A stretch of 64,000 nucleotides of DNA from an uncultured Candidatus Saccharibacteria bacterium. GTDB taxonomy: Bacteria > Patescibacteriota > UBA1384 > DTJR01. The notes under the pieces were generated by a model. That model was not told where the DNA came from. It worked only from the letters and a program-made list of their open reading frames with translations, and did no database searches. Location: the NCBI GenBank assembly GCA_964487045.1, contig CAZAOT010000004.1, positions 6,605 to 70,604 of the forward strand, read 5' to 3'. This document shows, one piece after another, positions 1-64,000 of this stretch; positions within the stretch are counted from its first letter, which is position 1; each line of letters opens with the position of its first letter. Made by a program: the position numbers and the translations under genes.

Positions 1-372
1 GCCGTATCAGATTTTATGAAGTTTGTTCTTGATAACGATCTTTCGCAAATGAGCAAAAGTGAATGGAAAAAATTCCTTTGTCTACTTACACCATTTGCTC
101 CACATTTGAGCGAATATTTAAATCTAAAAATATCTAACGATTCGATCTTTACTTATTCGTGGCCAAATGTTAAAATAACAAACAGCTCAATTCAATATGT
201 AGTTCAAATAAACGGAAAGCACAGGGCAAATTTTAGCCTCGATAAAGAGCTTGATGAAGATGAGGCTATCGCAATGGCGAAAGAGCAAAAGAATGTAAAG
301 ATTCATCTCGAAGGAAAGAATATTAAAAAAACTATTTACGTAAAAAACAAAGTTATAAACTTTGTTGTATAG
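1..372 (+). CDS. leuS: Leucyl-tRNA synthetase, C-terminal fragment (5' end lies upstream of the window)
   Basis: The C-terminal 118 aa match the LeuRS anticodon-binding tail (IQYVVQINGKHRA...KTIYVKNKVINFVV versus E. coli VVVQVNGKVRA...KVIYVPGKLLNLVV). The reading frame is open to the window edge. Confidence 0.75.
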   Translation, partial: AVSDFMKFVLDNDLSQMSKSEWKKFLCLLTPFAPHLSEYLNLKISNDSIFTYSWPNVKITNSSIQYVVQINGKHRANFSLDKELDEDEAIAMAKEQKNVKIHLEGKNIKKTIYVKNKVINFVV

Positions 373-384
373 AAAGGCATTATC

Positions 385-618
385 ATGGCAGAGCCAAAAA
401 AACGCTTAACAGCATCACGATCTGGAAACAGACAAAGCAAAGATGCTCTCAAGGCAACAACTCTTATTAGTTGTACAAATTGCAAGCAAAAAATTACTCC
501 ACATAGAGTTTGTTCCAATTGCGGATTTTATAAAGGTAAGAAAATTATCGATATGAAATCTGACATAGTCAAAAAGAAAAAAGTTGACGAGCAGATTAAA
601 GAGGAAGTAAATGAATAG
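385..618 (+). CDS. rpmF: 50S ribosomal protein L32
   Basis: N-terminus [22 protein letters not shown] with a C-x2-C...C-x2-C pattern, typical of L32. It lies directly upstream of nusB and rnc. Confidence 0.8.
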
Positions 619-1045
619 GCATTACGCTAGAGTAATCGCACTTCAATCCTTATACGAATCCGACTTTAGGGAAAACCCTAATGTAGTAGAAATATTTAAT
701 CGTCATCTCGAAAATATCCAGGAAGATCCTGAGAATACTGACTTCGCCAAAGAGCTAGCTGATATGACAAGGTCTAAGGCAGATGATCTTGATACAGCTA
801 TCGAAAAATATGCCCCTGACTGGCCAATCGAACAAGTTGCAATAATAGATCGCAATATCCTGAGAATGGCAATTTGTGAACTAGAAAATTTCGAGACTCC
901 TCCTAAGGTTGTTATTAATGAAGCAATTGAGCTCGCTAAATCATTTGGTAGCGAAACTTCTTCCAAGTTCGTTAATGGAGTACTAGGCTCGGTGTATAGA
1001 GGAAGCGATAAGTATAAAGACGAAGAAGAGGAAAAAAATGAATGA
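611..1045 (+). CDS. nusB: Transcription antitermination factor NusB
   Basis: N-terminus [14 protein letters not shown] matches the NusB family. The gene overlaps and couples to the neighbouring genes. Confidence 0.7.
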
Positions 1046-1736
1046 AGAAATCGTTAAGAATATAGAGGGCTTAGAAAAGAAGTTAAAAATAAAATTTAAA
1101 AATAGAGAGCTTTTGCATAAAGCCTTTGTCCATAGATCTTATTTAAATGAGAATAAAATTGCCGAAGAAAGCAATGAAAGGCTGGAGTTCCTTGGCGACG
1201 CCGTGCTTGAGTTGGTAGTTACGGAATATCTATTTGAGAAATATCAAAAGAATGAAGGTGAGCTTACGGCAATTAGGAGCGCTTTAGTACGAGGACGACA
1301 TTTGTCGGAAATTGCTGATAGTCTTAAAATTTACGACTGCTTATTTCTATCAATCGGTGAAAAGAAATCTTCTGAAAAGGCAAAGGGTTTAATTCTAGCA
1401 AACGCTTTAGAAGCATTTATTGGAGCGATTTACCTAGACCAAGGTTACGAGGTAGTAAAGAATTTTATAATCTCTAATATCGCTTCGCACGTAGAAAAAA
1501 TCCTCGAGGAGAAATTATATATTGATTCCAAAAGCGAACTACAAGAAAAAATTCAGGAAAGAGACAAGGTCACTCCTCATTATAGAGTTATGAAAGAGGA
1601 AGGTCCTGATCACAACAAGATTTTCACAAGCGCTGTATATATTGATGACGAATTAGTCGCAACTGGACAAGGAAGCTCTAAAAATACGGCCGAACAGGCA
1701 GCTGCATACGCCGCGCTCGACAAATTATTTAAGTAA
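1038..1736 (+). CDS. rnc: Ribonuclease III
   Basis: Carries the RNase III signature [15 protein letters not shown] and a dsRBD at the C-terminus. Confidence 0.9.
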
Positions 1737-2427
1737 GAAGACGTCTAATCTTTTTGTAAGTAAGATTTGCTCTAAACTGCGGCCAGTCTGCTGGAAATAG
1801 TTCTATTGGAAGCTGAGGTTGATTGCTTAATATCGAAGCATACTGAAAAATAATTTTCTTAGTATCGTAAGATGTTTTGTCTTTATCTTTTATATATCTC
1901 TCTGCAGAATCTATAAAATTATATATTTCACGTTTAGATGAATCGAAGTTCCATAGTTTCTGAAAAGATTCTTTTGACAACCCTGAAGATATAGAATCAG
2001 ATTCAACTATTATTAAGCATTCATAAATATTTGCCTTTTTTGCTTCTTCGATAATATCTTTTTTTATATCGAGAGGAGTAATCCATAATCCACTCATAAT
2101 CATTCTAACTCCTCTGGACTCTAGGTATCGACGAAATTTATCACGAAGTGATCTCTTTGATTCTGGTATCGAAAAAGATATAAATCTCCACTTGTTGTCC
2201 CAATGAAGTGTACTTTGATGGAGATTGTCTAAAATTTCATTAAGCGCCGCTTGGCCTTTTTTTGAAATAGAGTATTTGTCAAGGTTTTTCTCAACTAGTT
2301 TCATTGCTTCCATCTTTCCCAAAATTCCACGAAGCACCGCAGGATTAAAAAAAGACATCTCGTTATAACCGACACTTTTTCTATCTTCTATAAAAATTAA
2401 AAGCTCATAAAGAGGAGTAATACGCAT
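1729..2427 (-). CDS. PaaX-family winged-helix transcriptional regulator
   Basis: The C-terminal region WDNKWRFISFSIPESKRSLRDKFRRYLESRG...GLWITP matches the PaaX C-terminal domain consensus. Confidence 0.5.
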   Translation of the reverse strand: MRITPLYELLIFIEDRKSVGYNEMSFFNPAVLRGILGKMEAMKLVEKNLDKYSISKKGQAALNEILDNLHQSTLHWDNKWRFISFSIPESKRSLRDKFRRYLESRGVRMIMSGLWITPLDIKKDIIEEAKKANIYECLIIVESDSISSGLSKESFQKLWNFDSSKREIYNFIDSAERYIKDKDKTSYDTKKIIFQYASILSNQPQLPIELFPADWPQFRANLTYKKIRRLLT

Positions 2428-2628
2428 ATACTGAAATTAGCAGAAAATTCACGAGCGTCAAGTTAGAGGGGAGAACAAACAATAATTACTCTTTCAGAAC
2501 CAGCCCCTCTCAGCTTCCTGCGAGCTTCGGGGGCTTACGCACTCGATTATTTATTCGCTTCGCGAAACCAAGCTAAATAATCTCCGTGAGTTTCTTCAAG
2601 AGCAATTATTGTTTTAGAGAATAAATGG

Positions 2629-3561
2629 TTATTTCGGGAAGGTGTAGGCCTCAAAACCATAGCTTAGTAGCTTTTTCATCTCATCAGCGCTTGCTGACGG
2701 GGTGTTTGAGTATGTATTCAGTACAACCCCTACTATCGTATTTCCGTCGCGTTCTGCGGAGCTCACAAGGGTATGGCCGGCATCAGGAGTAAATCCGGTT
2801 TTTCCTCCAATTATTCCATCTAACTTGATTTCTCCAGTTGTGAGTCGATTAGAGTTTTTCAACTCATGGCTCTCCGCGCCATCGACTGAGGTAACGACTT
2901 TTTCAGACGTTGAAACTATTTTCTTAAACTCTTCATTAGATATGGCATAGCTAAACAGGATAGCCAAATCTCGAGCGGATGAGTGGCCTTGATCATTTAG
3001 TCCAGCAGGATCCATGTAATGAGTATTAGTTAGACCAAGATCCTCAGCCTTTTTATTCATTAAGAGAACAAATTCCTCTTGTGATACCTTCATGCTTGAT
3101 AGGGTCTTGGCTGCATCGTTGCCAGAATTCATAAGCAAGCAATAAAGTAAATTCTCAACAGTAATTCTTTCTCCAGGTTTTAAAAATACTTTAGATCCAA
3201 TTACATCAGTCTGATCTTTGTTGACTGTCACTATATCATCAAGCTTATAGTTTTCTATTACAATAATTGCTGTCATTACCTTAGTGATTGAAGCAATCGG
3301 CACAGGCTTTTCAGAATCCTTCTGAAACAGAGGATATTTTGTCTTAGAGTCGATCAAGATAGACGATCCTGCTAGAATATTTGGATCTTTCGCTATTGGA
3401 TTTTTCTGTGGATACTGATAAAGCTTCACGGTTTTCTCTAAATAAAAATTATTTATTGAAGAACCTAGAACACTACCTTTTGAAGGTTTTTTGTAATTAA
3501 AAGCTAGCAAAGCGCCAACCAAAATAAGTCCTAAAATAATTACTATAGCAATCTTTTTCAT
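2629..3561 (-). CDS. D-alanyl-D-alanine carboxypeptidase (PBP5/DacA-like serine peptidase S11)
   Basis: Has a signal/TM N-terminus and the three serine-peptidase motifs SITK (SxxK), SGN and KTG. Confidence 0.85.
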   Translation of the reverse strand: MKKIAIVIILGLILVGALLAFNYKKPSKGSVLGSSINNFYLEKTVKLYQYPQKNPIAKDPNILAGSSILIDSKTKYPLFQKDSEKPVPIASITKVMTAIIVIENYKLDDIVTVNKDQTDVIGSKVFLKPGERITVENLLYCLLMNSGNDAAKTLSSMKVSQEEFVLLMNKKAEDLGLTNTHYMDPAGLNDQGHSSARDLAILFSYAISNEEFKKIVSTSEKVVTSVDGAESHELKNSNRLTTGEIKLDGIIGGKTGFTPDAGHTLVSSAERDGNTIVGVVLNTYSNTPSASADEMKKLLSYGFEAYTFPK

Positions 3562-3923
3562 GAGTTCTCTCGTTCAACCTTCTTACTAGAAATAAAAAAT
3601 TCCAATAGGATAATAGCAACTAAATAGGTAATGGCAGACATAACGTTTAGAACTTCTATACTAGAAAATAACAATAATCCGCTTACGAGAACAGCAAATA
3701 ATAAACTCCTTCTAATAATTCTTGAAGTCGATGCTGACTTGAAGAAAATCTTTCTAAGCGTTAAAGACAATAATGATGATAAGCAAAAAATAAATGCCAT
3801 TAGGCTTATGAAAAATGCTGCTATGCTAAACGAGTTTGCCTGGAAAGGATTTGTATTAAAAAGAAGTACAGAGACTAATCCGGCTGAAATTAAACCAATA
3901 GATACCAGACTAAAATTCAACAT
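3558..3923 (-). CDS. Small polytopic membrane protein (hypothetical)
   Basis: Predicted 3-4 TM helices. The stop overlaps the dacA start (ATGA), so it is co-oriented in the operon. Confidence 0.4.
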   Translation of the reverse strand: MLNFSLVSIGLISAGLVSVLLFNTNPFQANSFSIAAFFISLMAFIFCLSSLLSLTLRKIFFKSASTSRIIRRSLLFAVLVSGLLLFSSIEVLNVMSAITYLVAIILLEFFISSKKVERENS

Positions 3924-4212
3924 CAGAATCTTTTATACAGACAAACTTAGTTTTGGGCATAAATTTAGATGAAAACATCTCTCTAAATATTTCCGAAATT
4001 TCTTTCTTGTCTTTTACTATACTATTTTCCAGGTTTTTTGTATTTTTTTCAACCGGGCAGCCAACGTATATATAGGCGGTCTTGAGATCTTCACTCATAT
4101 TAACATCAATAATATGAACAAAACCAAGCTTTTCGACATTGCGTGATAGATATACATCAACGCCGTTTCGAACTAACTCAATAATTTTTTCTCTTTTTAG
4201 GCTCTTTTGCAT
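3910..4212 (-). CDS. rbfA: Ribosome-binding factor A
   Basis: About 100 aa; LGFVHIIDVNMSEDLKTAYIYV fits the RbfA KH-like core (VT.VEVS.DL..A.VYV). Confidence 0.5.
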   Translation of the reverse strand: MQKSLKREKIIELVRNGVDVYLSRNVEKLGFVHIIDVNMSEDLKTAYIYVGCPVEKNTKNLENSIVKDKKEISEIFREMFSSKFMPKTKFVCIKDSDVEF

Positions 4213-4611
4213 TTAACGCTTAGCCCACTGTGGAGCACGTCTTGCACGCTTTAGACCAGGTTTCTTTCGTTCTTTTTCTCTAGAATCTCTTGATAGTAGG
4301 TTTGATTTTTTAAGAGACTTTTCCATCTCTTCACCAGTCTTGGCAAGTGCCCTGGCTAGTCCCAATTTAATAGCTTCAATCTGCGAACTAACTCCGCCAC
4401 CATTTACAATATAACTAATGTCATATTTTTTTTCTAATGATAGAAGTCTAAGAGGCTCAAAAATTTCTGATATCGCGCTTTCATCTAATTCGATTTTTTC
4501 TTTTTTGGAATTAACTATTTTTCCGGTCCCATCTTGAATTCGTACTTGCGCTATAGCACTCTTACGTCTTCCGATACCGAAGTAGTATTGTGATGATTTC
4601 ATATTACTCAA
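4213..4611 (-). CDS. rpsI: 30S ribosomal protein S9
   Basis: Contains GRRKSAIAQV and the C-terminal basic tail ...RRAPQWAKR. Confidence 0.9.
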   Translation of the reverse strand: MSNMKSSQYYFGIGRRKSAIAQVRIQDGTGKIVNSKKEKIELDESAISEIFEPLRLLSLEKKYDISYIVNGGGVSSQIEAIKLGLARALAKTGEEMEKSLKKSNLLSRDSREKERKKPGLKRARRAPQWAKR

Positions 4612-4945
4612 ACCTTAATTTTTTAATCATTTGTGCACCTAGTCTGTTTTTAGGAAGCATTCCTTTAACAGTCTGGGTAAAAAGCTTCTTTGGGTCATCC
4701 TGAAAACTATCACTTAGTGACTTTTCTTTTAAATTTCCGATATATCCACTATGTGAATAGTATTTCTTTTGGATCAGTTTTCGGCCACTGAAGCTAAGCT
4801 TGTCTACATTAACTACAGTTACCACTGATTCAGATAGCTTGTTTGGAGCATAGCTAGGATCATTTTTACCAATAATAAGCTTAGCAACTTCACTTGCAGC
4901 TCTTCCTAGTGGCATCCCTGATAAATCTATTTTATGCTGTATCAT
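4604..4945 (-). CDS. rplM: 50S ribosomal protein L13
   Basis: Contains the L13 GMLPKNRLG motif and sits directly upstream of rpsI. Confidence 0.85.
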   Translation of the reverse strand: MIQHKIDLSGMPLGRAASEVAKLIIGKNDPSYAPNKLSESVVTVVNVDKLSFSGRKLIQKKYYSHSGYIGNLKEKSLSDSFQDDPKKLFTQTVKGMLPKNRLGAQMIKKLRFE

Positions 4946-5334
4946 TTCTTATTCTCTTTCTTTGCTTTGACAGCGCTGGGCTTCCTCTCCTCAGGTTTAG
5001 CTTCCTGAGCTTTTTCTAATCTTACGATAACTTCTTGAGCCCCGTCACCAAGTCTTCTATCAAGCTTGTAAAGTTTTACACAGGTATATGAATTTCTGAA
5101 ATCATATGCTTTTTCTTTGGCTCCACCATACAATGTTGAAGCGAGATATCTCTTAGCATTGACTTCATTGTCCATCGCCTTAAGCTTAAAAATCAAGCTT
5201 TCCATTTCAGACTTGAGTGCTTTTGCTTTTGGAGCAGTTGTTTTCACTTGCTCGAACAATATCAAAGATGAGACCATATTTCTGATAAGTCTTTTTCGAT
5301 ATTGGAATTTTTTTGATAATTTAAGCTTTCGCAT
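4942..5334 (-). CDS. rplQ: 50S ribosomal protein L17
   Basis: MRKLKLSKKFQYRKRLIRNMVSSLILFEQVKTT matches the L17 N-terminus. It follows rpoA. Confidence 0.85.
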   Translation of the reverse strand: MRKLKLSKKFQYRKRLIRNMVSSLILFEQVKTTAPKAKALKSEMESLIFKLKAMDNEVNAKRYLASTLYGGAKEKAYDFRNSYTCVKLYKLDRRLGDGAQEVIVRLEKAQEAKPEERKPSAVKAKKENKK

Positions 5335-5336
5335 CT

Positions 5337-6080
5337 TTAGGATTTCTTCTTAGTTTTTGTTTTTTCTTTGGTTTGCTTAACTTCACCCATTGCACTAGAG
5401 ATAACGCCCATATGCTCAGAGATGATCTTCGAGGCAGTGTTAAGAGCTTCTTGTGGCGCAACTGAGCCATCAGTTGTAATTTCGATTAGAAGTTTATTGT
5501 AGTTTGTCATCCCTCCAACACGAGCATTTTCTACATCAAACTTAACCTTCTTAACTGGAGTGTAGATACTATCAACCATTATTGTTCCGATAGGTAGCTT
5601 TTCTTCAGCCTTCTTCTCGACTGGGACATATCCTCGGCCTTTATCAATTTCGATAACCATATCGAGTTTAGCACCCTTTTCTAGTGAACAGAGATAATGT
5701 CCAGGAGAAACTATATCAACGTCAGCTGACTTCTTAAAGTCGTCGACAGTGACTTCCTTAGGACCTTTTACCGACATTTCAATCTTTGCATTATCTGTAT
5801 CGTTTAGCTTGAATCTCGCCATCTTAAGGTTAAGAATCAAGTCTACAATGTCCTCTTTCATGCCCTTCATCGTAGAATATTCGTGATCGACTCCCTCTAT
5901 TTTTACACTTTTGATTGCATAGCCCTCGAGAGATGCAAGGAGCACTCTTCTTAGACTATTTCCAATAGTAACTCCATAACCAGGAAGTAGTGGCTCAATT
6001 ACAAATGTGCCGGTCTTTCCTTCGTCACTTAGAGTTGATTTGATCTCGAGCAATCCAAGGTCAGGTAATATATAATCCAT
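5337..6080 (-). CDS. rpoA: DNA-directed RNA polymerase alpha subunit, N-terminal domain only (no alpha-CTD)
   Basis: MDYILPDLGLLEIKS...TIGNSLRRVLL matches the alpha NTD. The real start is the internal ATG at 6080; the ORF-finder start at 6155 overlaps rpsD. The protein ends at 247 aa, immediately before rplQ. Confidence 0.85.
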   Translation of the reverse strand: MDYILPDLGLLEIKSTLSDEGKTGTFVIEPLLPGYGVTIGNSLRRVLLASLEGYAIKSVKIEGVDHEYSTMKGMKEDIVDLILNLKMARFKLNDTDNAKIEMSVKGPKEVTVDDFKKSADVDIVSPGHYLCSLEKGAKLDMVIEIDKGRGYVPVEKKAEEKLPIGTIMVDSIYTPVKKVKFDVENARVGGMTNYNKLLIEITTDGSVAPQEALNTASKIISEHMGVISSAMGEVKQTKEKTKTKKKS

Positions 6081-6135
6081 ATTGTGTTCCTTCTTTAGTT
6101 GATTCAGGTTTGCGTTGCAACCGCAAACCGCCCTC

Positions 6136-6729
6136 TTATCTTGAATAAAATTCAATAATTAATTGTATGTTAATGGCGGTCATAACTTTTTCAGTATCTG
6201 GTAGACCAGTGACTTCGACTTCTTTAGAATCTTTTGAAGGCTTGATATTCTCAGCAATCTCTCTTTTGCCCTCTTTTAATAGACTGGAAGTTACTATTTT
6301 GTCCCCTACTTTTATCTGCATTGATGGAGACTTGGCCTTTTTCCCATTAACAGAAATTTTACCGTGGACAACTAGCTGTCTTGCTTCATTTCGTGAGCTT
6401 GCCCATCCTGATCTAAAGACTACATTGTCTAGTCTATTTTCCAATAAATTTATAAGCTGGGTTCCTGTAGAATGTCTGTCTTTTCTAGCTTCATCAAAAT
6501 AATTTGTCATTTGCTTTTCAGTAACACCATAAATAGCTCTAGCTTTTTGTTTTTCCAAAAGCTGCTTAGCATAGTCAGAAGCCTTTCTTCTACTTCCTTT
6601 AGCGCCAGCCTGGCCTGGAGCATATGGTCTTTTTGTGACCGGGCAGCTAGGTAAATTACACTTATCTCCCTTGAGAAAAAGCTTTTCACCTGTTCGCCTG
6701 CAAATTCTACATTTATCTAGTTTTTCCAT
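6136..6729 (-). CDS. rpsD: 30S ribosomal protein S4
   Basis: N-terminus carries C-x2-C...C-x5-C, and the S4 domain contains RLDNVVFR. Confidence 0.9.
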   Translation of the reverse strand: MEKLDKCRICRRTGEKLFLKGDKCNLPSCPVTKRPYAPGQAGAKGSRRKASDYAKQLLEKQKARAIYGVTEKQMTNYFDEARKDRHSTGTQLINLLENRLDNVVFRSGWASSRNEARQLVVHGKISVNGKKAKSPSMQIKVGDKIVTSSLLKEGKREIAENIKPSKDSKEVEVTGLPDTEKVMTAINIQLIIEFYSR

Positions 6730-6731
6730 CG

Positions 6732-7112
6732 TTATACCCTTCTAGGTTTCTTTGCCCTACATCCATTGTGGGGAATTGGGGTTTTGTCTTTTATCTTAGT
6801 AATTTTAAATCCTCCAGAGGCAATTGCCCTAAGAGCAGCATCACGGCCTGTGGAAACTCCTGATACATATAGCTCGATTTCCGTTGTTTGAGCTTCATGC
6901 ATTTTATCAACAAGAATTTTTGCAGTTTGTGTTGATGCGAATGGTGTTGATTTTTTCGTACCCTTAAAGCCGGCCATTCCAGTAGATGCCCAAGCATAAA
7001 CATTTCCCTTTTCGTCGGTAGCACTCATTATTGTGTTATTAAACGATGAGTTAACAAAAACTTTTCCGACCGGGACGATTTTTACTTTTTTCTTTTTGAT
7101 TACTTTAGCCAT
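6732..7112 (-). CDS. rpsK: 30S ribosomal protein S11
   Basis: VYAWASTGMAGFKGTKKSTPFA matches the S11 core. Confidence 0.9.
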   Translation of the reverse strand: MAKVIKKKKVKIVPVGKVFVNSSFNNTIMSATDEKGNVYAWASTGMAGFKGTKKSTPFASTQTAKILVDKMHEAQTTEIELYVSGVSTGRDAALRAIASGGFKITKIKDKTPIPHNGCRAKKPRRV

Positions 7113-7131
7113 ATTATTAAGCGTTACTTAT

Positions 7132-7518
7132 TTATGTTTTCTCTGCAGCTTTCTTTCTTCCAGATCCTACAGTAACTTTCTTTCCTCTTTTTGTTCTTCC
7201 ATTTGTTTTTGTTCGTTGACCTCTGACAGGTAAACCTTTTATATGTCTTGAGCCTCTGTATGTGCCAATATTCTTAAGTCTCTTGATATTGTTTGTTACT
7301 TCGACTCTGAGGTCACCTTCTACCTGATAATTTTTCTCAATCAAACTTCTAATTTGCTCAATCTTTTCTTCTGGTACTTTGTTCAATCTTACAGATTCAT
7401 CGATATTGACCTGAGCGAGTATTTTCTTGGAAGTTGGCATACCAATACCCTCAAGATAAGTTAAAGCGATAACCGCTCTCTTATTTTCAGGTAAATTTAT
7501 TCCAGCAATTCTAATCAT
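7132..7518 (-). CDS. rpsM: 30S ribosomal protein S13
   Basis: MIRIAGINLPENKRAVIALTYLEGIG. Confidence 0.9.
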   Translation of the reverse strand: MIRIAGINLPENKRAVIALTYLEGIGMPTSKKILAQVNIDESVRLNKVPEEKIEQIRSLIEKNYQVEGDLRVEVTNNIKRLKNIGTYRGSRHIKGLPVRGQRTKTNGRTKRGKKVTVGSGRKKAAEKT

Positions 7519-7520
7519 AT

Positions 7521-7649
7521 TTATCCTTGCCTCTGCTTATGTCGTGGATTCTCACAGACAACAATAATTTTAGTCGGAGACTGTTTTCCTCGACGTCTTA
7601 CAATCTTACACTTATTACAAATTTTTTTGACTGATGGTCTAACTTTCAT
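7521..7649 (-). CDS. rpmJ: 50S ribosomal protein L36 (under 60 aa, so absent from the ORF track)
   Basis: Translating the minus strand by hand gives [42 protein letters not shown], the L36 zinc-ribbon consensus. The start overlaps the infA stop. Confidence 0.85.
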
Positions 7650-7870
7650 CTCTTGTCGATCCTTCTTTTTATACGTCCCTTAGTTAAATCATAAGGGGTC
7701 ATTTCCACAATTACGCGATCACCCTCTACAAGCTTGATATAATGCATTCTCATTTTTCCACTCAAATGGCCAATGATTTCCTGCCCAGTATCAAGCACGA
7801 TTTTAAAAAGAGCATTGGGTAATGCCTCAATAACTTCCCCTTCGAACTCGATTATATCTTTATCTGGCAT
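7646..7870 (-). CDS. infA: Translation initiation factor IF-1
   Basis: S1-like IF-1 sequence ...[20 protein letters not shown].... Confidence 0.9.
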
Positions 7871-7918
7871 TCAACCTCAACAAAATCTTTACTTACATAA
7901 TTTATCATCTTTTTACTC

Positions 7919-8659
7919 TTATGTCAATATTTTTGCCCCATTTTTCGCAACCACAACTGTATGCTCAAAATGAGCCGCTAACGTATTGTCTGACGAGACA
8001 ATCGTCCAGCCATCCTGAGATGTTTTTACCTTACCTGAGCCAAGTGTTGCCATCGGTTCTATTGCAAAAACCATCCCTTCTTTAACAACTTCTCCCTGGT
8101 TTGATTTTCCATTTGATTTAATAGATGGCTCCTCATGGATACTCTTACCTATTCCATGTCCAGAAAGTGACATTACCGGAGAAAGACCATGTTTTTCCAA
8201 TATTTCACCAGTTTTTTCCTCTATTGCTCCGACTCTTATGCCAGGGGAAATAATTTTTATTGATTCTTCAAGAGCTTTCTTGGTGCCATTTATAAGCCTC
8301 AATGTGTCGCTTGAGGGCTTACCTACTAGTATTGTAGTAGCAGTATCAGAATGAAACCCGTCCAATTCCACACCAACGTCAATTTTGACTAAATCATTAT
8401 GCATAATTTTTCTTTGGGAAGGGATACCGTGGACAACCTCGGAGTTGATTGAGATACATGTAACAGCAGGAAAACCATTATAATTGAGAAATGAGGGTTT
8501 AGCTCCCCTTGAAGAAATGATGCGGCTCGCAATTTTATCTAGTTCAAAAGTTGTTACACCTGGTTTTACATATTTTGCGAGTTCTTTTAAGACAAATGAA
8601 GCAATTTTCCCCGATCTTGCAATTTTACTTACTTCATCTTTAGTCTTGATATTGATCAT
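7919..8659 (-). CDS. map: Methionine aminopeptidase type I
   Basis: MAP pita-bread fold motifs. It sits downstream of secY, and adk is absent between them. Confidence 0.9.
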   Translation of the reverse strand: MINIKTKDEVSKIARSGKIASFVLKELAKYVKPGVTTFELDKIASRIISSRGAKPSFLNYNGFPAVTCISINSEVVHGIPSQRKIMHNDLVKIDVGVELDGFHSDTATTILVGKPSSDTLRLINGTKKALEESIKIISPGIRVGAIEEKTGEILEKHGLSPVMSLSGHGIGKSIHEEPSIKSNGKSNQGEVVKEGMVFAIEPMATLGSGKVKTSQDGWTIVSSDNTLAAHFEHTVVVAKNGAKILT

Positions 8660-9927
8660 ATATCGTCGTAACTTCGCATAGCGAGTTGCGCTTTTATAGT
8701 CCTGACAAACTCAAGTGTAACTGAAACGATAATAAGTATTCCCGTCCCTCCAATAGAAAGAGTCTGGATACCGGTTGCTTGCTGTAGAATTATTGGAAAT
8801 AGTGCAACTACAGATAGGAATAATGCGCCAGGAAAGGTAATTTTATAGATAATAGCTGATAAGTAAGTTGCGGTTTGGCTTCCAGGCCTTATCCCAGGAA
8901 TAAATCCGCCTTGCTTTTGAAGATTTTCCGCTATCTGTTTTGGCTGGAAAATTATCGATGTATAAAAGAATGTGAATGCAAACACCAAAACAAAGAATGT
9001 GACTGCATAAAAAATATCATTAGAGAACAATATAGTTATTTTGCTTGCGAAGTTTTTTAATGACTCATTCGTCGCCGTCTGTAACATTTGTGAAATGACA
9101 TTTGGAACTACCAGCAAGCTAGTCGCAAAGATTATTGGAATTACGCCGGCAGCGTTAGCTTTAATCGGAAGATATGAATCAATATTTCCAGTCGACCTGC
9201 CAGCTCGTATTCTTCTGGCATAGCTAATAGGAATTCTTCTCTCTGCCTCGTTTACAAATACTATAAACGCTATCATTGCTAAAAATGCAAGAATTATTTC
9301 TGCGGCGATTAGGTACTGACTTTCGACAATTTGTGCTGTTGCTGCCACCTGAGCTGGAAGTCCTGAGATTATACCTACTGATATGATAAGCGAGAGGCCA
9401 TTTCCAATTCCTTTTTCAGATAATATTTCCCCGAGCCACATCAAGAAAACGCTTCCTGCAGTAGCTGAGACAATCACCAGTGCTAGATCAGCAGTTGTAA
9501 GTGCTGATAAAACATTTTGAGACTGAAGTACTCTTACAAGTCCGTATGCTTCGACAACTGCCAGAGGAACAGATAGGTATCTAGTATATTGATTAATTTT
9601 TTCTTTTCCGTACTCCCCTTCTTTTTGCAATGCTTCAAGTGAAGGGATCGCCATTGTTAGAAGTTGGAATACAATCGAGGAAGTAATATAAGGACCAACG
9701 CCGAGCATCACAAGGGAAAACCTGCTAATTGAGCCGCCAGAAAACAAATCAAGCATTCCGAGAACTTGGTTATTTTCAAAGAAATTTTGCAGTCCTAGAG
9801 TATCGACGCCAGGCAACGGTATATGAGACAATACGCGATACAGCAGTACAATTAGTGCAGTGAAAATTAATTTGTTCCTTATATCTTTAAGGGTAAATAT
9901 CCTTTTGATAGTGGAAAAATTGATCAT
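8656..9927 (-). CDS. secY: Preprotein translocase subunit SecY
   Basis: 10-TM SecY; the N-terminus contains KDIRNKLIFT. Confidence 0.9.
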   Translation of the reverse strand: MINFSTIKRIFTLKDIRNKLIFTALIVLLYRVLSHIPLPGVDTLGLQNFFENNQVLGMLDLFSGGSISRFSLVMLGVGPYITSSIVFQLLTMAIPSLEALQKEGEYGKEKINQYTRYLSVPLAVVEAYGLVRVLQSQNVLSALTTADLALVIVSATAGSVFLMWLGEILSEKGIGNGLSLIISVGIISGLPAQVAATAQIVESQYLIAAEIILAFLAMIAFIVFVNEAERRIPISYARRIRAGRSTGNIDSYLPIKANAAGVIPIIFATSLLVVPNVISQMLQTATNESLKNFASKITILFSNDIFYAVTFFVLVFAFTFFYTSIIFQPKQIAENLQKQGGFIPGIRPGSQTATYLSAIIYKITFPGALFLSVVALFPIILQQATGIQTLSIGGTGILIIVSVTLEFVRTIKAQLAMRSYDDI

Positions 9928-10316
9928 TTTTGATTTTGATGAGCTCTTCTAACTGAGTCATCAAAGACAATCTTTACTTTCAATTCCTTTTCAGAATATA
10001 TTTTAATTGGTTTGTCGGTATCGGTAATTTTTAGTCTTTTAATGATTTCCTCGCTAGATGCTGTTTCTCCATCTTTAAAGACATTATTTAGTCTATCAGC
10101 ATTTATCGAAGTATATTTTTTCTCTTCAGCTTTAAATCCCTTGGCTTTTGGTAATCTCATGAAGAAGCTAGTCTGGCCACCAGTTTTGAAGATCGTTGAC
10201 GCACCAGTTCTAGATTTTTGACCGTTCATGCCTCTACCTGAAGTTTTGCCCTTTCCACTTGATGGACCACGGCCTAGTCTTTTACCTTTATTTACGACTT
10301 GTTCTAATTTAATCAT
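9924..10316 (-). CDS. rplO: 50S ribosomal protein L15
   Basis: KGKRLGRGPSSGKGKTSGRG. The start overlaps the rpsE stop, with no L30 gene between them. Confidence 0.9.
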   Translation of the reverse strand: MIKLEQVVNKGKRLGRGPSSGKGKTSGRGMNGQKSRTGASTIFKTGGQTSFFMRLPKAKGFKAEEKKYTSINADRLNNVFKDGETASSEEIIKRLKITDTDKPIKIYSEKELKVKIVFDDSVRRAHQNQK

Positions 10317-10762
10317 TATACACCTTCAGATGATCTTCTTAATCCTTCAATAGTGGCTCTAGCAATATTAATTTTATTGTTTGATCCATAGCTTTTTGAG
10401 ACTAAATTTCTCACACCAGCTAATTCGCAAACGCTTCTAACAACTCCACCGGCAATAATTGAAGTACCCTCAGGAGCCTTTTTCAGTAAAATTTTAGCTG
10501 AATTTAAATTAATATTAATTTCTTTATTGATCGAACCAGCTTCATTAAGCTTAATCTTAGTGAATTTTTTCTTGGCCTGATCTCCAGCTTTTCTGATAGC
10601 AATAGATACATCATTAGCCTTACCTAGACCCATTCCAACTTTTCCGTTTTTATCACCAACAATTATTAGAGCTCGAAAAGAGATTCTCTTTCCACCCTTA
10701 ACAGTTCTGCTTACTCTGCTAACTTCGATGACCTTCTCTTCAAAAAGCTTTTCTTCTGACAT
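10316..10762 (-). CDS. rpsE: 30S ribosomal protein S5
   Basis: S5 dsRBD plus C-terminal domain. Confidence 0.9.
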   Translation of the reverse strand: MSEEKLFEEKVIEVSRVSRTVKGGKRISFRALIIVGDKNGKVGMGLGKANDVSIAIRKAGDQAKKKFTKIKLNEAGSINKEININLNSAKILLKKAPEGTSIIAGGVVRSVCELAGVRNLVSKSYGSNNKINIARATIEGLRRSSEGV

Positions 10763-10773
10763 AATATTTCCTC

Positions 10774-11040
10774 TTAAAAATCCAATCCTGCCGAACGTAA
10801 TCCTTCGGCAAAAGACTTAACTCTTCCGTGATATCTTGAACCATTTCTATCAAATGAGACTTGTTCAATTTTTAACTGCTTAACAGAATTACCAAAATCT
10901 TCACCGAATTTTTTGGCTTGCTCAATTGGAGAAACTCCCTTAACAATCTTATACTTTTTACCAAAAACCGTCTTATCAATATTGATAGCTTGAGCTTCGA
11001 TTGAAGTATTTGATTTATATATTTTTATCTTTGTTCTCAT
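10774..11040 (-). CDS. rplR: 50S ribosomal protein L18 (short, 88 aa)
   Basis: C-terminus GRVKSFAEGLRSAGLDF matches the L18 tail. The N-terminus is shorter than typical. Confidence 0.75.
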   Translation of the reverse strand: MRTKIKIYKSNTSIEAQAINIDKTVFGKKYKIVKGVSPIEQAKKFGEDFGNSVKQLKIEQVSFDRNGSRYHGRVKSFAEGLRSAGLDF

Positions 11041-11041
11041 T

Positions 11042-11587
11042 TTATGCTCCTGCTCCCTTTACTGCCTTACCGACTTTTCGAATTATCTTTTCTCCGACAT
11101 ACTTAATTCCCTTGCCCTTATATGGTTCAGGTTTCTTTATCGCTCGAATGTCAGCCGCTACCTGTCCGACAAGCTGCTTATCATGCCCGGAAATAGAAAT
11201 TGTGTTCTTTTTAACTTCAAATGTAATACCTTCTGGAGCTTTGTAATCAACTTCATGAGAGAAGCCAACTTTTAATTTAAGGTTATCACCTTCTACTTGT
11301 GCTCTGTAGCCAACCCCAACAAGCTCCAAATCTTTCTTAAATCCGTTCTTAACACCTTCTATTGCATTCGCAATCAAAGACCTCATCAATCCGTGGATTG
11401 ATTTGGCTAATTTAGTTTCATTTTTTCTAGAAACTGAAATTATGCTATTTTCAATTTTAACATCAACTAAAGGATGAATATCAACTTTATTTGATTTGTC
11501 TTGTCCCTTGGCTTCTAATACACCTGCGTTTAAATTAACTGTAACGCCCTCGGGAATTTCAATAATTTTATTTCCAATACGGCTCAT
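11042..11587 (-). CDS. rplF: 50S ribosomal protein L6
   Basis: N-terminus MSRIGNKIIEIPEGVTV. Confidence 0.9.
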   Translation of the reverse strand: MSRIGNKIIEIPEGVTVNLNAGVLEAKGQDKSNKVDIHPLVDVKIENSIISVSRKNETKLAKSIHGLMRSLIANAIEGVKNGFKKDLELVGVGYRAQVEGDNLKLKVGFSHEVDYKAPEGITFEVKKNTISISGHDKQLVGQVAADIRAIKKPEPYKGKGIKYVGEKIIRKVGKAVKGAGA

Positions 11588-11956
11588 TTAAAATACCTCG
11601 CAGATTAGTTCGCCACCAAGGCCAGCCTTTTTAGCTTTAGAGCCACTCAAGACTCCCTTAGGCGTAGAGACAATAACCATTCCATAACCTCTTGGTTTAG
11701 GTATATTTTTGCTTTTAACATAAACTCTTCGACCTGGACGGCTAACTCTTCGAATTTTTTCGAAATCTTTTCCAGATTCTTCAAGATTTATGACAATTTC
11801 TTTTTCCTGCGCAGTAAAGGATCCTACATAACCCTCTTCTTTAAGCACGCTAAGTATACCCATCTTAATTTTTGAGAAGGGTACTATCAAGCTTTTTCTG
11901 CCCGCTTTTTGAGCGTTGGAAATTCTTGTAACTAAATCTGCAATTGTGTCATTCAT
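11588..11956 (-). CDS. rpsH: 30S ribosomal protein S8
   Basis: N-terminus MNDTIADLVTRISNAQKAG. Confidence 0.9.
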   Translation of the reverse strand: MNDTIADLVTRISNAQKAGRKSLIVPFSKIKMGILSVLKEEGYVGSFTAQEKEIVINLEESGKDFEKIRRVSRPGRRVYVKSKNIPKPRGYGMVIVSTPKGVLSGSKAKKAGLGGELICEVF

Positions 11957-11964
11957 TTTATTTA

Positions 11965-12077
11965 GCCCGTTAGAGATTGAAAGCTACTGCTTTCGACTCT
12001 TCTAGGTGGGCGTTGTTACTTTTACTCATTTTTTAACTGATTCACTTGATTCTCTAGGTTCGTTATCTCTAACGGGC
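11965..12077. repeat. Palindromic repeat element, copy A. Its 13-nt terminal inverted repeats GCCCGTTAGAGAT ... ATCTCTAACGGGC enclose an 87-nt interior
   Basis: The perfect 13-nt inverted repeat was read directly. It fills the 122-nt rpsN-rpsH spacer. The same inverted repeat recurs at 34081-34160 and 60628-60704. Confidence 0.7.
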
Positions 12078-12078
12078 C

Positions 12079-12264
12079 TTACCAAGATGATTTTATTACA
12101 CCAGGGATTTCTCCCTTGCTGGCTAATTCTCTGAAACAAATTCGGCAAATACCAAATTTTCTCATAAAGCCGCGATTTCGACCACATTTTCCACAACGTC
12201 TAATTTTTCTAGATGAAAATTTTGGTGTGCGCTTTGCTTTTTCTATTAATGCAAGTCTTGCCAT
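12079..12264 (-). CDS. rpsN: 30S ribosomal protein S14, Z-type (zinc-binding)
   Basis: 61 aa with C-x2-C...C-x2-C, and ...[11 protein letters not shown]. Confidence 0.85.
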
Positions 12265-12272
12265 ATTTGTCC

Positions 12273-12812
12273 TTAAACCTCTTTAAATATAAATCCTAGC
12301 TTTGTAAAGAATTTTTGTGATGATTCGGCAGACTGAGGTTTTCTAAGTGAAAGACAAACTCCAAGACCCCAGGTTTCCTTAATCTCGTCGGCCTTAATCT
12401 CAGGAAAAATTATCTGATCTCTTACGGCAACATTGAGATTGCCAGATTTATCAAATGATTTAGGATTAATACCTTCGAAATCTCTAATTCTAGGAAACAC
12501 TACTTTATTTAATCTTTCTATAAAGTCATACATTCTGTGGCCTCTGAGCGTTACCTGATATCCGATTAACTGACCTTCTCTGAGCTTAAATCCTGCAATA
12601 GATTTTTTAGCAATATTTGTTTTAGGCTTCTGACCAGTAATTTGGGTTAATTCTTTTTCAATTGCTTCTAAAATATCTTTTCTTTCTCTAAATGGTCCGA
12701 CGCCAACTGTAACAGTAGCACTTTTAAGAAGTGGCAAATCAAATCTATTAACACCTAGCTCTTTACTAAGCTCAGGCAAGATTTCTTTATTTATTCTTTC
12801 ACTTAATCGCAT
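12273..12812 (-). CDS. rplE: 50S ribosomal protein L5
   Basis: Matches the L5 family and sits between rplX and rpsN. Confidence 0.9.
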
Positions 12813-13116
12813 CTAATGACTCCTTACACTTGGCGCATGTTCTTCTTTTTTCTTTGCCTTCGCCAGTATATTTAGCTGAGGTTAATTTTTTGCATCCAGG
12901 GCAGACCAAACTTACGTTTGAGGCGTCAACTGGCATATTTTTATCTATAATTCCGCCTTGTGGATATTTACTGGATGGTTTTACATGCTTTTTATAAAGA
13001 TTTATACCTTCAACAACAACTTTGTTTGTTTTTAAGTCAACTTTAATAATCTTTCCTGATTTGGATCGGTCTTTTCCAGTATTTACTACTATTTGATCGC
13101 CTTTTCTTAATTTCAT
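12799..13116 (-). CDS. rplX: 50S ribosomal protein L24 with C-terminal C4 zinc ribbon (Thermus-type)
   Basis: KOW domain MKLRKGDQIVVNTGKDRSKSGKI, then CPGCKK...CAKCKES. Confidence 0.85.
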   Translation of the reverse strand: MKLRKGDQIVVNTGKDRSKSGKIIKVDLKTNKVVVEGINLYKKHVKPSSKYPQGGIIDKNMPVDASNVSLVCPGCKKLTSAKYTGEGKEKRRTCAKCKESLDAIK

Positions 13117-13124
13117 ATCTATCC

Positions 13125-13493
13125 TTATATTACTTCCTGTGCGAGCGAAATAATCTTTGTATAACCCTTTTCTCTTATTTCCCTTGCAATTGGTCCGAAT
13201 ATTCTGGTTCCTTTTGGTGTTTTATCTGGATTTATTAAAACTACTGCATTTTCGTCAAATCTTATTGCTGAACCATCTTTTCTTCTAAAATTCTTCTTCT
13301 GTCTAACTACAACAGCCTTGTGAAGTTCTTTTTTCTTTACCATTCCTCTAGGGTTGGCTGATTTGATGGTTACAACGCAAATATCACCGATTTCGGCAAA
13401 TTCGTGGTATCCGCGACCCAAAACCCTAATGCACATTGCTTCTCGTGCACCGGTGTTATCTGCTATTTTTACTCTTGTATTTGACTGAATCAT
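13125..13493 (-). CDS. rplN: 50S ribosomal protein L14
   Basis: [26 protein letters not shown]. Confidence 0.9.
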
Positions 13494-13723
13494 TATATAA
13501 CTCTAGTAACTTTAAAATTTTTATTCTTTGAAATTTTTCGACATTCCTCAATCTCGACTCTATCTCCAACTTTACAAGCTGATTCATTGTCATCGGCTAA
13601 AAACTTTTGCGATTTCTTGATGATTTTCTGATATTTAGGGTGCCTTGTCTTGTATTCAAACACTACGCCAACTGTACTTTGACTCATAGACTCGACTGTA
13701 CCGATAATTTTTGTTTTAGCCAT
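13493..13723 (-). CDS. rpsQ: 30S ribosomal protein S17
   Basis: S17 OB fold ...[26 protein letters not shown].... Confidence 0.85.
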
Positions 13724-13724
13724 T

Positions 13725-13934
13725 TTAACCCTTAAAAGATTCTATAATTTTCTCATTTAATATTGTCTCTAATCTAGCTATTTCTTTCTTTAATTTACCA
13801 GTAGAGTTTGAATTTTTCTTACCCTGGTTAGAAAGTGCAGCGCATTCTTCTATCAACTGAACTCTTCGTTTCCCGATTTCATTAACTAGCGCCTTGCTAT
13901 CCATTGACCTAAATTCTTGTACTTTCTTATTCAT
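13725..13934 (-). CDS. rpmC: 50S ribosomal protein L29
   Basis: 69 aa helical protein lying between rplP and rpsQ. Confidence 0.8.
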   Translation of the reverse strand: MNKKVQEFRSMDSKALVNEIGKRRVQLIEECAALSNQGKKNSNSTGKLKKEIARLETILNEKIIESFKG

Positions 13935-14341
13935 TATTCCTTCTCCAAGAAAACAGTCTTTACTGGTAATTTACTAGCTGCAAGTCGCATTGCTTCTTTT
14001 GCAGTTTCCAAATTAACGCCGTCCATTTCAAACAATATTCTTCCTGGTCTTACAACGCTAACAAAATGATCTGGCGCACCCTTACCACCACCCATTCCAA
14101 CTTCATCAGCAGTTTTTGTAACAACTTTATCTGGAAATATTCTTACCCAAATCTTACCGCCTCTTTTGCAATATCTGGTCATGGCTCTTCTGGCAGCTTC
14201 AATTTGTCTAGAAGTAATCCAATTTCTTTCAGTTGATTTCAAAGCAAACTTGCCGAAGCTAATCTGGCTTCCTCTTTCGTCATTTCCTGGCATTTTGCCG
14301 CGGTAATGTTTTCTGTATTTAAGTTTTTTCGGGATTAACAT
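13934..14341 (-). CDS. rplP: 50S ribosomal protein L16
   Basis: [19 protein letters not shown]. Confidence 0.9.
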
Positions 14342-14973
14342 TATTTCACCTTTTCACCAAGATTGATCCAAACCTTGATTCCAATAATTCCATAGGTTGT
14401 TGGCGCATCGTATTTTGCAAAACTGATATCACTTCGAAGTGTTGATAGTGGGATTGAACCATGCTTGAAGCTCTCAGATCGAGAAATTTCAGCTCCGTCT
14501 AGTCTTCCGGCAACTCTGATCATTACACCTTTAGCGCCTGCATCCTTAACCCTCTGGAGGGCTTGTTTTGAAGCGCGCCTAAAAGGCATTCTCTTTGAAA
14601 TCTGCATACCGATTGTTTGAGCAACTACTGCAGCATCAAGGTCAGCTTTCTTAACTTCTACAACTTCAAGTTTGAATTTTTCAGTTACTATCTTTGATAA
14701 ATCTGCTCTGAGTGATTCTAGTTGTTTTCCACCTCTACCGATCAAAACACCAGGTCTTGCAGTGAAGATGATAATATCGAGTTTACCGATACCTCGCTCG
14801 ATCTGAATTTCAGAAATTCCAGCCTGCGGTCCAGATTTCTTTCTAATAACTGTTCGGATTTCGCTATCCTGCAAAAGGTACTTCGAATAATCAGAACCTT
14901 TGGCGAACCATTTGCTCTTCCAGTTATTATAGACACCTAGTCTAAATGCGATTGGATTAACTTTTTTACCCAT
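14341..14973 (-). CDS. rpsC: 30S ribosomal protein S3
   Basis: [24 protein letters not shown] with a KH domain. Confidence 0.9.
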
Positions 14974-15379
14974 TATTTACTTCCTTTTCGCTTGCAGCTT
15001 TCTTTTTATCGAGCTTTTTTGACTTCTTTGGCTTAGCTTCATCAGCTTTTCCTAAAGAAATTTTCAAATGCGACATTCTTTTTTGATATTTTGCACTGCG
15101 ACCTCTGGCCTTAATAAAGAATCTCTTCATTCTGCGACCCTCTTGGGCAATTGATTCTACAATTACCAATTCATCTTCTTTGAAGTCTTTATTTTTGGCA
15201 GAATCTACAGCACTTTTTAAAAGTGAATATGCAAGTCTAGCATTTTTCTTGTTTGTATTTCTTAAAATATCAAGAGCATCTAGCGCCTTTTTGCCTTTTA
15301 TCAAATTCATCACAAGTCTTGCCTTCTTCGGGCTGACTCTTTGTTCTCTTAATGTAACTGTGGTTACTTTATTCATCAT
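14966..15379 (-). CDS. rplV: 50S ribosomal protein L22
   Basis: ...REQRVSPKKARLVMNLIKGKKALDALDIL.... Confidence 0.85.
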   Translation of the reverse strand: MMNKVTTVTLREQRVSPKKARLVMNLIKGKKALDALDILRNTNKKNARLAYSLLKSAVDSAKNKDFKEDELVIVESIAQEGRRMKRFFIKARGRSAKYQKRMSHLKISLGKADEAKPKKSKKLDKKKAASEKEVNNG

Positions 15380-15660
15380 TATTTACCTGTTTTCTCTTGC
15401 TCTCTAGCCATCTTACCACCGTGTCTCTTGAATTTTCTGGTAGGGGCGAATTCACCTAATCTGTGACCAACCATTTCTTCAATAATTCTAATTGAGATAT
15501 GCTCTTTACCATTGTGGACAGCAAAGTTTATCCCGACCATTTCTGGAAGAATTGTTGAACTTCGCGACCATGTCTTGATAGTATCACCTGGTTTAGCTGA
15601 TTCTATTTTTTTCAAGATTGAATCGTGAACGAATGGTCCTTTTTTAAGTGATCTTGCCAT
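15379..15660 (-). CDS. rpsS: 30S ribosomal protein S19
   Basis: [19 protein letters not shown]...[17 protein letters not shown]. Confidence 0.9.
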
Positions 15661-15661
15661 T

Positions 15662-16483
15662 TTACCTCTTTTTCCTTGCTCTTCGTTTTACTATATATTT
15701 GTCGGAAAGTTTCTTACCTCTGGTTTTCTTACCAATTGCTACTTTACCCCAAGGTGTCTTAGGATATTTCAAGCCAATTGGGTTAACACCTTCTCCTCCA
15801 CCATGAGGGTGAGAATTAGGAGACATAGCTTTTCCTCTAACTTTTGGCCTTATTCCCATAAGTCTTTTTCGGCCAGCCTTACCAATTCTTAAGTTAGAAT
15901 GCTCATTGTTTGAAACACTGCCAAAGCTTGCCATACATTTTTCGTTAACTTTTCTAAGCTCGCCAGATGGCATTTTTAAAAGTGCATATCCTTCTTCTAT
16001 CGCCATAAAAATTGCGCTTGTACCAGCTGATTTTGCAAAAACACCTTTTGAACCAGGCTGGATCTCGATATTGTGTACAATTGATCCGACGGGAATATTT
16101 TTGAGCATTGCCCTATCCCCTACCTTCATCGATCCGCCTTCTTTCACTTTGATCTTATCCCCTACTTTAAGCTTGTCAGCGGCTAAAATATATTTTTTAG
16201 CACCATTTTCAAGCTCAACTAGAGCGATATTGGCTGATCTATTCGGATCGTACTGAAGGTCGATAACTTTCGCCTCTGAGGAAAGTTCTGAAATTATTCT
16301 ATACAACCTCTTAGCTCCTGATCCTCTGTGTCTAGATGAAATTGTTCCGGTAGAATCCTTACCAAATGAACGATCTAATTTTACAATCAAAGATTTAGCC
16401 TTTTTCTGCTTGTTTAAGGCTCGTCTGTCTTCGAAGCTAGCTTCGAAGTATCCGCTTGTAAGTCTTTTAACTTTCTTTAACAT
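15662..16483 (-). CDS. rplB: 50S ribosomal protein L2
   Basis: The C-terminal motif ...[12 protein letters not shown]... matches L2. Confidence 0.9.
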
Positions 16484-16793
16484 CTTTCACTTTCTTGGTT
16501 GTTTTTTCTTTTTCTTCTTTTGGTGCTTCAAATTCAAAACCTGCGATTTTCTGACCTTTTTCAAGTTTGACTATAATTTTCTTTATTCCCTTGATAGTAA
16601 AACTTTTTCTCTGTTTTTGGCCTTCAAGGTATTTACCCTTTACGCTATTAACTGAAACTGGGACAACATTATAATATTTTCTAACCAGGTGTTCAATTTG
16701 GGTTTTTGTAGCATTATAATCAACTTCAAGCGTGAATTTTCCGCTCTTAGCCATTTCCACTGACTTTTCTGTAATATATGGTCTTATCTTCAT
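16467..16793 (-). CDS. rplW: 50S ribosomal protein L23
   Basis: MKIRPYITEKSVEMAKSGKFTLEVD. Confidence 0.85.
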   Translation of the reverse strand: MKIRPYITEKSVEMAKSGKFTLEVDYNATKTQIEHLVRKYYNVVPVSVNSVKGKYLEGQKQRKSFTIKGIKKIIVKLEKGQKIAGFEFEAPKEEKEKTTKKVKDVKES

Positions 16794-17419
16794 GCTGAAG
16801 CCTTTTTTTCTAAAATTTCAAATGCTTTTTTGGTTAATATAATCTTTTTCTTAGAATTAATGTCAGAAAGTAAGATATTGCTGCTTTTTTTGATATTTAT
16901 AAGAGGAATATTTCTCCAGCAAATTGTGTCTGCAATTGCGCTTTCATCGATAGCCAAAACGACCATCTTAGAATCGGATATTTTGTTTAAAACCTCTTGT
17001 GCATTTTTTGTTTTTCCAGATTCAACCTTAATATCTTCTATTACAGCTAACTCATTTTCTTTTATCTTATTAAATAGCATACTTACAATTGCTAATTCGC
17101 GCATTTTTCGAGGCATAGCTAAAACCTTGTTTTCACCAGTAGGTCCAAAAGTTACTCCGCCGCCTCTCCATAAGGGAGATCTGTTGGATCCAGCTCTTGC
17201 TCTACCTGTGCCTTTTTGTTTCCATGGTTTTCTACCGCCGCCATTAACGTCTGATTTGGTTTTTGTTCTACCAGCTTTGATTTGAATATTATTGTTCTCA
17301 ACGTAAATTGCTTGGTTTATCAAAGAATTATTCAATTTTGAAAATTTTTCAGCTAATTCAAAAACAATAGCCTCTTGCTTTTCTCCAGAATTTGAATATA
17401 AAGGAATATTTATTTTCAT
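16790..17419 (-). CDS. rplD: 50S ribosomal protein L4
   Basis: Matches the L4 family and sits between rplC and rplW. Confidence 0.85.
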   Translation of the reverse strand: MKINIPLYSNSGEKQEAIVFELAEKFSKLNNSLINQAIYVENNNIQIKAGRTKTKSDVNGGGRKPWKQKGTGRARAGSNRSPLWRGGGVTFGPTGENKVLAMPRKMRELAIVSMLFNKIKENELAVIEDIKVESGKTKNAQEVLNKISDSKMVVLAIDESAIADTICWRNIPLINIKKSSNILLSDINSKKKIILTKKAFEILEKKASA

Positions 17420-18009
17420 TTTACAATTATTAAACTTGCCTTATTGGGTCCCATTATATGACCCTTTACCCAAATATGATTGTTGTCAGCGTCGATTCTT
17501 TCGATTGTGACTTTTTTCTGGGTGGCATTTACTGCTCCTGTATGGCCTGCCATGCTCTTGCCTTTGACTACTCTTGATGGAGTCGTCATACCAATTGAAC
17601 CTGGTCGTCGATAATTTCTTGATCCGTGGGTTTTTGGTCCGGTATTGAATCCGTGGCGCCTAACAGTTCCCTGAAAACCCTTTCCCTTGGTTCTTCCAGA
17701 GACTGATACAACATCTCCTACCGCTAAATCACTGATCGAGAAGCTATCACCCTGTTTGTTTTCAATTTCCTCTACCCTAACTTCTGAAATTTTTATTGGG
17801 TTTAGACTCTTGAACTGACCCTTAACTGATTTTTTGACTTTTGCATTCTCTTTTTCACTTACGACCACTAAAGCATTATATCCATCTTTTTCCGTGGTTT
17901 TGATTTTGCCAACAATTGAATTCTCCAACTCCAAAACCGTTACTATCTGATGTTTGTTATTATCAGTGTAGTAATGAGTTGTTCCAATTTTTTTGGCGAA
18001 AATTTTCAT
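17416..18009 (-). CDS. rplC: 50S ribosomal protein L3
   Basis: MKIFAKKIGTTHYYTDNNKHQIVTVLEL. The start is set at the internal ATG at 18009, which follows a GGGAGAAGG ribosome-binding site. Confidence 0.85.
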   Translation of the reverse strand: MKIFAKKIGTTHYYTDNNKHQIVTVLELENSIVGKIKTTEKDGYNALVVVSEKENAKVKKSVKGQFKSLNPIKISEVRVEEIENKQGDSFSISDLAVGDVVSVSGRTKGKGFQGTVRRHGFNTGPKTHGSRNYRRPGSIGMTTPSRVVKGKSMAGHTGAVNATQKKVTIERIDADNNHIWVKGHIMGPNKASLIIVK

Positions 18010-18133
18010 AAGTAAACCTTCTCCCAAAAACTCTCCAGTCACACTGGGGGATTATTCGGGATGTAGCAATTAATAAGTTAGCTACGTTCCCTCGCAACTC
18101 AGTTCGAGATGCGAGGATGACTTAACTACCTTA

Positions 18134-18454
18134 TTAGGTTTTGATCTCAATGTCAATACCAGCAGGCAATTCGATGTTCATAAGTTGGTCAATTGTGCGA
18201 TTGTTTATCTCGATTACGTCTAGAACTCTCTTGTGTACGCGTACTTCATATTGATCTCTTGCATCTTTATGGACAAAGGTTGATTTAAGCACTGTCATCT
18301 TTTGGATTTCAGTTGGAAGAGGGATTGGTCCGATGACCTTTGCTCCTGTTTTCTCAACTGTATCGATGATATGCTTAACGGATTTGTCTAGAATCCTATA
18401 ATCATAACCTCTTATCTTGATTCGAATTTTCTCTCTGGTGTTTGATCTTGCCAT
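18134..18454 (-). CDS. rpsJ: 30S ribosomal protein S10
   Basis: MARSNTREKIRIKIRGYDYRILDKS.... Confidence 0.9.
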   Translation of the reverse strand: MARSNTREKIRIKIRGYDYRILDKSVKHIIDTVEKTGAKVIGPIPLPTEIQKMTVLKSTFVHKDARDQYEVRVHKRVLDVIEINNRTIDQLMNIELPAGIDIEIKT

Positions 18455-18484
18455 TTTAATGTACGTCTTTAGGTTATTCTTTGC

Positions 18485-19669
18485 TTATTTAATGATTTTT
18501 GTTACTACTCCGGCTCCAACAGTTCGGCCACCTTCTCGGATTGCGAACTTCATTTGCTCTTCCATTGCAACTGGAACAATAAGCTTAACAGTGATTGTTA
18601 CAGTGTCACCTGGCATGATCATTTCTGCGCCAGATGGAATGTCAGTGATTTCACCGGTTACGTCAGTTGTTCGGACGTAGAATTGAGGCTTATAACCCTT
18701 TGTGAATGAAGAGTGTCGTCCACCTTCATCTTTGGAGAGAATATAAACTTCGGCTTCGAATTCGGTGTGAGGAGTCAGAGAACCTGGCTTACACATAACT
18801 TGTCCTCTTTCGATCTCTTCTCTTTCAATTCCTCTTAGAAGAAGTCCGACGTTGTCTCCTGCCTGACCTTCATCTAATTGCTTTCTAAACATCTCTACTC
18901 CGGTAACAACAACTTTTCTAGTTGGTTTGATACCGACGATTTCAACTTCTTCGTTAACTTTGACAACGCCTCTCTCGATTCTTCCAGTTGCGACTGTTCC
19001 TCGTCCCTTGATTGAGAAAACGTCTTCAACAGGCATAAGGAATGGCTTGTCTGATTCTCTCTTTGGTTCTGGAATATAGTCATCCATGGCCTTAACAAGG
19101 TCCATGATGGCTTGCTCAGCTTCAGCATCGCCTTCTAGAGCTTTTAATGCTGATCCTTTGATAATAGGAATTTCGTCACCAGGATATTCATACTTAGTAA
19201 GAAGATCTCTGATTTCCATTTCAACTAGATCAAGTAGTTCTTTATCAGAAACTTGGTCTACTTTGTTCATGAAAACGATAATTGAAGGTACTCCAACTTG
19301 GTTTGCAAGAAGGATATGCTCTCTTGTTTGAGGCATTGGACCATCAGCAGCAGAAACAACTAAAATAGCTGCATCCATTTGGGCTGCACCGGTAATCATA
19401 TTTTTTACGTAGTCAGCGTGACCTGGACAGTCAACGTGAGCGTAATGTCTTTTTTCAGACTCATATTCCTGGTGAGAGGTAGCGATTGTAATTCCTCGCT
19501 CTCTTTCTTCAGGAGCATTATCGATATCCTCGAATTTTCTTGCTTGTGCCAGGCCTTTTTTGGATAGAACCTGGGTTATAGCGGCTGTCAACGTGGTCTT
19601 ACCATGGTCAACGTGACCGATTGTACCGACATTGACGTGGGGTTTTGTTCGTTCAAACTTTTCTGCCAT
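18485..19669 (-). CDS. tuf: Elongation factor Tu
   Basis: [27 protein letters not shown]. Confidence 0.95.
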
Positions 19670-19731
19670 ATTATTGGTCTCCTTTAATCTATTAAATTTT
19701 CAATTTATTTTAGCAAATTTTTCTCGAATCG

Positions 19732-21837
19732 TCAACTTGAAGAAGGTTTCCTTCCCTCTATAATATTGTTCGCGATATTAGTCGGAACAATTTCATATTT
19801 AAGGAATTCCATCGTGTAACCAGCTCTACCTTGAGTAATTGATCGAAGCGCAGTAGCATATCCGAACATTTCTCCAAGTGGAACTTCAGCTGGGATGGCC
19901 TTAGCGTTTCCTCTATCTTCTACAGTACCAATCTGAGCTCGCTTAGAGTTGAGGTCACCTAAAACATCTCCCATAAATTCTTCTGGGGTTGTTACTTCAA
20001 CCTTCATAATCGGTTCTAGAATTACAGGCTTAGCATTCTTAACTCCTTCTTGAACAGCCATTGACGAAGCTATTTGGAAAGCCATCTCAGAAGAGTCAAC
20101 ATCATGATATGAACCATCATAAAGTGTCACAGAAACATCTACCAGTGGATATCCTGCAATAACTCCTTTATCAAGAGCTTGCATAATTCCTTCCTCACAA
20201 GGCTTGATGAATTCTTTAGGAATTGCACCACCAAAAATTTTGTTGATGAATTCATTTCCAGTGCCTCGTTCTTTCGGGCTCATTTCGATAAATACATGTC
20301 CATATTGTCCACGTCCACCAGATTGTCTGATAAATTTACCTTCAGCCTTGGTTGATTCAAGAATTGCTTCTCGATATGCAACCTGAGGAGCACCAACATT
20401 TGCTTCAACTTTGAATTCTCTCTTCATTCGATCAACAATGATTTCAAGATGAAGTTCGCCCATACCAGAAATAAGGGTTTGATTTGATTCTTTGTCAGTT
20501 GAAATCCTGAAGGTTGGATCTTCTTCTGCTAACTTAGCAAGAGCCAGTCCCATTTTTGTTTGGTCAACCTTGGTTTTTGGCTCAATAGCAATTTGGATAA
20601 CTGGTTCAGGAAACTCAATAGATTCAAGTAGTACTTGCCTTGCTTGATCACAAAGAGTATTACCGGTTGTCGTATTTTTTAGTCCGACAATAGCTGCAAT
20701 TTCTCCTGAAAAAACTTCCTGAACTTCTTCTCTGTGATTAGCGTGCATCCTTAGAATTCTTCCGACTCTTTCTTTTTCGCCAGTTGTTGAGTTTAGGATA
20801 TAACTACCTGACTTCAAAACACCAGAGTAGACTCTAATATATGAAAGTCTTCCTACAAAAGGATCGGTAGCGATCTTAAATGCTAATGCGCAGAACGGGT
20901 CTTCGTCATTTGTAGTTATTTCAATTTCTTCTTCTGTTTTTAGTTTTGTTGCTTTAACTGGAGGAACATCAAGCGGGCTTGGCAAGAAATCTATGACAGC
21001 ATCAAGTAGTAACTGAACACCTTTATTCTTAAGGGCGGTTCCGGTTAAAACTGGCACAAGTTCATTTGCAATTGTTGCTTTTCTGATACCAGCTCTAAGC
21101 TCCTCAGTAGAAAGAGTTCCATCTGAAAGATACTTATCGAGTAATTCCTCACTTGTTTCAGCAACTTTTTCGTCAAGAGTATTTCTCCATTTTTTTGCTT
21201 CTTCAACTAAGTTCTCTGGAATCTCAGAGATTTCGATCTCTCTACTATTTTCATCTTTATATATATGAGCCTTCATCTCAATTAGATCGACTAGTCCCGT
21301 AAATTTCTCTTCTGATCCAATTGGAATCTGTAGTGGTACAGCATTTGCCCCAAGCTTTTCTAGGATAGAATTATAACTTTTAAAGAAGTCTGCACCCATC
21401 CTATCAAGTTTGTTAATAAAACATATTCTAGGAACATGATACTTTTCAGCCTGTCTCCAAACGGTTTCACTTTGTGGTTCAACACCTGCAACTCCGTCAA
21501 AAATCACAACTCCACCGTCTAAGACTCGAAGCGATCTTTCAACCTCAACCGTAAAGTCAACGTGACCCGGGGTATCAATAATATTAATTCTTGTAGAATT
21601 TTCCTTTTCTTCTCGAGGAGTCCAGAAACAGGTAGTGGCAGCTGAAGTAATAGTAATTCCCCTCTCTTTTTCTTGCTCCATCCAGTCCATTTCGGCCTGG
21701 CCTTCATGCACCTCACCGATCTTGTGTTTTTTACCCGTATAAAATAATACTCTCTCAGTTACGGTAGTTTTACCGGCATCAATGTGAGCAATTATTCCAA
21801 TATTTCTGGTTCTTTCTAAGCTATACTCTCTTGCCAT
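19732..21837 (-). CDS. fusA: Elongation factor G
   Basis: [15 protein letters not shown], 701 aa. Confidence 0.95.
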
Positions 21838-21879
21838 TTAATCCTCTCAAAAGTTAAAATATCCCCTAATTCACGCCTC

Positions 21880-22356
21880 TTATCGCATCTTAGCAAAGTG
21901 AGCAAAGGCTCTATTTGCTTCAGCCATTCTGTGAGTGTCTTCTCGTTTCTTAATCGCAGCTCCAGTGCCAGCTAAGATATCCTGATATTCCAAGGCAAGT
22001 CTCTGATGCATTGGCATACCTTTTCTGCTTTTAGCTGCTTCAATTATCCATCTCATTGCGAGAGCTGTTCGTCGTGGCTCTTTAACCTCAATTGGCACCT
22101 GGTAGTTTGCGCCACCTATTCTCTTAGATCTTACCTCTACCTGGGGGGCAACTGTCGAAAGAGCCGTGTTGAAGACCTCAAGAGGTTCCTTCTTAAGTTT
22201 GCTACCAGCCTCATCTAATGAGCTATAAACGATCTCTTCAGCTACTGACCTCTTACCATTATTCATAATATAATTTATGAATTTGGAGACAGAAGTGGAG
22301 CCGAATCTAACATCAGGGGCTAATAGTCTTTTTTTGTAGTTACTTCTTCCTCGCAT
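21880..22356 (-). CDS. rpsG: 30S ribosomal protein S7
   Basis: Matches the S7 family. Confidence 0.9.
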   Translation of the reverse strand: MRGRSNYKKRLLAPDVRFGSTSVSKFINYIMNNGKRSVAEEIVYSSLDEAGSKLKKEPLEVFNTALSTVAPQVEVRSKRIGGANYQVPIEVKEPRRTALAMRWIIEAAKSRKGMPMHQRLALEYQDILAGTGAAIKKREDTHRMAEANRAFAHFAKMR

Positions 22357-22357
22357 T

Positions 22358-22780
22358 TTACTTCTCCGATGCTTTCTTTACACCATATTTACTTCTAGAT
22401 TTCATTCTTTTTTGTACACCTTGGGTATCAAGCTTGCCTCTAACTATGTGATATCTCACACCCGGCAAGTCTTTTACCCTACCACCACGAACCAGAACAA
22501 CTGAGTGCTCCTGAAGATTGTGTCCGATTCCAGGGATATAAGCAGTGATTTCCTGTCCATTAGTAAGTCTAACTTTAGCAATTTTTCTAAGTGCTGAGTT
22601 AGGCTTCTTTGGCGTCATGGTCGTAACCTTGGTACAAACTCCTCGCTTAAAAGGATTTGATTTATCGGCCATGGTTGGTTTATTCTTCAAGTAATTGAAG
22701 TTTTTAGCCAAAGACGGGCTTTTGCTTTTCTTGACTTGGGTTGTTCTAGCTTTCTTGATTAATTGATTTACTGTTGGCAT
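22358..22780 (-). CDS. rpsL: 30S ribosomal protein S12
   Basis: [12 protein letters not shown]...[10 protein letters not shown]. Confidence 0.9.
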
Positions 22781-25700
22781 TTACTTCTTTCCAATCTTGC
22801 TGGTATTTAATCCTGTTCCAGCGGGTATTAGTTTACCAATAATTACGTTCTCTTTCAACCCCCTAAGCTCATCTACCGCTCCTCTAATAGCAGCGTTGAT
22901 AAGCACACCTGTTGTTTCTTGGAATGAGGCGGCGGACAAGAAGCTCTCGGTCTTCAAGGCAACTCTGGTTATACCCATAATTATTCTTTCGGCCTTAGCT
23001 TCTTCCTTCTTAGCTTTTCTGAGCTTTTCATTTTCAGCCTCTAGCTCTAACAAGTCTACAACTTGGCCAGGAACCATTTCGCCATCACCTTCATCAACAA
23101 TTCTGAATTTGGAGATATTCTGTTTGATGATGACCTCAAGATGTTTGTCATTAATTGACTGACCTTGAGACATATAAATTCCCTTGGTTTCCTTAATCAT
23201 GTACTTGATAACTTCCTGTTCGCCTCTAAGCTTAAGAATTGATGAAAGGTTAAGGTGACCTTCTGCCAAGACCTGTCCTTTTTCTACCTTGTCATTATTC
23301 TTAACTGAGAGAGTTAGGCCAGGGTTAACTACGTAATTAGCTGAAAGCTTTTCGCGTGAAGTAATAGTGACTTTTCCTTTGCCGATTTTTATCTGTCCAG
23401 CAATATTTGATCTAACTGCCTTTCTGTCTTTACACACTGCAATTGCTTTCTTAGCTTTTATTTCGTCTTTGTCTTTAACTACTAGTTCATATCCTTCTGG
23501 AATTTGTAGTTCTTCCTGCATGTCATCTTCAGAGATAATCTCGATGATGTTACCTTCGCGGCCTTTAGAGATGTGAACAATACCAGTAATCTCAGCAATT
23601 GGAGCCTCATATTTTGGTCTTCGAGCTTCAAATAGTTCTTCAACTCGTGGAAGACCAGAGGTAATATCTTCTCCAGAAACTCCGCCAAGGTGGAATGTTT
23701 TCATGGTTAGCTGAGTTCCAGGTTCACCAATAGCTTGCGCAGCGATAACTCCGACAGTAACTCCCATTTCAACAATCTTTCCTGTTGCAAGGTCGCGTCC
23801 ATAACACTTTTGGCAGACACCATGCTTTTCAGAGCAGAATGCTACTGATCGGACTAATACATTTTCGACTGAAGAATCTTCAATTTCTTTAGAGATTTCT
23901 TTGGTAATTTCTTCACCAGCTTTGACAATAATTCGCTTTCCGTCCTTGACATCAACTGCAGCGATTCTACCATCAACTCTTTCAGCAAATGTTTCACCGA
24001 ACTCTTCTGATTCATTTCTATTCATTGTTATCCCGCGCTCAGTCTTACAATCAGCAGCTCGGACAATGATTTCTTGAGCGACATCCACAAGTCTTCTGGT
24101 TAGATATCCAGCATCTGAGGTTCGAAGAGAAGTATCTGATCTACCTTTTCTAGAACCATGAGAGGAAATAAAGTATTCGAATACGGTTAAACCTTCTCGA
24201 TAGTTTGAGACGATAGGAATTTCGATAATTTCTCCAGCAGGGTTTACTACGAGTCCTTTCATACCAGCCATCTGAATAAGCTGCGCAACCGAACCTCTTG
24301 TACCAGAGTTTACATATGTAAGAACTGGGTTTTCCTTGGAGTAATTCTCCATCATTTTCTTTTCGATTTCGCTTCTTGCTTGTGACCAATAATCAATAGA
24401 CTTGATTCGTTTTTCATCAGGAGTAATAAGACCACGTCTTAAGAGCATTTCGGTTTCTTCAATCTTAGCCTGAGCTCTTGCAACAATTTCTTCCTTAGCG
24501 ACAGGTACCTCGATATCTTCAATTCCGATTGAAAGACCGGAGATAGTCGCATATTCGAATCCTAGCTCTTTGATCTTATCTAGAAGCTCAGCAGTTCTTT
24601 GTGAACCATGGATCTTGAATACTTCGGAAACGATTTTCTTCATAGTCTTAGCATCAATCGCTTTGTTAACATATCCAAGGTCGTCTGGAATATTGTTATT
24701 GAACAAAATTCTTCCAACACAAGTCTCAACTAGCTTATAGTGCTCCTTCTCAACTACTTCTGTATCTGACTCATATATTGGGTCATCCATTCTGACTTTA
24801 ATAGCAGTTTTAAGAGTAATGTTGCCAGTCTGCCAAGCCATAATCGCTTCGTTCTTACCAGCATACATTTTGAGCTTGTCGCTCTCGTGCACCATGAATG
24901 TTATATAGTAGCAGCCTAGAATCATATCAAATCTAGGGGTTACAATAGGTTCTCCTGAAGCTGGCTTAAGCAAGTTTCGACTGGAAAGCATAATTTCCTG
25001 CGCTTCACGCCTGGCATTGTCTGAAAGAGGAACGTGAACAGCCATTTGGTCTCCATCAAAGTCAGCATTAAATGCCTGGCAGACCAATGGATGGATCTGA
25101 ATAGCTTTTCCTTCAATTAGGACTGGAAGGAAAGCTTGAATACCAAGTCTGTGCAAGGTTGGGGCTCGGTTTAGCATCACATAGTGATTTGCAGTAACTT
25201 GCTCAAGAATATCCCAAACAATAGGATCTTTTTGTTCGATTAATTTAGTAGCATTCTTAACGTTGTAGACATGTCCTTCTGAGATCAACTTGGCTATTAC
25301 GAAGGTTTTGAATAACTCTAAGGCCATTACCTTTGGAATACCGCACTGATGAAGTCCAAGGTCCGGTCCTACAACAATTACTGATCGTCCAGAATAGTCG
25401 ACTCTTTTTCCGAGTAAGTTCTGTCTAAATCGTCCTTGTTTTCCTCTTAGAATGTCAGATAAACTTCTTAATTTTCTTTGATTTCCAGCAACCGCTGCTC
25501 GTCCTCGTCTTGCAGAGTTGTCTAGAAGTGCATCAACTGCCTCTTGAAGCATTCTCTTCTCGTTTCGGCAGATTACTTCAGGGGCTCCTGCTGTAAGAAG
25601 CTTCTTAAGTCGGTTATTTCTATTTAGAACTCTTCTATATAAGTCGTTAAGGTCAGAAGCAGCAAATCTTCCACCATCAAGCTGTACCATCGGACGCAAA

Positions 25701-26569
25701 TCTGGAGGAATAACTGGAAGATTCTTTAGAATCAACCATTCAGGCTTGATACCGGTCGACTTCATGTCCTTGAATAACTTCAAAGATCTCAAAAGTTTCT
25801 TTCGATTTGCAGTGATGTTTCCCTCTAGCTTTTGTTCAAGATTCTTAATCTCTACATCTAGATCAACATTGGAAAGCAAGTCATAAATCGCTTCGGCTCC
25901 GATAGATACTTTGGCAACATTTCCGTATTTTAAGGAGAGAGAAGTATACTCAGCTTCGCTTAGAACCTTTTTATACTGAATTTGTTGTAGTTCACTTCTA
26001 GATGCTTTGAATGCACTATCAAGCTTAGCAGCTGCAATTTCGTTGTTCTTAAACTGAGGATCTTTCTTGGCTTCTTCATATTCTTTCTGAAGTTGCTCTA
26101 GAGCCTCATTTTTGATTTCTTCGTTTACACCTGTGACTACGAATGCTGCAAAGTATGTTACAGATTCAATATCCGATATTGTCATATCTAATATTGTACT
26201 GATTACTCCGCCGCCACCTCTGACATACCAAACATGTACTACTGGAACTACTAGTTCAATATGTCCCATTCGCTCTCTTCTTACGGCAGATTTTGTAACT
26301 TCAACTCCGCAGCGATCGCAAATGACGCCTTTGTATCTGATTTTCTTGTATTTTCCGCAATAACATTCCCAGTCTTTTACCGGTCCAAAAACTCTTTCAT
26401 CAAATAATCCATCGCGTTCTGGCTTTTGGGTTCGGTAGTTTATGGTTTCTGGCTTAGTGATTTCACCGTACGACCAGTTCATTATTTCCTCAGGTGAGGC
26501 AATTGTCAGCTTCATTTTTTCGAAGTCTTTTAGAATGACTTCCTTCTTTTCTCTGATTTGGTTATTCAT
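22781..26569 (-). CDS. rpoC: DNA-directed RNA polymerase subunit beta-prime
   Basis: NADFDGDQMAVHVPLS and zinc-finger cysteines. The start is set at the ATG at 26569 (MNNQ...), which has an AGGAGG ribosome-binding site and overlaps the rpoB stop. Confidence 0.95.
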   Translation of the reverse strand: MNNQIREKKEVILKDFEKMKLTIASPEEIMNWSYGEITKPETINYRTQKPERDGLFDERVFGPVKDWECYCGKYKKIRYKGVICDRCGVEVTKSAVRRERMGHIELVVPVVHVWYVRGGGGVISTILDMTISDIESVTYFAAFVVTGVNEEIKNEALEQLQKEYEEAKKDPQFKNNEIAAAKLDSAFKASRSELQQIQYKKVLSEAEYTSLSLKYGNVAKVSIGAEAIYDLLSNVDLDVEIKNLEQKLEGNITANRKKLLRSLKLFKDMKSTGIKPEWLILKNLPVIPPDLRPMVQLDGGRFAASDLNDLYRRVLNRNNRLKKLLTAGAPEVICRNEKRMLQEAVDALLDNSARRGRAAVAGNQRKLRSLSDILRGKQGRFRQNLLGKRVDYSGRSVIVVGPDLGLHQCGIPKVMALELFKTFVIAKLISEGHVYNVKNATKLIEQKDPIVWDILEQVTANHYVMLNRAPTLHRLGIQAFLPVLIEGKAIQIHPLVCQAFNADFDGDQMAVHVPLSDNARREAQEIMLSSRNLLKPASGEPIVTPRFDMILGCYYITFMVHESDKLKMYAGKNEAIMAWQTGNITLKTAIKVRMDDPIYESDTEVVEKEHYKLVETCVGRILFNNNIPDDLGYVNKAIDAKTMKKIVSEVFKIHGSQRTAELLDKIKELGFEYATISGLSIGIEDIEVPVAKEEIVARAQAKIEETEMLLRRGLITPDEKRIKSIDYWSQARSEIEKKMMENYSKENPVLTYVNSGTRGSVAQLIQMAGMKGLVVNPAGEIIEIPIVSNYREGLTVFEYFISSHGSRKGRSDTSLRTSDAGYLTRRLVDVAQEIIVRAADCKTERGITMNRNESEEFGETFAERVDGRIAAVDVKDGKRIIVKAGEEITKEISKEIEDSSVENVLVRSVAFCSEKHGVCQKCYGRDLATGKIVEMGVTVGVIAAQAIGEPGTQLTMKTFHLGGVSGEDITSGLPRVEELFEARRPKYEAPIAEITGIVHISKGREGNIIEIISEDDMQEELQIPEGYELVVKDKDEIKAKKAIAVCKDRKAVRSNIAGQIKIGKGKVTITSREKLSANYVVNPGLTLSVKNNDKVEKGQVLAEGHLNLSSILKLRGEQEVIKYMIKETKGIYMSQGQSINDKHLEVIIKQNISKFRIVDEGDGEMVPGQVVDLLELEAENEKLRKAKKEEAKAERIIMGITRVALKTESFLSAASFQETTGVLINAAIRGAVDELRGLKENVIIGKLIPAGTGLNTSKIGKK

Positions 26570-29500
26570 GGTCCTCCTCATCTTTGGTTTCTTCAATTGG
26601 TGGATTTTCTTCTTGACCTGCAAAGATCTCAGTTAATTCCCTATCTTCACTCTCTTCCTCTACAGGAGCTTCTTCTTTTTTAGGTAATTCTTCTCTTCTT
26701 GGAAGTGGTCTTGGTTTGTATTCTTCTTCAACTTCTTCAATCTTGCCACCTATCATTTCCGGTGAGAGTGCCAAACCCTGAAGTTCACGAACAAGCACAT
26801 TAAATGATGCTGGAACAGATGGTTTTTCAATAGCTTCATTTCTGATAATCGATTCATATGCGCGTGATCTTCCGGTAACATCGTCTGATTTGATTGTAAG
26901 CATTTCTTGCAGAATATGAGCGGCTCCATATGCTTCGAGAGCCCAGACTTCCATTTCTCCGAATCTCTGACCTCCGAATTGAGCCTTTCCGCCAAGTGGC
27001 TGCTGAGTAACCATAGAGTATGGTCCAACTGACCTTGCGTGCATCTTGTCATCAACAAGGTGAGCAAGTTTTAGAATGTATTTTTGACCAACGGTAATTC
27101 TTGATTCAAATGGCTCTCCAGTTTTTCCATCATATAGAGTCATCTTTCCATCTTCACTGTATCCGGCTTCTTTCAATAGTTCCTTAATCTTGTCTACTTG
27201 AACTCCGTCAAAGACAGGTGTGGCCACTATCATACCTAACTTATCGGCTGCTAAGCCAAGATGAGTTTCGAGAATCTGACCTAGGTTCATTCTTGAAACT
27301 ACGCCAAGTGGGTTAAGAATAATATCAATTGGAGTTCCATCTTCCATATAAGGCATGTCTTCAGCTGGCAGGACAGTCGAGATAACTCCTTTGTTACCAT
27401 GTCGTCCAGCAAGTTTGTCTCCAACTGAGATCTTTCTCATTTGAGCGACAGAGACTTCTACCATTTGATTAACGCCTTCTGGTAATTCGTCATTTGCTTC
27501 TTTTGAGAAAAGTTTTATTTCAATTACTTTTCCTTTTTCTCCGTGCGGCAGTCTTAGGGATGAATCTTTTACATCCTTAGCTTTCTCACCAAAGATTGCG
27601 CGGAGAAGTTTTTCCTCGACTGAAAGTTCAGTTTCTCCTTTTGGTGAAATTTTACCAACCAGGATATCACCAGCCTCTACTTCGGCACCAACGCGAACTA
27701 CTCCATTTTCATCGAGGTTTGAAAGGGCTTCCTCTCCTACGTTTGGAATGTCGCGGGTAATTATTTCAGGTCCAAGTTTTGTGTCTCTAATTTCAATTGC
27801 ATATTTTTCAATATGAATAGAAGTAAGGATATCTTCCTTAACTAATTTATCGGAGATTATAATAGCATCTTCATAGTTACCTCCACGGTAACTCATAAAA
27901 GCTACAAGAAGGTTTCTACCGAGCGCTAAATGGCCATTGTCGGTAGCAGGACCATCCGCTAGAATATCACCCTTTTTAACCTTATCACCAGCATTTGCAA
28001 GAATCTTCTGATTGATACAAGTTCCCTGGTTGCTTCTTGTGAATTTTTCTAAGTGAATTTGATGCTTATTTCCCTTGGTATCTTTAACAACAATTCTTTC
28101 AGCAGATGCTTCCTCAACAACTCCATCAGCTGGAGCAGGAATGACGTGACCGCTTGAAAGAGCGGCGTCAGCTTCCATTCCAGTTCCAACAATTGGAGCC
28201 TCAGTTTTTACAACTGGAACAGCCTGACGTTGCATGTTCGAACCCATGTTTGCTCGAACTGCATCATCGTGCTCAATAAATGGAATCAGAGCGGTAGTAA
28301 TTGAAGCAATTTGTTTTGGTGATACGTCCATGTACTCGATGCTGCTAACTGGTTCGATAGAAGGTGAACCGAATTTTCGAACAGCCACACGCTTACCGAG
28401 AATGTTTCCATCTTTGTCTTTTTTGGTTGAAGATGGGGCAATAACAGTTTTTTCTTCAGCAGATGCATCAAGATAAACGATTTTCTTTGAAACTTTTTGC
28501 TTTCCGCCAACTGAGTCAACAACTAGATAAGGAGTTTCAATAAAACCATAATCATTGACCTTACCATAGGAAGCTAGGTAGCCTACTAATCCAATATTCG
28601 GTCCTTCTGGTGTTTCAATAGGACAGATTCTTCCATAGTGAGATTGGTGAACGTCTCTAACTTCGAATCCGGCTCTTTCCCTAGAAAGTCCTCCAGGACC
28701 AGTAGCAGACAACGTTCTCTTATGCTCAAGCTCAGCTAGTGGGTTAGTCTGGTTCATGAACTGAGACATTTGCGAAGAAGCGAAGAATTCCTGTAGCACA
28801 GCAACAATTGGCCTTGAGTTAACAAGCTGAGCTGGAGTTGCTGAATCAGTTTCAACAACACTCATTCTATCCTTAATGATTCTTTCCATTCGAAGGAATC
28901 CAACTCTAAGTCGTGATTGTACTAATTCACCAACCGCTCGGACTCTTCTGTTCTTCAAGTGATCAATATCATCAGCTTCTGCCATTGGATCGTTGTTAAG
29001 TCTAATGATCTCTCTGATGATCTCAACAACGTCATCGAGTCTTAAAATTCTTCCAGCTACATCTTCTTTTACATTAATATCCAATCTTCGGTTAACCTTA
29101 TATCGGCCAACCTTTCCAAGGTCATATCTCTTAGGATTGAAGAACAGAGCGTCAATAAAGACTTTGGCTGCTTCCGCAGTTGCCAAGTCTCCCGGTCTTA
29201 TTCTCTTATATACTTCAACGAGCGCCGTATCTTGATCTTTTGCAAGATCTTTTGCAAGAGTTTGCTCAATAAATTTCATTTCTGGATTATCATCAACATC
29301 AGAAAATTTTCTAAGAATTTCTTCATTTGACTTCATTCCGAGTGCTTTTAGGAATGTAGTAACTGGGATTTTTCTTTTTCGGTCAACCTTTACTGAGATA
29401 ATTCCGCGATTTGAGGTTTCAAATTCTAGCCAAGCTCCTCTGGAAGGAATCAGCTTAGCGCCAAAAAGTTTCTTACCCGCGACTTCTTCAGCGACAAAGA

Positions 29501-29924
29501 TTACTCCGTATGATCTAACTATCTGGGAAACTACAACTCTTTCTACACCATTAATAATGAATGTTCCCCTGTCTGTCATTACTGGAAAGTCGCCAAGAAA
29601 GACTCTTGATGCCTTGGTCTTTTTAGTAAATTTATTCTCAAGGACGACGTCACACATCAAAGGAGCCTTATAGGTAAGGTTTCTGGCTCTTGCTGTAATT
29701 TCATCTACCTTAGGCTCACCCAGGTCATACTTATTGAACTCTAGTGTTAGAGCCTCTCCAGTGAAGTCATCAACGGGTGAAATTTCATCAAGAAGTTCCC
29801 TAATCCCCTCTTCAAAAAGCCATCTATAAGAGCTCTTTTGAATCTCGATCAAGTTTGGTAACTCTACTCTGACATGGTCGTCAGTAAAATACGTGTACGA
29901 TTTTGGCGATGTTTTTTTAGCCAT
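26562..29924 (-). CDS. rpoB: DNA-directed RNA polymerase subunit beta
   Basis: Matches the beta subunit family, with an acidic C-terminal tail. The start is set at the internal ATG at 29924 (MAKKTSPKSY...). Confidence 0.95.
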   Translation of the reverse strand: MAKKTSPKSYTYFTDDHVRVELPNLIEIQKSSYRWLFEEGIRELLDEISPVDDFTGEALTLEFNKYDLGEPKVDEITARARNLTYKAPLMCDVVLENKFTKKTKASRVFLGDFPVMTDRGTFIINGVERVVVSQIVRSYGVIFVAEEVAGKKLFGAKLIPSRGAWLEFETSNRGIISVKVDRKRKIPVTTFLKALGMKSNEEILRKFSDVDDNPEMKFIEQTLAKDLAKDQDTALVEVYKRIRPGDLATAEAAKVFIDALFFNPKRYDLGKVGRYKVNRRLDINVKEDVAGRILRLDDVVEIIREIIRLNNDPMAEADDIDHLKNRRVRAVGELVQSRLRVGFLRMERIIKDRMSVVETDSATPAQLVNSRPIVAVLQEFFASSQMSQFMNQTNPLAELEHKRTLSATGPGGLSRERAGFEVRDVHQSHYGRICPIETPEGPNIGLVGYLASYGKVNDYGFIETPYLVVDSVGGKQKVSKKIVYLDASAEEKTVIAPSSTKKDKDGNILGKRVAVRKFGSPSIEPVSSIEYMDVSPKQIASITTALIPFIEHDDAVRANMGSNMQRQAVPVVKTEAPIVGTGMEADAALSSGHVIPAPADGVVEEASAERIVVKDTKGNKHQIHLEKFTRSNQGTCINQKILANAGDKVKKGDILADGPATDNGHLALGRNLLVAFMSYRGGNYEDAIIISDKLVKEDILTSIHIEKYAIEIRDTKLGPEIITRDIPNVGEEALSNLDENGVVRVGAEVEAGDILVGKISPKGETELSVEEKLLRAIFGEKAKDVKDSSLRLPHGEKGKVIEIKLFSKEANDELPEGVNQMVEVSVAQMRKISVGDKLAGRHGNKGVISTVLPAEDMPYMEDGTPIDIILNPLGVVSRMNLGQILETHLGLAADKLGMIVATPVFDGVQVDKIKELLKEAGYSEDGKMTLYDGKTGEPFESRITVGQKYILKLAHLVDDKMHARSVGPYSMVTQQPLGGKAQFGGQRFGEMEVWALEAYGAAHILQEMLTIKSDDVTGRSRAYESIIRNEAIEKPSVPASFNVLVRELQGLALSPEMIGGKIEEVEEEYKPRPLPRREELPKKEEAPVEEESEDRELTEIFAGQEENPPIEETKDEEDHE

Positions 29925-30127
29925 TAGACATCTTCCCCTTCGCCCGCAGTTTTTGCGGAGCACTTATTTACTCTTATATATGCCACTCTCATCAACCAAA
30001 ACTTATCCTTTTGAGCGTGAAAATCTTTTTCTAACACGAAAACACTTGCATACAGCAAGTTAACCCTCCTGCCGATTTAGCAGTTTTTGAAATACACTGA
30101 TAGGATTTCTAATTTATTTTATCTTTA

Positions 30128-30156
30128 CTAATTATAAACTTATTTTAGCTCTTGTC
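30128..30156 (-). promoter_or_regulatory. Candidate sigma70-type promoter for rpoBC: TTGACA, 16-nt spacer, TATAAT, ahead of a ~200-nt structured leader
   Basis: Read on the minus strand as TTGACAagagctaaaataagttTATAAT. The leader downstream contains ACTTGC-tgtat-GCAAGT followed by GTTTTCGTGTT. Confidence 0.4.
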
Positions 30157-30163
30157 AACCCTT

Positions 30164-30883
30164 TTAGATGATAAATTTCTTACTTTCTCCAGGCTCTAAA
30201 TCACCAAGCTCAAATGAAGCAATTCTAATACGTTTAAGTTTTTTTACACTAAGGCCTGCTTTTTCAAAAGTCCGCCTGATTTGCCTCTTTATTCCTTGAG
30301 TTAATATTACATTAAATACCGCTACAGACCCCTCTTGCTTAATAAGTTTAATTTGTGACGGGTTAGTCTTTACATTATCTAACTTAATTCCACACTTGAA
30401 AAATTTAATCGCATTTTCTAGTTTTATCGTACGATCTTTAAATGGAAGTTTTACTTCTACTATATATTCACGCTCATGAGAATGACTAGGGTGAATTAAC
30501 TTTTGAGCGAAATCGCCATCATTTGTAAGAATCATTAGGCCTTCAGACTCCTTATCCAATCTGCCAACAGGAAATAAGCCTTTTTGGTCGATCAGATCTA
30601 TTACTTTGAGGCGAGCGAACTTATCATCCACAGTCGAAGTGTATCCAACTGGTTTATAAAGCAAATAATATAATTTTTGTGCCAGAGTGACTTCTTTTCC
30701 ATCAACGGCGACTATATCTCCATTTTCAACCCTGTCGCTTAGTACGGCTTTTTTACCATTTATAAGTACGCGACCGGATTTTACGTACTCTTCCGATTTC
30801 CTTCTGCTAGAAAGACCTGACTTGGCTAAGTAAGCATTTATTCTCATTTTTGTGAGTATAGAGTTTATTGGCCCTTCGGTCAA
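30164..30883 (-). CDS. Pseudouridine synthase, RsuA/RluB family (S4 domain plus catalytic domain)
   Basis: S4-like N-terminus; GRLDKESEGLMILTNDG contains the catalytic Asp motif. An alternative start lies at MRINAY (30847). Confidence 0.8.
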   Translation of the reverse strand: MTEGPINSILTKMRINAYLAKSGLSSRRKSEEYVKSGRVLINGKKAVLSDRVENGDIVAVDGKEVTLAQKLYYLLYKPVGYTSTVDDKFARLKVIDLIDQKGLFPVGRLDKESEGLMILTNDGDFAQKLIHPSHSHEREYIVEVKLPFKDRTIKLENAIKFFKCGIKLDNVKTNPSQIKLIKQEGSVAVFNVILTQGIKRQIRRTFEKAGLSVKKLKRIRIASFELGDLEPGESKKFII

Positions 30884-30927
30884 CTAAGATTATTGACTTA
30901 TGGCCTATTTTGAGGTAAAATTTTCTC

Positions 30928-31258
30928 GCCTAACTGTTTGAAGTAGTTGCCCTGCCATATGGTAGGGAGGAAAGTCCGAGCACCAAGAGTAAGGCACCCG
31001 CTAACGTGGGCTGTTGCGAAGCAAGGGAACAGTACAACAGAAAATATACCGCTCACTGCCCGCAAGGGTAAGAGTAAGGTTGAAAACGTAAGGTAAGAGC
31101 TTACGCTTTCACGAGGCAACTCGTGTCTGTGGAAACCCTGCCCGGTGCAAGTCAGGTGGGCCTCAATCATCAATAAGAGCTACTCGCTCGATGTCCAGGG
31201 TCCTGACGCATAGATAGATGACTACATAAACAGAACTCGGCTTATCAAACAGTTAGGC
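30928..31258 (+). ncRNA. rnpB: RNase P RNA (bacterial, reduced, ~330 nt)
   Basis: Contains the conserved GGAAAGTCCGAGC (P4) and GGTAAGAGC, and a 3' region AGATGACTAC..ACAGAACTCGGCTTATC that matches M1 RNA. A 14-bp P1 helix forms between GCCTAACTGTTTGA (5' end) and TCAAACAGTTAGGC (3' end). Confidence 0.8.
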
Positions 31259-31285
31259 AAAGCTCTTAATTAGGAGCTTTTTTAT

Positions 31286-34042
31286 TTAGAACGAAAGATA
31301 CTTACCAGTTAATGATTTGGCAATTTTAGATACTTTCTCTGGAGTTCCTTCGGCGATGATTTGACCACCTTTTATTCCTCCGCCTGGACCCATATCTATC
31401 ACCCAGTCAGCATTTTTTACTACATCTAGGTTATGCTCAATCACCAACACTGTATTGCCTCTATCAACAAGTTCTTGCAAAATTACAAGTAATTTCTTAA
31501 TATCTTCGAAATGAAGACCTGTAGTGGGTTCATCAAGAATGTAAATAGTCTTTCCGGTAGAAGGTCTCGAAAGTTCACTAGCAAGTTTAATTCTCTGTGC
31601 TTCTCCTCCGGATAAGGTTGTTGCGCTCTGGCCAAGCGGTAGATATCCTAGACCAACTTTCTTAAGGACAGTAAGTTTCTCAATAAGTTCAGCGTGATCT
31701 GAGAAAAATTCATTGGCTTCATCTACGCTTAATTTCAAAACATCCGCAATTGTTTTGCCTTTATATCTAATTTCGAGAGTTTCTTTGTTATATCGCTGAC
31801 CCTGACACTCTTCGCATGGAACATAAACATCAGGCATAAAGAACATTTCGACTTTAATCATGCCGTCACCGCGACAAACCTCACAGCGTCCACCCTTTAA
31901 GTTAAAACTGAATTGGCTAGCATTAAAACCTTTAAATTTCGCTTCTGGAGTTTCAGCAAATAACTCTCTGATCGGGGTGAATATGCCAGTATATGTAGCG
32001 AGGTTAGACCTTGGAGTTCTACCGATTGGAGTTTGATCGATTCTAATGACCTTATCTAGATTGTTAATACCAATCATTTTCTTATACTCTCCAGGCTCTT
32101 CACCTGAGCGATGGTACTCTTTAGCTAGCGCTTTTGCCAAAACATCATAAACCAATGAGCTCTTGCCACTTCCGGAAACTCCGCAAACTGCGATGAATAC
32201 TGATAGTGGAATCGTAACGTCTAAATTCTTTAAATTATTGTGATTAATTTGCTCGATTTTTAGCTCCCCTTTTCCTTTTCGGCGTTTTTTAGGGTAGTTT
32301 ATTTTATCCTTGCCAGAGAGATAACGTCCAGTAACTGATTTATCATTTTTCTTTATCTCACTTGGAGTTCCAGAAGCGATAAGCTCACCGCCGTTTTTAC
32401 CTGCACCAGGACCAATATCAAAAACATAGTCAGCTAATTCTAGAACTGCTTTATCATGCTCTACTATTAATACAGTGTTACCCTCCTCCTTGAGTCGTTT
32501 AAATGATTCAATAATTCTCTCAGTGTCAGCGCTATGCAAGCCAATAGTCGGTTCGTCAAGTACATAAAGCACACCGCTTAGAAATGAATCAAATTGAACA
32601 CCAAGTCTAATCCTCTGCGCTTCACCACCAGATAAAGACTCAGATGACCTAGACAGAGTTAAATACTCAAGACCGACTGAAACGAGGTTATTGAGTCTTC
32701 TAATTAATTCCTTAATGATCGTGTCGCTTCCCGCTGGTTTGACGCTGCTAGCGAAAAATTCGCTTAGAGAATTAACTTCCATATCAGACAGTTCAGCTAT
32801 TGTTTTATCATTAAAGAAAACAGACAGTGCTAATTCATTTAACCTTTTTCCTAGACACTTATCGCAAACCTTCTCATGCATATATTGCTCAATCTCACTT
32901 CTAAGATATTCTGAGTCAGTTTCTAAGTACTTCTTTTCTAAATTTGGTATCACTCCTTCGAAATCTTCATGTCCATATAGGATCGCGCGAAGTGCATCGT
33001 CAGAAAGATTATCAATTGGTTCATCAAGCCTGAAAGCTACCTTTTTGCTTAGATCCACCAAGCTTTTTGTAAACCAGCCATTTTGACCAGCCAAACGTGA
33101 CCAAGGTCTAATCGCCCCCTCTTCTAAAGTTAATCTTGTGTTTGGAATCACCAACTCAGGCTGGACTTCCTTCACTACTCCCAAACCCTGACATCTTCGG
33201 CAAGCTCCATAGGGGCTATTAAAAGAGAAAAGCCTTGGTTGAAGACTAGGAAAAAATATCTGGCAATCAGAACAATACGGGTGTTTAGAAAATATCTTGG
33301 AGTTTTCGCCTCTTTCGACTCTGACAACGTCTTCGCTTAGCTCAAAAGCCTTTTCCAGACTCTGCTCAAGCTCTTTTTGCTCAAGTGGTTTAATTTCTTC
33401 GAGATATTCCTTTCTTAGCACTACCACCTCAATAGTATGAGGCAAACCCTTTTCCAACTTAACGTTAGCTGATTCTTTGGTTGAATATTCATTTCCATCA
33501 ACTATCACGCTTTCGAATTTGGAGTTCTGGAATCTTTCTAAAGTACTTTTATGAATACCTTTTTGGTCTTTTACTATAGTAGCTACTATCTTCACTTCGC
33601 CTGCGTTTTGTTTGAAAAAATCAATCGCGCTTTCTACTATTTCTTTCAACTGGCCTGAAAAAATTGCTTTATTACACTTCGGACATCTTACTGAGCCGAA
33701 TCTAGCAAATAGCAATCTTAGAAAATCATACGATTCCGTAAGAGTACCGACTGTTGATCGTGGAGATCGAACCACACTTTTTTGGTCAATTGCGATAGCT
33801 GGTGGAATTCCCTCGATTGAATCCACATCTGGCTTCTCGATAACACCTATCACTTGTCTAGCATAAGACGAAAGATTCTCTACATACCTTCTCTGGCCTT
33901 CGGCATAGATTGTGTCAAAAGCCAATGATGACTTTCCTGAACCTGAAATTCCACTCATTACTGAAATTTGTTCCTTGGGAATCTCAACAGAAATATTTTT
34001 TAGGTTGTGAGTTCTCGCGCCAGATACTTTAATATTTTTCAT
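31286..34042 (-). CDS. uvrA: Excinuclease ABC subunit A
   Basis: Two ABC ATPase modules ([10 protein letters not shown] / [10 protein letters not shown]) and zinc-finger cysteines. Confidence 0.95.
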
Positions 34043-34068
34043 ATTTTTTTTAAAAAATCCTTTTGGTT

Positions 34069-34160
34069 TAACGGGCCTTGACCCGTTAGAGATATACTTT
34101 ACAAAACCTCGAGGCCCATTTATTGTTTTTAGAGCTGCTAGCGCAGATCTCTAACGGGCC
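34069..34160. repeat. Palindromic repeat element, copy B: an extra half-site TAACGGGCCTTG, then ACCCGTTAGAGAT, a 53-nt interior, and ATCTCTAACGGGCC
   Basis: The same inverted repeat as copies A and C was read directly. It lies 27-118 nt upstream of the uvrA start, in the divergent intergenic region. Confidence 0.65.
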
Positions 34161-34306
34161 TTGGAGGATTATACTAAAAAATAAAACGAAAATCAACACC
34201 TCAATAATCCTAAAATATTTTCTTGATTTTAATAATCGATGTGTTACATTTTGAACATATTTAGTTGGCTTAAATTTCAAATGAAGTAAGCAAGAAAGGA
34301 AGTGGT

Positions 34307-34765
34307 ATGAAACAGGGAGATCAAATAGGTACGATCGTTGGATCAAGCGTCCATCTTACCGGAGCTATTAAGGATGCTAGCGACATCAATATCTTTGGTT
34401 CGGTTGATGGTGAAGTGTCTTCTGAGGAGCGAGTAGTAATTGAGGAGACCGCTAGAGTAAAAGGGCCAATTACTGCCAGAGAAATAATTGTTAGTGGATA
34501 TATTAATGGAACTGTCACAGCAAGAGAAAGAATCGAATTAAATTCAAGTGGCACAATCAAGGGAAACATTGATACCAAAGAATTGTTAATTCATTCTGGA
34601 GCAACTTTCATAGGAAAGTGCGCTATGCCAGAAAAAGAAAATAGTGGTGCAGCCGAAGAGAGTGAAACATTCGAGACTGAAGTGGAAGAAAAGCCGGAGC
34701 TAGAAGAACCAAAAGACTTGTTTGCCGATGAACAGGAAAAAGGAAAGAAAGACGACGAAGATTAA
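34307..34765 (+). CDS. Bactofilin-family cytoskeletal protein with an acidic C-terminal tail
   Basis: Repeated beta-helical motifs (VHLTGAIKDASDINIFGSVDGEV; IIVSGYINGTVTA; IKGNIDTKELLIHSGATFIG) are typical of bactofilin. Confidence 0.65.
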   Translation: MKQGDQIGTIVGSSVHLTGAIKDASDINIFGSVDGEVSSEERVVIEETARVKGPITAREIIVSGYINGTVTARERIELNSSGTIKGNIDTKELLIHSGATFIGKCAMPEKENSGAAEESETFETEVEEKPELEEPKDLFADEQEKGKKDDED

Positions 34766-34770
34766 GCCTA

Positions 34771-35517
34771 ATGTATTATTTCTTGTTTGACCAAATCAGC
34801 TCTTCCAAACAGCGAGCAGACTTCGAAAAAATAAAAGACATTGCCAGAGAATACCAAATACTTTCTGCCTCTGCGCATGTCTCTCCCGCCAGATCAGCAG
34901 ACGAATTAGTCCAAGATGCACTAAGCAAAAATTACACGACGATTGTAGCTGTTGGCGAAGACACCCTAATAAACGATGTAGTTACAGCTATCATCCGTCT
35001 TCAGGAACGCGAAAATATTGTGCTTGGCATTATCTCAACTGATCCAGAATCGTTACTATATGAGAGGTGGGGTTTCAAGACCTTCGAGGAAGCCCTGGAA
35101 ACACTTCGATATAGAAAATTAGAAAGATTTACAATCGGCATGATAGAGCCAAACCATTATTTCTTATCTAGCGCAAGAATTGAGTGCGGCAAGCCAACAA
35201 GATTTGTAATAGAAATCGATAAGTTTAAAGCAGAAGCGGTTCTCGACCGCCTAGAAATATCGAATAATTTATATATTTTACTTGAGCGATATGGCCGGGA
35301 ACGCTCAATATTAAAATCAACAATTAATTGGCTATCGGGTAAAAACACCGGTTTTGCCGATCGAAGTGTATTTAGAGGAAAGATAATTAAAATAGATTCT
35401 AGAGAGAAAGTTTCTGTCTTAATAGGTAAGAGAGAAGTCGCAAAAACACCAATTAATGTTTTCCGTAAAATCAATGCCTTGAATATTATTACGAAACGTG
35501 ATAGAGTTTTAACGTAA
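34771..35517 (+). CDS. DAGK_cat/NAD-kinase-fold lipid-kinase-like protein with a degenerate GGDG motif
   Basis: TTIVAVGEDTLINDVV aligns with the canonical vaaGGDGTvnev motif, but has GEDT in place of GGDGT. Confidence 0.4.
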   Translation: MYYFLFDQISSSKQRADFEKIKDIAREYQILSASAHVSPARSADELVQDALSKNYTTIVAVGEDTLINDVVTAIIRLQERENIVLGIISTDPESLLYERWGFKTFEEALETLRYRKLERFTIGMIEPNHYFLSSARIECGKPTRFVIEIDKFKAEAVLDRLEISNNLYILLERYGRERSILKSTINWLSGKNTGFADRSVFRGKIIKIDSREKVSVLIGKREVAKTPINVFRKINALNIITKRDRVLT

Positions 35518-35518
35518 A

Positions 35519-36091
35519 TTAAGCCTTTGGAGACTTGAAATAAGTTACGCTAGAGTTAGCAAGTCCGGTTTTTACCGGGTCAATCAGCAGATTCGAGTTC
35601 CCCAAGTTCACCTGATAGACGAAGAAGGTCAATCTTTGGGTACGACAAACACTTCCGAAGCTATTAAGTTAGCCGAGGAGCACGGCTTGGATTTAGTTGA
35701 AATTGGAGCAAATGCAAAACCTCCGGTTTGTAAAATTCTCGACTTTGGAAAATTCAAATACGAGCAGGAGAAGAAGCAAAAATCAAAACCATCACACGCT
35801 GGTGAGATCAAAGAGATAAGGCTTTCTGTTACCACAGACGAACATGACTTCACCACTAGGGTTGAACAAGCAAGAAAGTTTTTTGAAAAAGGCTTCAAAG
35901 TAAAAGTTACAGTCAAGATGAGTGGTAGACAAAACATTTACCACGAAAAAGCAATTTCACAGATTAATAGAGTTAAGGACGTCTTGGAGGTCAGTTTCGA
36001 ACAATCACCATCAAGACTTGGAAATAGATTTACTGCTTTACTTATAAAATCAAAAGAAGGCAGCGCCAAACAGCCTGCTCAGGATCAATAA
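35519..36091 (+). CDS. infC: Translation initiation factor IF-3, with a non-ATG start
   Basis: The C-domain and the upstream in-frame N-domain (NQQIRVPQVHLIDEEGQSLG...LAEEHGLDLVEI) match IF-3. The frame is open from 35519. Candidate ATA/ATT starts lie at 35519, 35540 and 35591. The ORF-finder's TTG start at 35636 truncates the N-domain. Confidence 0.75.
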   Translation, partial: LSLWRLEISYARVSKSGFYRVNQQIRVPQVHLIDEEGQSLGTTNTSEAIKLAEEHGLDLVEIGANAKPPVCKILDFGKFKYEQEKKQKSKPSHAGEIKEIRLSVTTDEHDFTTRVEQARKFFEKGFKVKVTVKMSGRQNIYHEKAISQINRVKDVLEVSFEQSPSRLGNRFTALLIKSKEGSAKQPAQDQ

Positions 36092-36108
36092 TAAAGGTAA
36101 TATTCAAA

Positions 36109-36315
36109 ATGCCGAAAATTAAAACTAGAAAATCAGCGTCAAAAAGACTTGCCAAAGTAACCGCTTCCGGCAAACTTATGAGACGAAAAATAACTGCACA
36201 ACACTTGGTCAAAAGAAAAACCAAAAGAACTATTAAGGGTTCTGGAAGAAGTGAAGAAGTTGTAGCAAGTGAAGTTAAAAGATTAAAAAAATTAACTCCC
36301 TACAGGAACAAATAA
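36109..36315 (+). CDS. rpmI: 50S ribosomal protein L35
   Basis: MPKIKTRKSASKRLAKVTASGK. Confidence 0.85.
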   Translation: MPKIKTRKSASKRLAKVTASGKLMRRKITAQHLVKRKTKRTIKGSGRSEEVVASEVKRLKKLTPYRNK

Positions 36316-36662
36316 TGGCAAGAGTAAAACGAGCAATATCCGCAAAAAAAAGACATAATAGCTTGCTAAGCAAGGCTAAGGGTTTTAGAGGTAGAAGAAA
36401 GAACGTCTTTAGACTGGCAAAACAAGCTGTAATGAAAGCTGAAAAATACGCTTATGCTTCGAACAGAAGAAAGAAGCGTGATATCAGAAAGCTTTGGATA
36501 ATCAGGATCAATGCTGCCTGCAAAGCAAATGGTATTCAGTATTCAAGATTTATCAAACTTTTACACGACAACAAAATTGATTTAAATCGCAAACAACTCT
36601 CGGAAATGGCTCAAAACGATCCAGCTAAGTTCAAAGAAGTAGTCGAGAAAGTTAAATCTTAG
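36315..36662 (+). CDS. rplT: 50S ribosomal protein L20
   Basis: MARVKRAISAKKRHNSLLSKAKGFRG. Confidence 0.9.
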   Translation: MARVKRAISAKKRHNSLLSKAKGFRGRRKNVFRLAKQAVMKAEKYAYASNRRKKRDIRKLWIIRINAACKANGIQYSRFIKLLHDNKIDLNRKQLSEMAQNDPAKFKEVVEKVKS

Positions 36663-37059
36663 GATCTCGAATAATAGAATAAATAATCAGCACAGCCCCG
36701 ATAGTGATAAAGCTATCGGCTAGGTTGAAGCTTGGAAATATTTTTAAGTTTATAAAGTCGACTACTCCCCCTCGAACTATTCTGTCAAGAATGTTAGAAA
36801 GACCTCCCGCAAAGACGAGGCTAAGTGCGACAGTCTTTACTTTACCCTTAGCAAATAAATATATACCAATACTAAAGACAATAAGGGCAATAATATTGAG
36901 AGCTAATGGGTTCGAATAAATGAGCGAGAAGGCTAAGTCTTTATTGATCGTCGCGACTGAATATCTCAGAAAAATAAGCTTAGTCACCTGATCAACAAAA
37001 ACAGCAACAATAAACAATCCAAGAAAAAACAATTTTGGATTAAGTTTTTTAGGAAGCAT
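36652..37059 (-). CDS. lspA: Lipoprotein signal peptidase II
   Basis: 4 TM helices, with ...GGLSNILDR...VVDFINL...FNLADSFI (the SPase II catalytic Asp motifs). Confidence 0.8.
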   Translation of the reverse strand: MLPKKLNPKLFFLGLFIVAVFVDQVTKLIFLRYSVATINKDLAFSLIYSNPLALNIIALIVFSIGIYLFAKGKVKTVALSLVFAGGLSNILDRIVRGGVVDFINLKIFPSFNLADSFITIGAVLIIYSIIRDPKI

Positions 37060-37363
37060 GGGTGGCGCAGAATCTTGATGCCGGGAAAGCTTTTAATCTA
37101 CCAGCTTCGATCAAAATCCCACATTTCTCACACTTTCCATACGATCCATCCTCAATCCTCTTGAGAGCAGATTTGAGCTCTTTAAGCTCTTTCTTCGCCT
37201 CAGCTCCAAGAGCGACTGACTCCTCGAATTCTTCAAACTCGACAGCATTATCATCTCCAGAAGAGCCTATCTCATCATACTTGGCTGATTTTACTTCACT
37301 CTCCAAATTCTCAATCTCACTAAGAATCAATTGTTTTTGACTCTCAATAAATGACTGGTCCAT
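37049..37363 (-). CDS. DksA/TraR-family C4 zinc-finger protein
   Basis: C-terminus GSYGKCEKCGILIEAGRLKAFPASRFCATH matches the C-x2-C-x17-C-x2-C DksA/TraR finger. The N-terminus is a coiled coil. Confidence 0.6.
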   Translation of the reverse strand: MDQSFIESQKQLILSEIENLESEVKSAKYDEIGSSGDDNAVEFEEFEESVALGAEAKKELKELKSALKRIEDGSYGKCEKCGILIEAGRLKAFPASRFCATHAS

Positions 37364-37394
37364 ATTTATCCTTTTTAATTTCTATTTTTTACAC

Positions 37395-37423
37395 TTGAAT
37401 TATACATAAAATAAAAATAATAT
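37395..37423 (+). promoter_or_regulatory. Sigma70-type promoter for tRNA-Val (TTGAAT, 17-nt spacer, TAATAT)
   Basis: TTGAATtatacataaaataaaaaTAATAT. The tRNA 5' end lies 12 nt downstream of the -10 element. Confidence 0.55.
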
Positions 37424-37435
37424 GAATTAATACTC

Positions 37436-37510
37436 GGTCGCTTAGCTCAGTGGTAGAGCGCTTGCTTCACACGCAAGAAGTCATAGGTTCAAGTCCTATA
37501 GCGACCACCA
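37436..37510 (+). tRNA. tRNA-Val (anticodon CAC), with encoded CCA
   Basis: Hand-folded cloverleaf: acceptor GGTCGCT/AGCGACC, D-arm GCTCAGTGGTAGAGC, anticodon stem CTTGC/GCAAG with loop TTCACAC, T-arm ATAGGTTCAAGTCCTAT. Confidence 0.85.
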
Positions 37511-37571
37511 ATATTTGCTTGAACAATTAAATATAACCAAGCGGTTCTTTTTTTTCTGCCTAAAGCAAGGT

Positions 37572-38204
37572 ATGATTGAATACATGGAAGATAAAGAATT
37601 CTTTGAAGACGATATAAATAAAAGCGAAAAGGAAGAAAAGAAAATAACCTTCGGATCAGTCCTTCTTTCTTTTTTCGATTTTTTAAAAACTGTAATTATT
37701 ATCGTTGTGCTTGCTGCACTCATAAGACAATTTGTCATACAGCCTTTTATCGTTGACGGACAGTCAATGGAGCCAAACTTTCAAAACAACGACTATCTAA
37801 TCACTGATAAAGTTTCTTATCGACTTCACACTCCATCACGTGGTGAAGTTGTTATCTTCCACCCACCTGATAATCCATCTGTAAACTATCTCAAAAGGGT
37901 CATAGGTCTACCCGGCGACACTATCAAAATAAGTGGCGGCGACGTGTATGTAAATGGCAAGAAAATTAAAGAATCATACATCAATAACAACGAAAAAACT
38001 CTTTCGCCAAATTCGGGCGATGTAGAATTAACACTTAAAGATAAAGAATATTTCGTCCTTGGAGATAATCGCAATCATTCAAGGGATTCGCGTGAAATTG
38101 GACCAGTTCCGATTGAAAATATTGTAAGTCGAATCTGGCTAAGATTATTCCCATTTAACTCAATCAAAGCATTTGCTGCTCAAAAGTACGAAGTAGTTAA
38201 TTAA
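37572..38204 (+). CDS. lepB: Signal peptidase I
   Basis: GQSMEPNF (catalytic Ser), YLKRVIGLPGDTI (Lys box) and VLGDNRNHSRDSR. The start is set at the ATG at 37572; the ORF-finder's TTG at 37515 abuts the tRNA. Confidence 0.85.
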   Translation: MIEYMEDKEFFEDDINKSEKEEKKITFGSVLLSFFDFLKTVIIIVVLAALIRQFVIQPFIVDGQSMEPNFQNNDYLITDKVSYRLHTPSRGEVVIFHPPDNPSVNYLKRVIGLPGDTIKISGGDVYVNGKKIKESYINNNEKTLSPNSGDVELTLKDKEYFVLGDNRNHSRDSREIGPVPIENIVSRIWLRLFPFNSIKAFAAQKYEVVN

Positions 38205-39253
38205 ATCAATTCCTCTATTTCACTGACGAGTTCATTGAAATTTTCTTTTGTAGTTGAGGAAATAGCGATAATTTTATTTTTTAGTATAAATCCAAATCTA
38301 TCAAAATTCTTAATTGCATCAGTTGAGCGTGATTTAACCAAATCTATTTTATTTAACACAACAAGCAACTTTTTATTTTTTCTCACTGCTAAATCAGCAA
38401 GATGCGCATCTGTCCTAGTGAATCCTTCTGTAGCGTCCACCACAAGAATAATAATATCTGCTTTATAAATTGACTCGATTGCCCTAAGGACAGAGAATTT
38501 TTCGATCCCTACCTCAATTTTGCCTCTTTTCCTAAAGCCTGCTGTATCAATAATTTCAGCAAGCTTCTCCGATTTACCAATTTTGATTTTTAACCTAAGA
38601 GCATCTCTGGTTGTGCCAGGAATATCAGAGACGATTGCTGTACTTGATTTACTAAGTAAATTAAAAAGGGTTGATTTTCCTGCGTTAGGCCTTCCGATAA
38701 TTGTGATTTTTTTGTATTGATCTAGATCAGGAATATTGTTTTTAAAATTTGAAGTTATTTTATCTAAGAGCAAGCCGCTTCTTCGACCGGTAATAGAACT
38801 AAGAGCGATTTTATCATCGAAGCCAAGCTCATCAACTTCAGATAGCCTCATCTCTTGATCATGGCTATCGGCCTTGTTAAAGACCACTAGAACCTTTTTA
38901 TGATACTTTCTTAGTCTTGCTGCTATCTCTTTATCTTCACCTGTGATAGAGACTTTAGCGTCGACCACAAACAATATAAGAGCACATTCGTCTAGTGCAT
39001 CGGATATCTTATCCTGAGCCATTCGTTCAATATCCGCTTCGTCAAAACCATAAAAATCACTAATAAATCCAGCAGTATCGAATAATATAAACCTCTTATT
39101 ATTCCAAGTAATTTCGGAGCTCACTGTATCTCTAGTTGTTCCAGCTTCCTTAGCAATAATTGCCTGCCTTTCGCCGGTGAGACGATTAAAAAGAGTCGAC
39201 TTGCCGACATTAGGTCTACCAACTATTGCAACTACTGGTAATTTGTTTTCCAT
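38201..39253 (-). CDS. der: Ribosome-biogenesis GTPase Der (EngA); two G domains and no C-terminal KH domain
   Basis: Two P-loops (GRPNVGKSTLFN / GRPNAGKSTLFN) with matching DTAG and NKxD motifs. At 350 aa it ends right after the second G domain. Confidence 0.8.
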   Translation of the reverse strand: MENKLPVVAIVGRPNVGKSTLFNRLTGERQAIIAKEAGTTRDTVSSEITWNNKRFILFDTAGFISDFYGFDEADIERMAQDKISDALDECALILFVVDAKVSITGEDKEIAARLRKYHKKVLVVFNKADSHDQEMRLSEVDELGFDDKIALSSITGRRSGLLLDKITSNFKNNIPDLDQYKKITIIGRPNAGKSTLFNLLSKSSTAIVSDIPGTTRDALRLKIKIGKSEKLAEIIDTAGFRKRGKIEVGIEKFSVLRAIESIYKADIIILVVDATEGFTRTDAHLADLAVRKNKKLLVVLNKIDLVKSRSTDAIKNFDRFGFILKNKIIAISSTTKENFNELVSEIEELI

Positions 39254-39296
39254 AAGAAAAGATCATACCTGAAATTCAATAAATTATCAAGGATTA

Positions 39297-39812
39297 TTAT
39301 CTTTTTACTAGATTGTCTGTGGCCATGTCATAGCATTCTCCAACTACCGAAGAAGGTACGTCATGACCACTTAAGATCGAGCAATTTAAAGTTCCGTTTC
39401 CGTCACCCAATATTACCCAACTTCCATTTTCATATGCTGCCAAAAACCAGCCGCCTTCATCATCGATTGTGACACTACCATACGCTGAATTGTCAGAGCT
39501 TTTTGAGATACTAATAGAGATTTTATCAATTGGTGTTGAAGACTTTTGAGCATAGGCTTCCTTAATCAACTCTTCTTTTGACTTGGCTGCTTCAGTTGCT
39601 GTTTGTGAGGCCAACGGAGTAAGACTAACAAGGGCTGTAGAAGTTTTGATTGGCTCTTGGATTTCGGTTAAAGTCGATGTAGCAATTGGTGAAATACTAG
39701 CTTGCAGCTTGAGATTCTTATTTTGTTTTGCTAAATATGTTACCACTGCCACCATTAGAACAATTAAAAATGCACTGAGAATTAACAATACCTTCTTCAC
39801 TCTGTCGCTCAT
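39297..39812 (-). CDS. Membrane-anchored hypothetical protein (N-terminal TM helix, extracytoplasmic domain)
   Basis: Single N-terminal TM helix. No recognised domain. Confidence 0.4.
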   Translation of the reverse strand: MSDRVKKVLLILSAFLIVLMVAVVTYLAKQNKNLKLQASISPIATSTLTEIQEPIKTSTALVSLTPLASQTATEAAKSKEELIKEAYAQKSSTPIDKISISISKSSDNSAYGSVTIDDEGGWFLAAYENGSWVILGDGNGTLNCSILSGHDVPSSVVGECYDMATDNLVKR

Positions 39813-39934
39813 CTTCCTCCTTTTTTTACATTATACCCCATATAAAATTAAATGCTTGACAGCAGAAAACTCGTGAGTATATTTAAACTAGCAAAAAAAA
39901 CCGCTAAAACGGTTTAGTACTCAAAGGAGGAGTT

Positions 39935-41563
39935 ATGAAAAAATTTGTTTTTGTTGTTGGTGGAGTGATGAGTTCTGTCGGTAAGGGAGTGGCAACGTCA
40001 TCAATTGCCTTGATATTAAAAAGTAAAGGATTTAAAGTTACCGCTGTTAAAGCAGATCCTTATATAAATGTTGATGCAGGCACAATGAACCCGGTAGAGC
40101 ACGGCGAAGTATTTGTTCTTAATGACGCAGACGAAACCGATCAAGACCTTGGTAATTATGAAAGATTTCTGGACCAGAATTTCTCTAAACTTAATTATAT
40201 GACCACAGGCAGAGTCTACCAGTCAGTCATAAATCGGGAGAGAAATTTAGAATATGCTGGAAAATGCGTTGAGGTCGTTCCCCACATTCCTCAAGAAATA
40301 ATTAATCGAATTGAAAAATGTTCTGATGAAACTAAATCAGATATTACTATTATCGAAATCGGTGGAACAGTTGGCGAGTATCAAAATATATTATTTCTTG
40401 AGGCTATCAGAATTTTAAAAATGAAAAGGCCAAAGGATGTCGCTATTGTCCTGGTTTCATACCTCCCCATCCCAAGCAATGTAGGGGAGATGAAAACCAA
40501 ACCGACCCAACATGCCGCGAGAACATTAAATTCGGCTGGACTTCAAGCAGACTTTATCGTATGCAGATCAGCGCGGGAAATAGATCGACCTCGACGTGAG
40601 AAGCTAGCAACATTTTGTATGATTGAACCTCAAAATGCGATATCAAGCCCTGATCTAGATACGATTTATGAAGTTCCATTTATGTTTGAAAAACAAAATT
40701 TCGGAAACAAAATCTTAAAAAGCCTTTCAGTCAGAGCTAAAAAGTCAGATCTTACTCAGTGGAAAAAAGTCTTATCTCAAAAAGATAGCGCAGCCAAAAC
40801 CATAAAGGTCGCAATCGTCGGGAAATATTTTGCGGCAGGTGCCTTCACTCTATCTGACTCGTATATTTCAGTTATCGAATCAGTGAAAATTGCTGCTTGG
40901 CACAACAAGGCTAACGTAGAATTCTTTTGGATTAATAGCGAGGATTTCGAAAAAGATCATACGTCCATTAAGAAACTAAGTAATTATGACGGCGTTATTG
41001 TGCCTGGAGGATTCGGTTCAAGAGGTATTGAAGGCATTATTGCGACGGCAAAGTATTGCCGAGAAAATAAACTACCATACTTCGGCTTGTGTTATGGAAT
41101 GCAAATATTAACGATTGAATATGCTCGCAGTGTGCTTAAATTTAAAGGCGCAAATACCGAAGAGATCAATCCTAAGACAACTTATCCCGTAATCCACTTG
41201 ATGGCTGACCAAAAAGATAATCTTTCATCTGGGGCGATGGGTGGAACAATGAGACTGGGTAAATATAACTGCACCATAAAGAAGAATACTCTTGCTTATC
41301 AGGCCTACCGACAGACCGAGATCGAAGAAAGACACAGACATCGCTATGAATTCAACAATAAATATCGCTCTAGATTTGAGAAAGCTGGACTCGTAATTTC
41401 GGGAATAAACAAAGAAAGAGACTTGGTGGAAATTGTTGAGCTAAAGGATCACCCTTTCTATCTAGGCGTCCAATTTCACCCCGAATTCAAAACTAGATTC
41501 ATAAAGCCTCATCCACTATTTAACAAATTTGTTGAGACAATTGTTAAAAACAATAATTATTAA
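39935..41563 (+). CDS. pyrG: CTP synthase
   Basis: N-terminal synthetase domain (VVGGVMSSVGKG) and C-terminal GATase domain (GLCYGMQ...HRHRYE). Confidence 0.95.
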   Translation: MKKFVFVVGGVMSSVGKGVATSSIALILKSKGFKVTAVKADPYINVDAGTMNPVEHGEVFVLNDADETDQDLGNYERFLDQNFSKLNYMTTGRVYQSVINRERNLEYAGKCVEVVPHIPQEIINRIEKCSDETKSDITIIEIGGTVGEYQNILFLEAIRILKMKRPKDVAIVLVSYLPIPSNVGEMKTKPTQHAARTLNSAGLQADFIVCRSAREIDRPRREKLATFCMIEPQNAISSPDLDTIYEVPFMFEKQNFGNKILKSLSVRAKKSDLTQWKKVLSQKDSAAKTIKVAIVGKYFAAGAFTLSDSYISVIESVKIAAWHNKANVEFFWINSEDFEKDHTSIKKLSNYDGVIVPGGFGSRGIEGIIATAKYCRENKLPYFGLCYGMQILTIEYARSVLKFKGANTEEINPKTTYPVIHLMADQKDNLSSGAMGGTMRLGKYNCTIKKNTLAYQAYRQTEIEERHRHRYEFNNKYRSRFEKAGLVISGINKERDLVEIVELKDHPFYLGVQFHPEFKTRFIKPHPLFNKFVETIVKNNNY

Positions 41564-41570
41564 GTAGCAT

Positions 41571-42932
41571 CTACAAGGCATTTATTACTGCCAATATTCC
41601 AAGGACTATGAAAAATATAACTGCGAGCAGTAAGATGATTGATCTTAAACTAGATGCCGTAAACTCTTTTGCTATCATTTTTTTGTTTAAAATATATGTA
41701 AGCGAGATATGTATAACCATCGCGAAGGCATTAATTACCGCACCGGTAACCACTAATGCAACCGGATCAGTATAGCCCGATAAGAAGACAATAATCGACG
41801 CTATAATCTGAATCCATAAAACCAGATAATATGTTTTTGATAAATCTAGATTTTTTTTAAGAATGACAATATTCTCAGAAATTATTCTCGATGTTGAATC
41901 AAGTATTGTCAATTGTGTACCAAATAGCATAATCGCTACAAGTATCAGAAATAATGCGCCAAAATATCCTGACACAATATTTCCAATTGACTTAGCTTCA
42001 AAAATCAAAAAGTCAATTCCTTGAAGCGACGAATTTCCATTTGTCGCCGCATAAGACAAAAGAGCAAGAAGCAAAATCGTAATCGCTCCAGTAAACAGAA
42101 ATACTATAAAATGCTCGAGATTAATCAGCCTCCACCATAAAACAAATCTTCTTTTATTTTCATTCAAATTGAAATCGGCTTTATTGCCATAGACTGACTC
42201 AGGTTTTGCCCCCTTTAATAACACCGAACTAATTCCAACCGAACCCTTACACATTCCATAACCCTTCTCTTTAATATAGAAAGATTGAGCTAGGTTTAGA
42301 TTTCCACCAGCTCCCGAGTAAGCTAGCGCCCCTAAAAATACAAACAAAGGAATACCTTCAGGCAAAAAACTATATCCATCCCCTATCCCGACAATTCCCC
42401 TGCCAAGAGCTTGCCAGTCTGAAAACTTAGCAACCAATGCAACCAAAATTACAATCACTGGAACACCAATCAAAATTACATATTTCTGAAAAGTCTCCAC
42501 TGTTTTGTACAATCTTGGCCCGAGAGTTAAGATTAGCCCAATCAAAACAAGCAATATTATTGCGAGCAAATCAAATCTCTCATAGCCAAAGCTAACCGAA
42601 AAAATCTTGGCACTCGTTGCTATAATTCCAGGCCACATCCATGCTATAAAAGTTGATAGAATAAACCAAATTGGTAGTTTTTTTGATAATCTCGAAAAGC
42701 CAGCGAAAATACTCTCCCCCGCTAATAGAGAATATCGCTCGATTTCTAAATTTACGAAAAATTGAATAGTTATACCTATTATTGCAGCCCAAATTATTCC
42801 AAGGCCATACCTTGAGACCAAATAAGGCCACAAGATTAATTCACCTGAGCCAAGACCTAATCCAAGTAGAATAATACTCGGACCAATTGCATCCCTAAGT
42901 CGTGGTACTGCCGGCAATATTTTGTTTTCCAT
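41571..42932 (-). CDS. Polytopic membrane transporter, Nramp/MntH-like (tentative)
   Basis: About 11 TM helices. The N-terminal segment GPSIILLGLGLGSGELILWP...GIIWAAIIGITIQFFVNLEIERYSLLAGES parallels the Nramp first-helix and second-helix signature. Confidence 0.4.
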   Translation of the reverse strand: MENKILPAVPRLRDAIGPSIILLGLGLGSGELILWPYLVSRYGLGIIWAAIIGITIQFFVNLEIERYSLLAGESIFAGFSRLSKKLPIWFILSTFIAWMWPGIIATSAKIFSVSFGYERFDLLAIILLVLIGLILTLGPRLYKTVETFQKYVILIGVPVIVILVALVAKFSDWQALGRGIVGIGDGYSFLPEGIPLFVFLGALAYSGAGGNLNLAQSFYIKEKGYGMCKGSVGISSVLLKGAKPESVYGNKADFNLNENKRRFVLWWRLINLEHFIVFLFTGAITILLLALLSYAATNGNSSLQGIDFLIFEAKSIGNIVSGYFGALFLILVAIMLFGTQLTILDSTSRIISENIVILKKNLDLSKTYYLVLWIQIIASIIVFLSGYTDPVALVVTGAVINAFAMVIHISLTYILNKKMIAKEFTASSLRSIILLLAVIFFIVLGILAVINAL

Positions 42933-42978
42933 TATTTAATTTTATCATTTTCGAGTAATATATTGTCAAAGGGGTTAT

Positions 42979-44694
42979 ATGAAAAAAATATTATTCGTTT
43001 TTGCTCTAGTTGTTGTCGGTTTATTTAATACTCAAGCAGTCCACGCCAGAGATAATGTCTCTGACTGGTATATTAAGAATTTCAAAACAACAATCGATGT
43101 TAGAGATGATTCTTCACTATTTGTCACAGAAAACATTTTGGCTGACTGCGGCAACAATCAAAGACACGGTATATTTAGAACCCTTCCTACTAGTCAAAAG
43201 CTAGAAGGTCAAACGATAAACTCCCCAATTGTGCTCGATTCAATCACTGATCAGTTTGGCAAAAAATTAAAATACTCAGCTACAAAAGATGCTACAAATG
43301 GCACAATCACCTGGAAAATTGGCGATAGTGATAAATTTGTAACAGGCGAAAATACTTATATTATCAAATATTTAGTGAAAAATGCTGTAAGACATCAAAA
43401 TAGTAATTTTGATGAACTTTACTGGAACTTAAGTGGTAATTTCTGGTTGCTCGAAATAGATAACTTTGAAGCAAATATAAACTTTCCAAACGGAATTTCG
43501 AAAAATAATTTAAACTTGGACTATTACTCTGGATATTTTGGAGATAAAAATTCACTCGATATTACTGGAACATTTTCTAACGATAACCAACTTAAGATCT
43601 CATACGATAAAACGCTTCTAGAAGATCAAGGAATTACACTAAGCGCAAGCTTTCCTAAGAATATAATAGCTCTATACAAACCAACCTTTATAGAAAAATA
43701 TGGAAACTATTTATGGCTCCTAATCCCACTTTTTATCCTTTGGCTTTGTATGAAGCTATGGAAAAGGTATGGGGACGACCCATCAATAAATCCAACAATC
43801 GCTCCGGAGTTTGAAATTCCGGAGAAGCTAGCTCCAATCGAAATGGGAATTCTCCAAACCGACGGGCTTCTTAGGAATAATTTTGTGACCGCTTCAATCA
43901 TCAATCTTGCCGTTAATGGTCAGATTCAGATAAAGAAAATTGAGAAAAAAGGTATTTTGGGTCAAGAGGATTTTGAGCTCACCAAACTGAGCTCTAAATA
44001 TAAACCCTCAGCGGCAGAGGAAAAATTGATGAGCTCACTATTCGGTAGTGAAAAAACAATCAAAATGTCTTCTTTGAAAAATAAATTCTACAAAAGCCTA
44101 CCCGGAATTGGAGACGCGGCCTCAGACTATCTTGCTAAAAAAGGCTATCTAGTAAGGCTCAGCAGACTTCCGCAATGGATTATGCTATTTATTGGAATAT
44201 TTATATTTGTTTTTTCGATGGGTGGGTTCGCCGTCAATGTTTATCTTGGACTAGCAATGATTTCTAGCTCAATGATCCTAATAATCTTCTCATTTATAAT
44301 GCCAAAAAGAACTGCCGAAGGAGCTAAACTTATAGGTAGAGTTCGAGGCTTTAAATTATATTTGGATAAAGTTGAGAAATATCGCCAGCAGGTCCTAGAG
44401 AAGCAAAATACATTCGAGAAGATGCTACCATACGCAATTTTGTTTGGCATGACCGCGCAGTATATTCGTAAAATGAAAAGTATTTATGGGGAAGATTACT
44501 TCTCTTCTTATCACCCAGCTTGGTATTACTATGGAACTCTAGGAACATTTAATGTCGATCAATTTTCAAGTCAGATATCAAATTTATCAAGCTCAATGGC
44601 ATCGACTATTTCATCAAGCCCTTCGAGTTCCGGCGCAGGTGGCGGAGGGTTCTCCGGCGGCGGTGGCGGCGGAGGTGGTGGGGGCGGCTGGTAG
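42979..44694 (+). CDS. DUF2207-family membrane protein with a poly-Gly C-terminal tail
   Basis: Signal peptide, a large N-terminal ectodomain, one TM helix, a cytoplasmic segment, two more TM helices, and a tail ending SSSGAGGGGFSGGGGGGGGGGGW. This is the characteristic DUF2207 architecture. Confidence 0.55.
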   Translation: MKKILFVFALVVVGLFNTQAVHARDNVSDWYIKNFKTTIDVRDDSSLFVTENILADCGNNQRHGIFRTLPTSQKLEGQTINSPIVLDSITDQFGKKLKYSATKDATNGTITWKIGDSDKFVTGENTYIIKYLVKNAVRHQNSNFDELYWNLSGNFWLLEIDNFEANINFPNGISKNNLNLDYYSGYFGDKNSLDITGTFSNDNQLKISYDKTLLEDQGITLSASFPKNIIALYKPTFIEKYGNYLWLLIPLFILWLCMKLWKRYGDDPSINPTIAPEFEIPEKLAPIEMGILQTDGLLRNNFVTASIINLAVNGQIQIKKIEKKGILGQEDFELTKLSSKYKPSAAEEKLMSSLFGSEKTIKMSSLKNKFYKSLPGIGDAASDYLAKKGYLVRLSRLPQWIMLFIGIFIFVFSMGGFAVNVYLGLAMISSSMILIIFSFIMPKRTAEGAKLIGRVRGFKLYLDKVEKYRQQVLEKQNTFEKMLPYAILFGMTAQYIRKMKSIYGEDYFSSYHPAWYYYGTLGTFNVDQFSSQISNLSSSMASTISSSPSSSGAGGGGFSGGGGGGGGGGGW

Positions 44695-44695
44695 A

Positions 44696-45010
44696 CTAAG
44701 CAGCCTTGAGGCCTTCTTCGATATAGTGCTCAATATTGTTTATAAAATTTTCATAGGCCCCGTCACCTGTGTCAAGCGGATAGTCAAGCATTTCTTCATT
44801 CATACTACTTCTTGCGATTAAGTGATAAAGCTTATATTTATTCGCATCAGGAATATTTTGTATATAGTCAAAAAATGGATCATTATAAAGTGCCTGGTTA
44901 TGTTTTGAGAGTTTATCGGAGAGCCCCCTGGCTTTGGGCTTTTCATTATTTGAAAATTTATCGATCATTTCTTCAAATGAATGAACTTGTTCTTGATTTT
45001 CTTGTTCCAT
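44696..45010 (-). CDS. Hypothetical protein
   Basis: ORF only. It converges on the DUF2207 gene. Confidence 0.3.
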   Translation of the reverse strand: MEQENQEQVHSFEEMIDKFSNNEKPKARGLSDKLSKHNQALYNDPFFDYIQNIPDANKYKLYHLIARSSMNEEMLDYPLDTGDGAYENFINNIEHYIEEGLKAA

Positions 45011-45023
45011 AGTAGCTTTTTTA

Positions 45024-45488
45024 CTAATCGTTATTTAATTGGGTCACAGCTGAATCGGCCGCTGGAATTATCGTTGTTTCGATAATTACCGCCTGACTCC
45101 TAGTCGCAGATTCTCTAGAGTATTGATACTCGCTAGTCGAGCTTCCACCGGAAGACTGCTCGATTGTAGTGGCAGATTGATAAACCTGCTCAGACTTAAA
45201 CCTATCCTGAAGAGAATCTGCAGTTGACTGAATAAATCCAGGTAAGGGATTATTTCTGTAGTAAAGAATACCAGTAAGTAAAATTCCCAGAAATAGCATT
45301 AACGAGAAAAATTTTAGATGCCTTTTTATTGAAATTGCGGGCTTGGCGTCTTGCGCATCTGGCAAAGGCTGAGGAACTTGCCCCACCTGTAAGGGTTCGG
45401 CTGGCATTTGCCCAGGTTGCGTACTTGCCACTTGAGTTTCTTTCGGCGGCGCCGGTTGAGGTGGAATTTGATTATTTAAATTGTCCAT
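45024..45488 (-). CDS. Hypothetical Pro/Gln-rich membrane-anchored protein
   Basis: Pro-rich N-terminus followed by one TM helix. A 10-bp palindrome sits 30-70 nt upstream of it. Confidence 0.35.
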   Translation of the reverse strand: MDNLNNQIPPQPAPPKETQVASTQPGQMPAEPLQVGQVPQPLPDAQDAKPAISIKRHLKFFSLMLFLGILLTGILYYRNNPLPGFIQSTADSLQDRFKSEQVYQSATTIEQSSGGSSTSEYQYSRESATRSQAVIIETTIIPAADSAVTQLNND

Positions 45489-45628
45489 TTATATACAAAT
45501 GTTATCATTTTTTTGAATAGATCAACACTAAGTTAGTATTGATCTATTTATAGTTTTCTAGTAGAATAGGGCCAGCTTGGTTGTTCATTGACCCCCATCA
45601 ATACATCTTCAAGGAGTGATGCTTTTTC

Positions 45629-45814
45629 ATGACTGAACCGAAGGAGTCTTGGGCCGCAGACCTTAAACAGCGGCTACAACGTCTCAGATATGAGGCGGAA
45701 ATCAACATGCTTAAGCGGCAGAACGAGCGGCTCATGTGGGTCATCCGAATGCTGCTAGGCAATACTGGCAAGCAAAAGGAGAAAGACCACAATGACCGCA
45801 ATCCGCAAGAGTGA
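45629..45814 (+). CDS. Hypothetical small coiled-coil protein (GC-rich islet)
   Basis: ORF with AAGGAG 12 nt upstream. Local GC is above 50%. Confidence 0.3.
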   Translation: MTEPKESWAADLKQRLQRLRYEAEINMLKRQNERLMWVIRMLLGNTGKQKEKDHNDRNPQE

Positions 45815-45995
45815 AGTAACAAAAGAGCAGTATTTGTTCCTCTTCCCCGACGAGTTAAACGAGGACGAGGGTGGACCGGAAACGATCAATGGACAACGTG
45901 TCCTGTCGCTCGATTCCGATCTTGGGCCTTGGCCAGATCCCGAATGGGATGTGGATATCTACAGGATGGCCTGCAATGAGCTGAAAAGGCGGTAG
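45792..45995 (+). CDS. Hypothetical small acidic protein (GC-rich islet), overlapping the upstream ORF by 23 nt
   Basis: ORF in the same GC-rich islet. It is followed by the terminator hairpin GGGCCCA...TGGGCCC plus a T-run at 46150-46192. Confidence 0.3.
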   Translation: MTAIRKSEVTKEQYLFLFPDELNEDEGGPETINGQRVLSLDSDLGPWPDPEWDVDIYRMACNELKRR

Positions 45996-46149
45996 TCCTC
46001 TAACTACCAACAACGCGGCAAGGGTTATCCTGCCGCAAGCGGTCAATGGCAAACAAGCAAAGCGGCTACGCTATCGTGCATCAAAGGTGTCGTAAACAAG
46101 ACGCAAAGGAAAGGCGGACCAACGTGTCCTCTAACAGCGTAACCTAACA

Positions 46150-46192
46150 GGGCCCAGCATCCACATGGATATTGGGCCCTCAAAGTTTTATT
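46150..46192 (+). terminator. Rho-independent terminator (GGGCCCA-N16-TGGGCCC, then TCAAAGTTTTATT)
   Basis: 7-bp GC stem plus T-rich tail, read directly. Confidence 0.5.
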
Positions 46193-46409
46193 ACATCTTG
46201 AAAAATTCGAGAATTTTATAAACAAGTATCGCTGGCCAAATAATCGCCTTTAACACCCCTAAGACTCCCATCCAGAAGGTCTCAGCATGCTGTAAGAAGT
46301 AAATCACAGCACCGATAAAAGCTAGACCATATATACCTCCCCCGAATGCCCCACCACCTGATCCTTTGGGATTTTCACAGCATTTTTCACCTTCCATATC
46401 TTTTGCCAT
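46191..46409 (-). CDS. Small Gly/Cys-rich membrane protein (hypothetical)
   Basis: AAGGAG ribosome-binding site; the N-terminus contains CCENPKGSGGGAFGGG, followed by two TM helices. Confidence 0.4.
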   Translation of the reverse strand: MAKDMEGEKCCENPKGSGGGAFGGGIYGLAFIGAVIYFLQHAETFWMGVLGVLKAIIWPAILVYKILEFFKM

Positions 46410-46477
46410 ATGACTCCTTAGTTTAGTTTTCTAAAATATAACAAATTATAATATTAAATTCTTGATATAATCATCGC

Positions 46478-46789
46478 ATGGAAAATATTGTAAATATCCT
46501 AAAAATTCTAGCAATTATTATTGCCTCACTAATAATTATTTTTCTTATCCTGCTGGCTCTCCCAAACAGTAAGCTTCGAAGTTCAATTCTTAAAATTTAT
46601 GCAATTGTTTCATTCATAATCGCTATAACATCAGCCGGATATGTAATAAGTCCACTCGATGCTTTGCCTGACTTCATCCCCGTAGCTGGCCAAACAGATG
46701 ATCTCGCTGCAGCAATCTCAAGTCTCGCAAGTGCGATAACTGGCTATATTTCTTGGCAAAAGTCAAAAGAAAGGGCGGAATCTAGATAG
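46478..46789 (+). CDS. DUF1232 (YkvA-like) membrane protein
   Basis: Contains DALPDFIPVAGQTDD, which matches the DUF1232 D-x-IPD-x-IP-x2-G-x2-DD signature. Confidence 0.6.
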   Translation: MENIVNILKILAIIIASLIIIFLILLALPNSKLRSSILKIYAIVSFIIAITSAGYVISPLDALPDFIPVAGQTDDLAAAISSLASAITGYISWQKSKERAESR

Positions 46790-46824
46790 CTAGAGCCGCC
46801 CTGTACATCAATCTCTGACCGAAG

Positions 46825-47205
46825 CTAGAGACAGACAAGCGCCTGCACGCTCGCTGGCTCCTCAACGGAGCGAGGCCAGAAGGTGAAGGCACCGATCTTG
46901 GTGTACGTCACCTTGCCAGTGACCGGCAGATCACGCTGCACTTCGACGCCGACATAGCCGTCCCGGACCCCCTCGACGTCGTAGTGGATGTCCGAGTAGC
47001 TGATGAACCCTGGCATAATGCCGAAGTGCGATAAGCCAGGAACTTCTACCCAGACCGGTACACCTACTTCAAACACCTCATCCGGCCACTCCTCCGGCAG
47101 ACCGTGGATCTCCTGGTCCATCCGAGCCAGCGTAGAAACCCTCGCTTCTAGCACTGGGACTAGCTGGCAGACCTTTCTGCCCTTATACATCCCGAGAAAA
47201 TCCAT
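46825..47205 (-). CDS. Hypothetical protein encoded in a ~57% GC islet
   Basis: Has a GAGGAGG ribosome-binding site. Composition differs sharply from the flanking AT-rich DNA. Confidence 0.45.
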   Translation of the reverse strand: MDFLGMYKGRKVCQLVPVLEARVSTLARMDQEIHGLPEEWPDEVFEVGVPVWVEVPGLSHFGIMPGFISYSDIHYDVEGVRDGYVGVEVQRDLPVTGKVTYTKIGAFTFWPRSVEEPASVQALVCL

Positions 47206-47275
47206 CGCAGACCTCCTCTGTCAGAGAAACTACCATAAGGCTAACACTTTGCGAGATCTTTTTGCAAGTAAACAG

Positions 47276-47734
47276 CTAATAGATTTTAAAATCAGTAATG
47301 CAGTAATCTTTATTAAAATGAAAATCACCCTGGAAATATTTCTTTTCTAAAAACATCGGCAGCCAATACCGATCATTTGGCCACATCTTGTCGTATGGGA
47401 TTTCGTCTATCCTAAACCATCCGATTTTCATTTCTTCAGAATCAGTTGACAGCCCTTCATAATCTAGAATTTCAAAATAGTGCACTTCCATCTCAGGGTC
47501 ATCTACGTAATAAAAAGTCAGCACTCCCCTTTTTTCTGCTTTAGTAACTTTGATGTTCGCTTCCTCTTCGCACTCACGCGCCATCGCTTGTTCGATCGTT
47601 TCTCCATCTTCAACCTTTCCGCCAAACCCAAGCCACTTACCCTGGCCAAAACCATTTTTCTTTCTCCGGCCAAGTAAAATCTTGCCGTCCTTTATAGCTA
47701 ACGCCTCTGTCATTATTTTCTTATCTTTGTTCAT
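47276..47734 (-). CDS. NUDIX hydrolase, MTH1/NUDT1-like (8-oxo-dGTPase-type)
   Basis: Nudix box GGKVEDGETIEQAMARECEEEANI, and a C-terminus MWPNDRYWLPMFLEKKYFQGDFHF that parallels the MTH1 C-terminus. Confidence 0.75.
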   Translation of the reverse strand: MNKDKKIMTEALAIKDGKILLGRRKKNGFGQGKWLGFGGKVEDGETIEQAMARECEEEANIKVTKAEKRGVLTFYYVDDPEMEVHYFEILDYEGLSTDSEEMKIGWFRIDEIPYDKMWPNDRYWLPMFLEKKYFQGDFHFNKDYCITDFKIY

Positions 47735-48314
47735 AGCTAATGATGCTTAGATAAACCAAAAAACTTATCATCCAGCCTCGCTCAGCAATATTTATAAGTT
47801 CGCTCATATGCAAATTAGACCATAAGCTCATCAAGGCAAAAACTAAAGAAATTACAAACAAAACAGCTGTAATAATAAATAGTTTTTTATTTTCTTTTGC
47901 ATAGAATATCATTGCCGAGATCTGAGAAAGTAGAAATACACAAACCGCCATTGTAATCACATTATTATGAGCCCGATCCCTGATTGTTCTGACATTTTCA
48001 ATTGTATCAATCGGCAGAAACCAGTTAAGATAAACAATTATTATAGTTGCAAGCAGCATCAAAAGTCCACTTAAAAAAGCATAATAATTTTTATTCTTAA
48101 TAAATTTAATTGCGACAAACGAGAGAACTATAAATCCTATCGTATAAAAGATATTTATCGCTAAGGCATATTGCGCCCCTTTGGCGTTTAATTCACTGAT
48201 AGTCTGAGCAAAATGATTGTAATTTGGATATAAAACAGAAAACACTGCAATATTCAGTAAAATTACTGCGGATCCGATTAGCCCAAGGTATTTTTCTATT
48301 TTGCTCATAATCAT
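47721..48314 (-). CDS. Polytopic membrane protein (hypothetical)
   Basis: Six predicted TM helices over ~197 aa. Confidence 0.35.
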   Translation of the reverse strand: MIMSKIEKYLGLIGSAVILLNIAVFSVLYPNYNHFAQTISELNAKGAQYALAINIFYTIGFIVLSFVAIKFIKNKNYYAFLSGLLMLLATIIIVYLNWFLPIDTIENVRTIRDRAHNNVITMAVCVFLLSQISAMIFYAKENKKLFIITAVLFVISLVFALMSLWSNLHMSELINIAERGWMISFLVYLSIISYEQR

Positions 48315-48381
48315 ATATCAGTAAATAGGCTTATCACTTAGTAGCATACTTTTGGTAAGGTTGAAGAGGAACATTATTTTT

Positions 48382-51300
48382 TTAGCTACTGGCTTCACTC
48401 CTAAGCCTCATTCTTAGCCCGCCCGCCGAGTGATTTCCACTAATTCGTCCCCCACCTCTAAACTCTACATAATGATCTCCGCCGGGAGAAGGTACGACAT
48501 TAACAGTGGCCTCTACCGGCTCAATAATATATGCTGACTGCTCACTACCAAACCTTTTCGTCAGGATGTCACGACTAAGCCCAGCCGTCGAAAGAGCACT
48601 GTCAGTGATAAATATGGATACTTTAGCTTTTGGCGCTTTAGCCTTAATAGCTGCGAGCTTTTTGGTGACAGCGGCTAAATGCCCATAGAGAATATCGGGC
48701 GAGTGGTTCCCGTAAATCTGGTCAAACACAAAGGACATTTCTTGCTGCTCGCCAATTGTAATCGGCTCAAAGAATACTATCTCGTCGGAAATACTACCTT
48801 CGTTAGCATCCTTGTTAGCATCTTGGCTGTATAAGTAGAATTTGTTCGGATCACCAAAAGTCAGATTTGTATCATTATTGCAACCCGTAGTGTTACACGC
48901 CAAACACTGTCTCATATTCTCGATAATAGGAATCCAGCTATTTGTAATATTGCTGTTTATAGTTAGAGCTGAATCACTTCCTCTTAAATTCCTTAACACC
49001 TCTTGCGTCGCGGTTTGATATTGAGTTGCGCCCTGTTTTTGTGACTCATCGAGCATAGTCTTGAGTTTGTTTTCAATTTCCAATATCGCTTTTTCAAGCA
49101 CAGTCATCTGCTCCCTAATCTCCTGGAGATAAGCAGCTATTGCATCTTTATCCTCTTTTTCGGTGATCTTCTCCTGATTCTTCGAAGCAATACTCTCTAG
49201 ATAGATTAAGTCCTGAGAAATTGCTCGTGCTCCCGAGTCGGTTTTAAACTCCTCGCCTATATCATTAAAGATCCTTACTATGTTAGCGTTTGGTACAAGC
49301 TTCGCACGTAAAGCGTCTACCAGTTTTCGATACTCCGTTCGCTTCTCGACCAAATTCATTGAAGTTGTCGCCAGCTTCACCGTTGATTGTATTGACTTAA
49401 GCTTTTCAATAACCGGCATATCCGAATTCAACTTATCAACTGCCAAGAATTCTTCAACGATATTAAGTTCTTCTTCGGATATCGGTAAATCCTTCCCCAT
49501 TTCAATCTGTATCTTTTTTGCCAAAGCGCTGTTGACCTTACTCGAGCTATAATGCTCGACTAGCGATACATAAGGACGCATTTCTTCTGGATAAGTATCG
49601 GGATCAGCATAAACCTCTAATGCCAATAAAATTCCTTCTAGTTTATCATCCACTGTACGAATATTCCCAAGATGCTGAACTATTACCTCTTCTTGTAATA
49701 TGGGCTGAATTTCAGCGAGCTCCTGGTCGGACAAACCGATTACTTCAGTTGGAATAAATGCTGCCTTATCTCTTTCTTTCAAGTACTCTTTGATATATTT
49801 GTAATGCTGGTTATCCGCTGAAAAATATTCCACCAACTCCTTTTCTAAGTCATCCCCCCTAAACATTTTCCCTTGTCTAAACTGATCCCACTTACCATTT
49901 ACAGTCAGGGCCAAAAAGAGCATTAATAAAGCTGTTTTCTCTTCGTCCTTCGATTTTATATTGCCTAAATAGATCAAGATATCCTTTAACGCTCGAATAT
50001 CCTTGACCTCCATTTTCTCAGGCAACTTATCAAATCCAAGCCTGTCTTTGAAACTTACTTGAAGCCTAGAGAGGGTTTCTTTTTTAAATTCTTCGATTAC
50101 CCCTACCCGATCATTACCCAGCTCAAGCTTATCTGAAAAATCCTTCAGAAGATTCCTAATTGGGAGCAAATCCCGCACACTATATTCCTTGGCTTCTTCC
50201 GGCAAGTGCGTACCAAGAGCGCCGACTTCTGGATTTTTAGGTGGTTGTTTTTGTTCAAGAACAACAAGCTGTGCCTGAAAAAGAGGATAGATATTCTCGA
50301 CGAAATCTTCTAATTCTTTTGGATTAAGCTGTTTAAAAATACGATCGAAATCCTTATACAAAGCAGGCGATGCACCTAATATTTCCTTGGTTACACCATA
50401 AAAATATGATCTGTCTTCATTTCCCCAGCGATTTTTATCAAAGTAAGCTTCTTGGTCCATGAGCATCTGCCCCAGCTGGCGCTTGGTCTCAAAAGCTGTA
50501 TGTCCTTTTAAAAACGCACTATCCATTCCTTCGATCAAACCGGCCATTGCTTGTATATGCCTTAAGTGCCCCGCACCTTCGTTTTTTTGAATGAGTCTAG
50601 CTAGCAAGACCGCATCGACGTTTGATTTAGATTCGGTGAGCTTTTGGATATGATCAAGATAAGCCTTTCGATAATTTTCAAAGACGAAGCTCATTACTTC
50701 AGGATCCTTAAAATAATCTTCGATCCACTGAACTTGCGTTCCCCCCATACTTCTAACAAACCCAGAGAGATAAATAACCCAGTTATCTTTAGTAATAGGT
50801 TGTGTTTGTTCAGGATTATTCTTGGCAAAGTCATATTCAGGAATTCTTGAGCTTTCAAGTAAGGCTGTGTTTTCCTCGCTTAGTCTGCCGGCATAATGCT
50901 CAGCTACTACAAACTTCAAGCCGACATCACTTGCTTGCATATTTTCAAGAATAATTTTACAAAGCCGTTCAATGCTTTCCTGAGGATGCTTTTCGCGGTT
51001 TCTAATGATGTCTGAAACAATGTCTCTAAGCCCCCATATTGATGATTCTTCTGGTATCGCTCCATGCATTTTTGCCAGAGAATCTAGAGCTAACTCGATA
51101 TCAACCTCGTCAACGTTAGAGCCGCTCTTATTATCTAGTAAAATCATTTTCATAACCAAGTCATCACTCTGCTCTAGCAATGATTGCATCGCTGTTGCTT
51201 GATCTAAAAATATCGCGTCAAGCCTCTTTTGGGTCTTAGCGTTGCCCATCCGAATAGCAGATTTGAATATGTTATTGAGTATTAACGCGACAAATCTTTT

Positions 51301-53835
51301 TTGCTGACTAGTCCCGTCTCTGAGCAAATTTAAATGCTGGTCTATGACTTTTTTGCGCTGATTTATTTGTTCCTCATCTTCAAGATTTTTAATTAGCGTC
51401 CATCTGCCAATTTCAGACGAAATTGCGTCAGCAATCGCCTTAAAGCTCTTTGGATCTTTTGCACCTTCGTAGTATTTGGTCAAATACTCGATCGCCTCTG
51501 GTTTACCGTGGACCGAAGCGCGGGCAAGCGACTGGGCAAACTCATTATCCATCGCCTCAGCAATTGGCTTTTTTTCATCAAGCGTCTTTAAAAACTTTCC
51601 ATAAACCTCACTTGGTCCAGCCATACTTAAAAGCATCAATATATTGTTTCTGTCTTGATCTTTTAGGCTCTCAATAAAATTGAGGTTTTCCATGGACCTC
51701 TCGACGATACCTGGTAAAAAATCTAAAGAGCCCGGCTCAATAGAATCTGAAGTCAATCTCATTTTCATATGATTGATATAATCAATATGTTCAGATTCGG
51801 GAGCCGCATCAAATATTCGCGCTGCATATCGGCAATTATCCTTAGTCAGATATCTCTGCAAATAATCTTTAGCAATAACTGGTTCCTGGAGTGCCATTTC
51901 TATTATGTCGCCTTGGCCATCACTAACTTCGTTAGCTGTGTAAGCCAAATGTGCATATAATGAAATTTTTTCTCTCCTGGAAGCTCCACTAAGCAATCGC
52001 TCAGCAACCCTAGCAAAATTTTTTCCTTGTATGCGACGAAACGATTCGTCATATATTCTTCTGGCCCCTAAAGGACTTCTGCTATTTTGAATCAGCCGGC
52101 GCAGGCCTGTATTTTCTTCACGAGCCAAAAAGGCCTTTAACTCTTCCTGATCCAATCCTGCAACGTAACTATTATATGCATTAGGAACATCGCTACGCGA
52201 TGAGTACATCAGTGGCCGCTCACCCGATCCCCCGGGTTGAGTATAGGCAAAAAATGTCAGTATTGGTAATGCCTCAACATTCTTAAATTTAGTTAGCTGC
52301 AACTCTAATTCTGCAGCATCATGGCGCATCTCACTTCCCTTATCAAAAATCATCTCTAACCTTGCGTCGATGATCATTTTTTCGACCTGGTCTAGCCTTT
52401 CCTTGGTAAATCTATCGATCACCTCCGGATCACTCCTAAAAGCATTCCAGAGATCAGGGTCCAACATAAACGGCGCCAGTGCATTCTTTTTTGCGCCTTC
52501 TAATTCGGTTTTTTTATTTCTGATCAGAGACTCTGTGCTATACCACCCAGAGCTATAATCAGTGGTGGTCACAAACCGATCGGCAATTTCAATCTGTCGA
52601 TTGATGAGCTGAATCATCTCAAAACGCACATCTCCCTGGAGAATCTTGGCAACAGGAGTGACATCGATTTCCTGAGGAATTCGTTCGATCTGAGAGCTTA
52701 AATAGCTTACGTCAAAATATTGGCAAACCTTTTCTATCTTGATGCCTAAATCACGAACTAGTTCCTCTTCTTTCTCTGGCTGAGCTGCTTTGGCAATAAG
52801 AAATTCAGAAATATCTTTAGTCAACCCCTCAACCATTAAGAAACCAGAGGGAATATGGTAGGAGTCTATTATTTGCTTCAGCTTTTCACTTATGAGGCTT
52901 AATTCTATTCGTTTTTTAGCTTCCTGGCTAATCGCTAAATCTTGGTTTTCGACTGTTTGGTCGAGATCGGGATAAGTAACATTTTCGATTCTTTCTCCAA
53001 TGTTGTGATTGATTATGGCAATTAGTTTTTCTTTAGAATATTCCAAGTCATAATAGCCTCCTACAGGATAAATCACTGCCTGCTTTAGATCCAGTAGTTC
53101 AAAATAGTCCTTTTGGATCGCCGCCCGCTGTACATCATTGGCTAAAAGACGGCGGCGAGCCTCCTTAATATCTTCATCTTCGCGGCCAAAAGCTTTTCTA
53201 ATCTTTCGGATTGGATGCATGTGATAATGTCGGTAAATCAGGTCACGATCGGCCCAGGTTTGATCGGTTAATTTATCAAGCCTGCTTCGCATATCTTCGA
53301 CTGATTCGGCGCCATGCTCAGCCAATAGTTTTTGAGTCGAGGTTGCTACAGCACTCTCGACATATTTTATAAACGAATTTATCTTTTGAGCATCTTCTAG
53401 CCTGATTCTCTCAAGATTTTCAATTTCGCTGATAAGCTCAACCGCTTCCTCCACCCGGACCCCTGCTTGAGCATCATCTTCCTTGAAAGCCTCCATTTTT
53501 TCATTGAGCGCTTTGTAGAGCTTTTCGGTCATATCCTTAATATCGCCAACATGCCCCTTCATCTGAACAATAAATGCCTTAATATCCGGCACCTCAACAA
53601 CTCTACCTGGTGGCTCAGACGCTGTCGGTTCCGTTACATCAGTCGCTCTACTCTTTATCTGTTCAGCTCTAGACTTTTTGACTGAGCGAGCCGCGGCGGT
53701 AGCTTCTAAAATTGCTTCCAAACTATTCAGTTCAGACTCAGTTTGGACAAAAATATCACTCTTGGCTCCAGACTCAGCAACTGGCTCACCAACTTCTTGC
53801 TCCTCACTACCAATAATTTCCGGCTGATCCGGCAT
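48382..53835 (-). CDS. Giant 1817-aa soluble hypothetical protein (ORFan)
   Basis: One uninterrupted ORF with an AAGGAG ribosome-binding site. No signal peptide, TM helix or recognisable catalytic motif. It appears predominantly alpha-helical and acidic, with a Cys cluster (CLACNTTGC) near the C-terminus. Confidence 0.6.
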   Translation of the reverse strand: MPDQPEIIGSEEQEVGEPVAESGAKSDIFVQTESELNSLEAILEATAAARSVKKSRAEQIKSRATDVTEPTASEPPGRVVEVPDIKAFIVQMKGHVGDIKDMTEKLYKALNEKMEAFKEDDAQAGVRVEEAVELISEIENLERIRLEDAQKINSFIKYVESAVATSTQKLLAEHGAESVEDMRSRLDKLTDQTWADRDLIYRHYHMHPIRKIRKAFGREDEDIKEARRRLLANDVQRAAIQKDYFELLDLKQAVIYPVGGYYDLEYSKEKLIAIINHNIGERIENVTYPDLDQTVENQDLAISQEAKKRIELSLISEKLKQIIDSYHIPSGFLMVEGLTKDISEFLIAKAAQPEKEEELVRDLGIKIEKVCQYFDVSYLSSQIERIPQEIDVTPVAKILQGDVRFEMIQLINRQIEIADRFVTTTDYSSGWYSTESLIRNKKTELEGAKKNALAPFMLDPDLWNAFRSDPEVIDRFTKERLDQVEKMIIDARLEMIFDKGSEMRHDAAELELQLTKFKNVEALPILTFFAYTQPGGSGERPLMYSSRSDVPNAYNSYVAGLDQEELKAFLAREENTGLRRLIQNSRSPLGARRIYDESFRRIQGKNFARVAERLLSGASRREKISLYAHLAYTANEVSDGQGDIIEMALQEPVIAKDYLQRYLTKDNCRYAARIFDAAPESEHIDYINHMKMRLTSDSIEPGSLDFLPGIVERSMENLNFIESLKDQDRNNILMLLSMAGPSEVYGKFLKTLDEKKPIAEAMDNEFAQSLARASVHGKPEAIEYLTKYYEGAKDPKSFKAIADAISSEIGRWTLIKNLEDEEQINQRKKVIDQHLNLLRDGTSQQKRFVALILNNIFKSAIRMGNAKTQKRLDAIFLDQATAMQSLLEQSDDLVMKMILLDNKSGSNVDEVDIELALDSLAKMHGAIPEESSIWGLRDIVSDIIRNREKHPQESIERLCKIILENMQASDVGLKFVVAEHYAGRLSEENTALLESSRIPEYDFAKNNPEQTQPITKDNWVIYLSGFVRSMGGTQVQWIEDYFKDPEVMSFVFENYRKAYLDHIQKLTESKSNVDAVLLARLIQKNEGAGHLRHIQAMAGLIEGMDSAFLKGHTAFETKRQLGQMLMDQEAYFDKNRWGNEDRSYFYGVTKEILGASPALYKDFDRIFKQLNPKELEDFVENIYPLFQAQLVVLEQKQPPKNPEVGALGTHLPEEAKEYSVRDLLPIRNLLKDFSDKLELGNDRVGVIEEFKKETLSRLQVSFKDRLGFDKLPEKMEVKDIRALKDILIYLGNIKSKDEEKTALLMLFLALTVNGKWDQFRQGKMFRGDDLEKELVEYFSADNQHYKYIKEYLKERDKAAFIPTEVIGLSDQELAEIQPILQEEVIVQHLGNIRTVDDKLEGILLALEVYADPDTYPEEMRPYVSLVEHYSSSKVNSALAKKIQIEMGKDLPISEEELNIVEEFLAVDKLNSDMPVIEKLKSIQSTVKLATTSMNLVEKRTEYRKLVDALRAKLVPNANIVRIFNDIGEEFKTDSGARAISQDLIYLESIASKNQEKITEKEDKDAIAAYLQEIREQMTVLEKAILEIENKLKTMLDESQKQGATQYQTATQEVLRNLRGSDSALTINSNITNSWIPIIENMRQCLACNTTGCNNDTNLTFGDPNKFYLYSQDANKDANEGSISDEIVFFEPITIGEQQEMSFVFDQIYGNHSPDILYGHLAAVTKKLAAIKAKAPKAKVSIFITDSALSTAGLSRDILTKRFGSEQSAYIIEPVEATVNVVPSPGGDHYVEFRGGGRISGNHSAGGLRMRLRSEASS

Positions 53836-54159
53836 AATTTTCTCCTTGACTTAATTTTAGCTTGCCATAAGCAATAAATAAAGTAGCTAGCTTGTTAACT
53901 ATTTGGGATTATTTTGGCATAATTTGCCAGGCAGTTAAGAGACTTGTCTCTTGGCTGACTACTACCAAAGAAAGCTGGTGCTGAAGATGTCTGACGTACT
54001 CGAGCTGTTGAGGCAATTCGGGACTGGAGAAGTCAAGCTGGATGCGCTCGATGAGGCACACAGACTCACCCACAAGGGGACCGTGAACTACAAACGGTCC
54101 CCTTTTCAAATACTCAAAAAAATAGAGTAATATTAAGTTAATAATTACTAAGGGGGAAT

Positions 54160-55083
54160 ATGGACCAAGTTTCACAATCTGCGCCAAGCGAGCAAGCATC
54201 ACTGCAGGCGCCTAAAAAATCGAATACTTGCCTTGTCGTTGCGATAATTTTATTTATTATTTTTATAGTCCTTGCTGCTGGAGGATATTTGATTTACAAA
54301 AAAGGCTCAGGCGTATTGAAAAGTGCTGTTAGCTCAATAACGCTTAATCCGAACTGTAAACAAAATGATCCAGATTTGTGCAAATTCCTAAACAACTGGC
54401 AATCGATTGATTATTTTACCGCCAATTCAACTTCAACGTTTGAAGGTAAAGAGCAAAAATCAGTTATGAAGTCTGTCGGAGATGATAAATTTCAAATGAC
54501 TAATATTACTGGTGGAAGTGAAAATTACAATATGATTTCTATCGGCAACACTACTTATACAAAAGACTATACAGATGGCAAATGGCTCAAAACTACTCTT
54601 GAGCCAACCAAATCAGATGCAAGTGCGACTGAAATAAAAGACGAATTTGATTTTAACGTCGAAGAAGATCAAACGACTTACAAAAAAATAGGCAAGGAAG
54701 CTTGCGGCAAATTGACATGTTTTAAATATCAGGTTATAGATCCACAAATGGCCGAATTAAACAGCAAGGAGTATATACTTTTTGACGACAAGGATTATCT
54801 GCTACGAAAAACCATTACCGAAGGACCGGACAATAATTTAGCGACCAGCGAATTCGACTACTCAAAAATTACAATCATCGAGCCCTCACCGATCAAGGAA
54901 GGCCCCACTAATATCCAGATCCAAAGCACTACCTCTGGCTCATCGAGCACAAATACCACCTCAAACTCAAGCTCTGATTCCGAGCAAACGATGGAAGAAA
55001 TTCAGCAGGAACTAGAAAATATTAGCACTGAATTACAAAACGCCGATCAACCAGCTATTCCCGCCGAACCTGTTGTCGAGTAA
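54160..55083 (+). CDS. Membrane-anchored extracytoplasmic hypothetical protein
   Basis: N-terminal TM helix (CLVVAIILFIIFIVLAAGGYLIY), then a Ser/Thr/Asn-rich ectodomain. Confidence 0.5.
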   Translation: MDQVSQSAPSEQASLQAPKKSNTCLVVAIILFIIFIVLAAGGYLIYKKGSGVLKSAVSSITLNPNCKQNDPDLCKFLNNWQSIDYFTANSTSTFEGKEQKSVMKSVGDDKFQMTNITGGSENYNMISIGNTTYTKDYTDGKWLKTTLEPTKSDASATEIKDEFDFNVEEDQTTYKKIGKEACGKLTCFKYQVIDPQMAELNSKEYILFDDKDYLLRKTITEGPDNNLATSEFDYSKITIIEPSPIKEGPTNIQIQSTTSGSSSTNTTSNSSSDSEQTMEEIQQELENISTELQNADQPAIPAEPVVE

Positions 55084-55260
55084 TTATTCTGGGTTAGAGG
55101 TCTGTAGATCGCTAAAATAGCCCTCAGGCGAAATTGAGTCAAAATCAAATGTATTAGCTACTTTGTATTTGCTATAAAATTTGAAACTGAAAATGCAAAC
55201 CGAAGCGACTAGAACTACAAGCAATACGATTAAAAATGTTTTGTTTTTTACTTTTTTCAT
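55084..55260 (-). CDS. Possible 58-aa single-TM small protein (under 60 aa, so absent from the ORF track)
   Basis: Translated by hand: MKKVKNKTFLIVLLVVLVASVCIFSFKFYSKYKVANTFDFDSISPEGYFSDLQTSNPE. Confidence 0.2.
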   Translation of the reverse strand: MKKVKNKTFLIVLLVVLVASVCIFSFKFYSKYKVANTFDFDSISPEGYFSDLQTSNPE

Positions 55261-55376
55261 ATTATTAGATTATCGGATTTTTAAGTAGAAATAAAGGGTC
55301 GTGGCTGCGCGCTTCGAATCCCTGCGGAACCAACTCCAAACAAAAACAGCTCCTATCGGAGCAATTTTTGTTTGTC

Positions 55377-55450
55377 TGGTTCCCGGGCAGGGATTCGAAC
55401 CCCAATTCTTTGGACCAAAACCAAATGTCCTGCCGTTAGACGACCCGGGA
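55377..55450 (-). tRNA. tRNA-Gln (anticodon TTG), with encoded CCA
   Basis: Hand-folded: acceptor TCCCGGG/CCCGGGA, anticodon stem TTTGG/CCAAA with loop TTTTGGT, T-loop GGGGTTCGAATCCC. Confidence 0.8.
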
Positions 55451-55570
55451 ATACAAAAACAATATACCTTTTAAATGAAGTTTTCTCAAGTGGCTTAGTG
55501 GTAAAATTAGATTTGAAAATACGTTTCGATCAGGTATATTAAGAGAAATATCAAATAATATTTTATATAT

Positions 55571-57106
55571 ATGACAGACGAATTTGAAAAAGCACAAGAA
55601 GATATCAATCAGTCGAGTGATCTTGATAATCGATTGGATCAAGATAGCGATAAGAATGTAATTACCCCAAGAAGCACGGACTACTCAAAATGGTACCTAG
55701 ATATCATTAAAGCAGGAAAGCTTGCAGATAACTCACCAGTTCGTGGCTGCATGGTGATTAGGGAAAATGGCTACGCTCTTTGGGAAAATATTCAGTCAAC
55801 CCTCGATAAAATGTTTAAAGAAAAAGGGATTAAAAACGCATATTTCCCCCTGTTTATCCCAAAAAGTTTTTTTGAAAAAGAGGCTGAGCACGTCGAGGGA
55901 TTTGCCAAGGAATGCGCAGTTGTTACGCATAGCCGACTTAAACTAGAAGATGGAAAACTAGTTCCCGATGGCAAATTAGATGAACCGCTTATCGTCAGAC
56001 CGACTTCTGAAACCATAATATACTCAATGTATTCGAAGTGGATTAATTCATTTCGTGATTTGCCAGTTTTAGTAAATCAGTGGGCTAATATTGTCCGCTG
56101 GGAACTTCGAACAAGACCATTTCTAAGAACCACCGAATTTCTTTGGCAAGAAGGTCACACTGCCCATGCTTCAGAAGATGAGGCTGAAAAAATGACACTC
56201 GATATGCTGGACGTTTACGCAAAATTTGCCGAAGAATACATGGCAATTCCAGTGATCAAAGGAAAGAAATCAGAAAGTGAAAAATTCGCCGGAGCAGTCT
56301 TCACCACTTCGATCGAAGCAATGATGCAAGACGGCAAAGCTTTGCAATGTGGCACGTCGCATATGCTAGGGCAAAATTTTGCAAAACCATTTGATGTGAA
56401 ATTTGCCTCTAAAGAAGGAACTGAGGAATACGTTTGGCAAACAAGCTGGGGTATTTCTACTAGAATAATTGGTGCGCTAATAATGACTCATTCAGACGAT
56501 GTCGGATTGGTAATGCCACCAAAGATTGCCCCAACCCAAGTGGTTATAATACCAATTGAAAAAGATGGTGTAACCGAGTCTCCTGTTATTGCAAAAGCCA
56601 AGGAGATTCAGAATTCACTTAAAGAAAAATTTTCTGTAGAGATTGATCTAACAGACGGCAGACCTGGCTCCAAGTTCTTTAACTGGGAAAGGATGGGAGT
56701 GCCGGTTCGTATCGAAATCGGTCCACGAGACCTAGAGAATAATAAAGTGATTGCAGTCAGACGAGACACAGGCGAAAAATCTGAAATTCAAATGGAAAAT
56801 ATTAGCGCTGAGATCGAGAAAATTCTCGACAATATGCAAAGATCACTCTTCGACAAGGCCTTGGCCCATCAGCAAAACAAAACATTCGAAACCTCATCCT
56901 ACGAGGAGCTCAAGGATATTTTTGCTAAAGAAAATGCTTTTGTTTATATCGACTGGTGCAGCGAATCTGAGTGTGAAGAAAAGATTCAAGAAGAAACTGG
57001 CGCTACTACTAGATGTATCCCATTTGACCAAAGCCCTAAAGGCGAAGTTTGCGTCGCCTGTGGTAAACCAGCCAAAGAACGCGTGCTCCTAGATAAAGCT
57101 TATTAA
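55571..57106 (+). CDS. proS: Prolyl-tRNA synthetase, archaeal/eukaryotic-type class II
   Basis: Class II motifs and a C-terminal zinc-binding domain (WCSESECEE...CVACGKPA...Y). Lacks the bacterial-type editing insertion. Confidence 0.9.
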   Translation: MTDEFEKAQEDINQSSDLDNRLDQDSDKNVITPRSTDYSKWYLDIIKAGKLADNSPVRGCMVIRENGYALWENIQSTLDKMFKEKGIKNAYFPLFIPKSFFEKEAEHVEGFAKECAVVTHSRLKLEDGKLVPDGKLDEPLIVRPTSETIIYSMYSKWINSFRDLPVLVNQWANIVRWELRTRPFLRTTEFLWQEGHTAHASEDEAEKMTLDMLDVYAKFAEEYMAIPVIKGKKSESEKFAGAVFTTSIEAMMQDGKALQCGTSHMLGQNFAKPFDVKFASKEGTEEYVWQTSWGISTRIIGALIMTHSDDVGLVMPPKIAPTQVVIIPIEKDGVTESPVIAKAKEIQNSLKEKFSVEIDLTDGRPGSKFFNWERMGVPVRIEIGPRDLENNKVIAVRRDTGEKSEIQMENISAEIEKILDNMQRSLFDKALAHQQNKTFETSSYEELKDIFAKENAFVYIDWCSESECEEKIQEETGATTRCIPFDQSPKGEVCVACGKPAKERVLLDKAY

Positions 57107-57161
57107 TAAACTTAAAAATTGCCGACTTGTCACGGGCAAGGTCAAGCGGTAAAGTCTTTTT

Positions 57162-58004
57162 ATGGCCGAATACAAACCGCCGCGCTCAGCAGCTTGGAAT
57201 TTCCACCCGGAAAACTCAAAACCATATCGAATGAGTCGATCTGGCTTAGAGTTATTTGTGAAGTGCCCAAACTGCTTCTATATCGATAAAAGACTTGGTG
57301 TGGCTCCCCCACCAATCCCTTCATTTACCTTGAACTCAGCTGTCGATCATTTGCTCAAAAAAGAATTCGATATTCATCGCGCCAAGGATACCCGCCATCC
57401 ACTGCTTGAAAAGTATGGCGTCGATGCCAAGCCCGTCAATCACGAACGCCTGGAAATTTGGCGAGATACTTTTAAAGGTATCAGCACGCTACATCAAAAG
57501 ACTAATATCGAATTTTACGGTGGAATTGACGATCTTTGGATCAATTCAAAAGGTGAATTTATAGTTGTTGATTATAAAGCGACTTCCAAAGATGGCAAAA
57601 TTGATATCGATGGCTTCTGGCAGCAAGCCTATAAAAGACAACTTGAAATTTATCAATGGATTTTAAGGCAAAGCGGATTTAAGGTTTCGAATAAGGGATA
57701 TTTTGTTTATTGTAACGGCAAGAAAGACCGCTCAGCCTTCGACGGAAAATTAGAGTTTGACATCGAACTAATCGAATATATAGGTGATGACTCGTGGGTT
57801 GAGCCTACTCTTATTAAAGCTAAGCAGTGTTTAATGCAAGATGCTCCGCCACCACCGAGCGAAAACTGCGAGCTTTGTAGATTTAAAAAAGCAATTGATG
57901 ATACTAAAAAGATTGGAAAATCTGGTTTGGACGTGAAAGAAAAAAGTAAATCTGAAGAAAAAATCGACAAACCAACAAAATACGTCAAAACTCAGCTTTT
58001 ATAA
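57162..58004 (+). CDS. Cas4-like / RecB-family PD-(D/E)xK nuclease with a 4-Cys Fe-S cluster signature (stand-alone)
   Basis: N-terminus RMSRSGLELFVKCPNCFY matches the Cas4 S-x-S...CP motif. The nuclease core is GIDDL ... VVDYK ... QLEIYQWIL (D, D/E-x-K, Q-x3-Y). C-terminal cysteines are C-x12-C-x2-C. Confidence 0.65.
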   Translation: MAEYKPPRSAAWNFHPENSKPYRMSRSGLELFVKCPNCFYIDKRLGVAPPPIPSFTLNSAVDHLLKKEFDIHRAKDTRHPLLEKYGVDAKPVNHERLEIWRDTFKGISTLHQKTNIEFYGGIDDLWINSKGEFIVVDYKATSKDGKIDIDGFWQQAYKRQLEIYQWILRQSGFKVSNKGYFVYCNGKKDRSAFDGKLEFDIELIEYIGDDSWVEPTLIKAKQCLMQDAPPPPSENCELCRFKKAIDDTKKIGKSGLDVKEKSKSEEKIDKPTKYVKTQLL

Positions 58005-58008
58005 AGCA

Positions 58009-58040
58009 ATGGCCCCTCAAGCGTCAGCCTGAGAGGCCAT
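58009..58040. terminator. Imperfect GC-rich hairpin (ATGGCCCCTCA-N11-TGAGAGGCCAT) between convergent genes
   Basis: Read directly. A U-rich tail is present on the minus-strand side. Confidence 0.4.
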
Positions 58041-58065
58041 GAAACGACTAGCTGTCGATCATCTG

Positions 58066-58533
58066 CTAGATACGACCGCGCATCAAGTGGCGACCGAGGT
58101 TCTCGGGCAAGCCGAATGACCTACTCGAGAACTTCCCTGCGATGAGGTCAGCCTGAACCTCTTCGTCGAGAACCTCGGCACGAACGATCAGCTTGACTGG
58201 CTTCTGACCTTCGTCGTAGATCGGCTCTATCGCCGTCCAGCCATCGGGCAGGAATTCCTGCGTGGCGTTGGCGCTCTTGAAGCGCTCGAAAAGCGCATCG
58301 GTGACGGCAGGAGGCAAGCAATACTCATTGAGCTTGCACACCCCTTCGACGCAGGCGGCGATCGCCGCGTCCATAGAGGCATCACCGAGCGCATCAACTC
58401 TTCGCGCGATCACATGCGCAGCGGCACGTTCATACTTGAGCGAGACTTCCTCGTGACGCGCGACCAGATCCTCGGCACTTACCTCCGCCAGAAGAAGTGC
58501 ATCTTCCAGGATGCGACCGATGGTCTTGTTCAT
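58066..58533 (-). CDS. Hypothetical protein (GC-rich islet)
   Basis: GGAGGG ribosome-binding site. About 55% GC. Confidence 0.4.
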   Translation of the reverse strand: MNKTIGRILEDALLLAEVSAEDLVARHEEVSLKYERAAAHVIARRVDALGDASMDAAIAACVEGVCKLNEYCLPPAVTDALFERFKSANATQEFLPDGWTAIEPIYDEGQKPVKLIVRAEVLDEEVQADLIAGKFSSRSFGLPENLGRHLMRGRI

Positions 58534-58626
58534 GTTCTTACCCTCCGTATTCTCCCTAGCTTAAGCCGGGGTATGTCCAACAAGTAATTGCCTACGTTTC
58601 TTTCTTGGTATACAGCTTGCGAGCGT

Positions 58627-59043
58627 CTAGTCGGAATTCTCAGGCGGGAGCGTGCGCTCGATCGAGGTTGGGCAGACATCGTTACCACTCCTGACCTTGA
58701 CCTCCCAGGCTGGGTAGATGACTTCAACCTCGCAGATATTCTGCACCACCTCGATCAAATCAGCACCGAAATTGATAATCGCCATTTCGGTCACAGCCTG
58801 AGGCAGTGAGCCTTTCTCCTGAGTGACCAAGGCAAGCGTCAGAAGCTTACGCACCTTGGTTACCTGAACCACACACGCAACGTGCGACATCGCCCAGGCC
58901 AGGTGCGTAATCTTAGCCATGAGCATGCTTTTCGGCTCGCCAGCCTCACAGCATGCCTCGAGGTCATCGATGATCTGGCCTAGCGGCTTTTGCTGCCCAG
59001 CAAGATCACCTTGAAGCTTCGAGAGCTCCTCTCGCGGATTCAT
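58627..59043 (-). CDS. Hypothetical protein (GC-rich islet)
   Basis: The start is set at the ATG at 59043 (MNPREEL...), which has a GAGGAGG ribosome-binding site. Its promoter reads TTGATA-17-TAATAT. It diverges from the polymerase operon. Confidence 0.4.
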   Translation of the reverse strand: MNPREELSKLQGDLAGQQKPLGQIIDDLEACCEAGEPKSMLMAKITHLAWAMSHVACVVQVTKVRKLLTLALVTQEKGSLPQAVTEMAIINFGADLIEVVQNICEVEVIYPAWEVKVRSGNDVCPTSIERTLPPENSD

Positions 59044-59143
59044 GAACGTCCTCCTCAGCCTATTTGTAGGGTGCAAGCTTATGGAGCGAATATTACCTTT
59101 TTTAACGCATATTATCAAGGCTTAAATTCAAAAAATATCACTA

Positions 59144-59173
59144 TTGACATGTTCGGGTTTTGTTCGCTAATAT
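59144..59173 (+). promoter_or_regulatory. Sigma70-type promoter (TTGACA, 18-nt spacer, TAATAT). The spacer holds a GTTC-N7-GTTC direct repeat, and the transcript appears leaderless
   Basis: ctaTTGACAtGTTCGggttttGTTCGcTAATATtaaattATG. The -10 element ends 6 nt before the ATG at 59180, and there is no Shine-Dalgarno sequence. Confidence 0.5.
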
Positions 59174-59179
59174 TAAATT

Positions 59180-59428
59180 ATGGATCAAACAGCACTTAAT
59201 GAACCAATCAGTGTCTTAGCCAGCTTCAAGGAAGGCCGGCCCACTCCTCTTATTTTTAAACGTAATGGTCGCAAAACCAGGCTAGAAACAATCGACCTCA
59301 AATACGATTATCAAATTGGCGAGACTAGAGTTTATGCTTTCTCTGCCTCCGCCGGCGGAAACACTTATAAAATTACATTCAACAATAAATCTTTGCAGTG
59401 GATACTGGAAGAAATTGCCTGTGGATAA
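59180..59428 (+). CDS. Small 82-aa protein translationally coupled to the Y-family polymerase (possible polymerase accessory factor)
   Basis: Its stop (TAA at 59426) overlaps the GTG start of the polymerase (tGTGgaTAA). It sits behind its own strong promoter. Confidence 0.45.
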   Translation: MDQTALNEPISVLASFKEGRPTPLIFKRNGRKTRLETIDLKYDYQIGETRVYAFSASAGGNTYKITFNNKSLQWILEEIACG

Positions 59429-60671
59429 TAAAAGAATTATTCTCCATATCGATATGAACTCCTATTTTGCTTCTGTCGAGCAGCAAGCTAGGCCAGTGCT
59501 TAGGGGTAAGCCAATTGGCATTGTCGGCTCGCTAGACAAAAAAAGAACGATCATCGTCGCTGCTTCTTATGAAGCCAAAGCGCTTGGCATCAAAACCGGC
59601 ACTCAACTCTGGGAGGCCAAAAGGCTCTGTCCTCAAATCGAATTAATTTCCGCTGACTGCCAGCGCTATGAAGCAATTACTCGCCAATTTTTAAATATTT
59701 TTATTTCTAAAACTCCCCTCGTTGAGATCTTCTCTATCGACGAAGCCTTTCTTGACGTGACCACTCAAACAAAAAATTTTGAGCAAGCCGAGAAGCTGGC
59801 GCTGCAAATCAAACAAGAAATTAAAGAAACGATTGGGGCAAGTATCCGTTGTTCAATCGGCATCGGCAGCAATAAATTTATTGCCAAACTAGCATCCGAA
59901 GCTAAAAAGCCAGATGGTCTAACGATTGTGCCGCCAGGACAAGAACAAGATTTTGTTGATCAATTTGAGCTTAAAGATGCTTGTGGCATTGGCTTTCGGA
60001 CTGACGCTCATCTTAAAAAGCTTGGGATTAATTCTTTTAGAGATTTACGCGCAAGACCACTAACTGACCTTACCCTTATCTTTCATTCGTACGGACTAAA
60101 ACTCTACCGCATGGCGCGCGGAGAGGATTTTGACAAAATTAAGCCCTACTATGAGCGCGAATTACCTAAAAGTTTTTCCAGAAGCAAAACCCTAAGGCGA
60201 GACGTATTTGATAAAAATGAAATTAAAAATTTTATCATGGCTTTTGCCGCTAATATCGCCGAAGAGCTCAAAAACAAATCACTCTTAGCCACAAACGTTG
60301 GACTCTACCTGCGTTTTAACGATTTTAGAGGATATTCGGCCACGATAAATCTTAAAAAATCTACGAATTTCAGTTTAGACTTCTTTAAGGCCTGCAGTAA
60401 AATGCTTGATAGCATTGAACTTAACAAGCCAGTTAGAAAAGTAGGTATCTGGATCGGCAAACTGCAAAATGATCATGGACAGGAACTTATTTTTAAAGAA
60501 TTATCAAAGCCCGTCAAGCTCGAAAAAATTAGCGAAAAGATCAACCAGAAGCATGGCGACAACCTGGTCTTTAGGGCCAGGCTTGCCGGATTAAATTTCT
60601 TTGGTAAAACACCAAATTACGGATTTACCCCGTTAGAGATTTTTGAAGATATAAAAAAATCTAAGGAGTAG
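59421..60671 (+). CDS. Y-family translesion DNA polymerase (DinB/UmuC-like)
   Basis: (V/M)DNKRIILHIDMNSYFASVEQQ matches the DinB/UmuC N-terminus. Also has SIDEAFLD and GIGSNKFIAKLASEAKKPDG. The start is set at the GTG at 59421; the ORF-finder's ATG at 59316 adds non-homologous residues. Confidence 0.85.
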   Translation: MDNKRIILHIDMNSYFASVEQQARPVLRGKPIGIVGSLDKKRTIIVAASYEAKALGIKTGTQLWEAKRLCPQIELISADCQRYEAITRQFLNIFISKTPLVEIFSIDEAFLDVTTQTKNFEQAEKLALQIKQEIKETIGASIRCSIGIGSNKFIAKLASEAKKPDGLTIVPPGQEQDFVDQFELKDACGIGFRTDAHLKKLGINSFRDLRARPLTDLTLIFHSYGLKLYRMARGEDFDKIKPYYERELPKSFSRSKTLRRDVFDKNEIKNFIMAFAANIAEELKNKSLLATNVGLYLRFNDFRGYSATINLKKSTNFSLDFFKACSKMLDSIELNKPVRKVGIWIGKLQNDHGQELIFKELSKPVKLEKISEKINQKHGDNLVFRARLAGLNFFGKTPNYGFTPLEIFEDIKKSKE

Positions 60672-60704
60672 TATTTAATTGATATTACCGGATCTCTAAC
60701 GGGG
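60628..60704. repeat. Palindromic repeat element, copy C. CCCCGTTAGAGAT and ATCTCTAACGGGG flank a 51-nt interior that spans the polymerase stop codon
   Basis: Read directly. The left inverted repeat encodes TPLEIF within the last 14 codons of the polymerase. Confidence 0.65.
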
Positions 60705-60721
60705 TGAAAGAAAGATTATAA

Positions 60722-60760
60722 AGTTTAAAAAGCAAGGGGCGACCGAAGTCGCCCCAAAGA
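60722..60760 (-). terminator. Rho-independent terminator (GGGGCGAC-cgaa-GTCGCCCC, with a U-run on the minus strand) for the TIM-barrel gene
   Basis: 8-bp GC stem. The minus-strand reading gives the hairpin followed by TTGCTTTTTAAAC. Confidence 0.55.
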
Positions 60761-60774
60761 AGGTGAAAAAGATG

Positions 60775-61620
60775 CTAGGCATCGCGAAGCGCGCTACTGA
60801 CAAACTCAAGCGCTTCAGTCGCATCTTTGATAACTGCATCGAAGCGCTCTTGGGTTGAGAGGGGAAGAAACTTCAGCATGCCTATTTCCGGCGAGTGTTC
60901 CAAAACAACGGGCACCTCCGGATACCAGAAACCGATACAGGCAAGCTGCTCCTTGAGAGGCATGGTACCTCGCCCAGGAACCAGATGGCCTTGCCAGCGT
61001 TTTCCCGGCACGCTATCGCATATGTGAAACTCGGCGATAGGAGCCAGGTTCTCGACATGGTCACAGAACTCCTCCAGAGAGTATCCGCCGGAAGGATGAT
61101 ACTGCGCTAGGTGTTCAACGTCGACAACTATCCCTACGTCATCAACGACAGAGCAAACGCAGCGTAGCGCCCGAGAAAAGCTCTCAAGCAGGTCGCCTTT
61201 GATAAGCGGGTGCGAGAAGAAGTTAGAGTTCTCAACCAGCACACTAAGGTCCTTAAGCTTGCTGATCTCCTCCGACAGCATCAACTCAAGGATGTTCTCG
61301 TGATGCAGAATGATCGGTATCTGGTACTCACGGGCAATTTCGATTCCCGGAGTTCCAAAGAGTGGACCGATCATCAGCTGCCAGAGAATAGCAAACTTGA
61401 CCTCACTTCTAGGTCCGAAACGAAGCCTATTGTACAGACTCCGCCTTGTAACCAGTGGCGATCCATGAAAAGCGACTACTCCGCTATCAATGTCGCTCTC
61501 ATCAAAGGCTCGAAATGGCGTAAGCTCGACGCCATACAGGCCCATCAGTTCTCGTGCAACGCGATGAGCTACATCCTTGTCTCCCCAGCATGCTACATCA
61601 GAAATAGCGATGGCATTCAC
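60775..61620 (-). CDS. Metal-dependent TIM-barrel protein, xylose-isomerase-like / AP-endonuclease-2 superfamily (tentative). About 52% GC
   Basis: Regularly spaced His/Asp/Glu clusters (ILHHENILE, VVDVEH, FHICDS, VLEHSPE) fit this fold. The specific subfamily is unresolved. Confidence 0.3.
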   Translation of the reverse strand: MNAIAISDVACWGDKDVAHRVARELMGLYGVELTPFRAFDESDIDSGVVAFHGSPLVTRRSLYNRLRFGPRSEVKFAILWQLMIGPLFGTPGIEIAREYQIPIILHHENILELMLSEEISKLKDLSVLVENSNFFSHPLIKGDLLESFSRALRCVCSVVDDVGIVVDVEHLAQYHPSGGYSLEEFCDHVENLAPIAEFHICDSVPGKRWQGHLVPGRGTMPLKEQLACIGFWYPEVPVVLEHSPEIGMLKFLPLSTQERFDAVIKDATEALEFVSSALRDA

Positions 61621-61712
61621 ACCATCACCTCCCTCTCAAGGTTCATTGTGATTTACAATCTAAGTAATTTATCAGAGATGCAATAATACGTCAATTGTTT
61701 GTTAACGATAAT

Positions 61713-61823
61713 TTGACAATGTTTTAAAATAGCACTAAAATCTCTCTAATGAGGTGGCACCAAAAACAATCAAAATCACAACAAGCCACCACCATGAGTT
61801 AAGGGCCCGCAAGGGTCTTTTTT
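61713..61823 (+). promoter_or_regulatory. Promoter (TTGACA, 17-nt spacer, TAAAAT), then a leaderless 16-codon leader ORF (MRWHQKQSKSQQATTMS), then an intrinsic terminator (GGCCC-gcaa-GGGTC-TTTTTT). This is a candidate attenuator upstream of the alarmone-hydrolase gene
   Basis: All elements were read directly. The leader ORF runs 61749-61802 and its stop codon abuts the terminator stem. An internal hairpin pairs GGTGGC with GCCACC. Confidence 0.4.
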
Positions 61824-61858
61824 CTTACATCCCGGGTTAGTAGCCCCTTGAAAGGTAG

Positions 61859-62554
61859 GTGAGAGACGTGACGATCATAGCCGAAACGCATCGCGATGCT
61901 CGGGCTGACGCACTCGAACACTTCGACTTCTGGAATCTCAAGCAAGCCGGAAAGTACTCCTTGGCCAGACACTTGGCAGAAAGAGCTCACGAACTCCAGT
62001 ATCGCGCAACCGGAGATCTTTACGTCACTCATGTCTATGGGGTGGCTAAGATCCTGGTTGATGCTGGACTCGAAAGAGATCTGATCACAAGAGTATGCGC
62101 ACTCTTGCATGACACTATCGAGGATTGCGCTCCTGATGATAAGCCTCGATTGAGACGCGTTATCAGAGGGCGCATTGGCCTTGTTCCCTACATGATCGTA
62201 GAGACCCTGACCAAGAAGGACGGCATCGACTATCCGACCCAGATGGTCATCTCGATCAGACGCTACCACCAAATCGGACTTTGGCGCGTGCCACTGATCA
62301 AGCTTGCCGACATCCTGTTCAACCTTTCCACCATCGAGGGCTTCAACGATCTCACCAAGGAGCTTCACCAGTTCGACAAAGCACGGCGTATCCTAGACGA
62401 AGTGATCGTACCCAGTCGCAAGTACATTCCTCGGGTATATCTCGCAGCCTACGATCACCTACTTCAAAGTGTCGAGACTTTGCTTGAACTTAAGCGCCAG
62501 GAGTCGATTGACCGCAATCGCCTTCAAGAGCTACAGCTCCACCTCGCCTACTAG
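61859..62554 (+). CDS. HD-domain small alarmone hydrolase ((p)ppGpp hydrolase, SpoT/Mesh1-like, hydrolase-only)
   Basis: AHELQYRATGDLYVTHVYGVAKILVDAGLERDLITRVCALLHDTIED matches the RelA/SpoT HD hydrolase motifs (H...HD...D). Starts with GTG. About 50% GC. Confidence 0.7.
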   Translation: MRDVTIIAETHRDARADALEHFDFWNLKQAGKYSLARHLAERAHELQYRATGDLYVTHVYGVAKILVDAGLERDLITRVCALLHDTIEDCAPDDKPRLRRVIRGRIGLVPYMIVETLTKKDGIDYPTQMVISIRRYHQIGLWRVPLIKLADILFNLSTIEGFNDLTKELHQFDKARRILDEVIVPSRKYIPRVYLAAYDHLLQSVETLLELKRQESIDRNRLQELQLHLAY

Positions 62555-62561
62555 CCTCTTC

Positions 62562-62595
62562 TTGGCCCCAGCACCCCTGGGGCCAATACTTTTTT
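62562..62595 (+). terminator. Rho-independent terminator (TTGGCCCCAG-caccc-CTGGGGCCAA, then TACTTTTTTG)
   Basis: 10-bp GC-rich stem plus a T6 run, immediately after the hydrolase stop codon. Confidence 0.7.
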
Positions 62596-62728
62596 GCAGT
62601 AGTCTATTGAATAAAAACATTTATTTGTGTATCTTAGTTTTCCCCTAAGGTTTTCTAATCCTTGACAAATATTCCCAATTAGTGACACCAAAGGGTATAA
62701 TGAAAAAAATGAGAGGAGGTGAGCAAAG

Positions 62729-62926
62729 ATGGCAGATGAAGATATGGACGTAGAAGAAAAAGACGAGGAAGTTGAAGAAGAAAAAGAAGGTGAAGAAGAA
62801 GAAGTAGAAGAAGAGGAAGTTGAAGAGGAAGAAGAAGTCGCTGGTGACGAAGACGAGTCCGACGACAACGAAGAAGACGAAGAAGAGGATGAAGAATCCG
62901 ACGACGAGGAAGAAGAAAAAGAATAA
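62729..62926 (+). CDS. 65-aa extremely acidic poly-Glu/Asp protein (candidate DNA-mimic or chaperone-like disordered protein)
   Basis: Strong ribosome-binding site (GAGGAGGTG, 8 nt upstream), a TATAAT box upstream, and a dedicated terminator downstream. 49 of 65 residues (about 75%) are Asp or Glu. Confidence 0.5.
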   Translation: MADEDMDVEEKDEEVEEEKEGEEEEVEEEEVEEEEEVAGDEDESDDNEEDEEEDEESDDEEEEKE

Positions 62927-62941
62927 TTTTATATGAAGAGA

Positions 62942-62966
62942 GGGCCGATAAATCGGCCCTTTCTTG
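62942..62966 (+). terminator. Rho-independent terminator (GGGCCGA-taaa-TCGGCCC, then TTTCTTG)
   Basis: Read directly. Confidence 0.6.
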
Positions 62967-62970
62967 AAAA

Positions 62971-63294
62971 ATGATTATAATCCTTTATTTATTTTTGGCT
63001 ATTTATTATATCTCGATAATAAGAGGGATGTTTTTAGCGGTAGGTAGATCGAAAAAATTGTTTAGATCAGAAAGCTTTTTAATCTATCAAAAGATTTCTC
63101 TTATCGTTGCTATCCTCGCACTAATCTTAAGTTTTTACCTATCTATCAATCTTATTTTGTATTTATTGCTAGCAAATATTGTGATTTTATTCTTGTTTTA
63201 TCTGCAGCCCACACCCAGAACAACCAAATTTATCGCTATTTGTTTTGCTGTGATCCAGATAATTTTTGTAGTTGTATATTTTCTTCAAAAATAA
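62971..63294 (+). CDS. Small polytopic membrane protein (hypothetical)
   Basis: Three or four TM helices. Very AT-rich. Confidence 0.35.
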   Translation: MIIILYLFLAIYYISIIRGMFLAVGRSKKLFRSESFLIYQKISLIVAILALILSFYLSINLILYLLLANIVILFLFYLQPTPRTTKFIAICFAVIQIIFVVVYFLQK

Positions 63295-63328
63295 ATTTAT
63301 GCTAAGATAGATTTAAGAAAGGAGGAGA

Positions 63329-63526
63329 ATGAAGAAATTTGCTCTAGCGTTTGTAATAGTTTTTGCAGTAGCATTGCTCGCAGGATGTAATGCAAAGAAT
63401 AATACTAATTTCGATAATGCCGACACTGCTTCTTTTGATGCAGCAACAGATACAGAGGCACAAGACCCAGGTAATCCACCAATTCCACCTGAACCAACAG
63501 ATGGCTCCACCCAAGCTGCCGAGTGA
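63329..63526 (+). CDS. Small lipoprotein (signal peptide with an LAGC lipobox)
   Basis: AAGGAGG ribosome-binding site and MKKFALAFVIVFAVALLAGC. The mature part is Asp/Thr/Pro-rich. Confidence 0.5.
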   Translation: MKKFALAFVIVFAVALLAGCNAKNNTNFDNADTASFDAATDTEAQDPGNPPIPPEPTDGSTQAAE

Positions 63527-64000
63527 TCCCAAGTCTTCGTGAAGAAAAAGAAATTTGGAAGAATGGCTATAGTTTAATTTGTGGTATAGATGAAGCGGGC
63601 CGTGGCGCAATTGCCGGCCCGCTTGTTTGTGGTGCAGTTATTTTAGATCCTAAAAAAGTTCATAAATATAATGATTCAAAACTATTAAGCAGTAAAAGAA
63701 GAGAAGAACTACATGAAAGGCTTAAGCAAGACAGTATCTGTTTTGCTATTGGCATCGCTTCGGTTGAAGAGATCAACCAGCTTGGAATACAAACAGCGAC
63801 ATTTTTAAGCTACGAGCGCGCTATCAATACCCTAAACCCTAAACCAGATTTTCTATTAATTGATTACTATCGACTTCCTAGGACTCTTCTGCCGCAAAAA
63901 TCAATTACCAAAGGAGATAGAATAAGCCAGTCAATAGCTGCTGCATCTATTCTTGCAAAGGTTACAAGAGATAATTTGCTTACTGAATTATCCAAGGACT
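63523..64000 (+). CDS. rnhB: Ribonuclease HII (5' part; continues past the window end)
   Basis: GIDEAGRGAIAGPLVCGAVIL ... DSKLLS ... GDRISQSIAAASILAK. The GTG start at 63523 overlaps the lipoprotein stop. It is under 60 codons to the window edge in some frames, so it is missing from the ORF track. Confidence 0.85.
   Translation, partial: MIPSLREEKEIWKNGYSLICGIDEAGRGAIAGPLVCGAVILDPKKVHKYNDSKLLSSKRREELHERLKQDSICFAIGIASVEEINQLGIQTATFLSYERAINTLNPKPDFLLIDYYRLPRTLLPQKSITKGDRISQSIAAASILAKVTRDNLLTELSKD

Follow-up and report, generated by a model that had tools for sequence, protein, structure and literature searches.

We have studied the junction between the ribosomal protein genes rpsN and rpsH in a 64,000-nucleotide stretch of DNA, the whole of which is referred to below as the window. 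The fusA-tuf-S10/spc/alpha cluster lies on the minus strand of the window, and NCBIfam models identify L5 and L6 as the neighbors of rpsN and rpsH. Both genes at the junction are intact, and they are separated by 122 nt, the length that had been given in a preliminary description of the locus. As that description also stated, 113 nt of the spacer form a palindromic element, which we call copy A, and about 9 nt of native spacer remain, divided as 1 nt on the rpsN side and 8 nt on the rpsH side. The features of the junction are as follows, with sequences given in the mRNA sense.

12079-12264, minus strand: rpsN, type Z S14, 61 amino acids, intact (NCBIfam 102 bits against a cut-off of 77)
11957-12078, minus strand: rpsN-rpsH spacer, 122 nt, from the open reading frame (ORF) coordinates and gap table
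12078-12081, minus strand: left flanking tetranucleotide TAAG, which includes the rpsN stop TAA; register taken from the TNNA rule of the family (see below)
11965-12077, minus strand: element copy A, 113 nt end to end, in the sense orientation to rpsH, with its hairpin on the rpsH side
12065-12077, minus strand: 5′ inverted end, GCCCGTTAGAGAT, starting 2 nt after the rpsN stop
11979-11994, minus strand: subterminal hairpin GAAAGC-AGUA-GCUUUC, 1 nt from the 3′ end
11965-11977, minus strand: 3′ inverted end, ATCTCTAACGGGC, finishing 8 nt before the rpsH ATG
11961-11964, minus strand: right flanking tetranucleotide TAAA, an imperfect direct repeat of TAAG
11588-11956, minus strand: rpsH, S8, 122 amino acids, intact, beginning ATGAAT (NCBIfam 127 bits against a cut-off of 119)

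Reading along the mRNA, the rpsN TAA is followed by a single G, the element, the 8 nt TAAATAAA and the rpsH ATG. The two ends of copy A form a perfect inverted pair of 13 bp (GCCCGTTAGAGAT and ATCTCTAACGGGC) enclosing an interior of 87 nt, so that the long-range stem finishes 8 nt upstream of the rpsH ATG, as originally reported, and the GGG of the 3′ end lies 9 nt upstream of that ATG. The flanking tetranucleotides TAAG and TAAA match at three positions out of four, i.e., the direct repeat is imperfect. Structure prediction for the 122-nt spacer RNA, which the preliminary description had proposed, gave a folding free energy of −34.3 kcal/mol (z = −3.4), and the 13-bp long-range stem is present in both the minimum free energy and the centroid structures. 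No promoter-like or terminator-like site was found within copy A, and the element should therefore be transcribed within the spc mRNA. The identical 122-nt spacer is present in independent assemblies from two projects; four Logan contigs contain the complete element, and a fifth begins inside it. Evidently copy A is not an artefact of assembly.

The preliminary description had regarded the operon as otherwise free of gaps, with every other junction overlapping or shorter than 45 nt. This proved to be incorrect. The map-infA and fusA-tuf junctions measure 48 and 62 nt, and the rpsJ-rplC gap is 91 nt to the GTG start of the ORF, or 124 nt to an ATG that matches the length of L3 in the relatives; a conserved, structured rpsJ-rplC spacer of about 100-250 nt is present in all of the relatives. 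In the window this spacer occupies 18010-18133 on the minus strand, and it is 104-254 nt long in every relative examined. It contains conserved sequence blocks (for example TCCCGAATAAT), and has a predicted two-domain fold with six compensatory pairs across five sequences. There was no match to it in Rfam, and it may be an undescribed ribosomal protein leader. We also note that rpmD, encoding L30, is absent between rpsE and rplO (9924-10762), with the same gene order in the relatives. Absence of rpmD is usual in bacteria of the Candidate Phyla Radiation (CPR).

Copy A is not alone in the window. The 12-mer CCCGTTAGAGAT occurs six times, as three inward-facing pairs, compared with an expectation of 0.00 pairs and 0.21 single matches from 100 dinucleotide-preserving shuffles. 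The other two pairs define the following copies.

34082-34158: copy B, 77 nt, 12-bp ends, with uvrA (minus strand) on one side and a bactofilin gene (plus strand) on the other
60628-60704: copy C, 77 nt, 13-bp ends, with a stem that can be extended to 18 bp

The three copies have identical ends, with no detectable similarity between their interiors. Copy B is flanked by CTTG on both sides. An 11-nt duplicate of its right end and flank (AACGGGCCTTG) lies to its left within 34070-34163, and seems to be what is left of a second copy, either tandem or partly deleted. The flanks of copy C (TTTA and TGAA) form no direct repeat. The dinB (DNA polymerase IV) ORF at 59316-60671 takes its final 13-14 codons (..TPLEIFEDIKKSKE) and its TAG stop from copy C, and thus the native C terminus or stop codon of dinB has been replaced by the element. 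An ORF of 281 amino acids (60775-61620) converges on copy C; it has no Pfam match, and this is also true of the window ORFs at 48382-53835 (1817 amino acids), 41571-42932 (453 amino acids) and 54160-55083 (307 amino acids). Elsewhere in the window there is a long run of GAA/GAC/GAG-rich repeats at 62735-62923, probably encoding an acidic low-complexity tail, and about 1 kb at 45489-46477 in which every ORF is shorter than 90 codons and nothing matches Rfam.

Was copy A inserted into a preexisting junction? To address this we used the operons of five relatives (L012, L015, L138, L139 and L140), which were reached via their S8 homologs. A search of genome contigs with S8 returned relatives that were only 38-45% identical, and the nearest named relatives of the window S8 are Berkelbacteria, at 59% identity. 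SecY identity arranges the six genomes as three pairs: the window and L012 (89%), L015 and L138 (95%), and L139 and L140 (86%). The rpsN-rpsH junction in four of the relatives is as follows.

L012, the sister of the window genome: TGGTAA-TATT-ATGAAT, 4-nt spacer
L139: TGGTAA-ATAT-ATGAAC, 4-nt spacer
L138: 17-nt spacer
L140: spacer of about 22 nt

The junction carries no element in L011-L014, L138, L139 and L140. These empty sites indicate that the 113 nt are specific to the species of the window. The alignment of this junction, also proposed in the preliminary description, therefore bears out its claim that the element was inserted between rpsN and rpsH: the spacer is 4 nt in the sister and 4-22 nt in the other relatives.

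The further suggestion that such insertions are rare in ribosomal protein operons does not hold for this clade, since among the operons of the five relatives that of L139 contains an intact copy and that of L015 has element-like spacers. In L139 a copy with exact arms lies between rplR and rpsE with flanks TTAA and TTAA, reading TTTTAA-C[CCCG...CGGG]G-TTAAGGAAATATT-ATG; the window is empty there, and its equivalent sequence is TTTTAAGAGGAAATATT-ATG. In L015 the spacers at rpsN-rpsH and rplR-rpsE are long and element-like (108 and 112 nt), with degenerate ends and an internal motif in common, and the sister L138 is short at both junctions. At the rpsN-rpsH spacer of L015 a match to the family is left only at an AACGGGG end, 7 nt before the ATG, and the fold has been lost (z = +1.6). 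Pieces resembling element ends are also seen in the short spacers of L140 (11193-11221; CTACGCTAGAGGA) and L138 (9984-10000; AGGTAAAATAT), and from their sequence these may be deletion footprints of earlier copies at rplR-rpsE and rpsN-rpsH. The conclusion that emerges is that copies or relics of the element recur within the same ribosomal operon of this clade.

Having found the element in the window and in its relatives, we can ask how widely it is distributed. Metagenome contigs from JGI/ENA were scanned for exact 12-nt arms spaced 45-105 nt apart, giving at least 120 contigs. The metagenome contigs listed, together with the window and its relatives, provide at least 133 non-redundant copies of 60-276 nt. 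Among the copies listed the hosts range from 30% to 62% in GC content, and for the matches listed the source names of the adjoining proteins (Candidatus Nomurabacteria, Vogelbacteria and "Parcubacteria group") indicate that they are mostly Parcubacteria.

The bases at positions −1 and +1 outside the 12-mers are complementary in 127 of the 133 copies listed, so that the inverted end is 13 bp, N-CCCGTTAGAGAT. The ends are flanked by a 4-bp repeat of the form TNNA, perfect in 74 of the 133 copies listed compared with 11.5 expected from shuffled pairings; the most common repeats are TGAA (37 of the 133 listed) and TGGA (12). The register of the repeat is fixed by what we term the C..G-type copies, where the left flank is ATGAAC and the right flank GTGAAA, the ATG of the host having been changed to GTG. 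In five loci (L035, L083, L102, L106 and L130) the inverted end finishes in G with conversion of ATG to GTG, and long ORFs follow the new GTG. A 6-bp target duplication (RTNNAY) was considered and rejected. It is perfect in only 27 of the 133 copies listed, and is also contradicted by recent copies with ATGAAT on the left and ATGAAG or ATGAAA on the right, and by the ATGAAC and GTGAAA of the C..G-type copies.

The hairpin of the family is perfectly Watson-Crick paired, typically TAC-GGAA...TTCC-T, and lies 1 nt from one end. Among the copies listed there are 45 distinct stems in 59 hairpins, with 458 Watson-Crick, five G-T and seven A-C pairs in a total of 470. A structure specific to RNA was rejected on this basis, as G-U pairs show no excess over A-C (five versus seven). 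By its base pairing, the hairpin of the family is a perfect DNA palindrome that lacks the wobble asymmetry of a structured RNA.

By contrast with the identical ends, the interiors are AT-rich but otherwise unconstrained, being 36-100 nt and up to about 250 nt in length. The interior resembles that of no other copy in 80 of the 133 copies listed, although the search demanded exact ends and their identity is biased to that extent. Identical ends with unrelated interiors would be unexpected for old neutral decay, and hint at selection or homogenization of the ends. Nevertheless some interiors are nearly identical at different genes (L086, L100 and L109; also L060, L063, L082 and L131), and tandem copies share one flanking repeat. 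Taken together, these observations indicate recent transposition. Head-to-tail pairs with a shared flank are found in L020 (2307-2492), L080 (1835-2141) and L065 (1-160); the tandem junctions take the form arm-GTTTAC-arm or arm-ATGAAT-arm, with each insertion regenerating its own target. Two copies of about 275 nt (L094, 23-295, and L121, 6259-6534) have their hairpin halves AGGAAGCGCC ... GGCGCTTCCGTA some 190 nt apart, and judging from this spacing may have arisen by insertion into the hairpin loop.

We searched for an enzyme that might move the element. Among 704 ORFs in the 740 kb that flank the copies listed, we found no transposase or recombinase with the family ends, and clustering these ORFs revealed housekeeping families only. 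The same was true of the approximately 38 ORFs of the window, among which Pfam and NCBIfam identified no transposase or recombinase. IMG/VR viral contigs contained neither a copy of the family nor an autonomous relative. Rfam gave no match in the window at the gathering threshold, and none at E ≤ 1 in 15 element loci; nor was a promoter motif found in the element interior at a fixed distance from the hairpin. The element is nevertheless built like a MITE (miniature inverted-repeat transposable element). It is smaller than about 400 bp and has no transposase ORF, the only ORFs being spurious overlaps, and it has terminal inverted repeats, a target duplication in the family, multiple copies, and presence or absence between relatives. 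A search of the literature, including full text by arm sequence, found no description of the element family. CPR bacteria thus contain a widespread and apparently undescribed family of MITE-like elements.

What is most unusual about the family is its precise placement at start codons and stop/start junctions, which had been overlooked in the first reading of the sequence. Of the 128 copies listed, 66 adjoin the start codon of an ORF that is 80 codons or longer, such that the last base of the inverted end is the A of the ATG, or the G of the GTG in C..G-type copies. The distribution of distances between element and start in the copies listed has a sharp spike at zero, with a small cluster at 6-9 nt that includes copy A. 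Thus copy A is a typical member of the family, apart from its position 8 nt upstream of the ATG instead of on it. Public gene calls agree on the start codons that adjoin the copies, and the N termini of valyl-tRNA synthetases are consistent with the canonical start. The genes concerned are housekeeping genes, such as valS, leuS, topA, murD, mviN and lepA, whereas the ATGAA at the left-hand side of the element opens an ORF of only 6-43 codons that stops inside it.

Upstream of the element there are different situations. In 24 of the 66 start-codon copies listed, an ORF on the same strand ends no more than 26 nt before the element, and seven of these 24 end 1-2 nt before it, as rpsN does. In another 21 of the 66 there is no upstream ORF; a −10-like box lies 4-11 nt before the left ATG, and Shine-Dalgarno sequences are almost absent. 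In 24 of 61 cases (L018-L137) the −10-like box (TATAAT with no more than one mismatch, and in several instances an extended TG) has its peak 5-10 nt upstream of the left ATG. These sequences suggest that many genes in the Parcubacteria hosts are leaderless; our literature search found no paper mentioning both leaderless and Parcubacteria.

Duplication of TGAA at an ATGA(A) junction keeps both the upstream stop and the downstream start intact, and selection in very compact genomes can explain part of the placement at start codons. AT-only tetramers are rare among the flanks, although they would be expected to be common in AT-rich intergenic DNA, so that an enzyme with a target preference is probably involved too. 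The orientation is also biased, with the hairpin on the gene side in 45 of 56 start-codon copies listed and on the other side in 11. Such a bias is not predicted by pure selfish insertion.

Could the element then be something other than a mobile element? The orientation bias (45 versus 11) would be accounted for by an RNA module selected by the host, in which a 13-14 bp stem of the ends on the adjacent hairpin is cut or gates ribosomes, setting the level of S8 or separating the spc transcript, for example via RNase III. Such a module would also agree with the constancy of the ends among very different hosts, set against freely variable interiors, with the possible stacking of the long-range stem and adjacent hairpin to about 20 bp, and with the presence of an RNase III gene close to the operon in relatives. 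However, the element is absent at rpsN-rpsH in the sister genome and three other relatives, and the same ends are found at unrelated sites, namely upstream of uvrA and where dinB has its 3′ end. Moreover, the hairpin stems are perfect DNA palindromes (G-U five versus A-C seven of 470 pairs), there is no Rfam family match, and the rpsN-rpsH spacer of L015 no longer folds (z = +1.6). We consider a dedicated regulatory RNA to be unlikely, while the biased orientation and strictly conserved ends would still allow the host to have adopted the element secondarily. Much less probable again is an inverton, in which the paired ends would be recombination sites that flip the AT-rich interior upstream of genes. 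Conserved inverted repeats do surround a variable AT-rich segment directly upstream of genes, and the element points in opposite directions at two valS genes that are only distantly related (42% identical). But the whole unit including its ends is missing from relatives with precision, and 4-bp direct repeats flank it; no recombinase gene recurs beside the copies listed, the interior has no promoter motif at a fixed position, and within an operon, where copy A lies, a switch would have no obvious purpose.

A REP/BIME/REPIN or IS200/IS605-type element, which a Y1 (HUH) transposase would mobilize in single-stranded form, has marginally less to commend it than the inverton. It is the shape of the hairpin rather than its sequence that is conserved, the orientation bias could reflect the replication strand, and no DDE transposase was found. 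Against this, the element has long terminal inverted repeats and target duplications, which are absent from those families, its ends contain no GTAG-type REP head, and no RAYT, TnpA-like or Y1 transposase ORF recurs among the genes flanking the copies listed. Chance inverted repeats and assembly artefacts can be set aside altogether, since none of the 100 shuffles yielded a single arm pair compared with three in the window, and the spacer is identical in independent assemblies from two projects. Integron attC sites were rejected as well. These have R″ (RYYYAAC) on the 5′ side and R′ (GTTRRRY) on the 3′ side, and occur in cassette arrays, whereas in the element the order of the cores is reversed (GTTAGAG ... 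CTCTAAC) and the copies are solitary at housekeeping genes. Readings of the ends as attC-like or Xer/dif-like sites were dropped because each end has only a half-site, with the cores in reversed order.

The best explanation of copy A is that it is a non-autonomous, MITE-type mobile element, which very probably inserted at the stop of rpsN and start of rpsH after the split from the sister lineage. The sequence evidence for this comprises the anatomy of the element, its multiple copies, the empty sites in the relatives, the nearly identical copies elsewhere, and the placement at start codons and junctions.

A number of known systems resemble the family in part. The Correia elements (CREE) of Neisseria likewise belong to the MITEs; they measure about 100-150 bp, have terminal inverted repeats as well as short target duplications, and are located near genes and co-transcribed with them. 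From the work of De Gregorio et al., the ends of Correia elements reportedly pair in the mRNA to become a substrate for RNase III in Neisseria. Correia elements differ in having 26-bp ends, a TA duplication and a conserved interior, in being confined to Neisseria, and in lacking the placement at start codons. The ERIC (or IRU) sequences of enterobacteria, imperfect palindromes about 127 bp long, lie in intergenic regions that are transcribed, sites inside operons among them, and differ in sequence, hosts, TA flanks and conserved interior. The consensus sequences of Correia, ERIC and other named MITE families are not known to resemble the family with its ends CCCGTTAGAGAT and flanks TNNA. Correia elements have been listed as MITEs with noted effects on mRNA stability, and ERIC elements can alter the fate of mRNA through RNase E (PMC3184786).

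The REP2 repeats of Neisseria and the upstream repeats of Borrelia carry a promoter, ribosome-binding site and ATG as a package, whereas our family contributes only the first base of the start codon and lacks any conserved promoter or ribosome-binding site. Rickettsia palindromic elements (RPE) are likewise mobile palindromes that reduced genomes tolerate in or at their essential genes, and in our family copy C encodes the C-terminal 13-14 residues of DinB. RPE insert in frame inside coding regions and are translated, in contrast to the family, which sits at gene boundaries. The DDE transposons of the piggyBac/IS1380 type provide a further comparison, as piggyBac has the end CCCTAGAAAGATA and a 4-bp TTAA target duplication. 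The possible likeness lies in ends starting CCC..TAGA..GAT and a 4-bp T..A target duplication, but the target of the family is TNNA, mostly TGAA, and no transposase was found. Lastly, in the T4 gene 60 gap and the mitochondrial byp elements a structured insert lies between identical codons, and skipping restores the original message. Our element is likewise inserted between ATGAA ... ATGAA, but copies were not found inside ORFs, the upstream ATG opens a short ORF only, and there is no evidence of ribosomal bypassing.

How might such an insertion be tolerated within an essential operon? The native spacer of 4-5 nt implies that rpsH is translationally coupled to rpsN. Copy A would be co-transcribed with the operon, and pairing of its ends in the mRNA would loop out the 87-nt interior, so bringing the rpsN stop and rpsH start close together in space. 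On reaching the rpsN UAA, which lies 2 nt short of the stem, a terminating ribosome would open the 5′ arm and release the 3′ arm. The GGG of the 3′ arm would then stand 9 nt from the rpsH AUG, a distance suited to a Shine-Dalgarno sequence. In this way S8 could still be translated by coupling despite the insertion, and if copies are tolerated through such looped-out pairing they would be expected to accumulate at stop/start junctions. In genomes lacking the element the UGG of the conserved Trp-stop is found at about the same position as the GGG of copy A, and the AACGGGG remnant of L015 would fit with adoption of the G-run as a ribosome-binding site. An effect of copy A on translational coupling or RNA processing, as envisaged in the preliminary description, is thus plausible from the sequence, and cleavage of the stem, for example by RNase III, is possible; an RNase III gene is located near the operon in relatives.

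A more ambitious and rather doubtful reading is that the family is a mobile element adapted to start sites. Its target would be the TGAA of ATGAA, both where the start is leaderless and where stop and start overlap in the ATGA manner; it would rebuild the start codon with its last base and loop itself out of the mRNA by pairing of its ends. Ribosomes would then reinitiate or shunt, or an RNase III-type cut would leave a nearly leaderless mRNA. Reinitiation by scanning through an interior depleted of ATG was dropped, because interiors such as that of L024 were seen by eye to hold several ATGs. If adaptation to start sites is correct, bacteria would have in the element a counterpart to bypass and shunt elements, and an insert of about 115 nt without a ribosome-binding site would be tolerated before valS, topA, murD, mviN and rpsH.

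The element marks sites that need care in gene calling and operon prediction in CPR bacteria, and its presence or absence provides a marker at the strain level. It also raises the question of translation across a stem-loop of 75-125 nt that separates a gene from its transcription start or from an upstream stop. The genomes of CPR bacteria are very small and densely packed, and mobile elements are considered to be scarce in them. Here a family with identical 13-bp ends spans the Parcubacteria (Nomurabacteria and Vogelbacteria) and the Berkelbacteria-like lineage of the window, and has repeatedly entered the most conserved operon of the cell.

Follow-up and report, generated by a model that had tools for sequence, protein, structure and literature searches.

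Bacterial MITEs include the Correia/NEMIS elements of Neisseria, the RPE of Rickettsia, ERIC, and RUP. The IS200/IS605 elements employ an HUH Y1 transposase and possess neither terminal inverted repeats nor flank duplications, while homing endonucleases are proteins of >200 aa with a separate DNA-binding domain that depend on homology-dependent repair into a cognate allele and likewise are without terminal repeats or target duplication. PiggyBac, the eukaryotic counterpart of IS1380, takes 4 nt of flanking DNA along in a hairpin at the transposon end. The published system closest to the elements described here is Ssn/NTS, although its repeat motif differs (Chenal et al., 2025; PMC11893778). 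Ssn proteins are small (<150 aa), single-domain GIY-YIG nucleases of many phyla, and their genes are bracketed by inverted repeats that have been amplified genome-wide (PMC11893778). The IS-like repeat-gene-repeat architecture of Ssn was noted by Chenal et al. (2025), while a mobile origin was raised as a hypothesis only (PMC11893778).

The window, i.e., the whole 64-kb stretch of DNA that was analysed, contains three palindromic pairs, which are the ends of three independent insertions. These represent an apparently undescribed and very widespread family of tiny mobile elements, with mobile insertion indicated by empty orthologous sites together with 4-bp flank duplications. The exact 12-mer CCCGTTAGAGAT matches the window six times (chance expectation of 0.21 from dinucleotide shuffles; six or more reached in 0 of 100 shuffles), and all six matches fall within the inverted pairs, at 11966-11977/12065-12076 (copy A), 34082-34093/34147-34158 (copy B), and 60629-60640/60692-60703 (copy C). 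An earlier, sequence-only reading had described a perfect 13-nt inverted repeat, which is accurate for copy A (G...C), while the repeat reaches 14 nt in copy C (AC...GT) and stops at 12 nt in copy B (34081 A vs. 34159 C). The same reading correctly placed each copy at a gene boundary, namely the rpsN stop/rpsH ATG (A), the uvrA leader (B), and the 3' end of a DinB-type polymerase gene (C), and clustering bore out the mutual dissimilarity of the interiors, which measure 87, 53, and 51 nt in A, B, and C, respectively, and are all singletons. Its count of three copies holds for the window, but the family is far larger, the same pair being present in at least 117 reference-genome stretches. The searches of the window agreed that no transposase or integrase is encoded there, and the 64-kb window holds no GIY-YIG ORF. 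The elements gave no Rfam match, permissive thresholds included.

Copy A (11965-12077, minus strand) is a 113-nt, ORF-less element that separates the stop codon of rpsN from the start codon of rpsH. Its exact arms form terminal inverted repeats of 13 bp, G+CCCGTTAGAGAT ... ATCTCTAACGGG+C, and its interior includes a 6-bp hairpin abutting the rpsH-proximal arm (minus strand). In the duplication register -5..-2, its left flanking 4-mer, TTTA (11961-11964), matches the right one, CTTA (12078-12081), at three of four positions; on the transcribed strand, these flanks read TAAG, which includes the rpsN stop codon, and TAAA. Between rpsN and rpsH lie 122 nt in the window, as in identical strains, vs. 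4 nt in the relatives L123-L126, whose S8 protein is 83% identical and whose empty junction reads TGGTAA-TATT-ATG. Because this junction is empty in close relatives, copy A is an insertion and not a conserved hairpin. Through it, the spc-operon mRNA gains a strong predicted hairpin of 113 nt (-32 kcal/mol, z = -4.1).

Copy C (60628-60704; 77 nt, ORF-less, exact arms), with the ends C+CCCGTTAGAGAT ... ATCTCTAACGGG+G, lies inside the 3' end of the gene for a DinB-type Y-family polymerase, the ORF of which has Pfam IMS/IMS_C matches. DinB now ends in 14 element-encoded residues (TPLEIFEDIKKSKE), with its stop codon also supplied by the element, in place of the original final six residues and codons. 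DinB homologues all end in ...TPNYGF-KKDYKV, and the displaced original 3' end, ..AG AAA GAT TAT AAA GTT TAA (KKDYKV-stop), remains intact at 60709-60728 on the plus strand, collinear with L129 (GGATTTAAAAAAGACTATAAAGTTTAA) and L130. Reconstruction of the empty site identifies the left flanking 4-mer, TTTA (60624-60627), as original dinB sequence (GGA TTT A..); it is unlike the right one, TGAA (60705-60708), the commonest 4-mer of the family. Removal of 60628-60708 (77 + 4 = 81 nt) restores the frame exactly to ...TPNYGFKKDYKV-stop, i.e., to a DinB C-terminus of KKDYKV-stop that is identical to that of the 81%-identical homologue P0122, in which the DNA is collinear too. Copy C is thus an insertion, since deletion of 81 nt recovers the C-terminus of an empty-site homologue; the dinB site is empty in relatives that are 81 and 69% identical. 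The RNA of copy C has a predicted fold of -34.4 kcal/mol (z = -6.3).

Copy B (34081-34159) is a 79-nt, ORF-less element with exact 12-bp arms and a 53-nt interior in the uvrA leader, and CTTG is duplicated perfectly (4/4) at its flanks (34077-34080 and 34160-34163). An extra half-site reported near 34069 is indeed arm-like, but it proved to be what is left of the right end of an older, decayed copy, TTTAACGGGC (TTTAACGGG+C; 34067-34076), with one mismatch to the 9-nt core. A single CTTG 4-mer is common to copy B and the decayed copy that abuts it, and the geometry of their junction (right arm, 6 nt, left arm) is that of 48 of 52 abutted junctions from metagenomes, in which exactly 6 nt (R-TNNA-Y) separate the copies. 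The "extended arm" ATCTCTAACGGGCCTT is common to A and B as reported, but consists of the arm, the terminal C, and the flanking CTT(A/G). Copy B stops 39 nt short of the uvrA ATG (34042, minus strand; ORF 31286-34042) and starts ~9 nt downstream of the -10 box of a candidate uvrA promoter, TTGATT-17-TATAAT (34168-34196, minus strand), a site outside the element that is recognized by consensus match only (10/12 positions). With it, a predicted hairpin comes to lie roughly where the uvrA mRNA begins.

The reference-genome scan for the arm pair found its at least 117 stretches in Patescibacteria, Omnitrophota, Planctomycetota, Elusimicrobiota, Nitrospirota, and others, with a host GC of 0.27 to 0.61 among the family loci listed. 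Counts of 120-121 copies rest on the matches listed, and because all loci were retrieved by exact arms, arm conservation is measurable only with bias. Copies A, B, and C have only their arms and flank geometry in common with this wider family. Flank duplication is perfect (4/4) in 87 of the 120 copies listed (72%), compared with 9.5 for shuffled partners (maximum 20); flank positions -5..-2 and +2..+5 match in 79-88% of cases per position, and outer positions in only 47-49%. Of the 120 copies listed, 111 have C/G or T/A as the terminal pair, which brings the inverted repeat to 13 bp, and arm variants co-vary in 12/12 cases, e.g., GAAAT/ATTTC and GAAGT/ACTTC. TGAA is the modal flank 4-mer and T-K-N-A the oriented consensus, while palindromic 4-mers were absent among 73 duplicated flanks (P ~1e-8) and TTAA among 87. 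Start codons of real ORFs, belonging to genes unrelated to each other, are abutted by 45 of 118 short copies, with a duplicated ATG at -6..-4 in 34 of 44 start-codon copies. Orientation of the copies by their coding tail places TGAA on the right flank 27 times but TTCA not once; likewise, TTTA is found there 5-6 times, whereas TAAA is absent. These TGAA and orientation biases could stem from selection for expression instead of mechanism. Orthologous copies occur in a single orientation only, and one upstream of RNase R has been kept in four species.

The sequence-only reading had wavered between a MITE-like element and a protein-binding or RNA-stem motif, and had proposed that relatives be compared for empty sites and target-site duplications. 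Both comparisons, together with the many additional copies, favor mobility over a binding or stem motif as the primary nature of the elements. Ordinary regulatory hairpins were to be expected if the three copies were the only ones and were conserved at orthologous positions; the pair is instead found far beyond the window, and the rpsN/rpsH and dinB sites are empty in relatives. Nevertheless, co-transcribed copies must, according to the predicted folds, form strong hairpins.

Longer members of the family have interiors of 251-258 nt (about 254) that encode GIY-YIG proteins, whose PF01541 matches (E = 1.5e-14 to 1.9e-17) pass the curated cut-off. This full-length form of ~280 bp carries a single gene for an 85-95-aa, single-domain GIY-YIG nuclease, and both terminal repeats are part of the reading frame: CCC GTT AGA GAT in the left arm codes for P-V-R-D, and cTA TCT CTA ACG GG in the right arm for L-S-L-T-G. 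A homology search with the query nuclease returned at least 2,338 protein clusters; among the best 120 of 2,338, 93 start M(N/S)PVRD-like and 109 end ..SLTG, and catalytic-type residues are conserved across 103 nuclease sequences averaging 71% pairwise identity. The duplicated host TGAA supplies the ATG and TGA of the nuclease, and the TGA overlaps the regenerated host ATG. Two independent host loci found by protein have the flanks ATGAAT/.../ATGAAT and a 4-nt ORF overlap with the downstream host gene, and the same ATGA overlap recurs in L135, L151, L171, and L180. The nearest sequence relatives of the nuclease are UPF0213 proteins (1ZG2, 1YWL, YazA), while a weak NCBIfam match to group I intron endonucleases (E = 1e-3 to 1e-4) falls below the cut-off. 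A GIY-YIG ORF is the sole gene ever found between the arms; around the 117 genome loci listed there was one such ORF, without arms.

Short copies have highly diverse interiors (96 clusters among 121 copies, 96 of the 121 being singletons). Alignment reveals an internal deletion of 150-190 nt between the halves of an internal inverted repeat, GGAAACGC...GCGTTTCC, and copies with a strict signature of such derivation number 8 of 120 in the genome set and 26 of 67 in the metagenome set, with none among the shuffles. At the level of sequence, a subset of short copies can thus be proved to be internal-deletion derivatives of the ORF form. Some subfamilies (the two-GC-hairpin type and the AACG.. type) are without a demonstrated link to it. 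The strict signature was found in none of the three window copies, and nhmmer matched no ORF remnant in their interiors.

The pairs are probably the 12-13-bp terminal inverted repeats, (Y)CCCGTTAGAGAT, of short ORF-less members of a mobile family of GIY-YIG cassettes. The elements are bracketed by a 4-nt target in two copies, with TGAA as the most frequent one. Where the target is the A/TGAA of a host start codon, the upstream copy provides the nuclease ATG (ATG AAY CCC...) and the downstream copy its stop (..GGR TGA), which overlaps the regenerated host ATG (ATGA), so that translation of the host gene could go on by coupling. Short copies would be products of decay and of internal deletion, the latter typically between GGAAACGC...GCGTTTCC, with the ends alone kept, and the three copies of the window presumably derived from, or were moved by, the nuclease-bearing form. 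That the GIY-YIG nuclease is itself the mobilizing enzyme has roughly an even chance. It would recognize the arm and cut at the adjacent 4-mer, in a process that is presumably orientation- or strand-specific, possibly with single-stranded hairpin DNA as the substrate by analogy with Ssn nucleases, and the element may take the downstream 4-mer along when it moves. To our knowledge, GIY-YIG enzymes are nucleases without strand-transfer activity, which counts against such a role.

Ordinary MITEs of a conventional DDE transposon (e.g., IS1380/piggyBac-like), moved by an unseen transposase that recognizes the 13-bp repeats and makes 4-nt staggered cuts in the target, with the GIY-YIG ORF as a passenger or secondary capture, would also have terminal inverted repeats and a 4-bp duplication. 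The CCC at the ends and the 13-bp terminal repeat recall piggyBac, excision appears footprint-free because the empty sites are clean, and piggyBac-like loss of the flanking 4 nt could explain the unequal TTTA and TGAA of copy C. This origin is unlikely, given that the window is without a transposase, that none recurs in 0.75 Mb around the 117 elements listed, that no locus examined holds a long arm-bounded element, and that TTAA is never the duplicated site. Moreover, relative to the interior the flank 4-mers have a strong orientation, which is not expected of a symmetric transpososome, and the arms belong to the reading frame of the only gene between them. It is somewhat more doubtful still that the copies are a domesticated system of the Ssn/NTS type, kept for host function instead of as selfish mobile DNA: none of 201 elements (0) has a match to the published SRM motif, which does match the NTS control, the nearest relatives are UPF0213 proteins (1ZG2, 1YWL, YazA) and not demonstrated Ssn, and flank duplications, empty sites, and disruption of dinB denote selfish insertion, with which later co-option is compatible. 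In its favor are the small single-domain GIY-YIG gene with flanking inverted repeats amplified genome-wide, the 13-bp-stem, 4-nt-loop hairpin that abutted arms form, the retained copy upstream of RNase R, and the dependence on DNA uptake that is thought to characterize Patescibacteria.

Two of the three copies adjoin DNA-damage genes, copy B is located approximately at the start of uvrA transcription, and strong RNA hairpins are predicted (z = -4 to -6.3), all of which would suit fixed cis-regulatory hairpins or operators, whether an SOS-type operator of uvrA and dinB or a stem for mRNA processing or stability. This is very improbable in view of sites that are empty in close relatives, flank duplications, the dozens of unrelated genes adjoining copies, the absence of any Rfam match even at permissive thresholds, and the position of copy C inside a coding region, where it truncates dinB. 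Site-specific recombination sites (integron attC-like, Xer/dif-like, or the inverted repeats of invertible promoters) are equally hard to credit. The arms hold GTTAGAG and CTCTAAC, recalling the attC core GTTRRRY/RYYYAAC, but in reversed order (GTTAGAG first, CTCTAAC last); abutted arms make a 12-6-12 palindrome like lox or dif, and interior lengths vary as in attC, yet the duplication is of 4 bp and not a 6-8-bp overlap, because outer positions match only 47-49%. The window also lacks an integrase or recombinase, copies reside in housekeeping operons and not cassette arrays, and orthologous copies have one orientation.

The elements interpreted here as GIY-YIG cassettes and their short derivatives resemble bacterial MITEs in being short and multi-copy, with terminal inverted repeats and a short target duplication, and in lying at gene boundaries or in frame within genes with transcripts that fold into hairpins. 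They differ in having a ~280-bp GIY-YIG cassette as parent and not a DDE-transposase IS, extremely diverse interiors, arms identical across phyla, and a strong start-codon bias. With piggyBac/IS1380 they share 13-bp terminal repeats starting CCC, a 4-bp target, and clean empty sites, and it is piggyBac biochemistry that suggested a departure of the flanking 4 nt together with the element; however, no DDE transposase was found in the sequences searched, TTAA is never used, and insertion is oriented, at an asymmetric target. The IS200/IS605 elements and their PATE/REP-RAYT derivatives (compared in part from the discussion in PMC11893778) are likewise very small units of hairpin-forming DNA with amplified, ORF-less palindromic derivatives, oriented insertion beside a tetra- or pentanucleotide (TTAC or TTGAT there; TGAA-Y, TTTA-C, or TTGA-C here), and a 3' tetranucleotide that may belong to the element, whereas the present family has a GIY-YIG nuclease and identical 4-mers on both sides of 72% of copies. 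Free-standing GIY-YIG homing endonuclease genes of the I-TevI/Seg type are also selfish genes whose sole product is a GIY-YIG nuclease, although the protein of the present family measures 85-95 aa and its element is inserted at many sites that are not homologous. As in Ssn, a small single-domain GIY-YIG gene lies between amplified inverted repeats in many phyla. Unlike the Ssn NTS/SRM, which the repeat matches in 0 of 201 elements, each arm is a 12-13-nt half-site within the reading frame and not a self-contained hairpin, and the nuclease is nearest to UPF0213 proteins; the 4-bp flank duplications, filled and empty sites, and ORF-less deletion derivatives of the present family show transposition.

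The three inverted-repeat elements of the window are members of a miniature-element family that spans phyla and is tied to a GIY-YIG cassette extending from arm to arm. Their 12-mer arm, CCCGTTAGAGAT, occurs six times in the 64-kb window against a chance expectation of 0.21, a count reached by none of 100 shuffles, and all six occurrences form inverted pairs (11966/12065, 34082/34147 and 60629/60692). These pairs delimit copy A at the rpsN/rpsH junction (11965-12077), copy B in the uvrA leader (34081-34159) and copy C at the 3' end of dinB (60628-60704), which are 77-113 nt long and without a meaningful ORF. Clustering found their interiors of 87, 53 and 51 nt, respectively, to be mutually unrelated. 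An arm search of the window with up to three mismatches gave no excess (48 matches vs 40.7 expected), so that, beyond the three sharp copies, the window contains a single half-copy, which lies at 34067 and is decayed. The sequence-only reading had described a 13-nt repeat, a length that holds for copy A and becomes 14 nt in copy C and 12 nt in copy B; its extended arm, ending in GGGCCTT, is actually the arm, one terminal base and a flanking 4-mer, CTT(A/G). The flanking tetramers agree at 4/4 positions in copy B, 3/4 in copy A and 2/4 in copy C. Copy B sits between two CTTG tetramers and starts ~9 nt past the uvrA -10 box, with a remnant, TTTAACGGG-C, on its left and CTTG common to both, and a hairpin of at least 6 bp abuts one arm of copy A.

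The window has a GC content of 0.39, of the low-GC, Patescibacteria/CPR type, and the closest named relatives of its S8 protein come from Berkelbacteria-like MAGs. Its known RNAs are RNase P RNA and two tRNAs. Rfam covariance models found nothing covering the elements in the whole window at gathering thresholds, and matched no element in eight loci at a permissive E<=1. No transposase, integrase or recombinase was found among the window ORFs, and a search of the 64 kb for a GIY-YIG ORF was also negative. Other features of the window include a 1,817-aa ORF (48382-53835, minus strand) with no match in NCBIfam, two ORFs (54160-55083, plus strand; 60775-61620, minus strand) with no match in Pfam or NCBIfam, and a GAA/GAC-rich low-complexity repeat (62735-62923, plus strand), the largest direct-repeat family of the window, which would give an acidic Glu/Asp run if its frame were translated. 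A PD-(D/E)XK/Cas4-like nuclease ORF (57162-58004, plus strand) lies ~2.6 kb upstream of copy C, and no link between it and the elements was found.

The orthologous sites are empty in relatives at both the rpsN/rpsH junction and the 3' end of dinB. All contigs with an identical S8 protein have a 122-nt rpsN-rpsH spacer, which in the window reads TGG-TAAG-G[CCCG...CGGG]C-TAAA-TAAAATG; in relatives with an 83%-identical S8 the junction is TGG TAA TATT ATG, with a spacer of 4 nt. Close DinB homologues all terminate in ...TPNYGF-KKDYKV, and the window protein terminates in ...TPNYGF-TPLEIFEDIKKSKE. Removal of 60628-60708, comprising the 77-nt element with its 13-bp repeats and 4 nt, restores ...GGA TTT AAG AAA GAT TAT AAA GTT TAA, in agreement with an 81%-identical homologue at both the DNA and protein levels. 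The displaced original codons remain intact at 60709-60728, and the expected sequence of the empty allele is CCAAATTACGGATTTAAGAAAGATTATAAAGTTTAA. Of the two earlier interpretations of the repeats, the one as mobile elements is upheld by flank duplications and empty orthologous sites. A more distant relative (locus L127, S8 71% identical) contains decayed family copies at 2872-3000 and 4183-4296, in the rpsN/rpsH and L18/S5 junctions of the same ribosomal-protein operon, with an internal block, AACCAACATAAC, in common. Either the rpsN/rpsH junction has been hit repeatedly, therefore, or it is the location of an old insertion that was lost in the 83%-identical lineage.

A scan of reference genomes, one per species, for exact arm pairs with interiors of 40-70 nt identified the pair in at least 117 stretches, with up to three copies per 8 kb. 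These come from MAGs and single-cell genomes, whose labels include Saccharibacteria, many lineages of Parcubacteria/Paceibacterota, Omnitrophota and Planctomycetota, with Elusimicrobiota, Nitrospiria, Binatia and Gammaproteobacteria also present among the matches listed. The GC content of the element loci spans 0.27 to 0.61, so that misbinning of a single lineage does not account for this spread. A scan of viral contigs returned no elements. Additional copies are frequent within the loci, and their arms vary at positions 9-12, always symmetrically (GAAAT/ATTTC, GAAGT/ACTTC, GAAAG/CTTTC; complementary in 12/12), around a core, CCCGTTAGA, that is invariant among copies. The interiors of 121 copies fall into 96 clusters, and some genomes contain near-identical copies at different genes.

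Alignment of the flanks defined the boundaries of the element. The tetramer at -5 to -2 on the left equals that at +2 to +5 on the right, with per-position identities of 0.88, 0.82, 0.79 and 0.86 vs ~0.3 out of register, and the 4-bp duplication is perfect in 87 of 120 copies vs 9.5 with shuffled partners. Positions -1 and +1 form a complementary pair in 111 of the 120, either C/G (60) or T/A (51), so that the element proper consists of 13-bp terminal repeats bordered by a 4-bp duplication. Among the duplicated tetramers are TGAA/TTCA (29), TCAA/TTGA (17), TAAA/TTTA (16) and TCCA/TGGA (8). Palindromic tetramers (TTAA, TATA, TGCA and TCGA), which make up 22% of the TNNA background of the same loci, are duplicated in 0 of 73 cases (P ~1e-8), an absence that is accounted for by none of the models considered. 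Because this geometry predicts one tetramer common to two abutted copies, metagenomes were scanned for a right arm followed within 1-14 nt by a left arm. The pattern was found at 50 loci, and 48 of the 52 junctions there had a spacer of exactly 6 nt (R-TNNA-Y). Mini-copies with a 33-nt interior were seen at two loci (L139, 10412-10594; L145, 135-317) as head-to-tail arrays of at least three, with GTAAAC between them and a period of 63 nt, and at a third (L156, 1123-1242) as a pair separated by GTTTAC; these arrays could reflect repeated re-insertion or tandem duplication.

Insertions are often found at gene starts. Of 118 copies, 45 lie directly before the start codon of an ORF with 80 aa or more, and the genes concerned are unrelated, among them those for L21, L9, RecG, RelA/SpoT, DnaG, aminoacyl-tRNA synthetases, RNase R, MurD and RsmH. 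In 34 of 44 start-abutting copies a duplicate of the start codon stands at the opposite end (ATGAAT|element|ATGAA...), and in 15 of the 44 a -10-like hexamer peaks 6-7 nt upstream of the duplicated ATG, the spacing expected for leaderless transcripts. Other copies adjoin stop codons or TTGAC boxes, or receive an ORF that ends in the TAG of the arm. Frame-specific translational coupling of the MNPVRD.. peptides of short copies was considered and dropped, as stops at the arm TAA (9 of 35) occur at about the chance level of one frame in three. An apparent LeuRS cluster, taken as orthologous retention, proved to be a mixed class-I aaRS cluster with unrelated element-adjacent genes. In four Nomurabacteria-type species (L005, L047, L080 and L100), one copy is retained in the same position before an RNase R-like gene, where it separates the start codon from a TGnTATAAT-like box and has no flank duplication (GGCCTGT|...|ATGAAA); the N-termini of the four proteins have diverged substantially, as judged by eye, and this copy may be a retained or co-opted leader. 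Gene calls are contaminated by the family, in that host proteins are sometimes extended by an arm-encoded ...(K)ISNG-M... and short copies are called as spurious MNPVRD... peptides; both strings are usable as annotation flags.

The abutted-junction loci also contained larger size classes, with interiors of ~160 nt and of 251-258 nt. The latter encode a protein of 85-95 aa whose only domain is GIY-YIG (PF01541; E 1.5e-14 to 1.9e-17; 54-64 bits against a cut-off of 22.6). The arms of this ~280-bp cassette are read in frame, the left arm (CCC GTT AGA GAT) as P-V-R-D and the right arm (cTA TCT CTA ACG GG) as L-S-L-T-G. When the flank is TGAA, the start (ATG AAY) comes from the upstream copy of the tetramer and the stop (..ACG GGR TGA) from the downstream copy, and the stop overlaps the regenerated start of the host gene (ATGA). 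Cassettes in other tetramers use an internal ATG ~21 nt inside, yielding an 86-aa form. A homology search with the nuclease returned at least 2,338 protein clusters. Among the best 120 of these, 77 are exactly 95 aa long, 93 have PVRD near the N-terminus, 68 start with MNPVRD and 109 end in ..SLTG; they come mostly from Paceibacterota/Parcubacteria, and their annotation goes no further than "putative endonuclease" or "GIY-YIG nuclease family protein". The two independent host loci that were retrieved through the protein, and not through the arm pattern, read ATGAAT|CCCGTTAGAGAT...ATCTCTAACGGG|ATGAAT. In each, there is a 4-nt overlap with the next gene; one of these two genes encodes a membrane protein and the other encodes RuvX. 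Across 103 full-length sequences with a mean identity of 71%, the GIY tyrosines and the Y-T-G, L-R-K-R, H, Y-Y-E and R-E residues are near-invariant, a pattern of conservation that argues for an active nuclease under selection. A distant GIY-YIG gene in locus L087 was considered as a possible case of co-variation with different terminal repeats and was dropped, as it has none; not every such gene is therefore mobile. At locus L161 (5219-8793), two solo right arms, each following a GIY-YIG C-terminal remnant, bracket ~3.5 kb with AbiEi-like, AbiEii-like, sugar-phosphate-isomerase-like and RadC-like ORFs (from translations read by eye), which may be an accessory island between element ends.

The full-length form contains an internal inverted repeat, with ..ACGGAAACGC.. 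at the L-R-K-R-F codons and ..GCGTTTCC-T beside the right arm, and its halves co-vary (GGAAGCGC/GCGCTTCC). In many short copies, only the initial ~45 nt, the internal repeat closed as a hairpin and the right arm are left, corresponding to an internal deletion of 150-190 nt. A strict signature of this derivation, defined as the coding tail xTCC-T beside an arm together with its 7-nt inverted partner upstream, is carried by 8 of the 120 copies from genomes, 26 of the 67 from metagenomes and no shuffled sequence, and a hairpin of at least 6 bp abuts one arm in 46 of 120 short copies. A profile of the full-length form gave no nhmmer match to the short interiors, fragments that are too short to score. 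What looked like an "extended -10 promoter" (TGTGGTATTAT) in some of the short copies is actually a remnant of the W-Y codons of the nuclease. None of the window interiors A, B and C carries the strict signature, so that their tie to the nuclease form rests on identical arms and flank geometry.

The family is thus seen to insert with a repeat of 4 flanking nt, to leave clean empty sites, to re-insert beside ends already in place and to be strongly oriented. When the coding tail is used to define direction, the tetramer on the right is TGAA in 27 copies vs TTCA in 0, TTTA in 5-6 vs TAAA in 0, and TTGA in 3 vs TCAA in 1. Selection can explain the TGAA bias, because TGAA alone provides both a start and a stop for the ORF while leaving the host gene intact. 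An intrinsically asymmetric step is suggested by the TTTA bias and the absent palindromic tetramers. In copy C, the left tetramer is TTTA, the proven target, and the right is TGAA, the commonest in the family; since these flanks differ while the adjoining 20 nt are undisturbed, the downstream tetramer appears able to travel with the element, as flanking tetranucleotides do in piggyBac and IS200/IS605. We give an even chance to a route in which the GIY-YIG nuclease would recognize the arm and cut at the tetramer beside it, perhaps with folded single strands as substrate in the manner of Ssn nucleases, and host ligation or repair would then complete the move. For this putative nuclease-only route, the flank duplication is hard to derive from a nuclease that lacks strand-transfer activity.

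A broader proposal, which we hold tentatively and rate somewhat below even, is that the cassette represents a new class of autonomous prokaryotic element, at ~280 bp perhaps the smallest. It would be mobilized by its 95-residue, Ssn/UPF0213-related nuclease, with its repeats in frame, its ATG and TGA borrowed from TGAA, host expression signals tapped by landing at a start codon, and translation handed back through ATGA; thousands of ORF-less copies, including the three in the window, would be its non-autonomous offspring. If so, a biological role would be assigned to a large set of unannotated mini-genes (the at least 2,338 clusters), and an explanation would be at hand for many of the short palindromes inserted between genes in Patescibacteria/CPR and in other phyla without cultured members. 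Compact genomes of this type are usually described as poor in mobile DNA. The architecture would be unusual in that repeats double as codons, the target duplication provides start and stop, and translation is coupled to the host gene, and nuclease-only transposition would add an enzyme class beyond the DDE, HUH, serine and tyrosine transposases. In the window itself, insertions alter the C-terminus of DinB, the leader of uvrA and a spacer of the spc operon. The arm offers a simple annotation marker, and the cassette nucleases may be candidate sequence-specific DNA-cutting tools.

Several known types of element resemble the family in part. Its CCC ends, 13-bp repeat and 4-bp target recall piggyBac/IS1380, in which the IS1380 target duplication is 4-5 bp and the 4 nt flanking piggyBac leave in the transposon-end hairpin. 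An origin of this kind is unlikely, as TTAA is duplicated in 0 of 87 copies and no DDE gene was found in the window or recurs near the 117 elements, where the recurrent protein families are housekeeping genes only, with no transposase. The 117 + 50 loci contained no long-range arm pairs and no long arm-bounded element; the one 3-kb autonomous candidate, in L161, was traced to a sequence within an ORF that resembles the arm by chance. The IS200/IS605 and REP/RAYT systems use an HUH (Y1) transposase without terminal inverted repeats or target duplication, and the 3' tetranucleotide of IS200/IS605 is element-borne; the present family differs from them in its terminal inverted repeats and 4-bp duplication, and its associated gene is GIY-YIG. 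Integron attC sites, which lie in cassette arrays beside an integron integrase, require the order RYYYAAC ... GTTRRRY, which is reversed here (GTTAGAG ... CTCTAAC), and the copies lie isolated in housekeeping operons of a window that has no integrase. Core order, context and the length of the duplication also speak against Xer-type sites and invertons, and a 6-bp duplication or tyrosine-recombinase overlap was dropped because the outer positions match only 47-49%.

Searches of the literature found no published description of arm-bounded elements: the arm sequence returned unrelated primers only, and nothing was found on MITEs in CPR or on mobility of UPF0213/COG2827/YhbQ. The closest solved or annotated relatives of the cassette nuclease belong to UPF0213 (1ZG2, E 2.4e-10; 1YWL; Bacillus subtilis YazA, 43% identity), and a plasmid tblastn search for an SRM-flanked Ssn reference returned YazA-type UPF0213 genes only. 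Among published systems, Ssn/NTS comes nearest. Ssn nucleases are small single-domain GIY-YIG proteins (CDD cd10448) associated with flanking hairpin repeats that are amplified genome-wide; they bind the hairpin and cleave single-stranded DNA a few nucleotides to its 5' side, and the likeness of this architecture to an insertion sequence led to the hypothesis of past or present mobility followed by domestication (PMC11893778). The cassette protein is likewise a single-domain GIY-YIG protein of <150 aa (85-95 aa). Unlike Ssn repeats, the arms are half-sites within the ORF and the family bears explicit signatures of transposition; the SRM motif HGTCWYN(0-2)YYVSBRHN(0-5)WNVSBRGN(0-2)RNCYNB matches 0 of 201 elements with 40 nt on either side, on both strands, with a positive NTS control. 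If the proposed mobilization is correct, the flank duplications, filled and empty sites and deletion derivatives would fill in the Ssn/NTS mobility hypothesis. As in MITEs, the family is short, non-coding and multi-copy, with terminal inverted repeats, target duplication and presence or absence at given sites. For part of the family, descent from a longer coding element is supported as well, in that the same arms bound the GIY-YIG cassette and internal deletion is provable in a subset of copies; the window interiors show no such trace. With its borrowing of start and stop codons, the family is best placed as a variant of Ssn-like nuclease-repeat modules and MITEs.

Follow-up and report, generated by a model that had tools for sequence, protein, structure and literature searches.

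Putative horizontally acquired GC-rich cassettes flanking a conserved dinB operon in a low-GC, probably patescibacterial genome

Here we report that the GC-rich islets of the window (the whole 64,000-nucleotide stretch of DNA that was analysed) are best explained as small, horizontally acquired accessory cassettes set in a conserved backbone of ~38% GC, probably from Patescibacteria/CPR, a reading that we hold with somewhat better than even confidence. At least two of the islets would occupy fixed integration hot spots flanking an operon composed of a conserved 82-aa ORF and dinB, namely slot A, from the stop codon of a PD-(D/E)XK nuclease gene to the operon promoter, and slot B, from the dinB stop codon to the gene of a hyper-acidic small protein. 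The lineages of the clade differ in the cargo of these slots, which is mostly GC-rich, or have none. The cargo would have come, in the direction of transfer that we infer, from GC-richer pools, nominally of 55-65% GC and higher if partly ameliorated, and probably from several donors at different times. Integration probably occurred by illegitimate or flank-mediated recombination, because searches revealed neither an integrase or tRNA attachment site nor direct repeats at the flanks, and the acquired genes may now be expressed from host-type signals, such as AT-rich sigma-70-like promoters, GGAGG sites and intrinsic terminators. A horizontal origin is supported, on comparative sequence grounds, for islets 4 and 5, which would have been acquired before the split from sister lineages and would be old and incompletely ameliorated. 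With no donor traced and these two best-studied islets shared with sister lineages, the case reads as horizontal gene transfer of the usual kind, apart from a single unusual trait.

The window has a GC content of 39.2%, with a standard deviation of 0.054 among 200-bp windows. Runs of at least 50% GC were found at positions 45626-46200, 46651-47275, 57976-59125, 60726-61650 and 61751-62600, and elsewhere only in the RNase P RNA (30926-31250) and the poly-Gly tail of a DUF2207 gene (44501-44825); isolated 200-bp windows of this composition lie at 48401-48600 and 59476-59675. The sliding-window analysis thus places nearly all such runs at 45.6-62.6 kb, where a preliminary description had proposed five GC-rich islets with abrupt borders; four of these are real, and the third is marginal, with a GC peak of 49%. 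The borders are indeed abrupt and coincide with gene ends, islet 2 beginning 6 bp past the stop codon of a DUF1232 gene. The ORFs of the islets have GC3 values of 0.56-0.72, corresponding to z-scores of 5.3 to 8.9 against the 61 core genes with products of 100 aa or more (0.315 +/- 0.045, maximum 0.425). GC1 is raised as well, and the order of codon positions is GC3 > GC1 > GC2, or GC1 > GC3 > GC2 in a 281-aa gene of islet 5; GC2 is the lowest in every islet ORF, the pattern expected for genuine coding sequence. The GC-normalised dinucleotide distance (delta*) between the pooled islets and the host is 125, compared with 40 +/- 13 (maximum 84) in 500 draws of same-size random host sets, so that both codon positions and dinucleotides set the islets apart. 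Overall, islet cargo exceeds the host by 13-20 GC points, and the non-coding DNA within islets 1, 2 and 4 has 47-56% GC, which fits inserted foreign DNA and not codon-level selection.

Islet 1 (45598..46190, plus strand; GC 0.50-0.53) comprises two overlapping small ORFs, one of 61 aa (45629-45814, plus strand; basic, pI 9.6) and one of 67 aa (45792-45995, plus strand; acidic, pI 4.3), both with GC1/2/3 of ~0.6/0.35/0.62, followed by 195 bp of non-coding DNA with 51% GC and a hairpin at 46014-46037. Gene calling recovered the 67-aa ORF on four independent contigs, family searches gave no match for the ORFs, and the dinucleotide signature of this islet is nearer to the host than to the other islets. 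The terminator previously assigned to it is a GC hairpin lacking a T-run on the plus strand. Islet 2 (46790..47275, minus strand), identical on four independent contigs, consists of a single 126-aa ORFan (46825-47205; 58% GC, GC3 0.72, z = 8.9) situated between the stop codons of a NUDIX gene and the DUF1232 gene. With GGAGG as its Shine-Dalgarno sequence and no promoter of its own, this gene is probably co-transcribed with DUF998-NUDIX; it had no match in Pfam, PHROG, NCBIfam, PADLOC, IMG/VR, or plasmid and phage collections. Islet 3 (53951..54130, plus strand), in the divergent spacer between genes of 1817 and 307 aa, contains a doubtful 59-aa ORF with a GC3 of 0.63 as its sole support. This islet is not robust, since the region, previously delimited at 53915-54115, has only 48-49% GC and the ORF, which begins with TTG and lacks a Shine-Dalgarno sequence, is missing from the gene calls for independent contigs (L005).

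Slot A is bordered on the left by the PD-(D/E)XK (Cas4-like) nuclease gene (57162..58004, plus strand; Pfam PDDEXK_1, E = 1e-10; 40% GC), which is conserved in the relatives L179, L180, L182 and L176. Its cargo in the window, the ~1.1-kb islet 4 (58005..59140, minus strand; GC 0.52-0.61, GC3 0.65-0.69), contains two ORFans, ORFan-B of 155 aa (58066-58533, minus strand) and ORFan-A of 138 aa (58627-59043, minus strand; ATG preceded by GGAGGA), together with a promoter-like site (59118-59090, minus strand) and a predicted terminator hairpin (58040-58009, minus strand). In L179 the slot is empty: the nuclease gene (64% identity) is followed after 80 bp by the 82-aa ORF (75%) and DinB (69%), and the promoter of the operon is preserved. 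In the sister lineage (L176, L184), by comparison, the slot is filled with DNA of ~60% GC that encodes proteins 72% identical to ORFan-B and 25% identical to ORFan-A plus an extra 141-aa gene, and the junction hairpin is homologous in L176. Substitutions between the two ORFan-B copies are distributed 32/24/62 over the codon positions, and the gene is therefore coding; a search of 1.84 billion cluster representatives yielded this syntenic copy as the only true homologue.

The two slots are separated by the operon (59144..60671, plus strand; GC3 0.39-0.40), comprising a predicted promoter (59144-59173, plus strand), the 82-aa ORF (59180-59428, plus strand) and dinB, which encodes DNA polymerase IV (start at ~59334 or later, end at 60671, plus strand). 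Both genes occur together in L178, L179, L180, L182 and L183, with DinB identities of 57-81%. Slot B holds islet 5, that is, two GC-rich genes on either side of a 247-bp spacer. The first part (60736..61620, minus strand) contains the 281-aa gene (60775-61620; 52% GC, GC3 0.56) with a GTG start, a GGGAGG Shine-Dalgarno sequence and a predicted terminator (60755-60736, minus strand). Its product may be a xylose-isomerase-like TIM barrel; the TIM-barrel label, already given in the preliminary description, rests on a Pfam AP_endonuc_2 match that scores 18.8 bits (E = 0.0014) and so falls short of the 31.1-bit cut-off; no PDB sequence matched, and the AlphaFold model was unusable (pLDDT 40). The spacer (61621..61867) is host-like at 39% GC and carries divergent promoter-like sites at 61694-61666 (minus strand) and 61713-61741 (plus strand; 11/12 match to consensus). 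The second part (61868..62586, plus strand; predicted terminator at 62562-62586, plus strand) encodes a 228-aa HD_4 protein (52% GC, GC3 0.61) that is, on sound grounds of sequence, a stand-alone RelA/SpoT-type (p)ppGpp hydrolase domain, or small alarmone hydrolase. The same function had been proposed before and agrees with the matches to Pfam HD_4 (38.5 bits, cut-off 27.2), TIGR00691 and phrog_990, with PDB matches including the Thermus Rel hydrolase domain and Mesh1, and with an intact catalytic motif set (H...HD..ED...D..N). At the right edge of the slot lies the gene of the hyper-acidic 65-aa backbone protein (62729..62926, plus strand; 73% Asp+Glu).

A similar acidic ORF of 40-70 aa follows the HD gene in L180, L092 and the ERZ1426829 contig, the last of which has a 281-aa gene at the equivalent slot B position, as judged by length and position. 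In this second lineage, where slot B thus holds a gene of 281 aa, the HD gene is 48-51% identical, and in L178 a short TIM-like C-terminal fragment lies after dinB. In L183 the acidic ORF comes 83 bp after dinB, and slot B is therefore empty. Other relatives have different slot cargo, namely a dienelactone hydrolase (DLH) and a 280-aa gene in L178 (56-57% GC), ArgA-like and ArgE-like genes in L179 (52% GC), genes for a 226-aa protein, a 119-aa protein and an ACP in L182 (59-65% GC), and an HD_4 gene in slot B of L180 (61% GC); the genes flanking these slots have 38-44% GC. The DLH of L178 shares 50-59% identity with genes of Nostoc, Rhodococcus, Azoarcus and haloarchaea and so arose outside CPR, and the cargo of relatives points to varied free-living donors of this kind.

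Horizontal acquisition, the core of the preliminary description, accounts best for GC3, GC1, dinucleotides, empty sites and variable cargo; the claim that it was recent is not supported. The islet 4 junction is shared by the sister lineage, from which 41% of conserved-amino-acid codons differ (saturation ~63%), and slot B has a 281-aa gene and an HD gene in the second lineage and the TIM-like fragment in a third. The low GC3 of islet 5 (0.56-0.61, the lowest of the islets), its host-like flanks and the traces of its 281-aa gene in three lineages fit longer amelioration. The persistence of islet 4 is awkward for neutral amelioration: GC3 is 0.69-0.71 in both lineages, which would imply an ancestral value of ~0.94.

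It is possible but unlikely that the GC-rich genes are long-resident and lineage-specific, with a composition that is actively maintained, instead of being ameliorating imports; candidate causes would be GC-biased gene conversion where the slots are prone to recombination, selection on codon or mRNA properties, or recurrent replacement of alleles from a GC-rich pool. Besides the GC3 of ~0.7 in both lineages that share a single ancestral islet 4 insertion, this reading would account for HD homologues that are near synonymous saturation (52% amino-acid identity) and still have a GC3 of 0.58-0.61, for the 61% GC of the L180 HD_4 gene despite DinB being only 62% identical there, and for a fully host-like spacer between islet 5 genes whose GC3 stays high. 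However, the shift extends to GC1 and hence to amino-acid composition, as in proteins of GC-rich genomes, and to the non-coding DNA of islets 1, 2 and 4, and gene flux is evident from the empty sites and the clearly foreign cargo (DLH, ArgA/ArgE). In ribosomal-protein genes the codon bias runs the other way, which makes translational selection for GC-ending codons unlikely, and the known bacterial effects of GC-biased gene conversion are far below a GC3 shift from 0.3 to 0.7. The third-position (SS/SW/WW) table of ORFan-B fits amelioration slightly better than maintenance (chi-square 0.4 vs 3.8, not significant).

It is improbable, too, that an episymbiotic CPR cell recently acquired the islets from its high-GC actinobacterial host, the source suggested in the preliminary description. 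The cargo is GC-rich, and a single islet 4 insertion followed by neutral amelioration would require a donor with a GC3 of ~0.94 and a genome of ~68-75% GC, as found in Actinomycetota among others; this genome value follows from regression coefficients reportedly given by Lawrence and Ochman in 1997, which reproduce the core-gene values in this window. Moreover, every weak HD match outside the clade with a visible taxon is from Actinomycetota. Beyond its five close relatives, two of them located on relatives' contigs, the HD protein resembles only generic RelA/SpoT hydrolase domains, at ~35% identity over ~60% of its length, and shared amino-acid composition is a likely cause, since Thermus Rel scores about equally. 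The transfers are also not recent, given the shared islet 4 junction, the large synonymous divergence, and similar slot B genes in a second lineage and probably also in a third; ORFan-B lacks an actinobacterial homologue among the representatives searched; relatives' cargo resembles cyanobacterial, proteobacterial and archaeal genes besides those of Rhodococcus; and L091 has a GC-rich ArgRS with 40% identity to Bacteroidota and 26% to actinobacterial sequences. The donor search identified none for any window gene, and searches of viral, plasmid and phage collections gave no match. The preliminary description took best matches confined to related low-GC CPR genomes as speaking against transfer, and on that reasoning the idea would count as refuted. 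This comparison does not decide the matter, however, because such matches are themselves GC-rich islets.

Structured non-coding RNAs, with long ORFs that reflect no more than a scarcity of stop codons in GC-rich DNA, are a very improbable explanation of the GC-rich stretches. Several overlapping ORFs on both strands of islet 4 and the hairpin-bearing non-coding DNA of islet 1 would agree with it, but no Rfam match was obtained even at E<=1, and the annotated frames show coding-type three-base GC periodicity and Shine-Dalgarno sequences. This reading was rejected for islets 2, 4 and 5 on coding periodicity, on the mostly third-position substitutions of ORFan-B, and on the HD motifs, and it would apply at most to 45996-46190 and islet 3. 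We give practically no weight to an assembly or binning artefact, in which the islets would be chimeric joins with DNA of a co-occurring high-GC organism. Nothing was found in its favour beyond the generic warning sign of abrupt composition shifts, and positions 38641-64000 of the window are matched at 100% identity, across every islet junction, by ten Logan contigs, which come from seven SRA runs in two accession series; in addition, the gene order recurs on an independent 135-kb ENA contig from a related species, and the islet genes have expression signals of the host type (predicted promoters and terminators, Shine-Dalgarno sequences).

Patescibacteria are already documented to have genomic islands and to have undergone many gene transfers (PMC12455944). 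Like transfer hot spots between core genes of bacteria, including such islands, the slots combine conserved flanks with variable cargo, empty sites in relatives, atypical composition and many genes to which no function is assigned. They differ in that the islets are 13-20 points GC-richer than the host, while accessory DNA is usually AT-richer, in the very small cassettes of one to three genes lacking integrases, tRNA sites and repeats, and in a GC-richness that persists across species-level divergence. As in the amelioration described by Lawrence and Ochman, foreign genes have a GC3 far from that of the host, and the islet whose traces extend to the largest number of lineages is the one with the lowest GC3 and host-like flanks; in contrast, islet persistence relative to synonymous divergence lies at the edge of the neutral model. 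The HD_4 protein shares the H, HD, ED, D and N motifs, and the lack of a synthetase domain, with small alarmone hydrolases (Mesh1, bacterial and phage enzymes), and it also matches a phage family (phrog_990). Its group is small and divergent (five close relatives at 47-53% identity, others at no more than ~35%), and the protein has a conserved C-terminal extension of ~70 aa and predicted hydrolase activity.

The interpretation best supported by our analysis is that the GC-rich islets are cassettes of accessory genes gained by horizontal transfer, two of which, islets 4 (~58005-59140) and 5 (5a and 5b, ~60736-62586), occupy integration hot spots on the two sides of the dinB operon. The window has a mean GC content of 39.2%, with a standard deviation of 0.054 among 200-bp windows, and we listed all runs of such windows reaching at least 50% GC. 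Within the range in which the preliminary description had reported five GC-rich islets, a sliding-window check found runs standing out from this mean at 45626-46200, 46651-47275, 57976-59125, 60726-61650, and 61751-62600, together with two isolated windows (48401-48600 and 59476-59675), while the only run in the first 44 kb corresponds to the RNase P RNA (30926-31250). A spike just before this range, at 44501-44825 on the plus strand, was rejected as a sixth islet, since its GC content is explained by the poly-Ser/poly-Gly C-terminal tail (...GGGGFSGGGGGGGGGGGW) of a 571-aa DUF2207 protein.

The islet ORFs have a GC3 of 0.56-0.72 (z-scores of 5.3 to 8.9), compared with 0.315 +/- 0.045 and a maximum of 0.425 in 61 core genes of at least 100 aa; their GC1 is also high (0.55-0.67), and the GC excess is not an amino-acid effect. 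The GC-normalised dinucleotide distance (delta*) between the pooled islets and the host is 125, whereas 500 random host sets of equal size gave 40 +/- 13 (maximum 84), and the signatures of islets 4, 5a, and 5b are closer to one another than to the host, unlike that of islet 1, which is host-like. By these departures in GC, GC3, and dinucleotide signature, four of the five islets are solid. The exception is islet 3, whose GC content tops out at 49%, leaving a weak compositional case, and whose doubtful 59-aa ORF has a TTG start, lacks a ribosome-binding site, and is uncalled on an independent contig. In islet 5, a 247-bp spacer of 39% GC lies between two GC-rich genes. The non-coding DNA within islets 1, 2, and 4 is itself GC-rich (47-56%), as fits inserted foreign DNA rather than selection at the codon level.

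Islet 1 carries two overlapping plus-strand ORFs at 45629-45995, encoding a basic 61-aa and an acidic 67-aa protein and followed by 195 bp of GC-rich non-coding DNA. These ORFs share 23 nt in different frames and the basic member is coiled-coil-like, a layout that by analogy may recall an addiction or regulatory pair. Islet 2 holds a single 126-aa ORFan between the stop codons of the NUDIX and DUF1232 genes. In islet 4, two minus-strand genes encode ORFan-A (138 aa, 58627-59043, with its ATG at 59043) and ORFan-B (155 aa, 58066-58533), accompanied by a promoter-like site, GGAGG ribosome-binding sites, and a strong terminator hairpin; the cargo would be expressed from such host-type signals. 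The islet ORFans have no match in Pfam, NCBIfam, PHROGs, or PADLOC, the defence and toxin-antitoxin models of PADLOC, Pfam, and NCBIfam included for the pairs of islets 1 and 4, and an Rfam search of 44-64 kb at E<=1 returned only tRNA, with no RNA family in the islets. Between ORFan-B and its homologue in the sister lineage, substitutions number 32, 24, and 62 at codon positions 1, 2, and 3, and this third-position excess, with 72% amino-acid identity, shows that ORFan-B is a genuine coding sequence. The two islet 4 genes evolve at different rates, as ORFan-A is only 25% identical between the same lineages (genes at 472-906 and 1052-1498 of the sister contig L184); this asymmetry recalls a toxin/immunity or arms-race pair, which, with no family match, is only suggestive.

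Islet 5 encodes a 281-aa protein and a 228-aa HD_4 protein (hereafter HD). The former aligns with Pfam AP_endonuc_2, a xylose-isomerase-like TIM barrel, only over residues 126-227 and below the cut-off (18.8 versus 31.1 bits, E=0.0014), and it has no sequence match in PDB; single-sequence AlphaFold models of this protein and of the 155-aa ORFan-B were unusable (pLDDT 39.8 and 41.5, respectively). HD was the only islet protein with matches in the PHROGs, NCBIfam, and PADLOC searches. Its sole domain is HD_4 (38.5 bits versus a cut-off of 27.2), with no RelA_SpoT synthetase domain, and its match to TIGR00691 is confined to the N-terminal hydrolase region. Residues H55, H81-D82, E85-D86, D148, and N152 are invariant in a six-member alignment and align with the hydrolase motifs of Thermus Rel; from what is known of Rel(Seq) and Mesh1, we take these H/HD/ED/D/N residues to be catalytic or metal-binding. 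The match to the hydrolase half of RelA/SpoT and to Mesh1, together with the retained motifs, leads us to predict that HD is a stand-alone small alarmone hydrolase, a label the gene had already been given and that its domain score and intact motif set uphold. Like known small alarmone hydrolases such as Mesh1, it is hydrolase-only with conserved motifs.

Comparison with relatives places islets 4 and 5 in a defined genomic setting. Five related loci were retrieved via DinB (57-81% identical), and all share a backbone composed of a PD-(D/E)XK nuclease, an 82-aa ORF followed by dinB, a hyper-acidic ORF of 40-70 aa, a membrane protein, and, further on, RNase HII. The gene content varies at two positions: slot A, which separates the nuclease from the 82aa-dinB operon, and slot B, which separates dinB from the acidic ORF. 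Slot A holds ORFan-A and ORFan-B in the window, three genes of 141, 144, and 148 aa in the sister lineage (L184; all 53-61% GC), a dienelactone-hydrolase-family gene (DLH) and a 280-aa gene in L178 (56-57% GC), and a DJ-1 gene of host-like GC followed by 226-aa, 119-aa, and ACP genes (59-65% GC) in L182. In L179, the same slot is empty, with only 80 bp and a conserved operon promoter. Slot B contains the 281-aa gene and HD in the window and in the related species represented by the 135-kb ENA contig ERZ1426829, no less than a fragment similar to the C-terminus of the 281-aa gene in L178, ArgA-like and ArgE-like genes at 52% GC in L179, and a different HD_4 gene, only 24% identical to HD, in L180; in L183, it is empty (83 bp). 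Empty sites were thus found for both islet 4 and islet 5, the islets to which DNA from relatives extends. The claim of horizontal acquisition stands as far as foreign DNA and hot spots are concerned, on the strength of composition, empty sites, and variable cargo; the attributes of recency and of a particular donor do not.

Islets 4 and 5 are both older than the divergence from lineages in which the core genes have reached synonymous saturation, and hence the description of these insertions as recent is wrong. A search of 1.84 billion cluster representatives yielded a single true homologue of ORFan-B, the syntenic copy on the sister-lineage contigs L176, L177, and L184, which is ~60.6% GC and adjoins the tail of the PD-(D/E)XK gene at 38% GC. 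The junction 3' of the ORFan-B stop, consisting of a hairpin with stem ends ATGGCCTC...GAGGCCAT, a T(G/T)CTTTA motif, and the nuclease stop, is homologous in both lineages, which indicates one inherited insertion. Between the two copies, 41% of the codons for conserved amino acids differ, where saturation for the same codon usage is ~63%, and the adjacent core genes show a codon difference of 0.5-0.6 versus a saturation of 0.57-0.61.

The GC3 of ORFan-B is nevertheless 0.69 in one copy and 0.71 in the other despite these differences. Neutral decay toward the host GC3 of ~0.35 since a single insertion would give an ancestral GC3 of ~0.94 and, by the Muto-Osawa and Lawrence-Ochman regressions, a donor of ~68-75% GC, which is possible, if extreme. 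These regressions reproduce GC1, GC2, and GC3 of the host core genes. This leaves a place for a rival account, in our judgement an unlikely one, by which the GC-richness of the slots is maintained or continually replenished and does not simply decay. In its favor, GC3 is still 0.58-0.61 in HD homologues that share 52% amino-acid identity and are close to synonymous saturation; the slot B HD_4 gene of L180 is 61% GC although DinB there is only 62% identical; and the fully host-like composition of the spacers flanking the islet 5 genes does not extend to the GC3 of the genes themselves. A gene-by-gene mosaic is also seen on a 4.6-kb contig from another sample (L091, 1-4589), which carries an HD homologue 53% identical to ours: its ArgRS gene at 57% GC (GC3 0.69) adjoins an Asp/Glu racemase gene at 33%, a 183-aa ORF is at 55%, and the spacers are at 38-40%. 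The persistence of high GC3 and this mosaic are the reasons for keeping the rival. In a table of third-position classes from the two copies (SS 0.515, SW+WS 0.356, WW 0.129; n=101), amelioration fits slightly better than a stationary GC-rich state, by a margin that is not significant. In its most specific form, which we regard as doubtful, genes in the dinB slots stay GC-rich (GC3 0.55-0.8) far beyond neutral amelioration, in surroundings at host composition, through a maintaining force or a conduit from one very GC-rich host. Strong GC-biased conversion and continual allelic replacement from the pool of a GC-rich partner would be the candidate forces. Were such a standing conduit real, the islets could serve as a genomic marker of host identity. 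GC-richness that persists across speciation is also a minor but testable difficulty for the neutral amelioration model.

A further alternative, an assembly chimera, is ruled out, because exact-protein look-ups retrieved ten Logan contigs, drawn from seven SRA runs of two accession series, that are 100.000% identical to the window and jointly cover 38641-64000, hence all islet junctions, and the gene order through islets 4 and 5 recurs on the ENA contig of the related species.

Returning to horizontally acquired cassettes, we searched for a source of the cargo. The preliminary description had proposed an actinobacterial donor, a view that lacks support, as the only homologue of ORFan-B is the syntenic one and the outside matches of HD are distant. 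HD has five close homologues (47-53% identity), two of them placed on relatives' contigs; beyond these, its matches are generic RelA/SpoT hydrolase domains at ~35% identity. The named ones are actinobacterial MAG fragments, Thermus Rel scores about as well, and a shared GC-rich amino-acid composition would be the simpler reason for the actinobacterial hits. The ArgRS of the mosaic contig is closest to Bacteroidota-type enzymes (40%, versus 26% to actinobacterial ones). No match was obtained in IMG/VR scans with the 281-aa, 155-aa, and 126-aa proteins or in tblastn searches of plasmids and phages with the concatenated islet proteins, and a metagenome scan with the HD-family alignment was dominated by generic RelA/SpoT HD motifs, with no close relative; searches via ORFan-B, HD, IMG/VR, plasmids, and phages thus found no donor lineage for the window's cargo. 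A scan of GTDB species representatives with ProRS gave as its closest hit a Moraniibacteriota MAG (64%), with neither synteny nor islets. The L178 cargo clearly comes from outside the CPR, given that its DLH shares 50-59% identity with genes carried by replicons of Nostoc, Rhodococcus, Azoarcus, haloarchaea, and rhizobia.

Domain-model searches of the islet genes detected no integrase or transposase, the sole nearby tRNA (Gln, 55377-55450) adjoins no islet, and an att-like search for flanking repeats gave chance-level matches only. In the absence of an integrase, tRNA target, or flanking repeat, insertion probably occurred by illegitimate or flank-mediated recombination. Two 18-nt stretches in direct orientation agree at 17 of 18 positions, one within the PD-(D/E)XK gene (57338-57355) and one that overlaps the stop codon of ORFan-B at the islet 4 edge (58050-58067). 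The homologous L176 junction does not conserve this repeat, which is therefore probably due to chance.

Genomic islands and gene transfers in Patescibacteria, mostly from one member of the group to another, have already been described (PMC12455944), so that the phenomenon is of a known kind and the locus, clear as it is, exemplifies ordinary horizontal gene transfer. Its interest lies in the finding that defined hot spots of foreign-gene exchange are retained even in a small, streamlined genome of CPR type, namely two intergenic slots around an error-prone polymerase operon, with cargo from GC-richer organisms that includes a predicted alarmone hydrolase and lineage-restricted two-gene modules. 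If the donors were identified, such islets could link uncultivated episymbionts to their hosts.

Several other genes of the region deserve mention. The 82-aa ORF directly upstream of dinB (59180-59428, plus strand) has no Pfam match and is preceded by a conserved promoter; it occurs in all six lineages at 45-82% identity, is uncalled in the annotation of some relatives, and may be an unrecognised partner of DinB. The hyper-acidic ORF (46-73% Asp+Glu, with a strong Shine-Dalgarno sequence) was found in every related lineage examined, 3' of HD or straight after dinB where slot B is empty (62729-62926 on the plus strand of the window, 3785-3994 in L180, 1380-1535 in L092, and 6519-6641 in L183), and its composition would suit a DNA mimic or chaperone. 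Between islets 2 and 3, a minus-strand ORF of 1817 aa (48382-53835) has no Pfam domain and a near-host GC content of 41.5%; it is absent from the matching region of ERZ1426829 and is accordingly accessory as well. Finally, the segment 1829-4435 of L183 (GCA_041890195.1) carries a 272-aa ORFan at 54% GC, on a contig otherwise at 37%, beside bAvd-family and serine-recombinase-family genes, and may represent a mobile or DGR-associated element.
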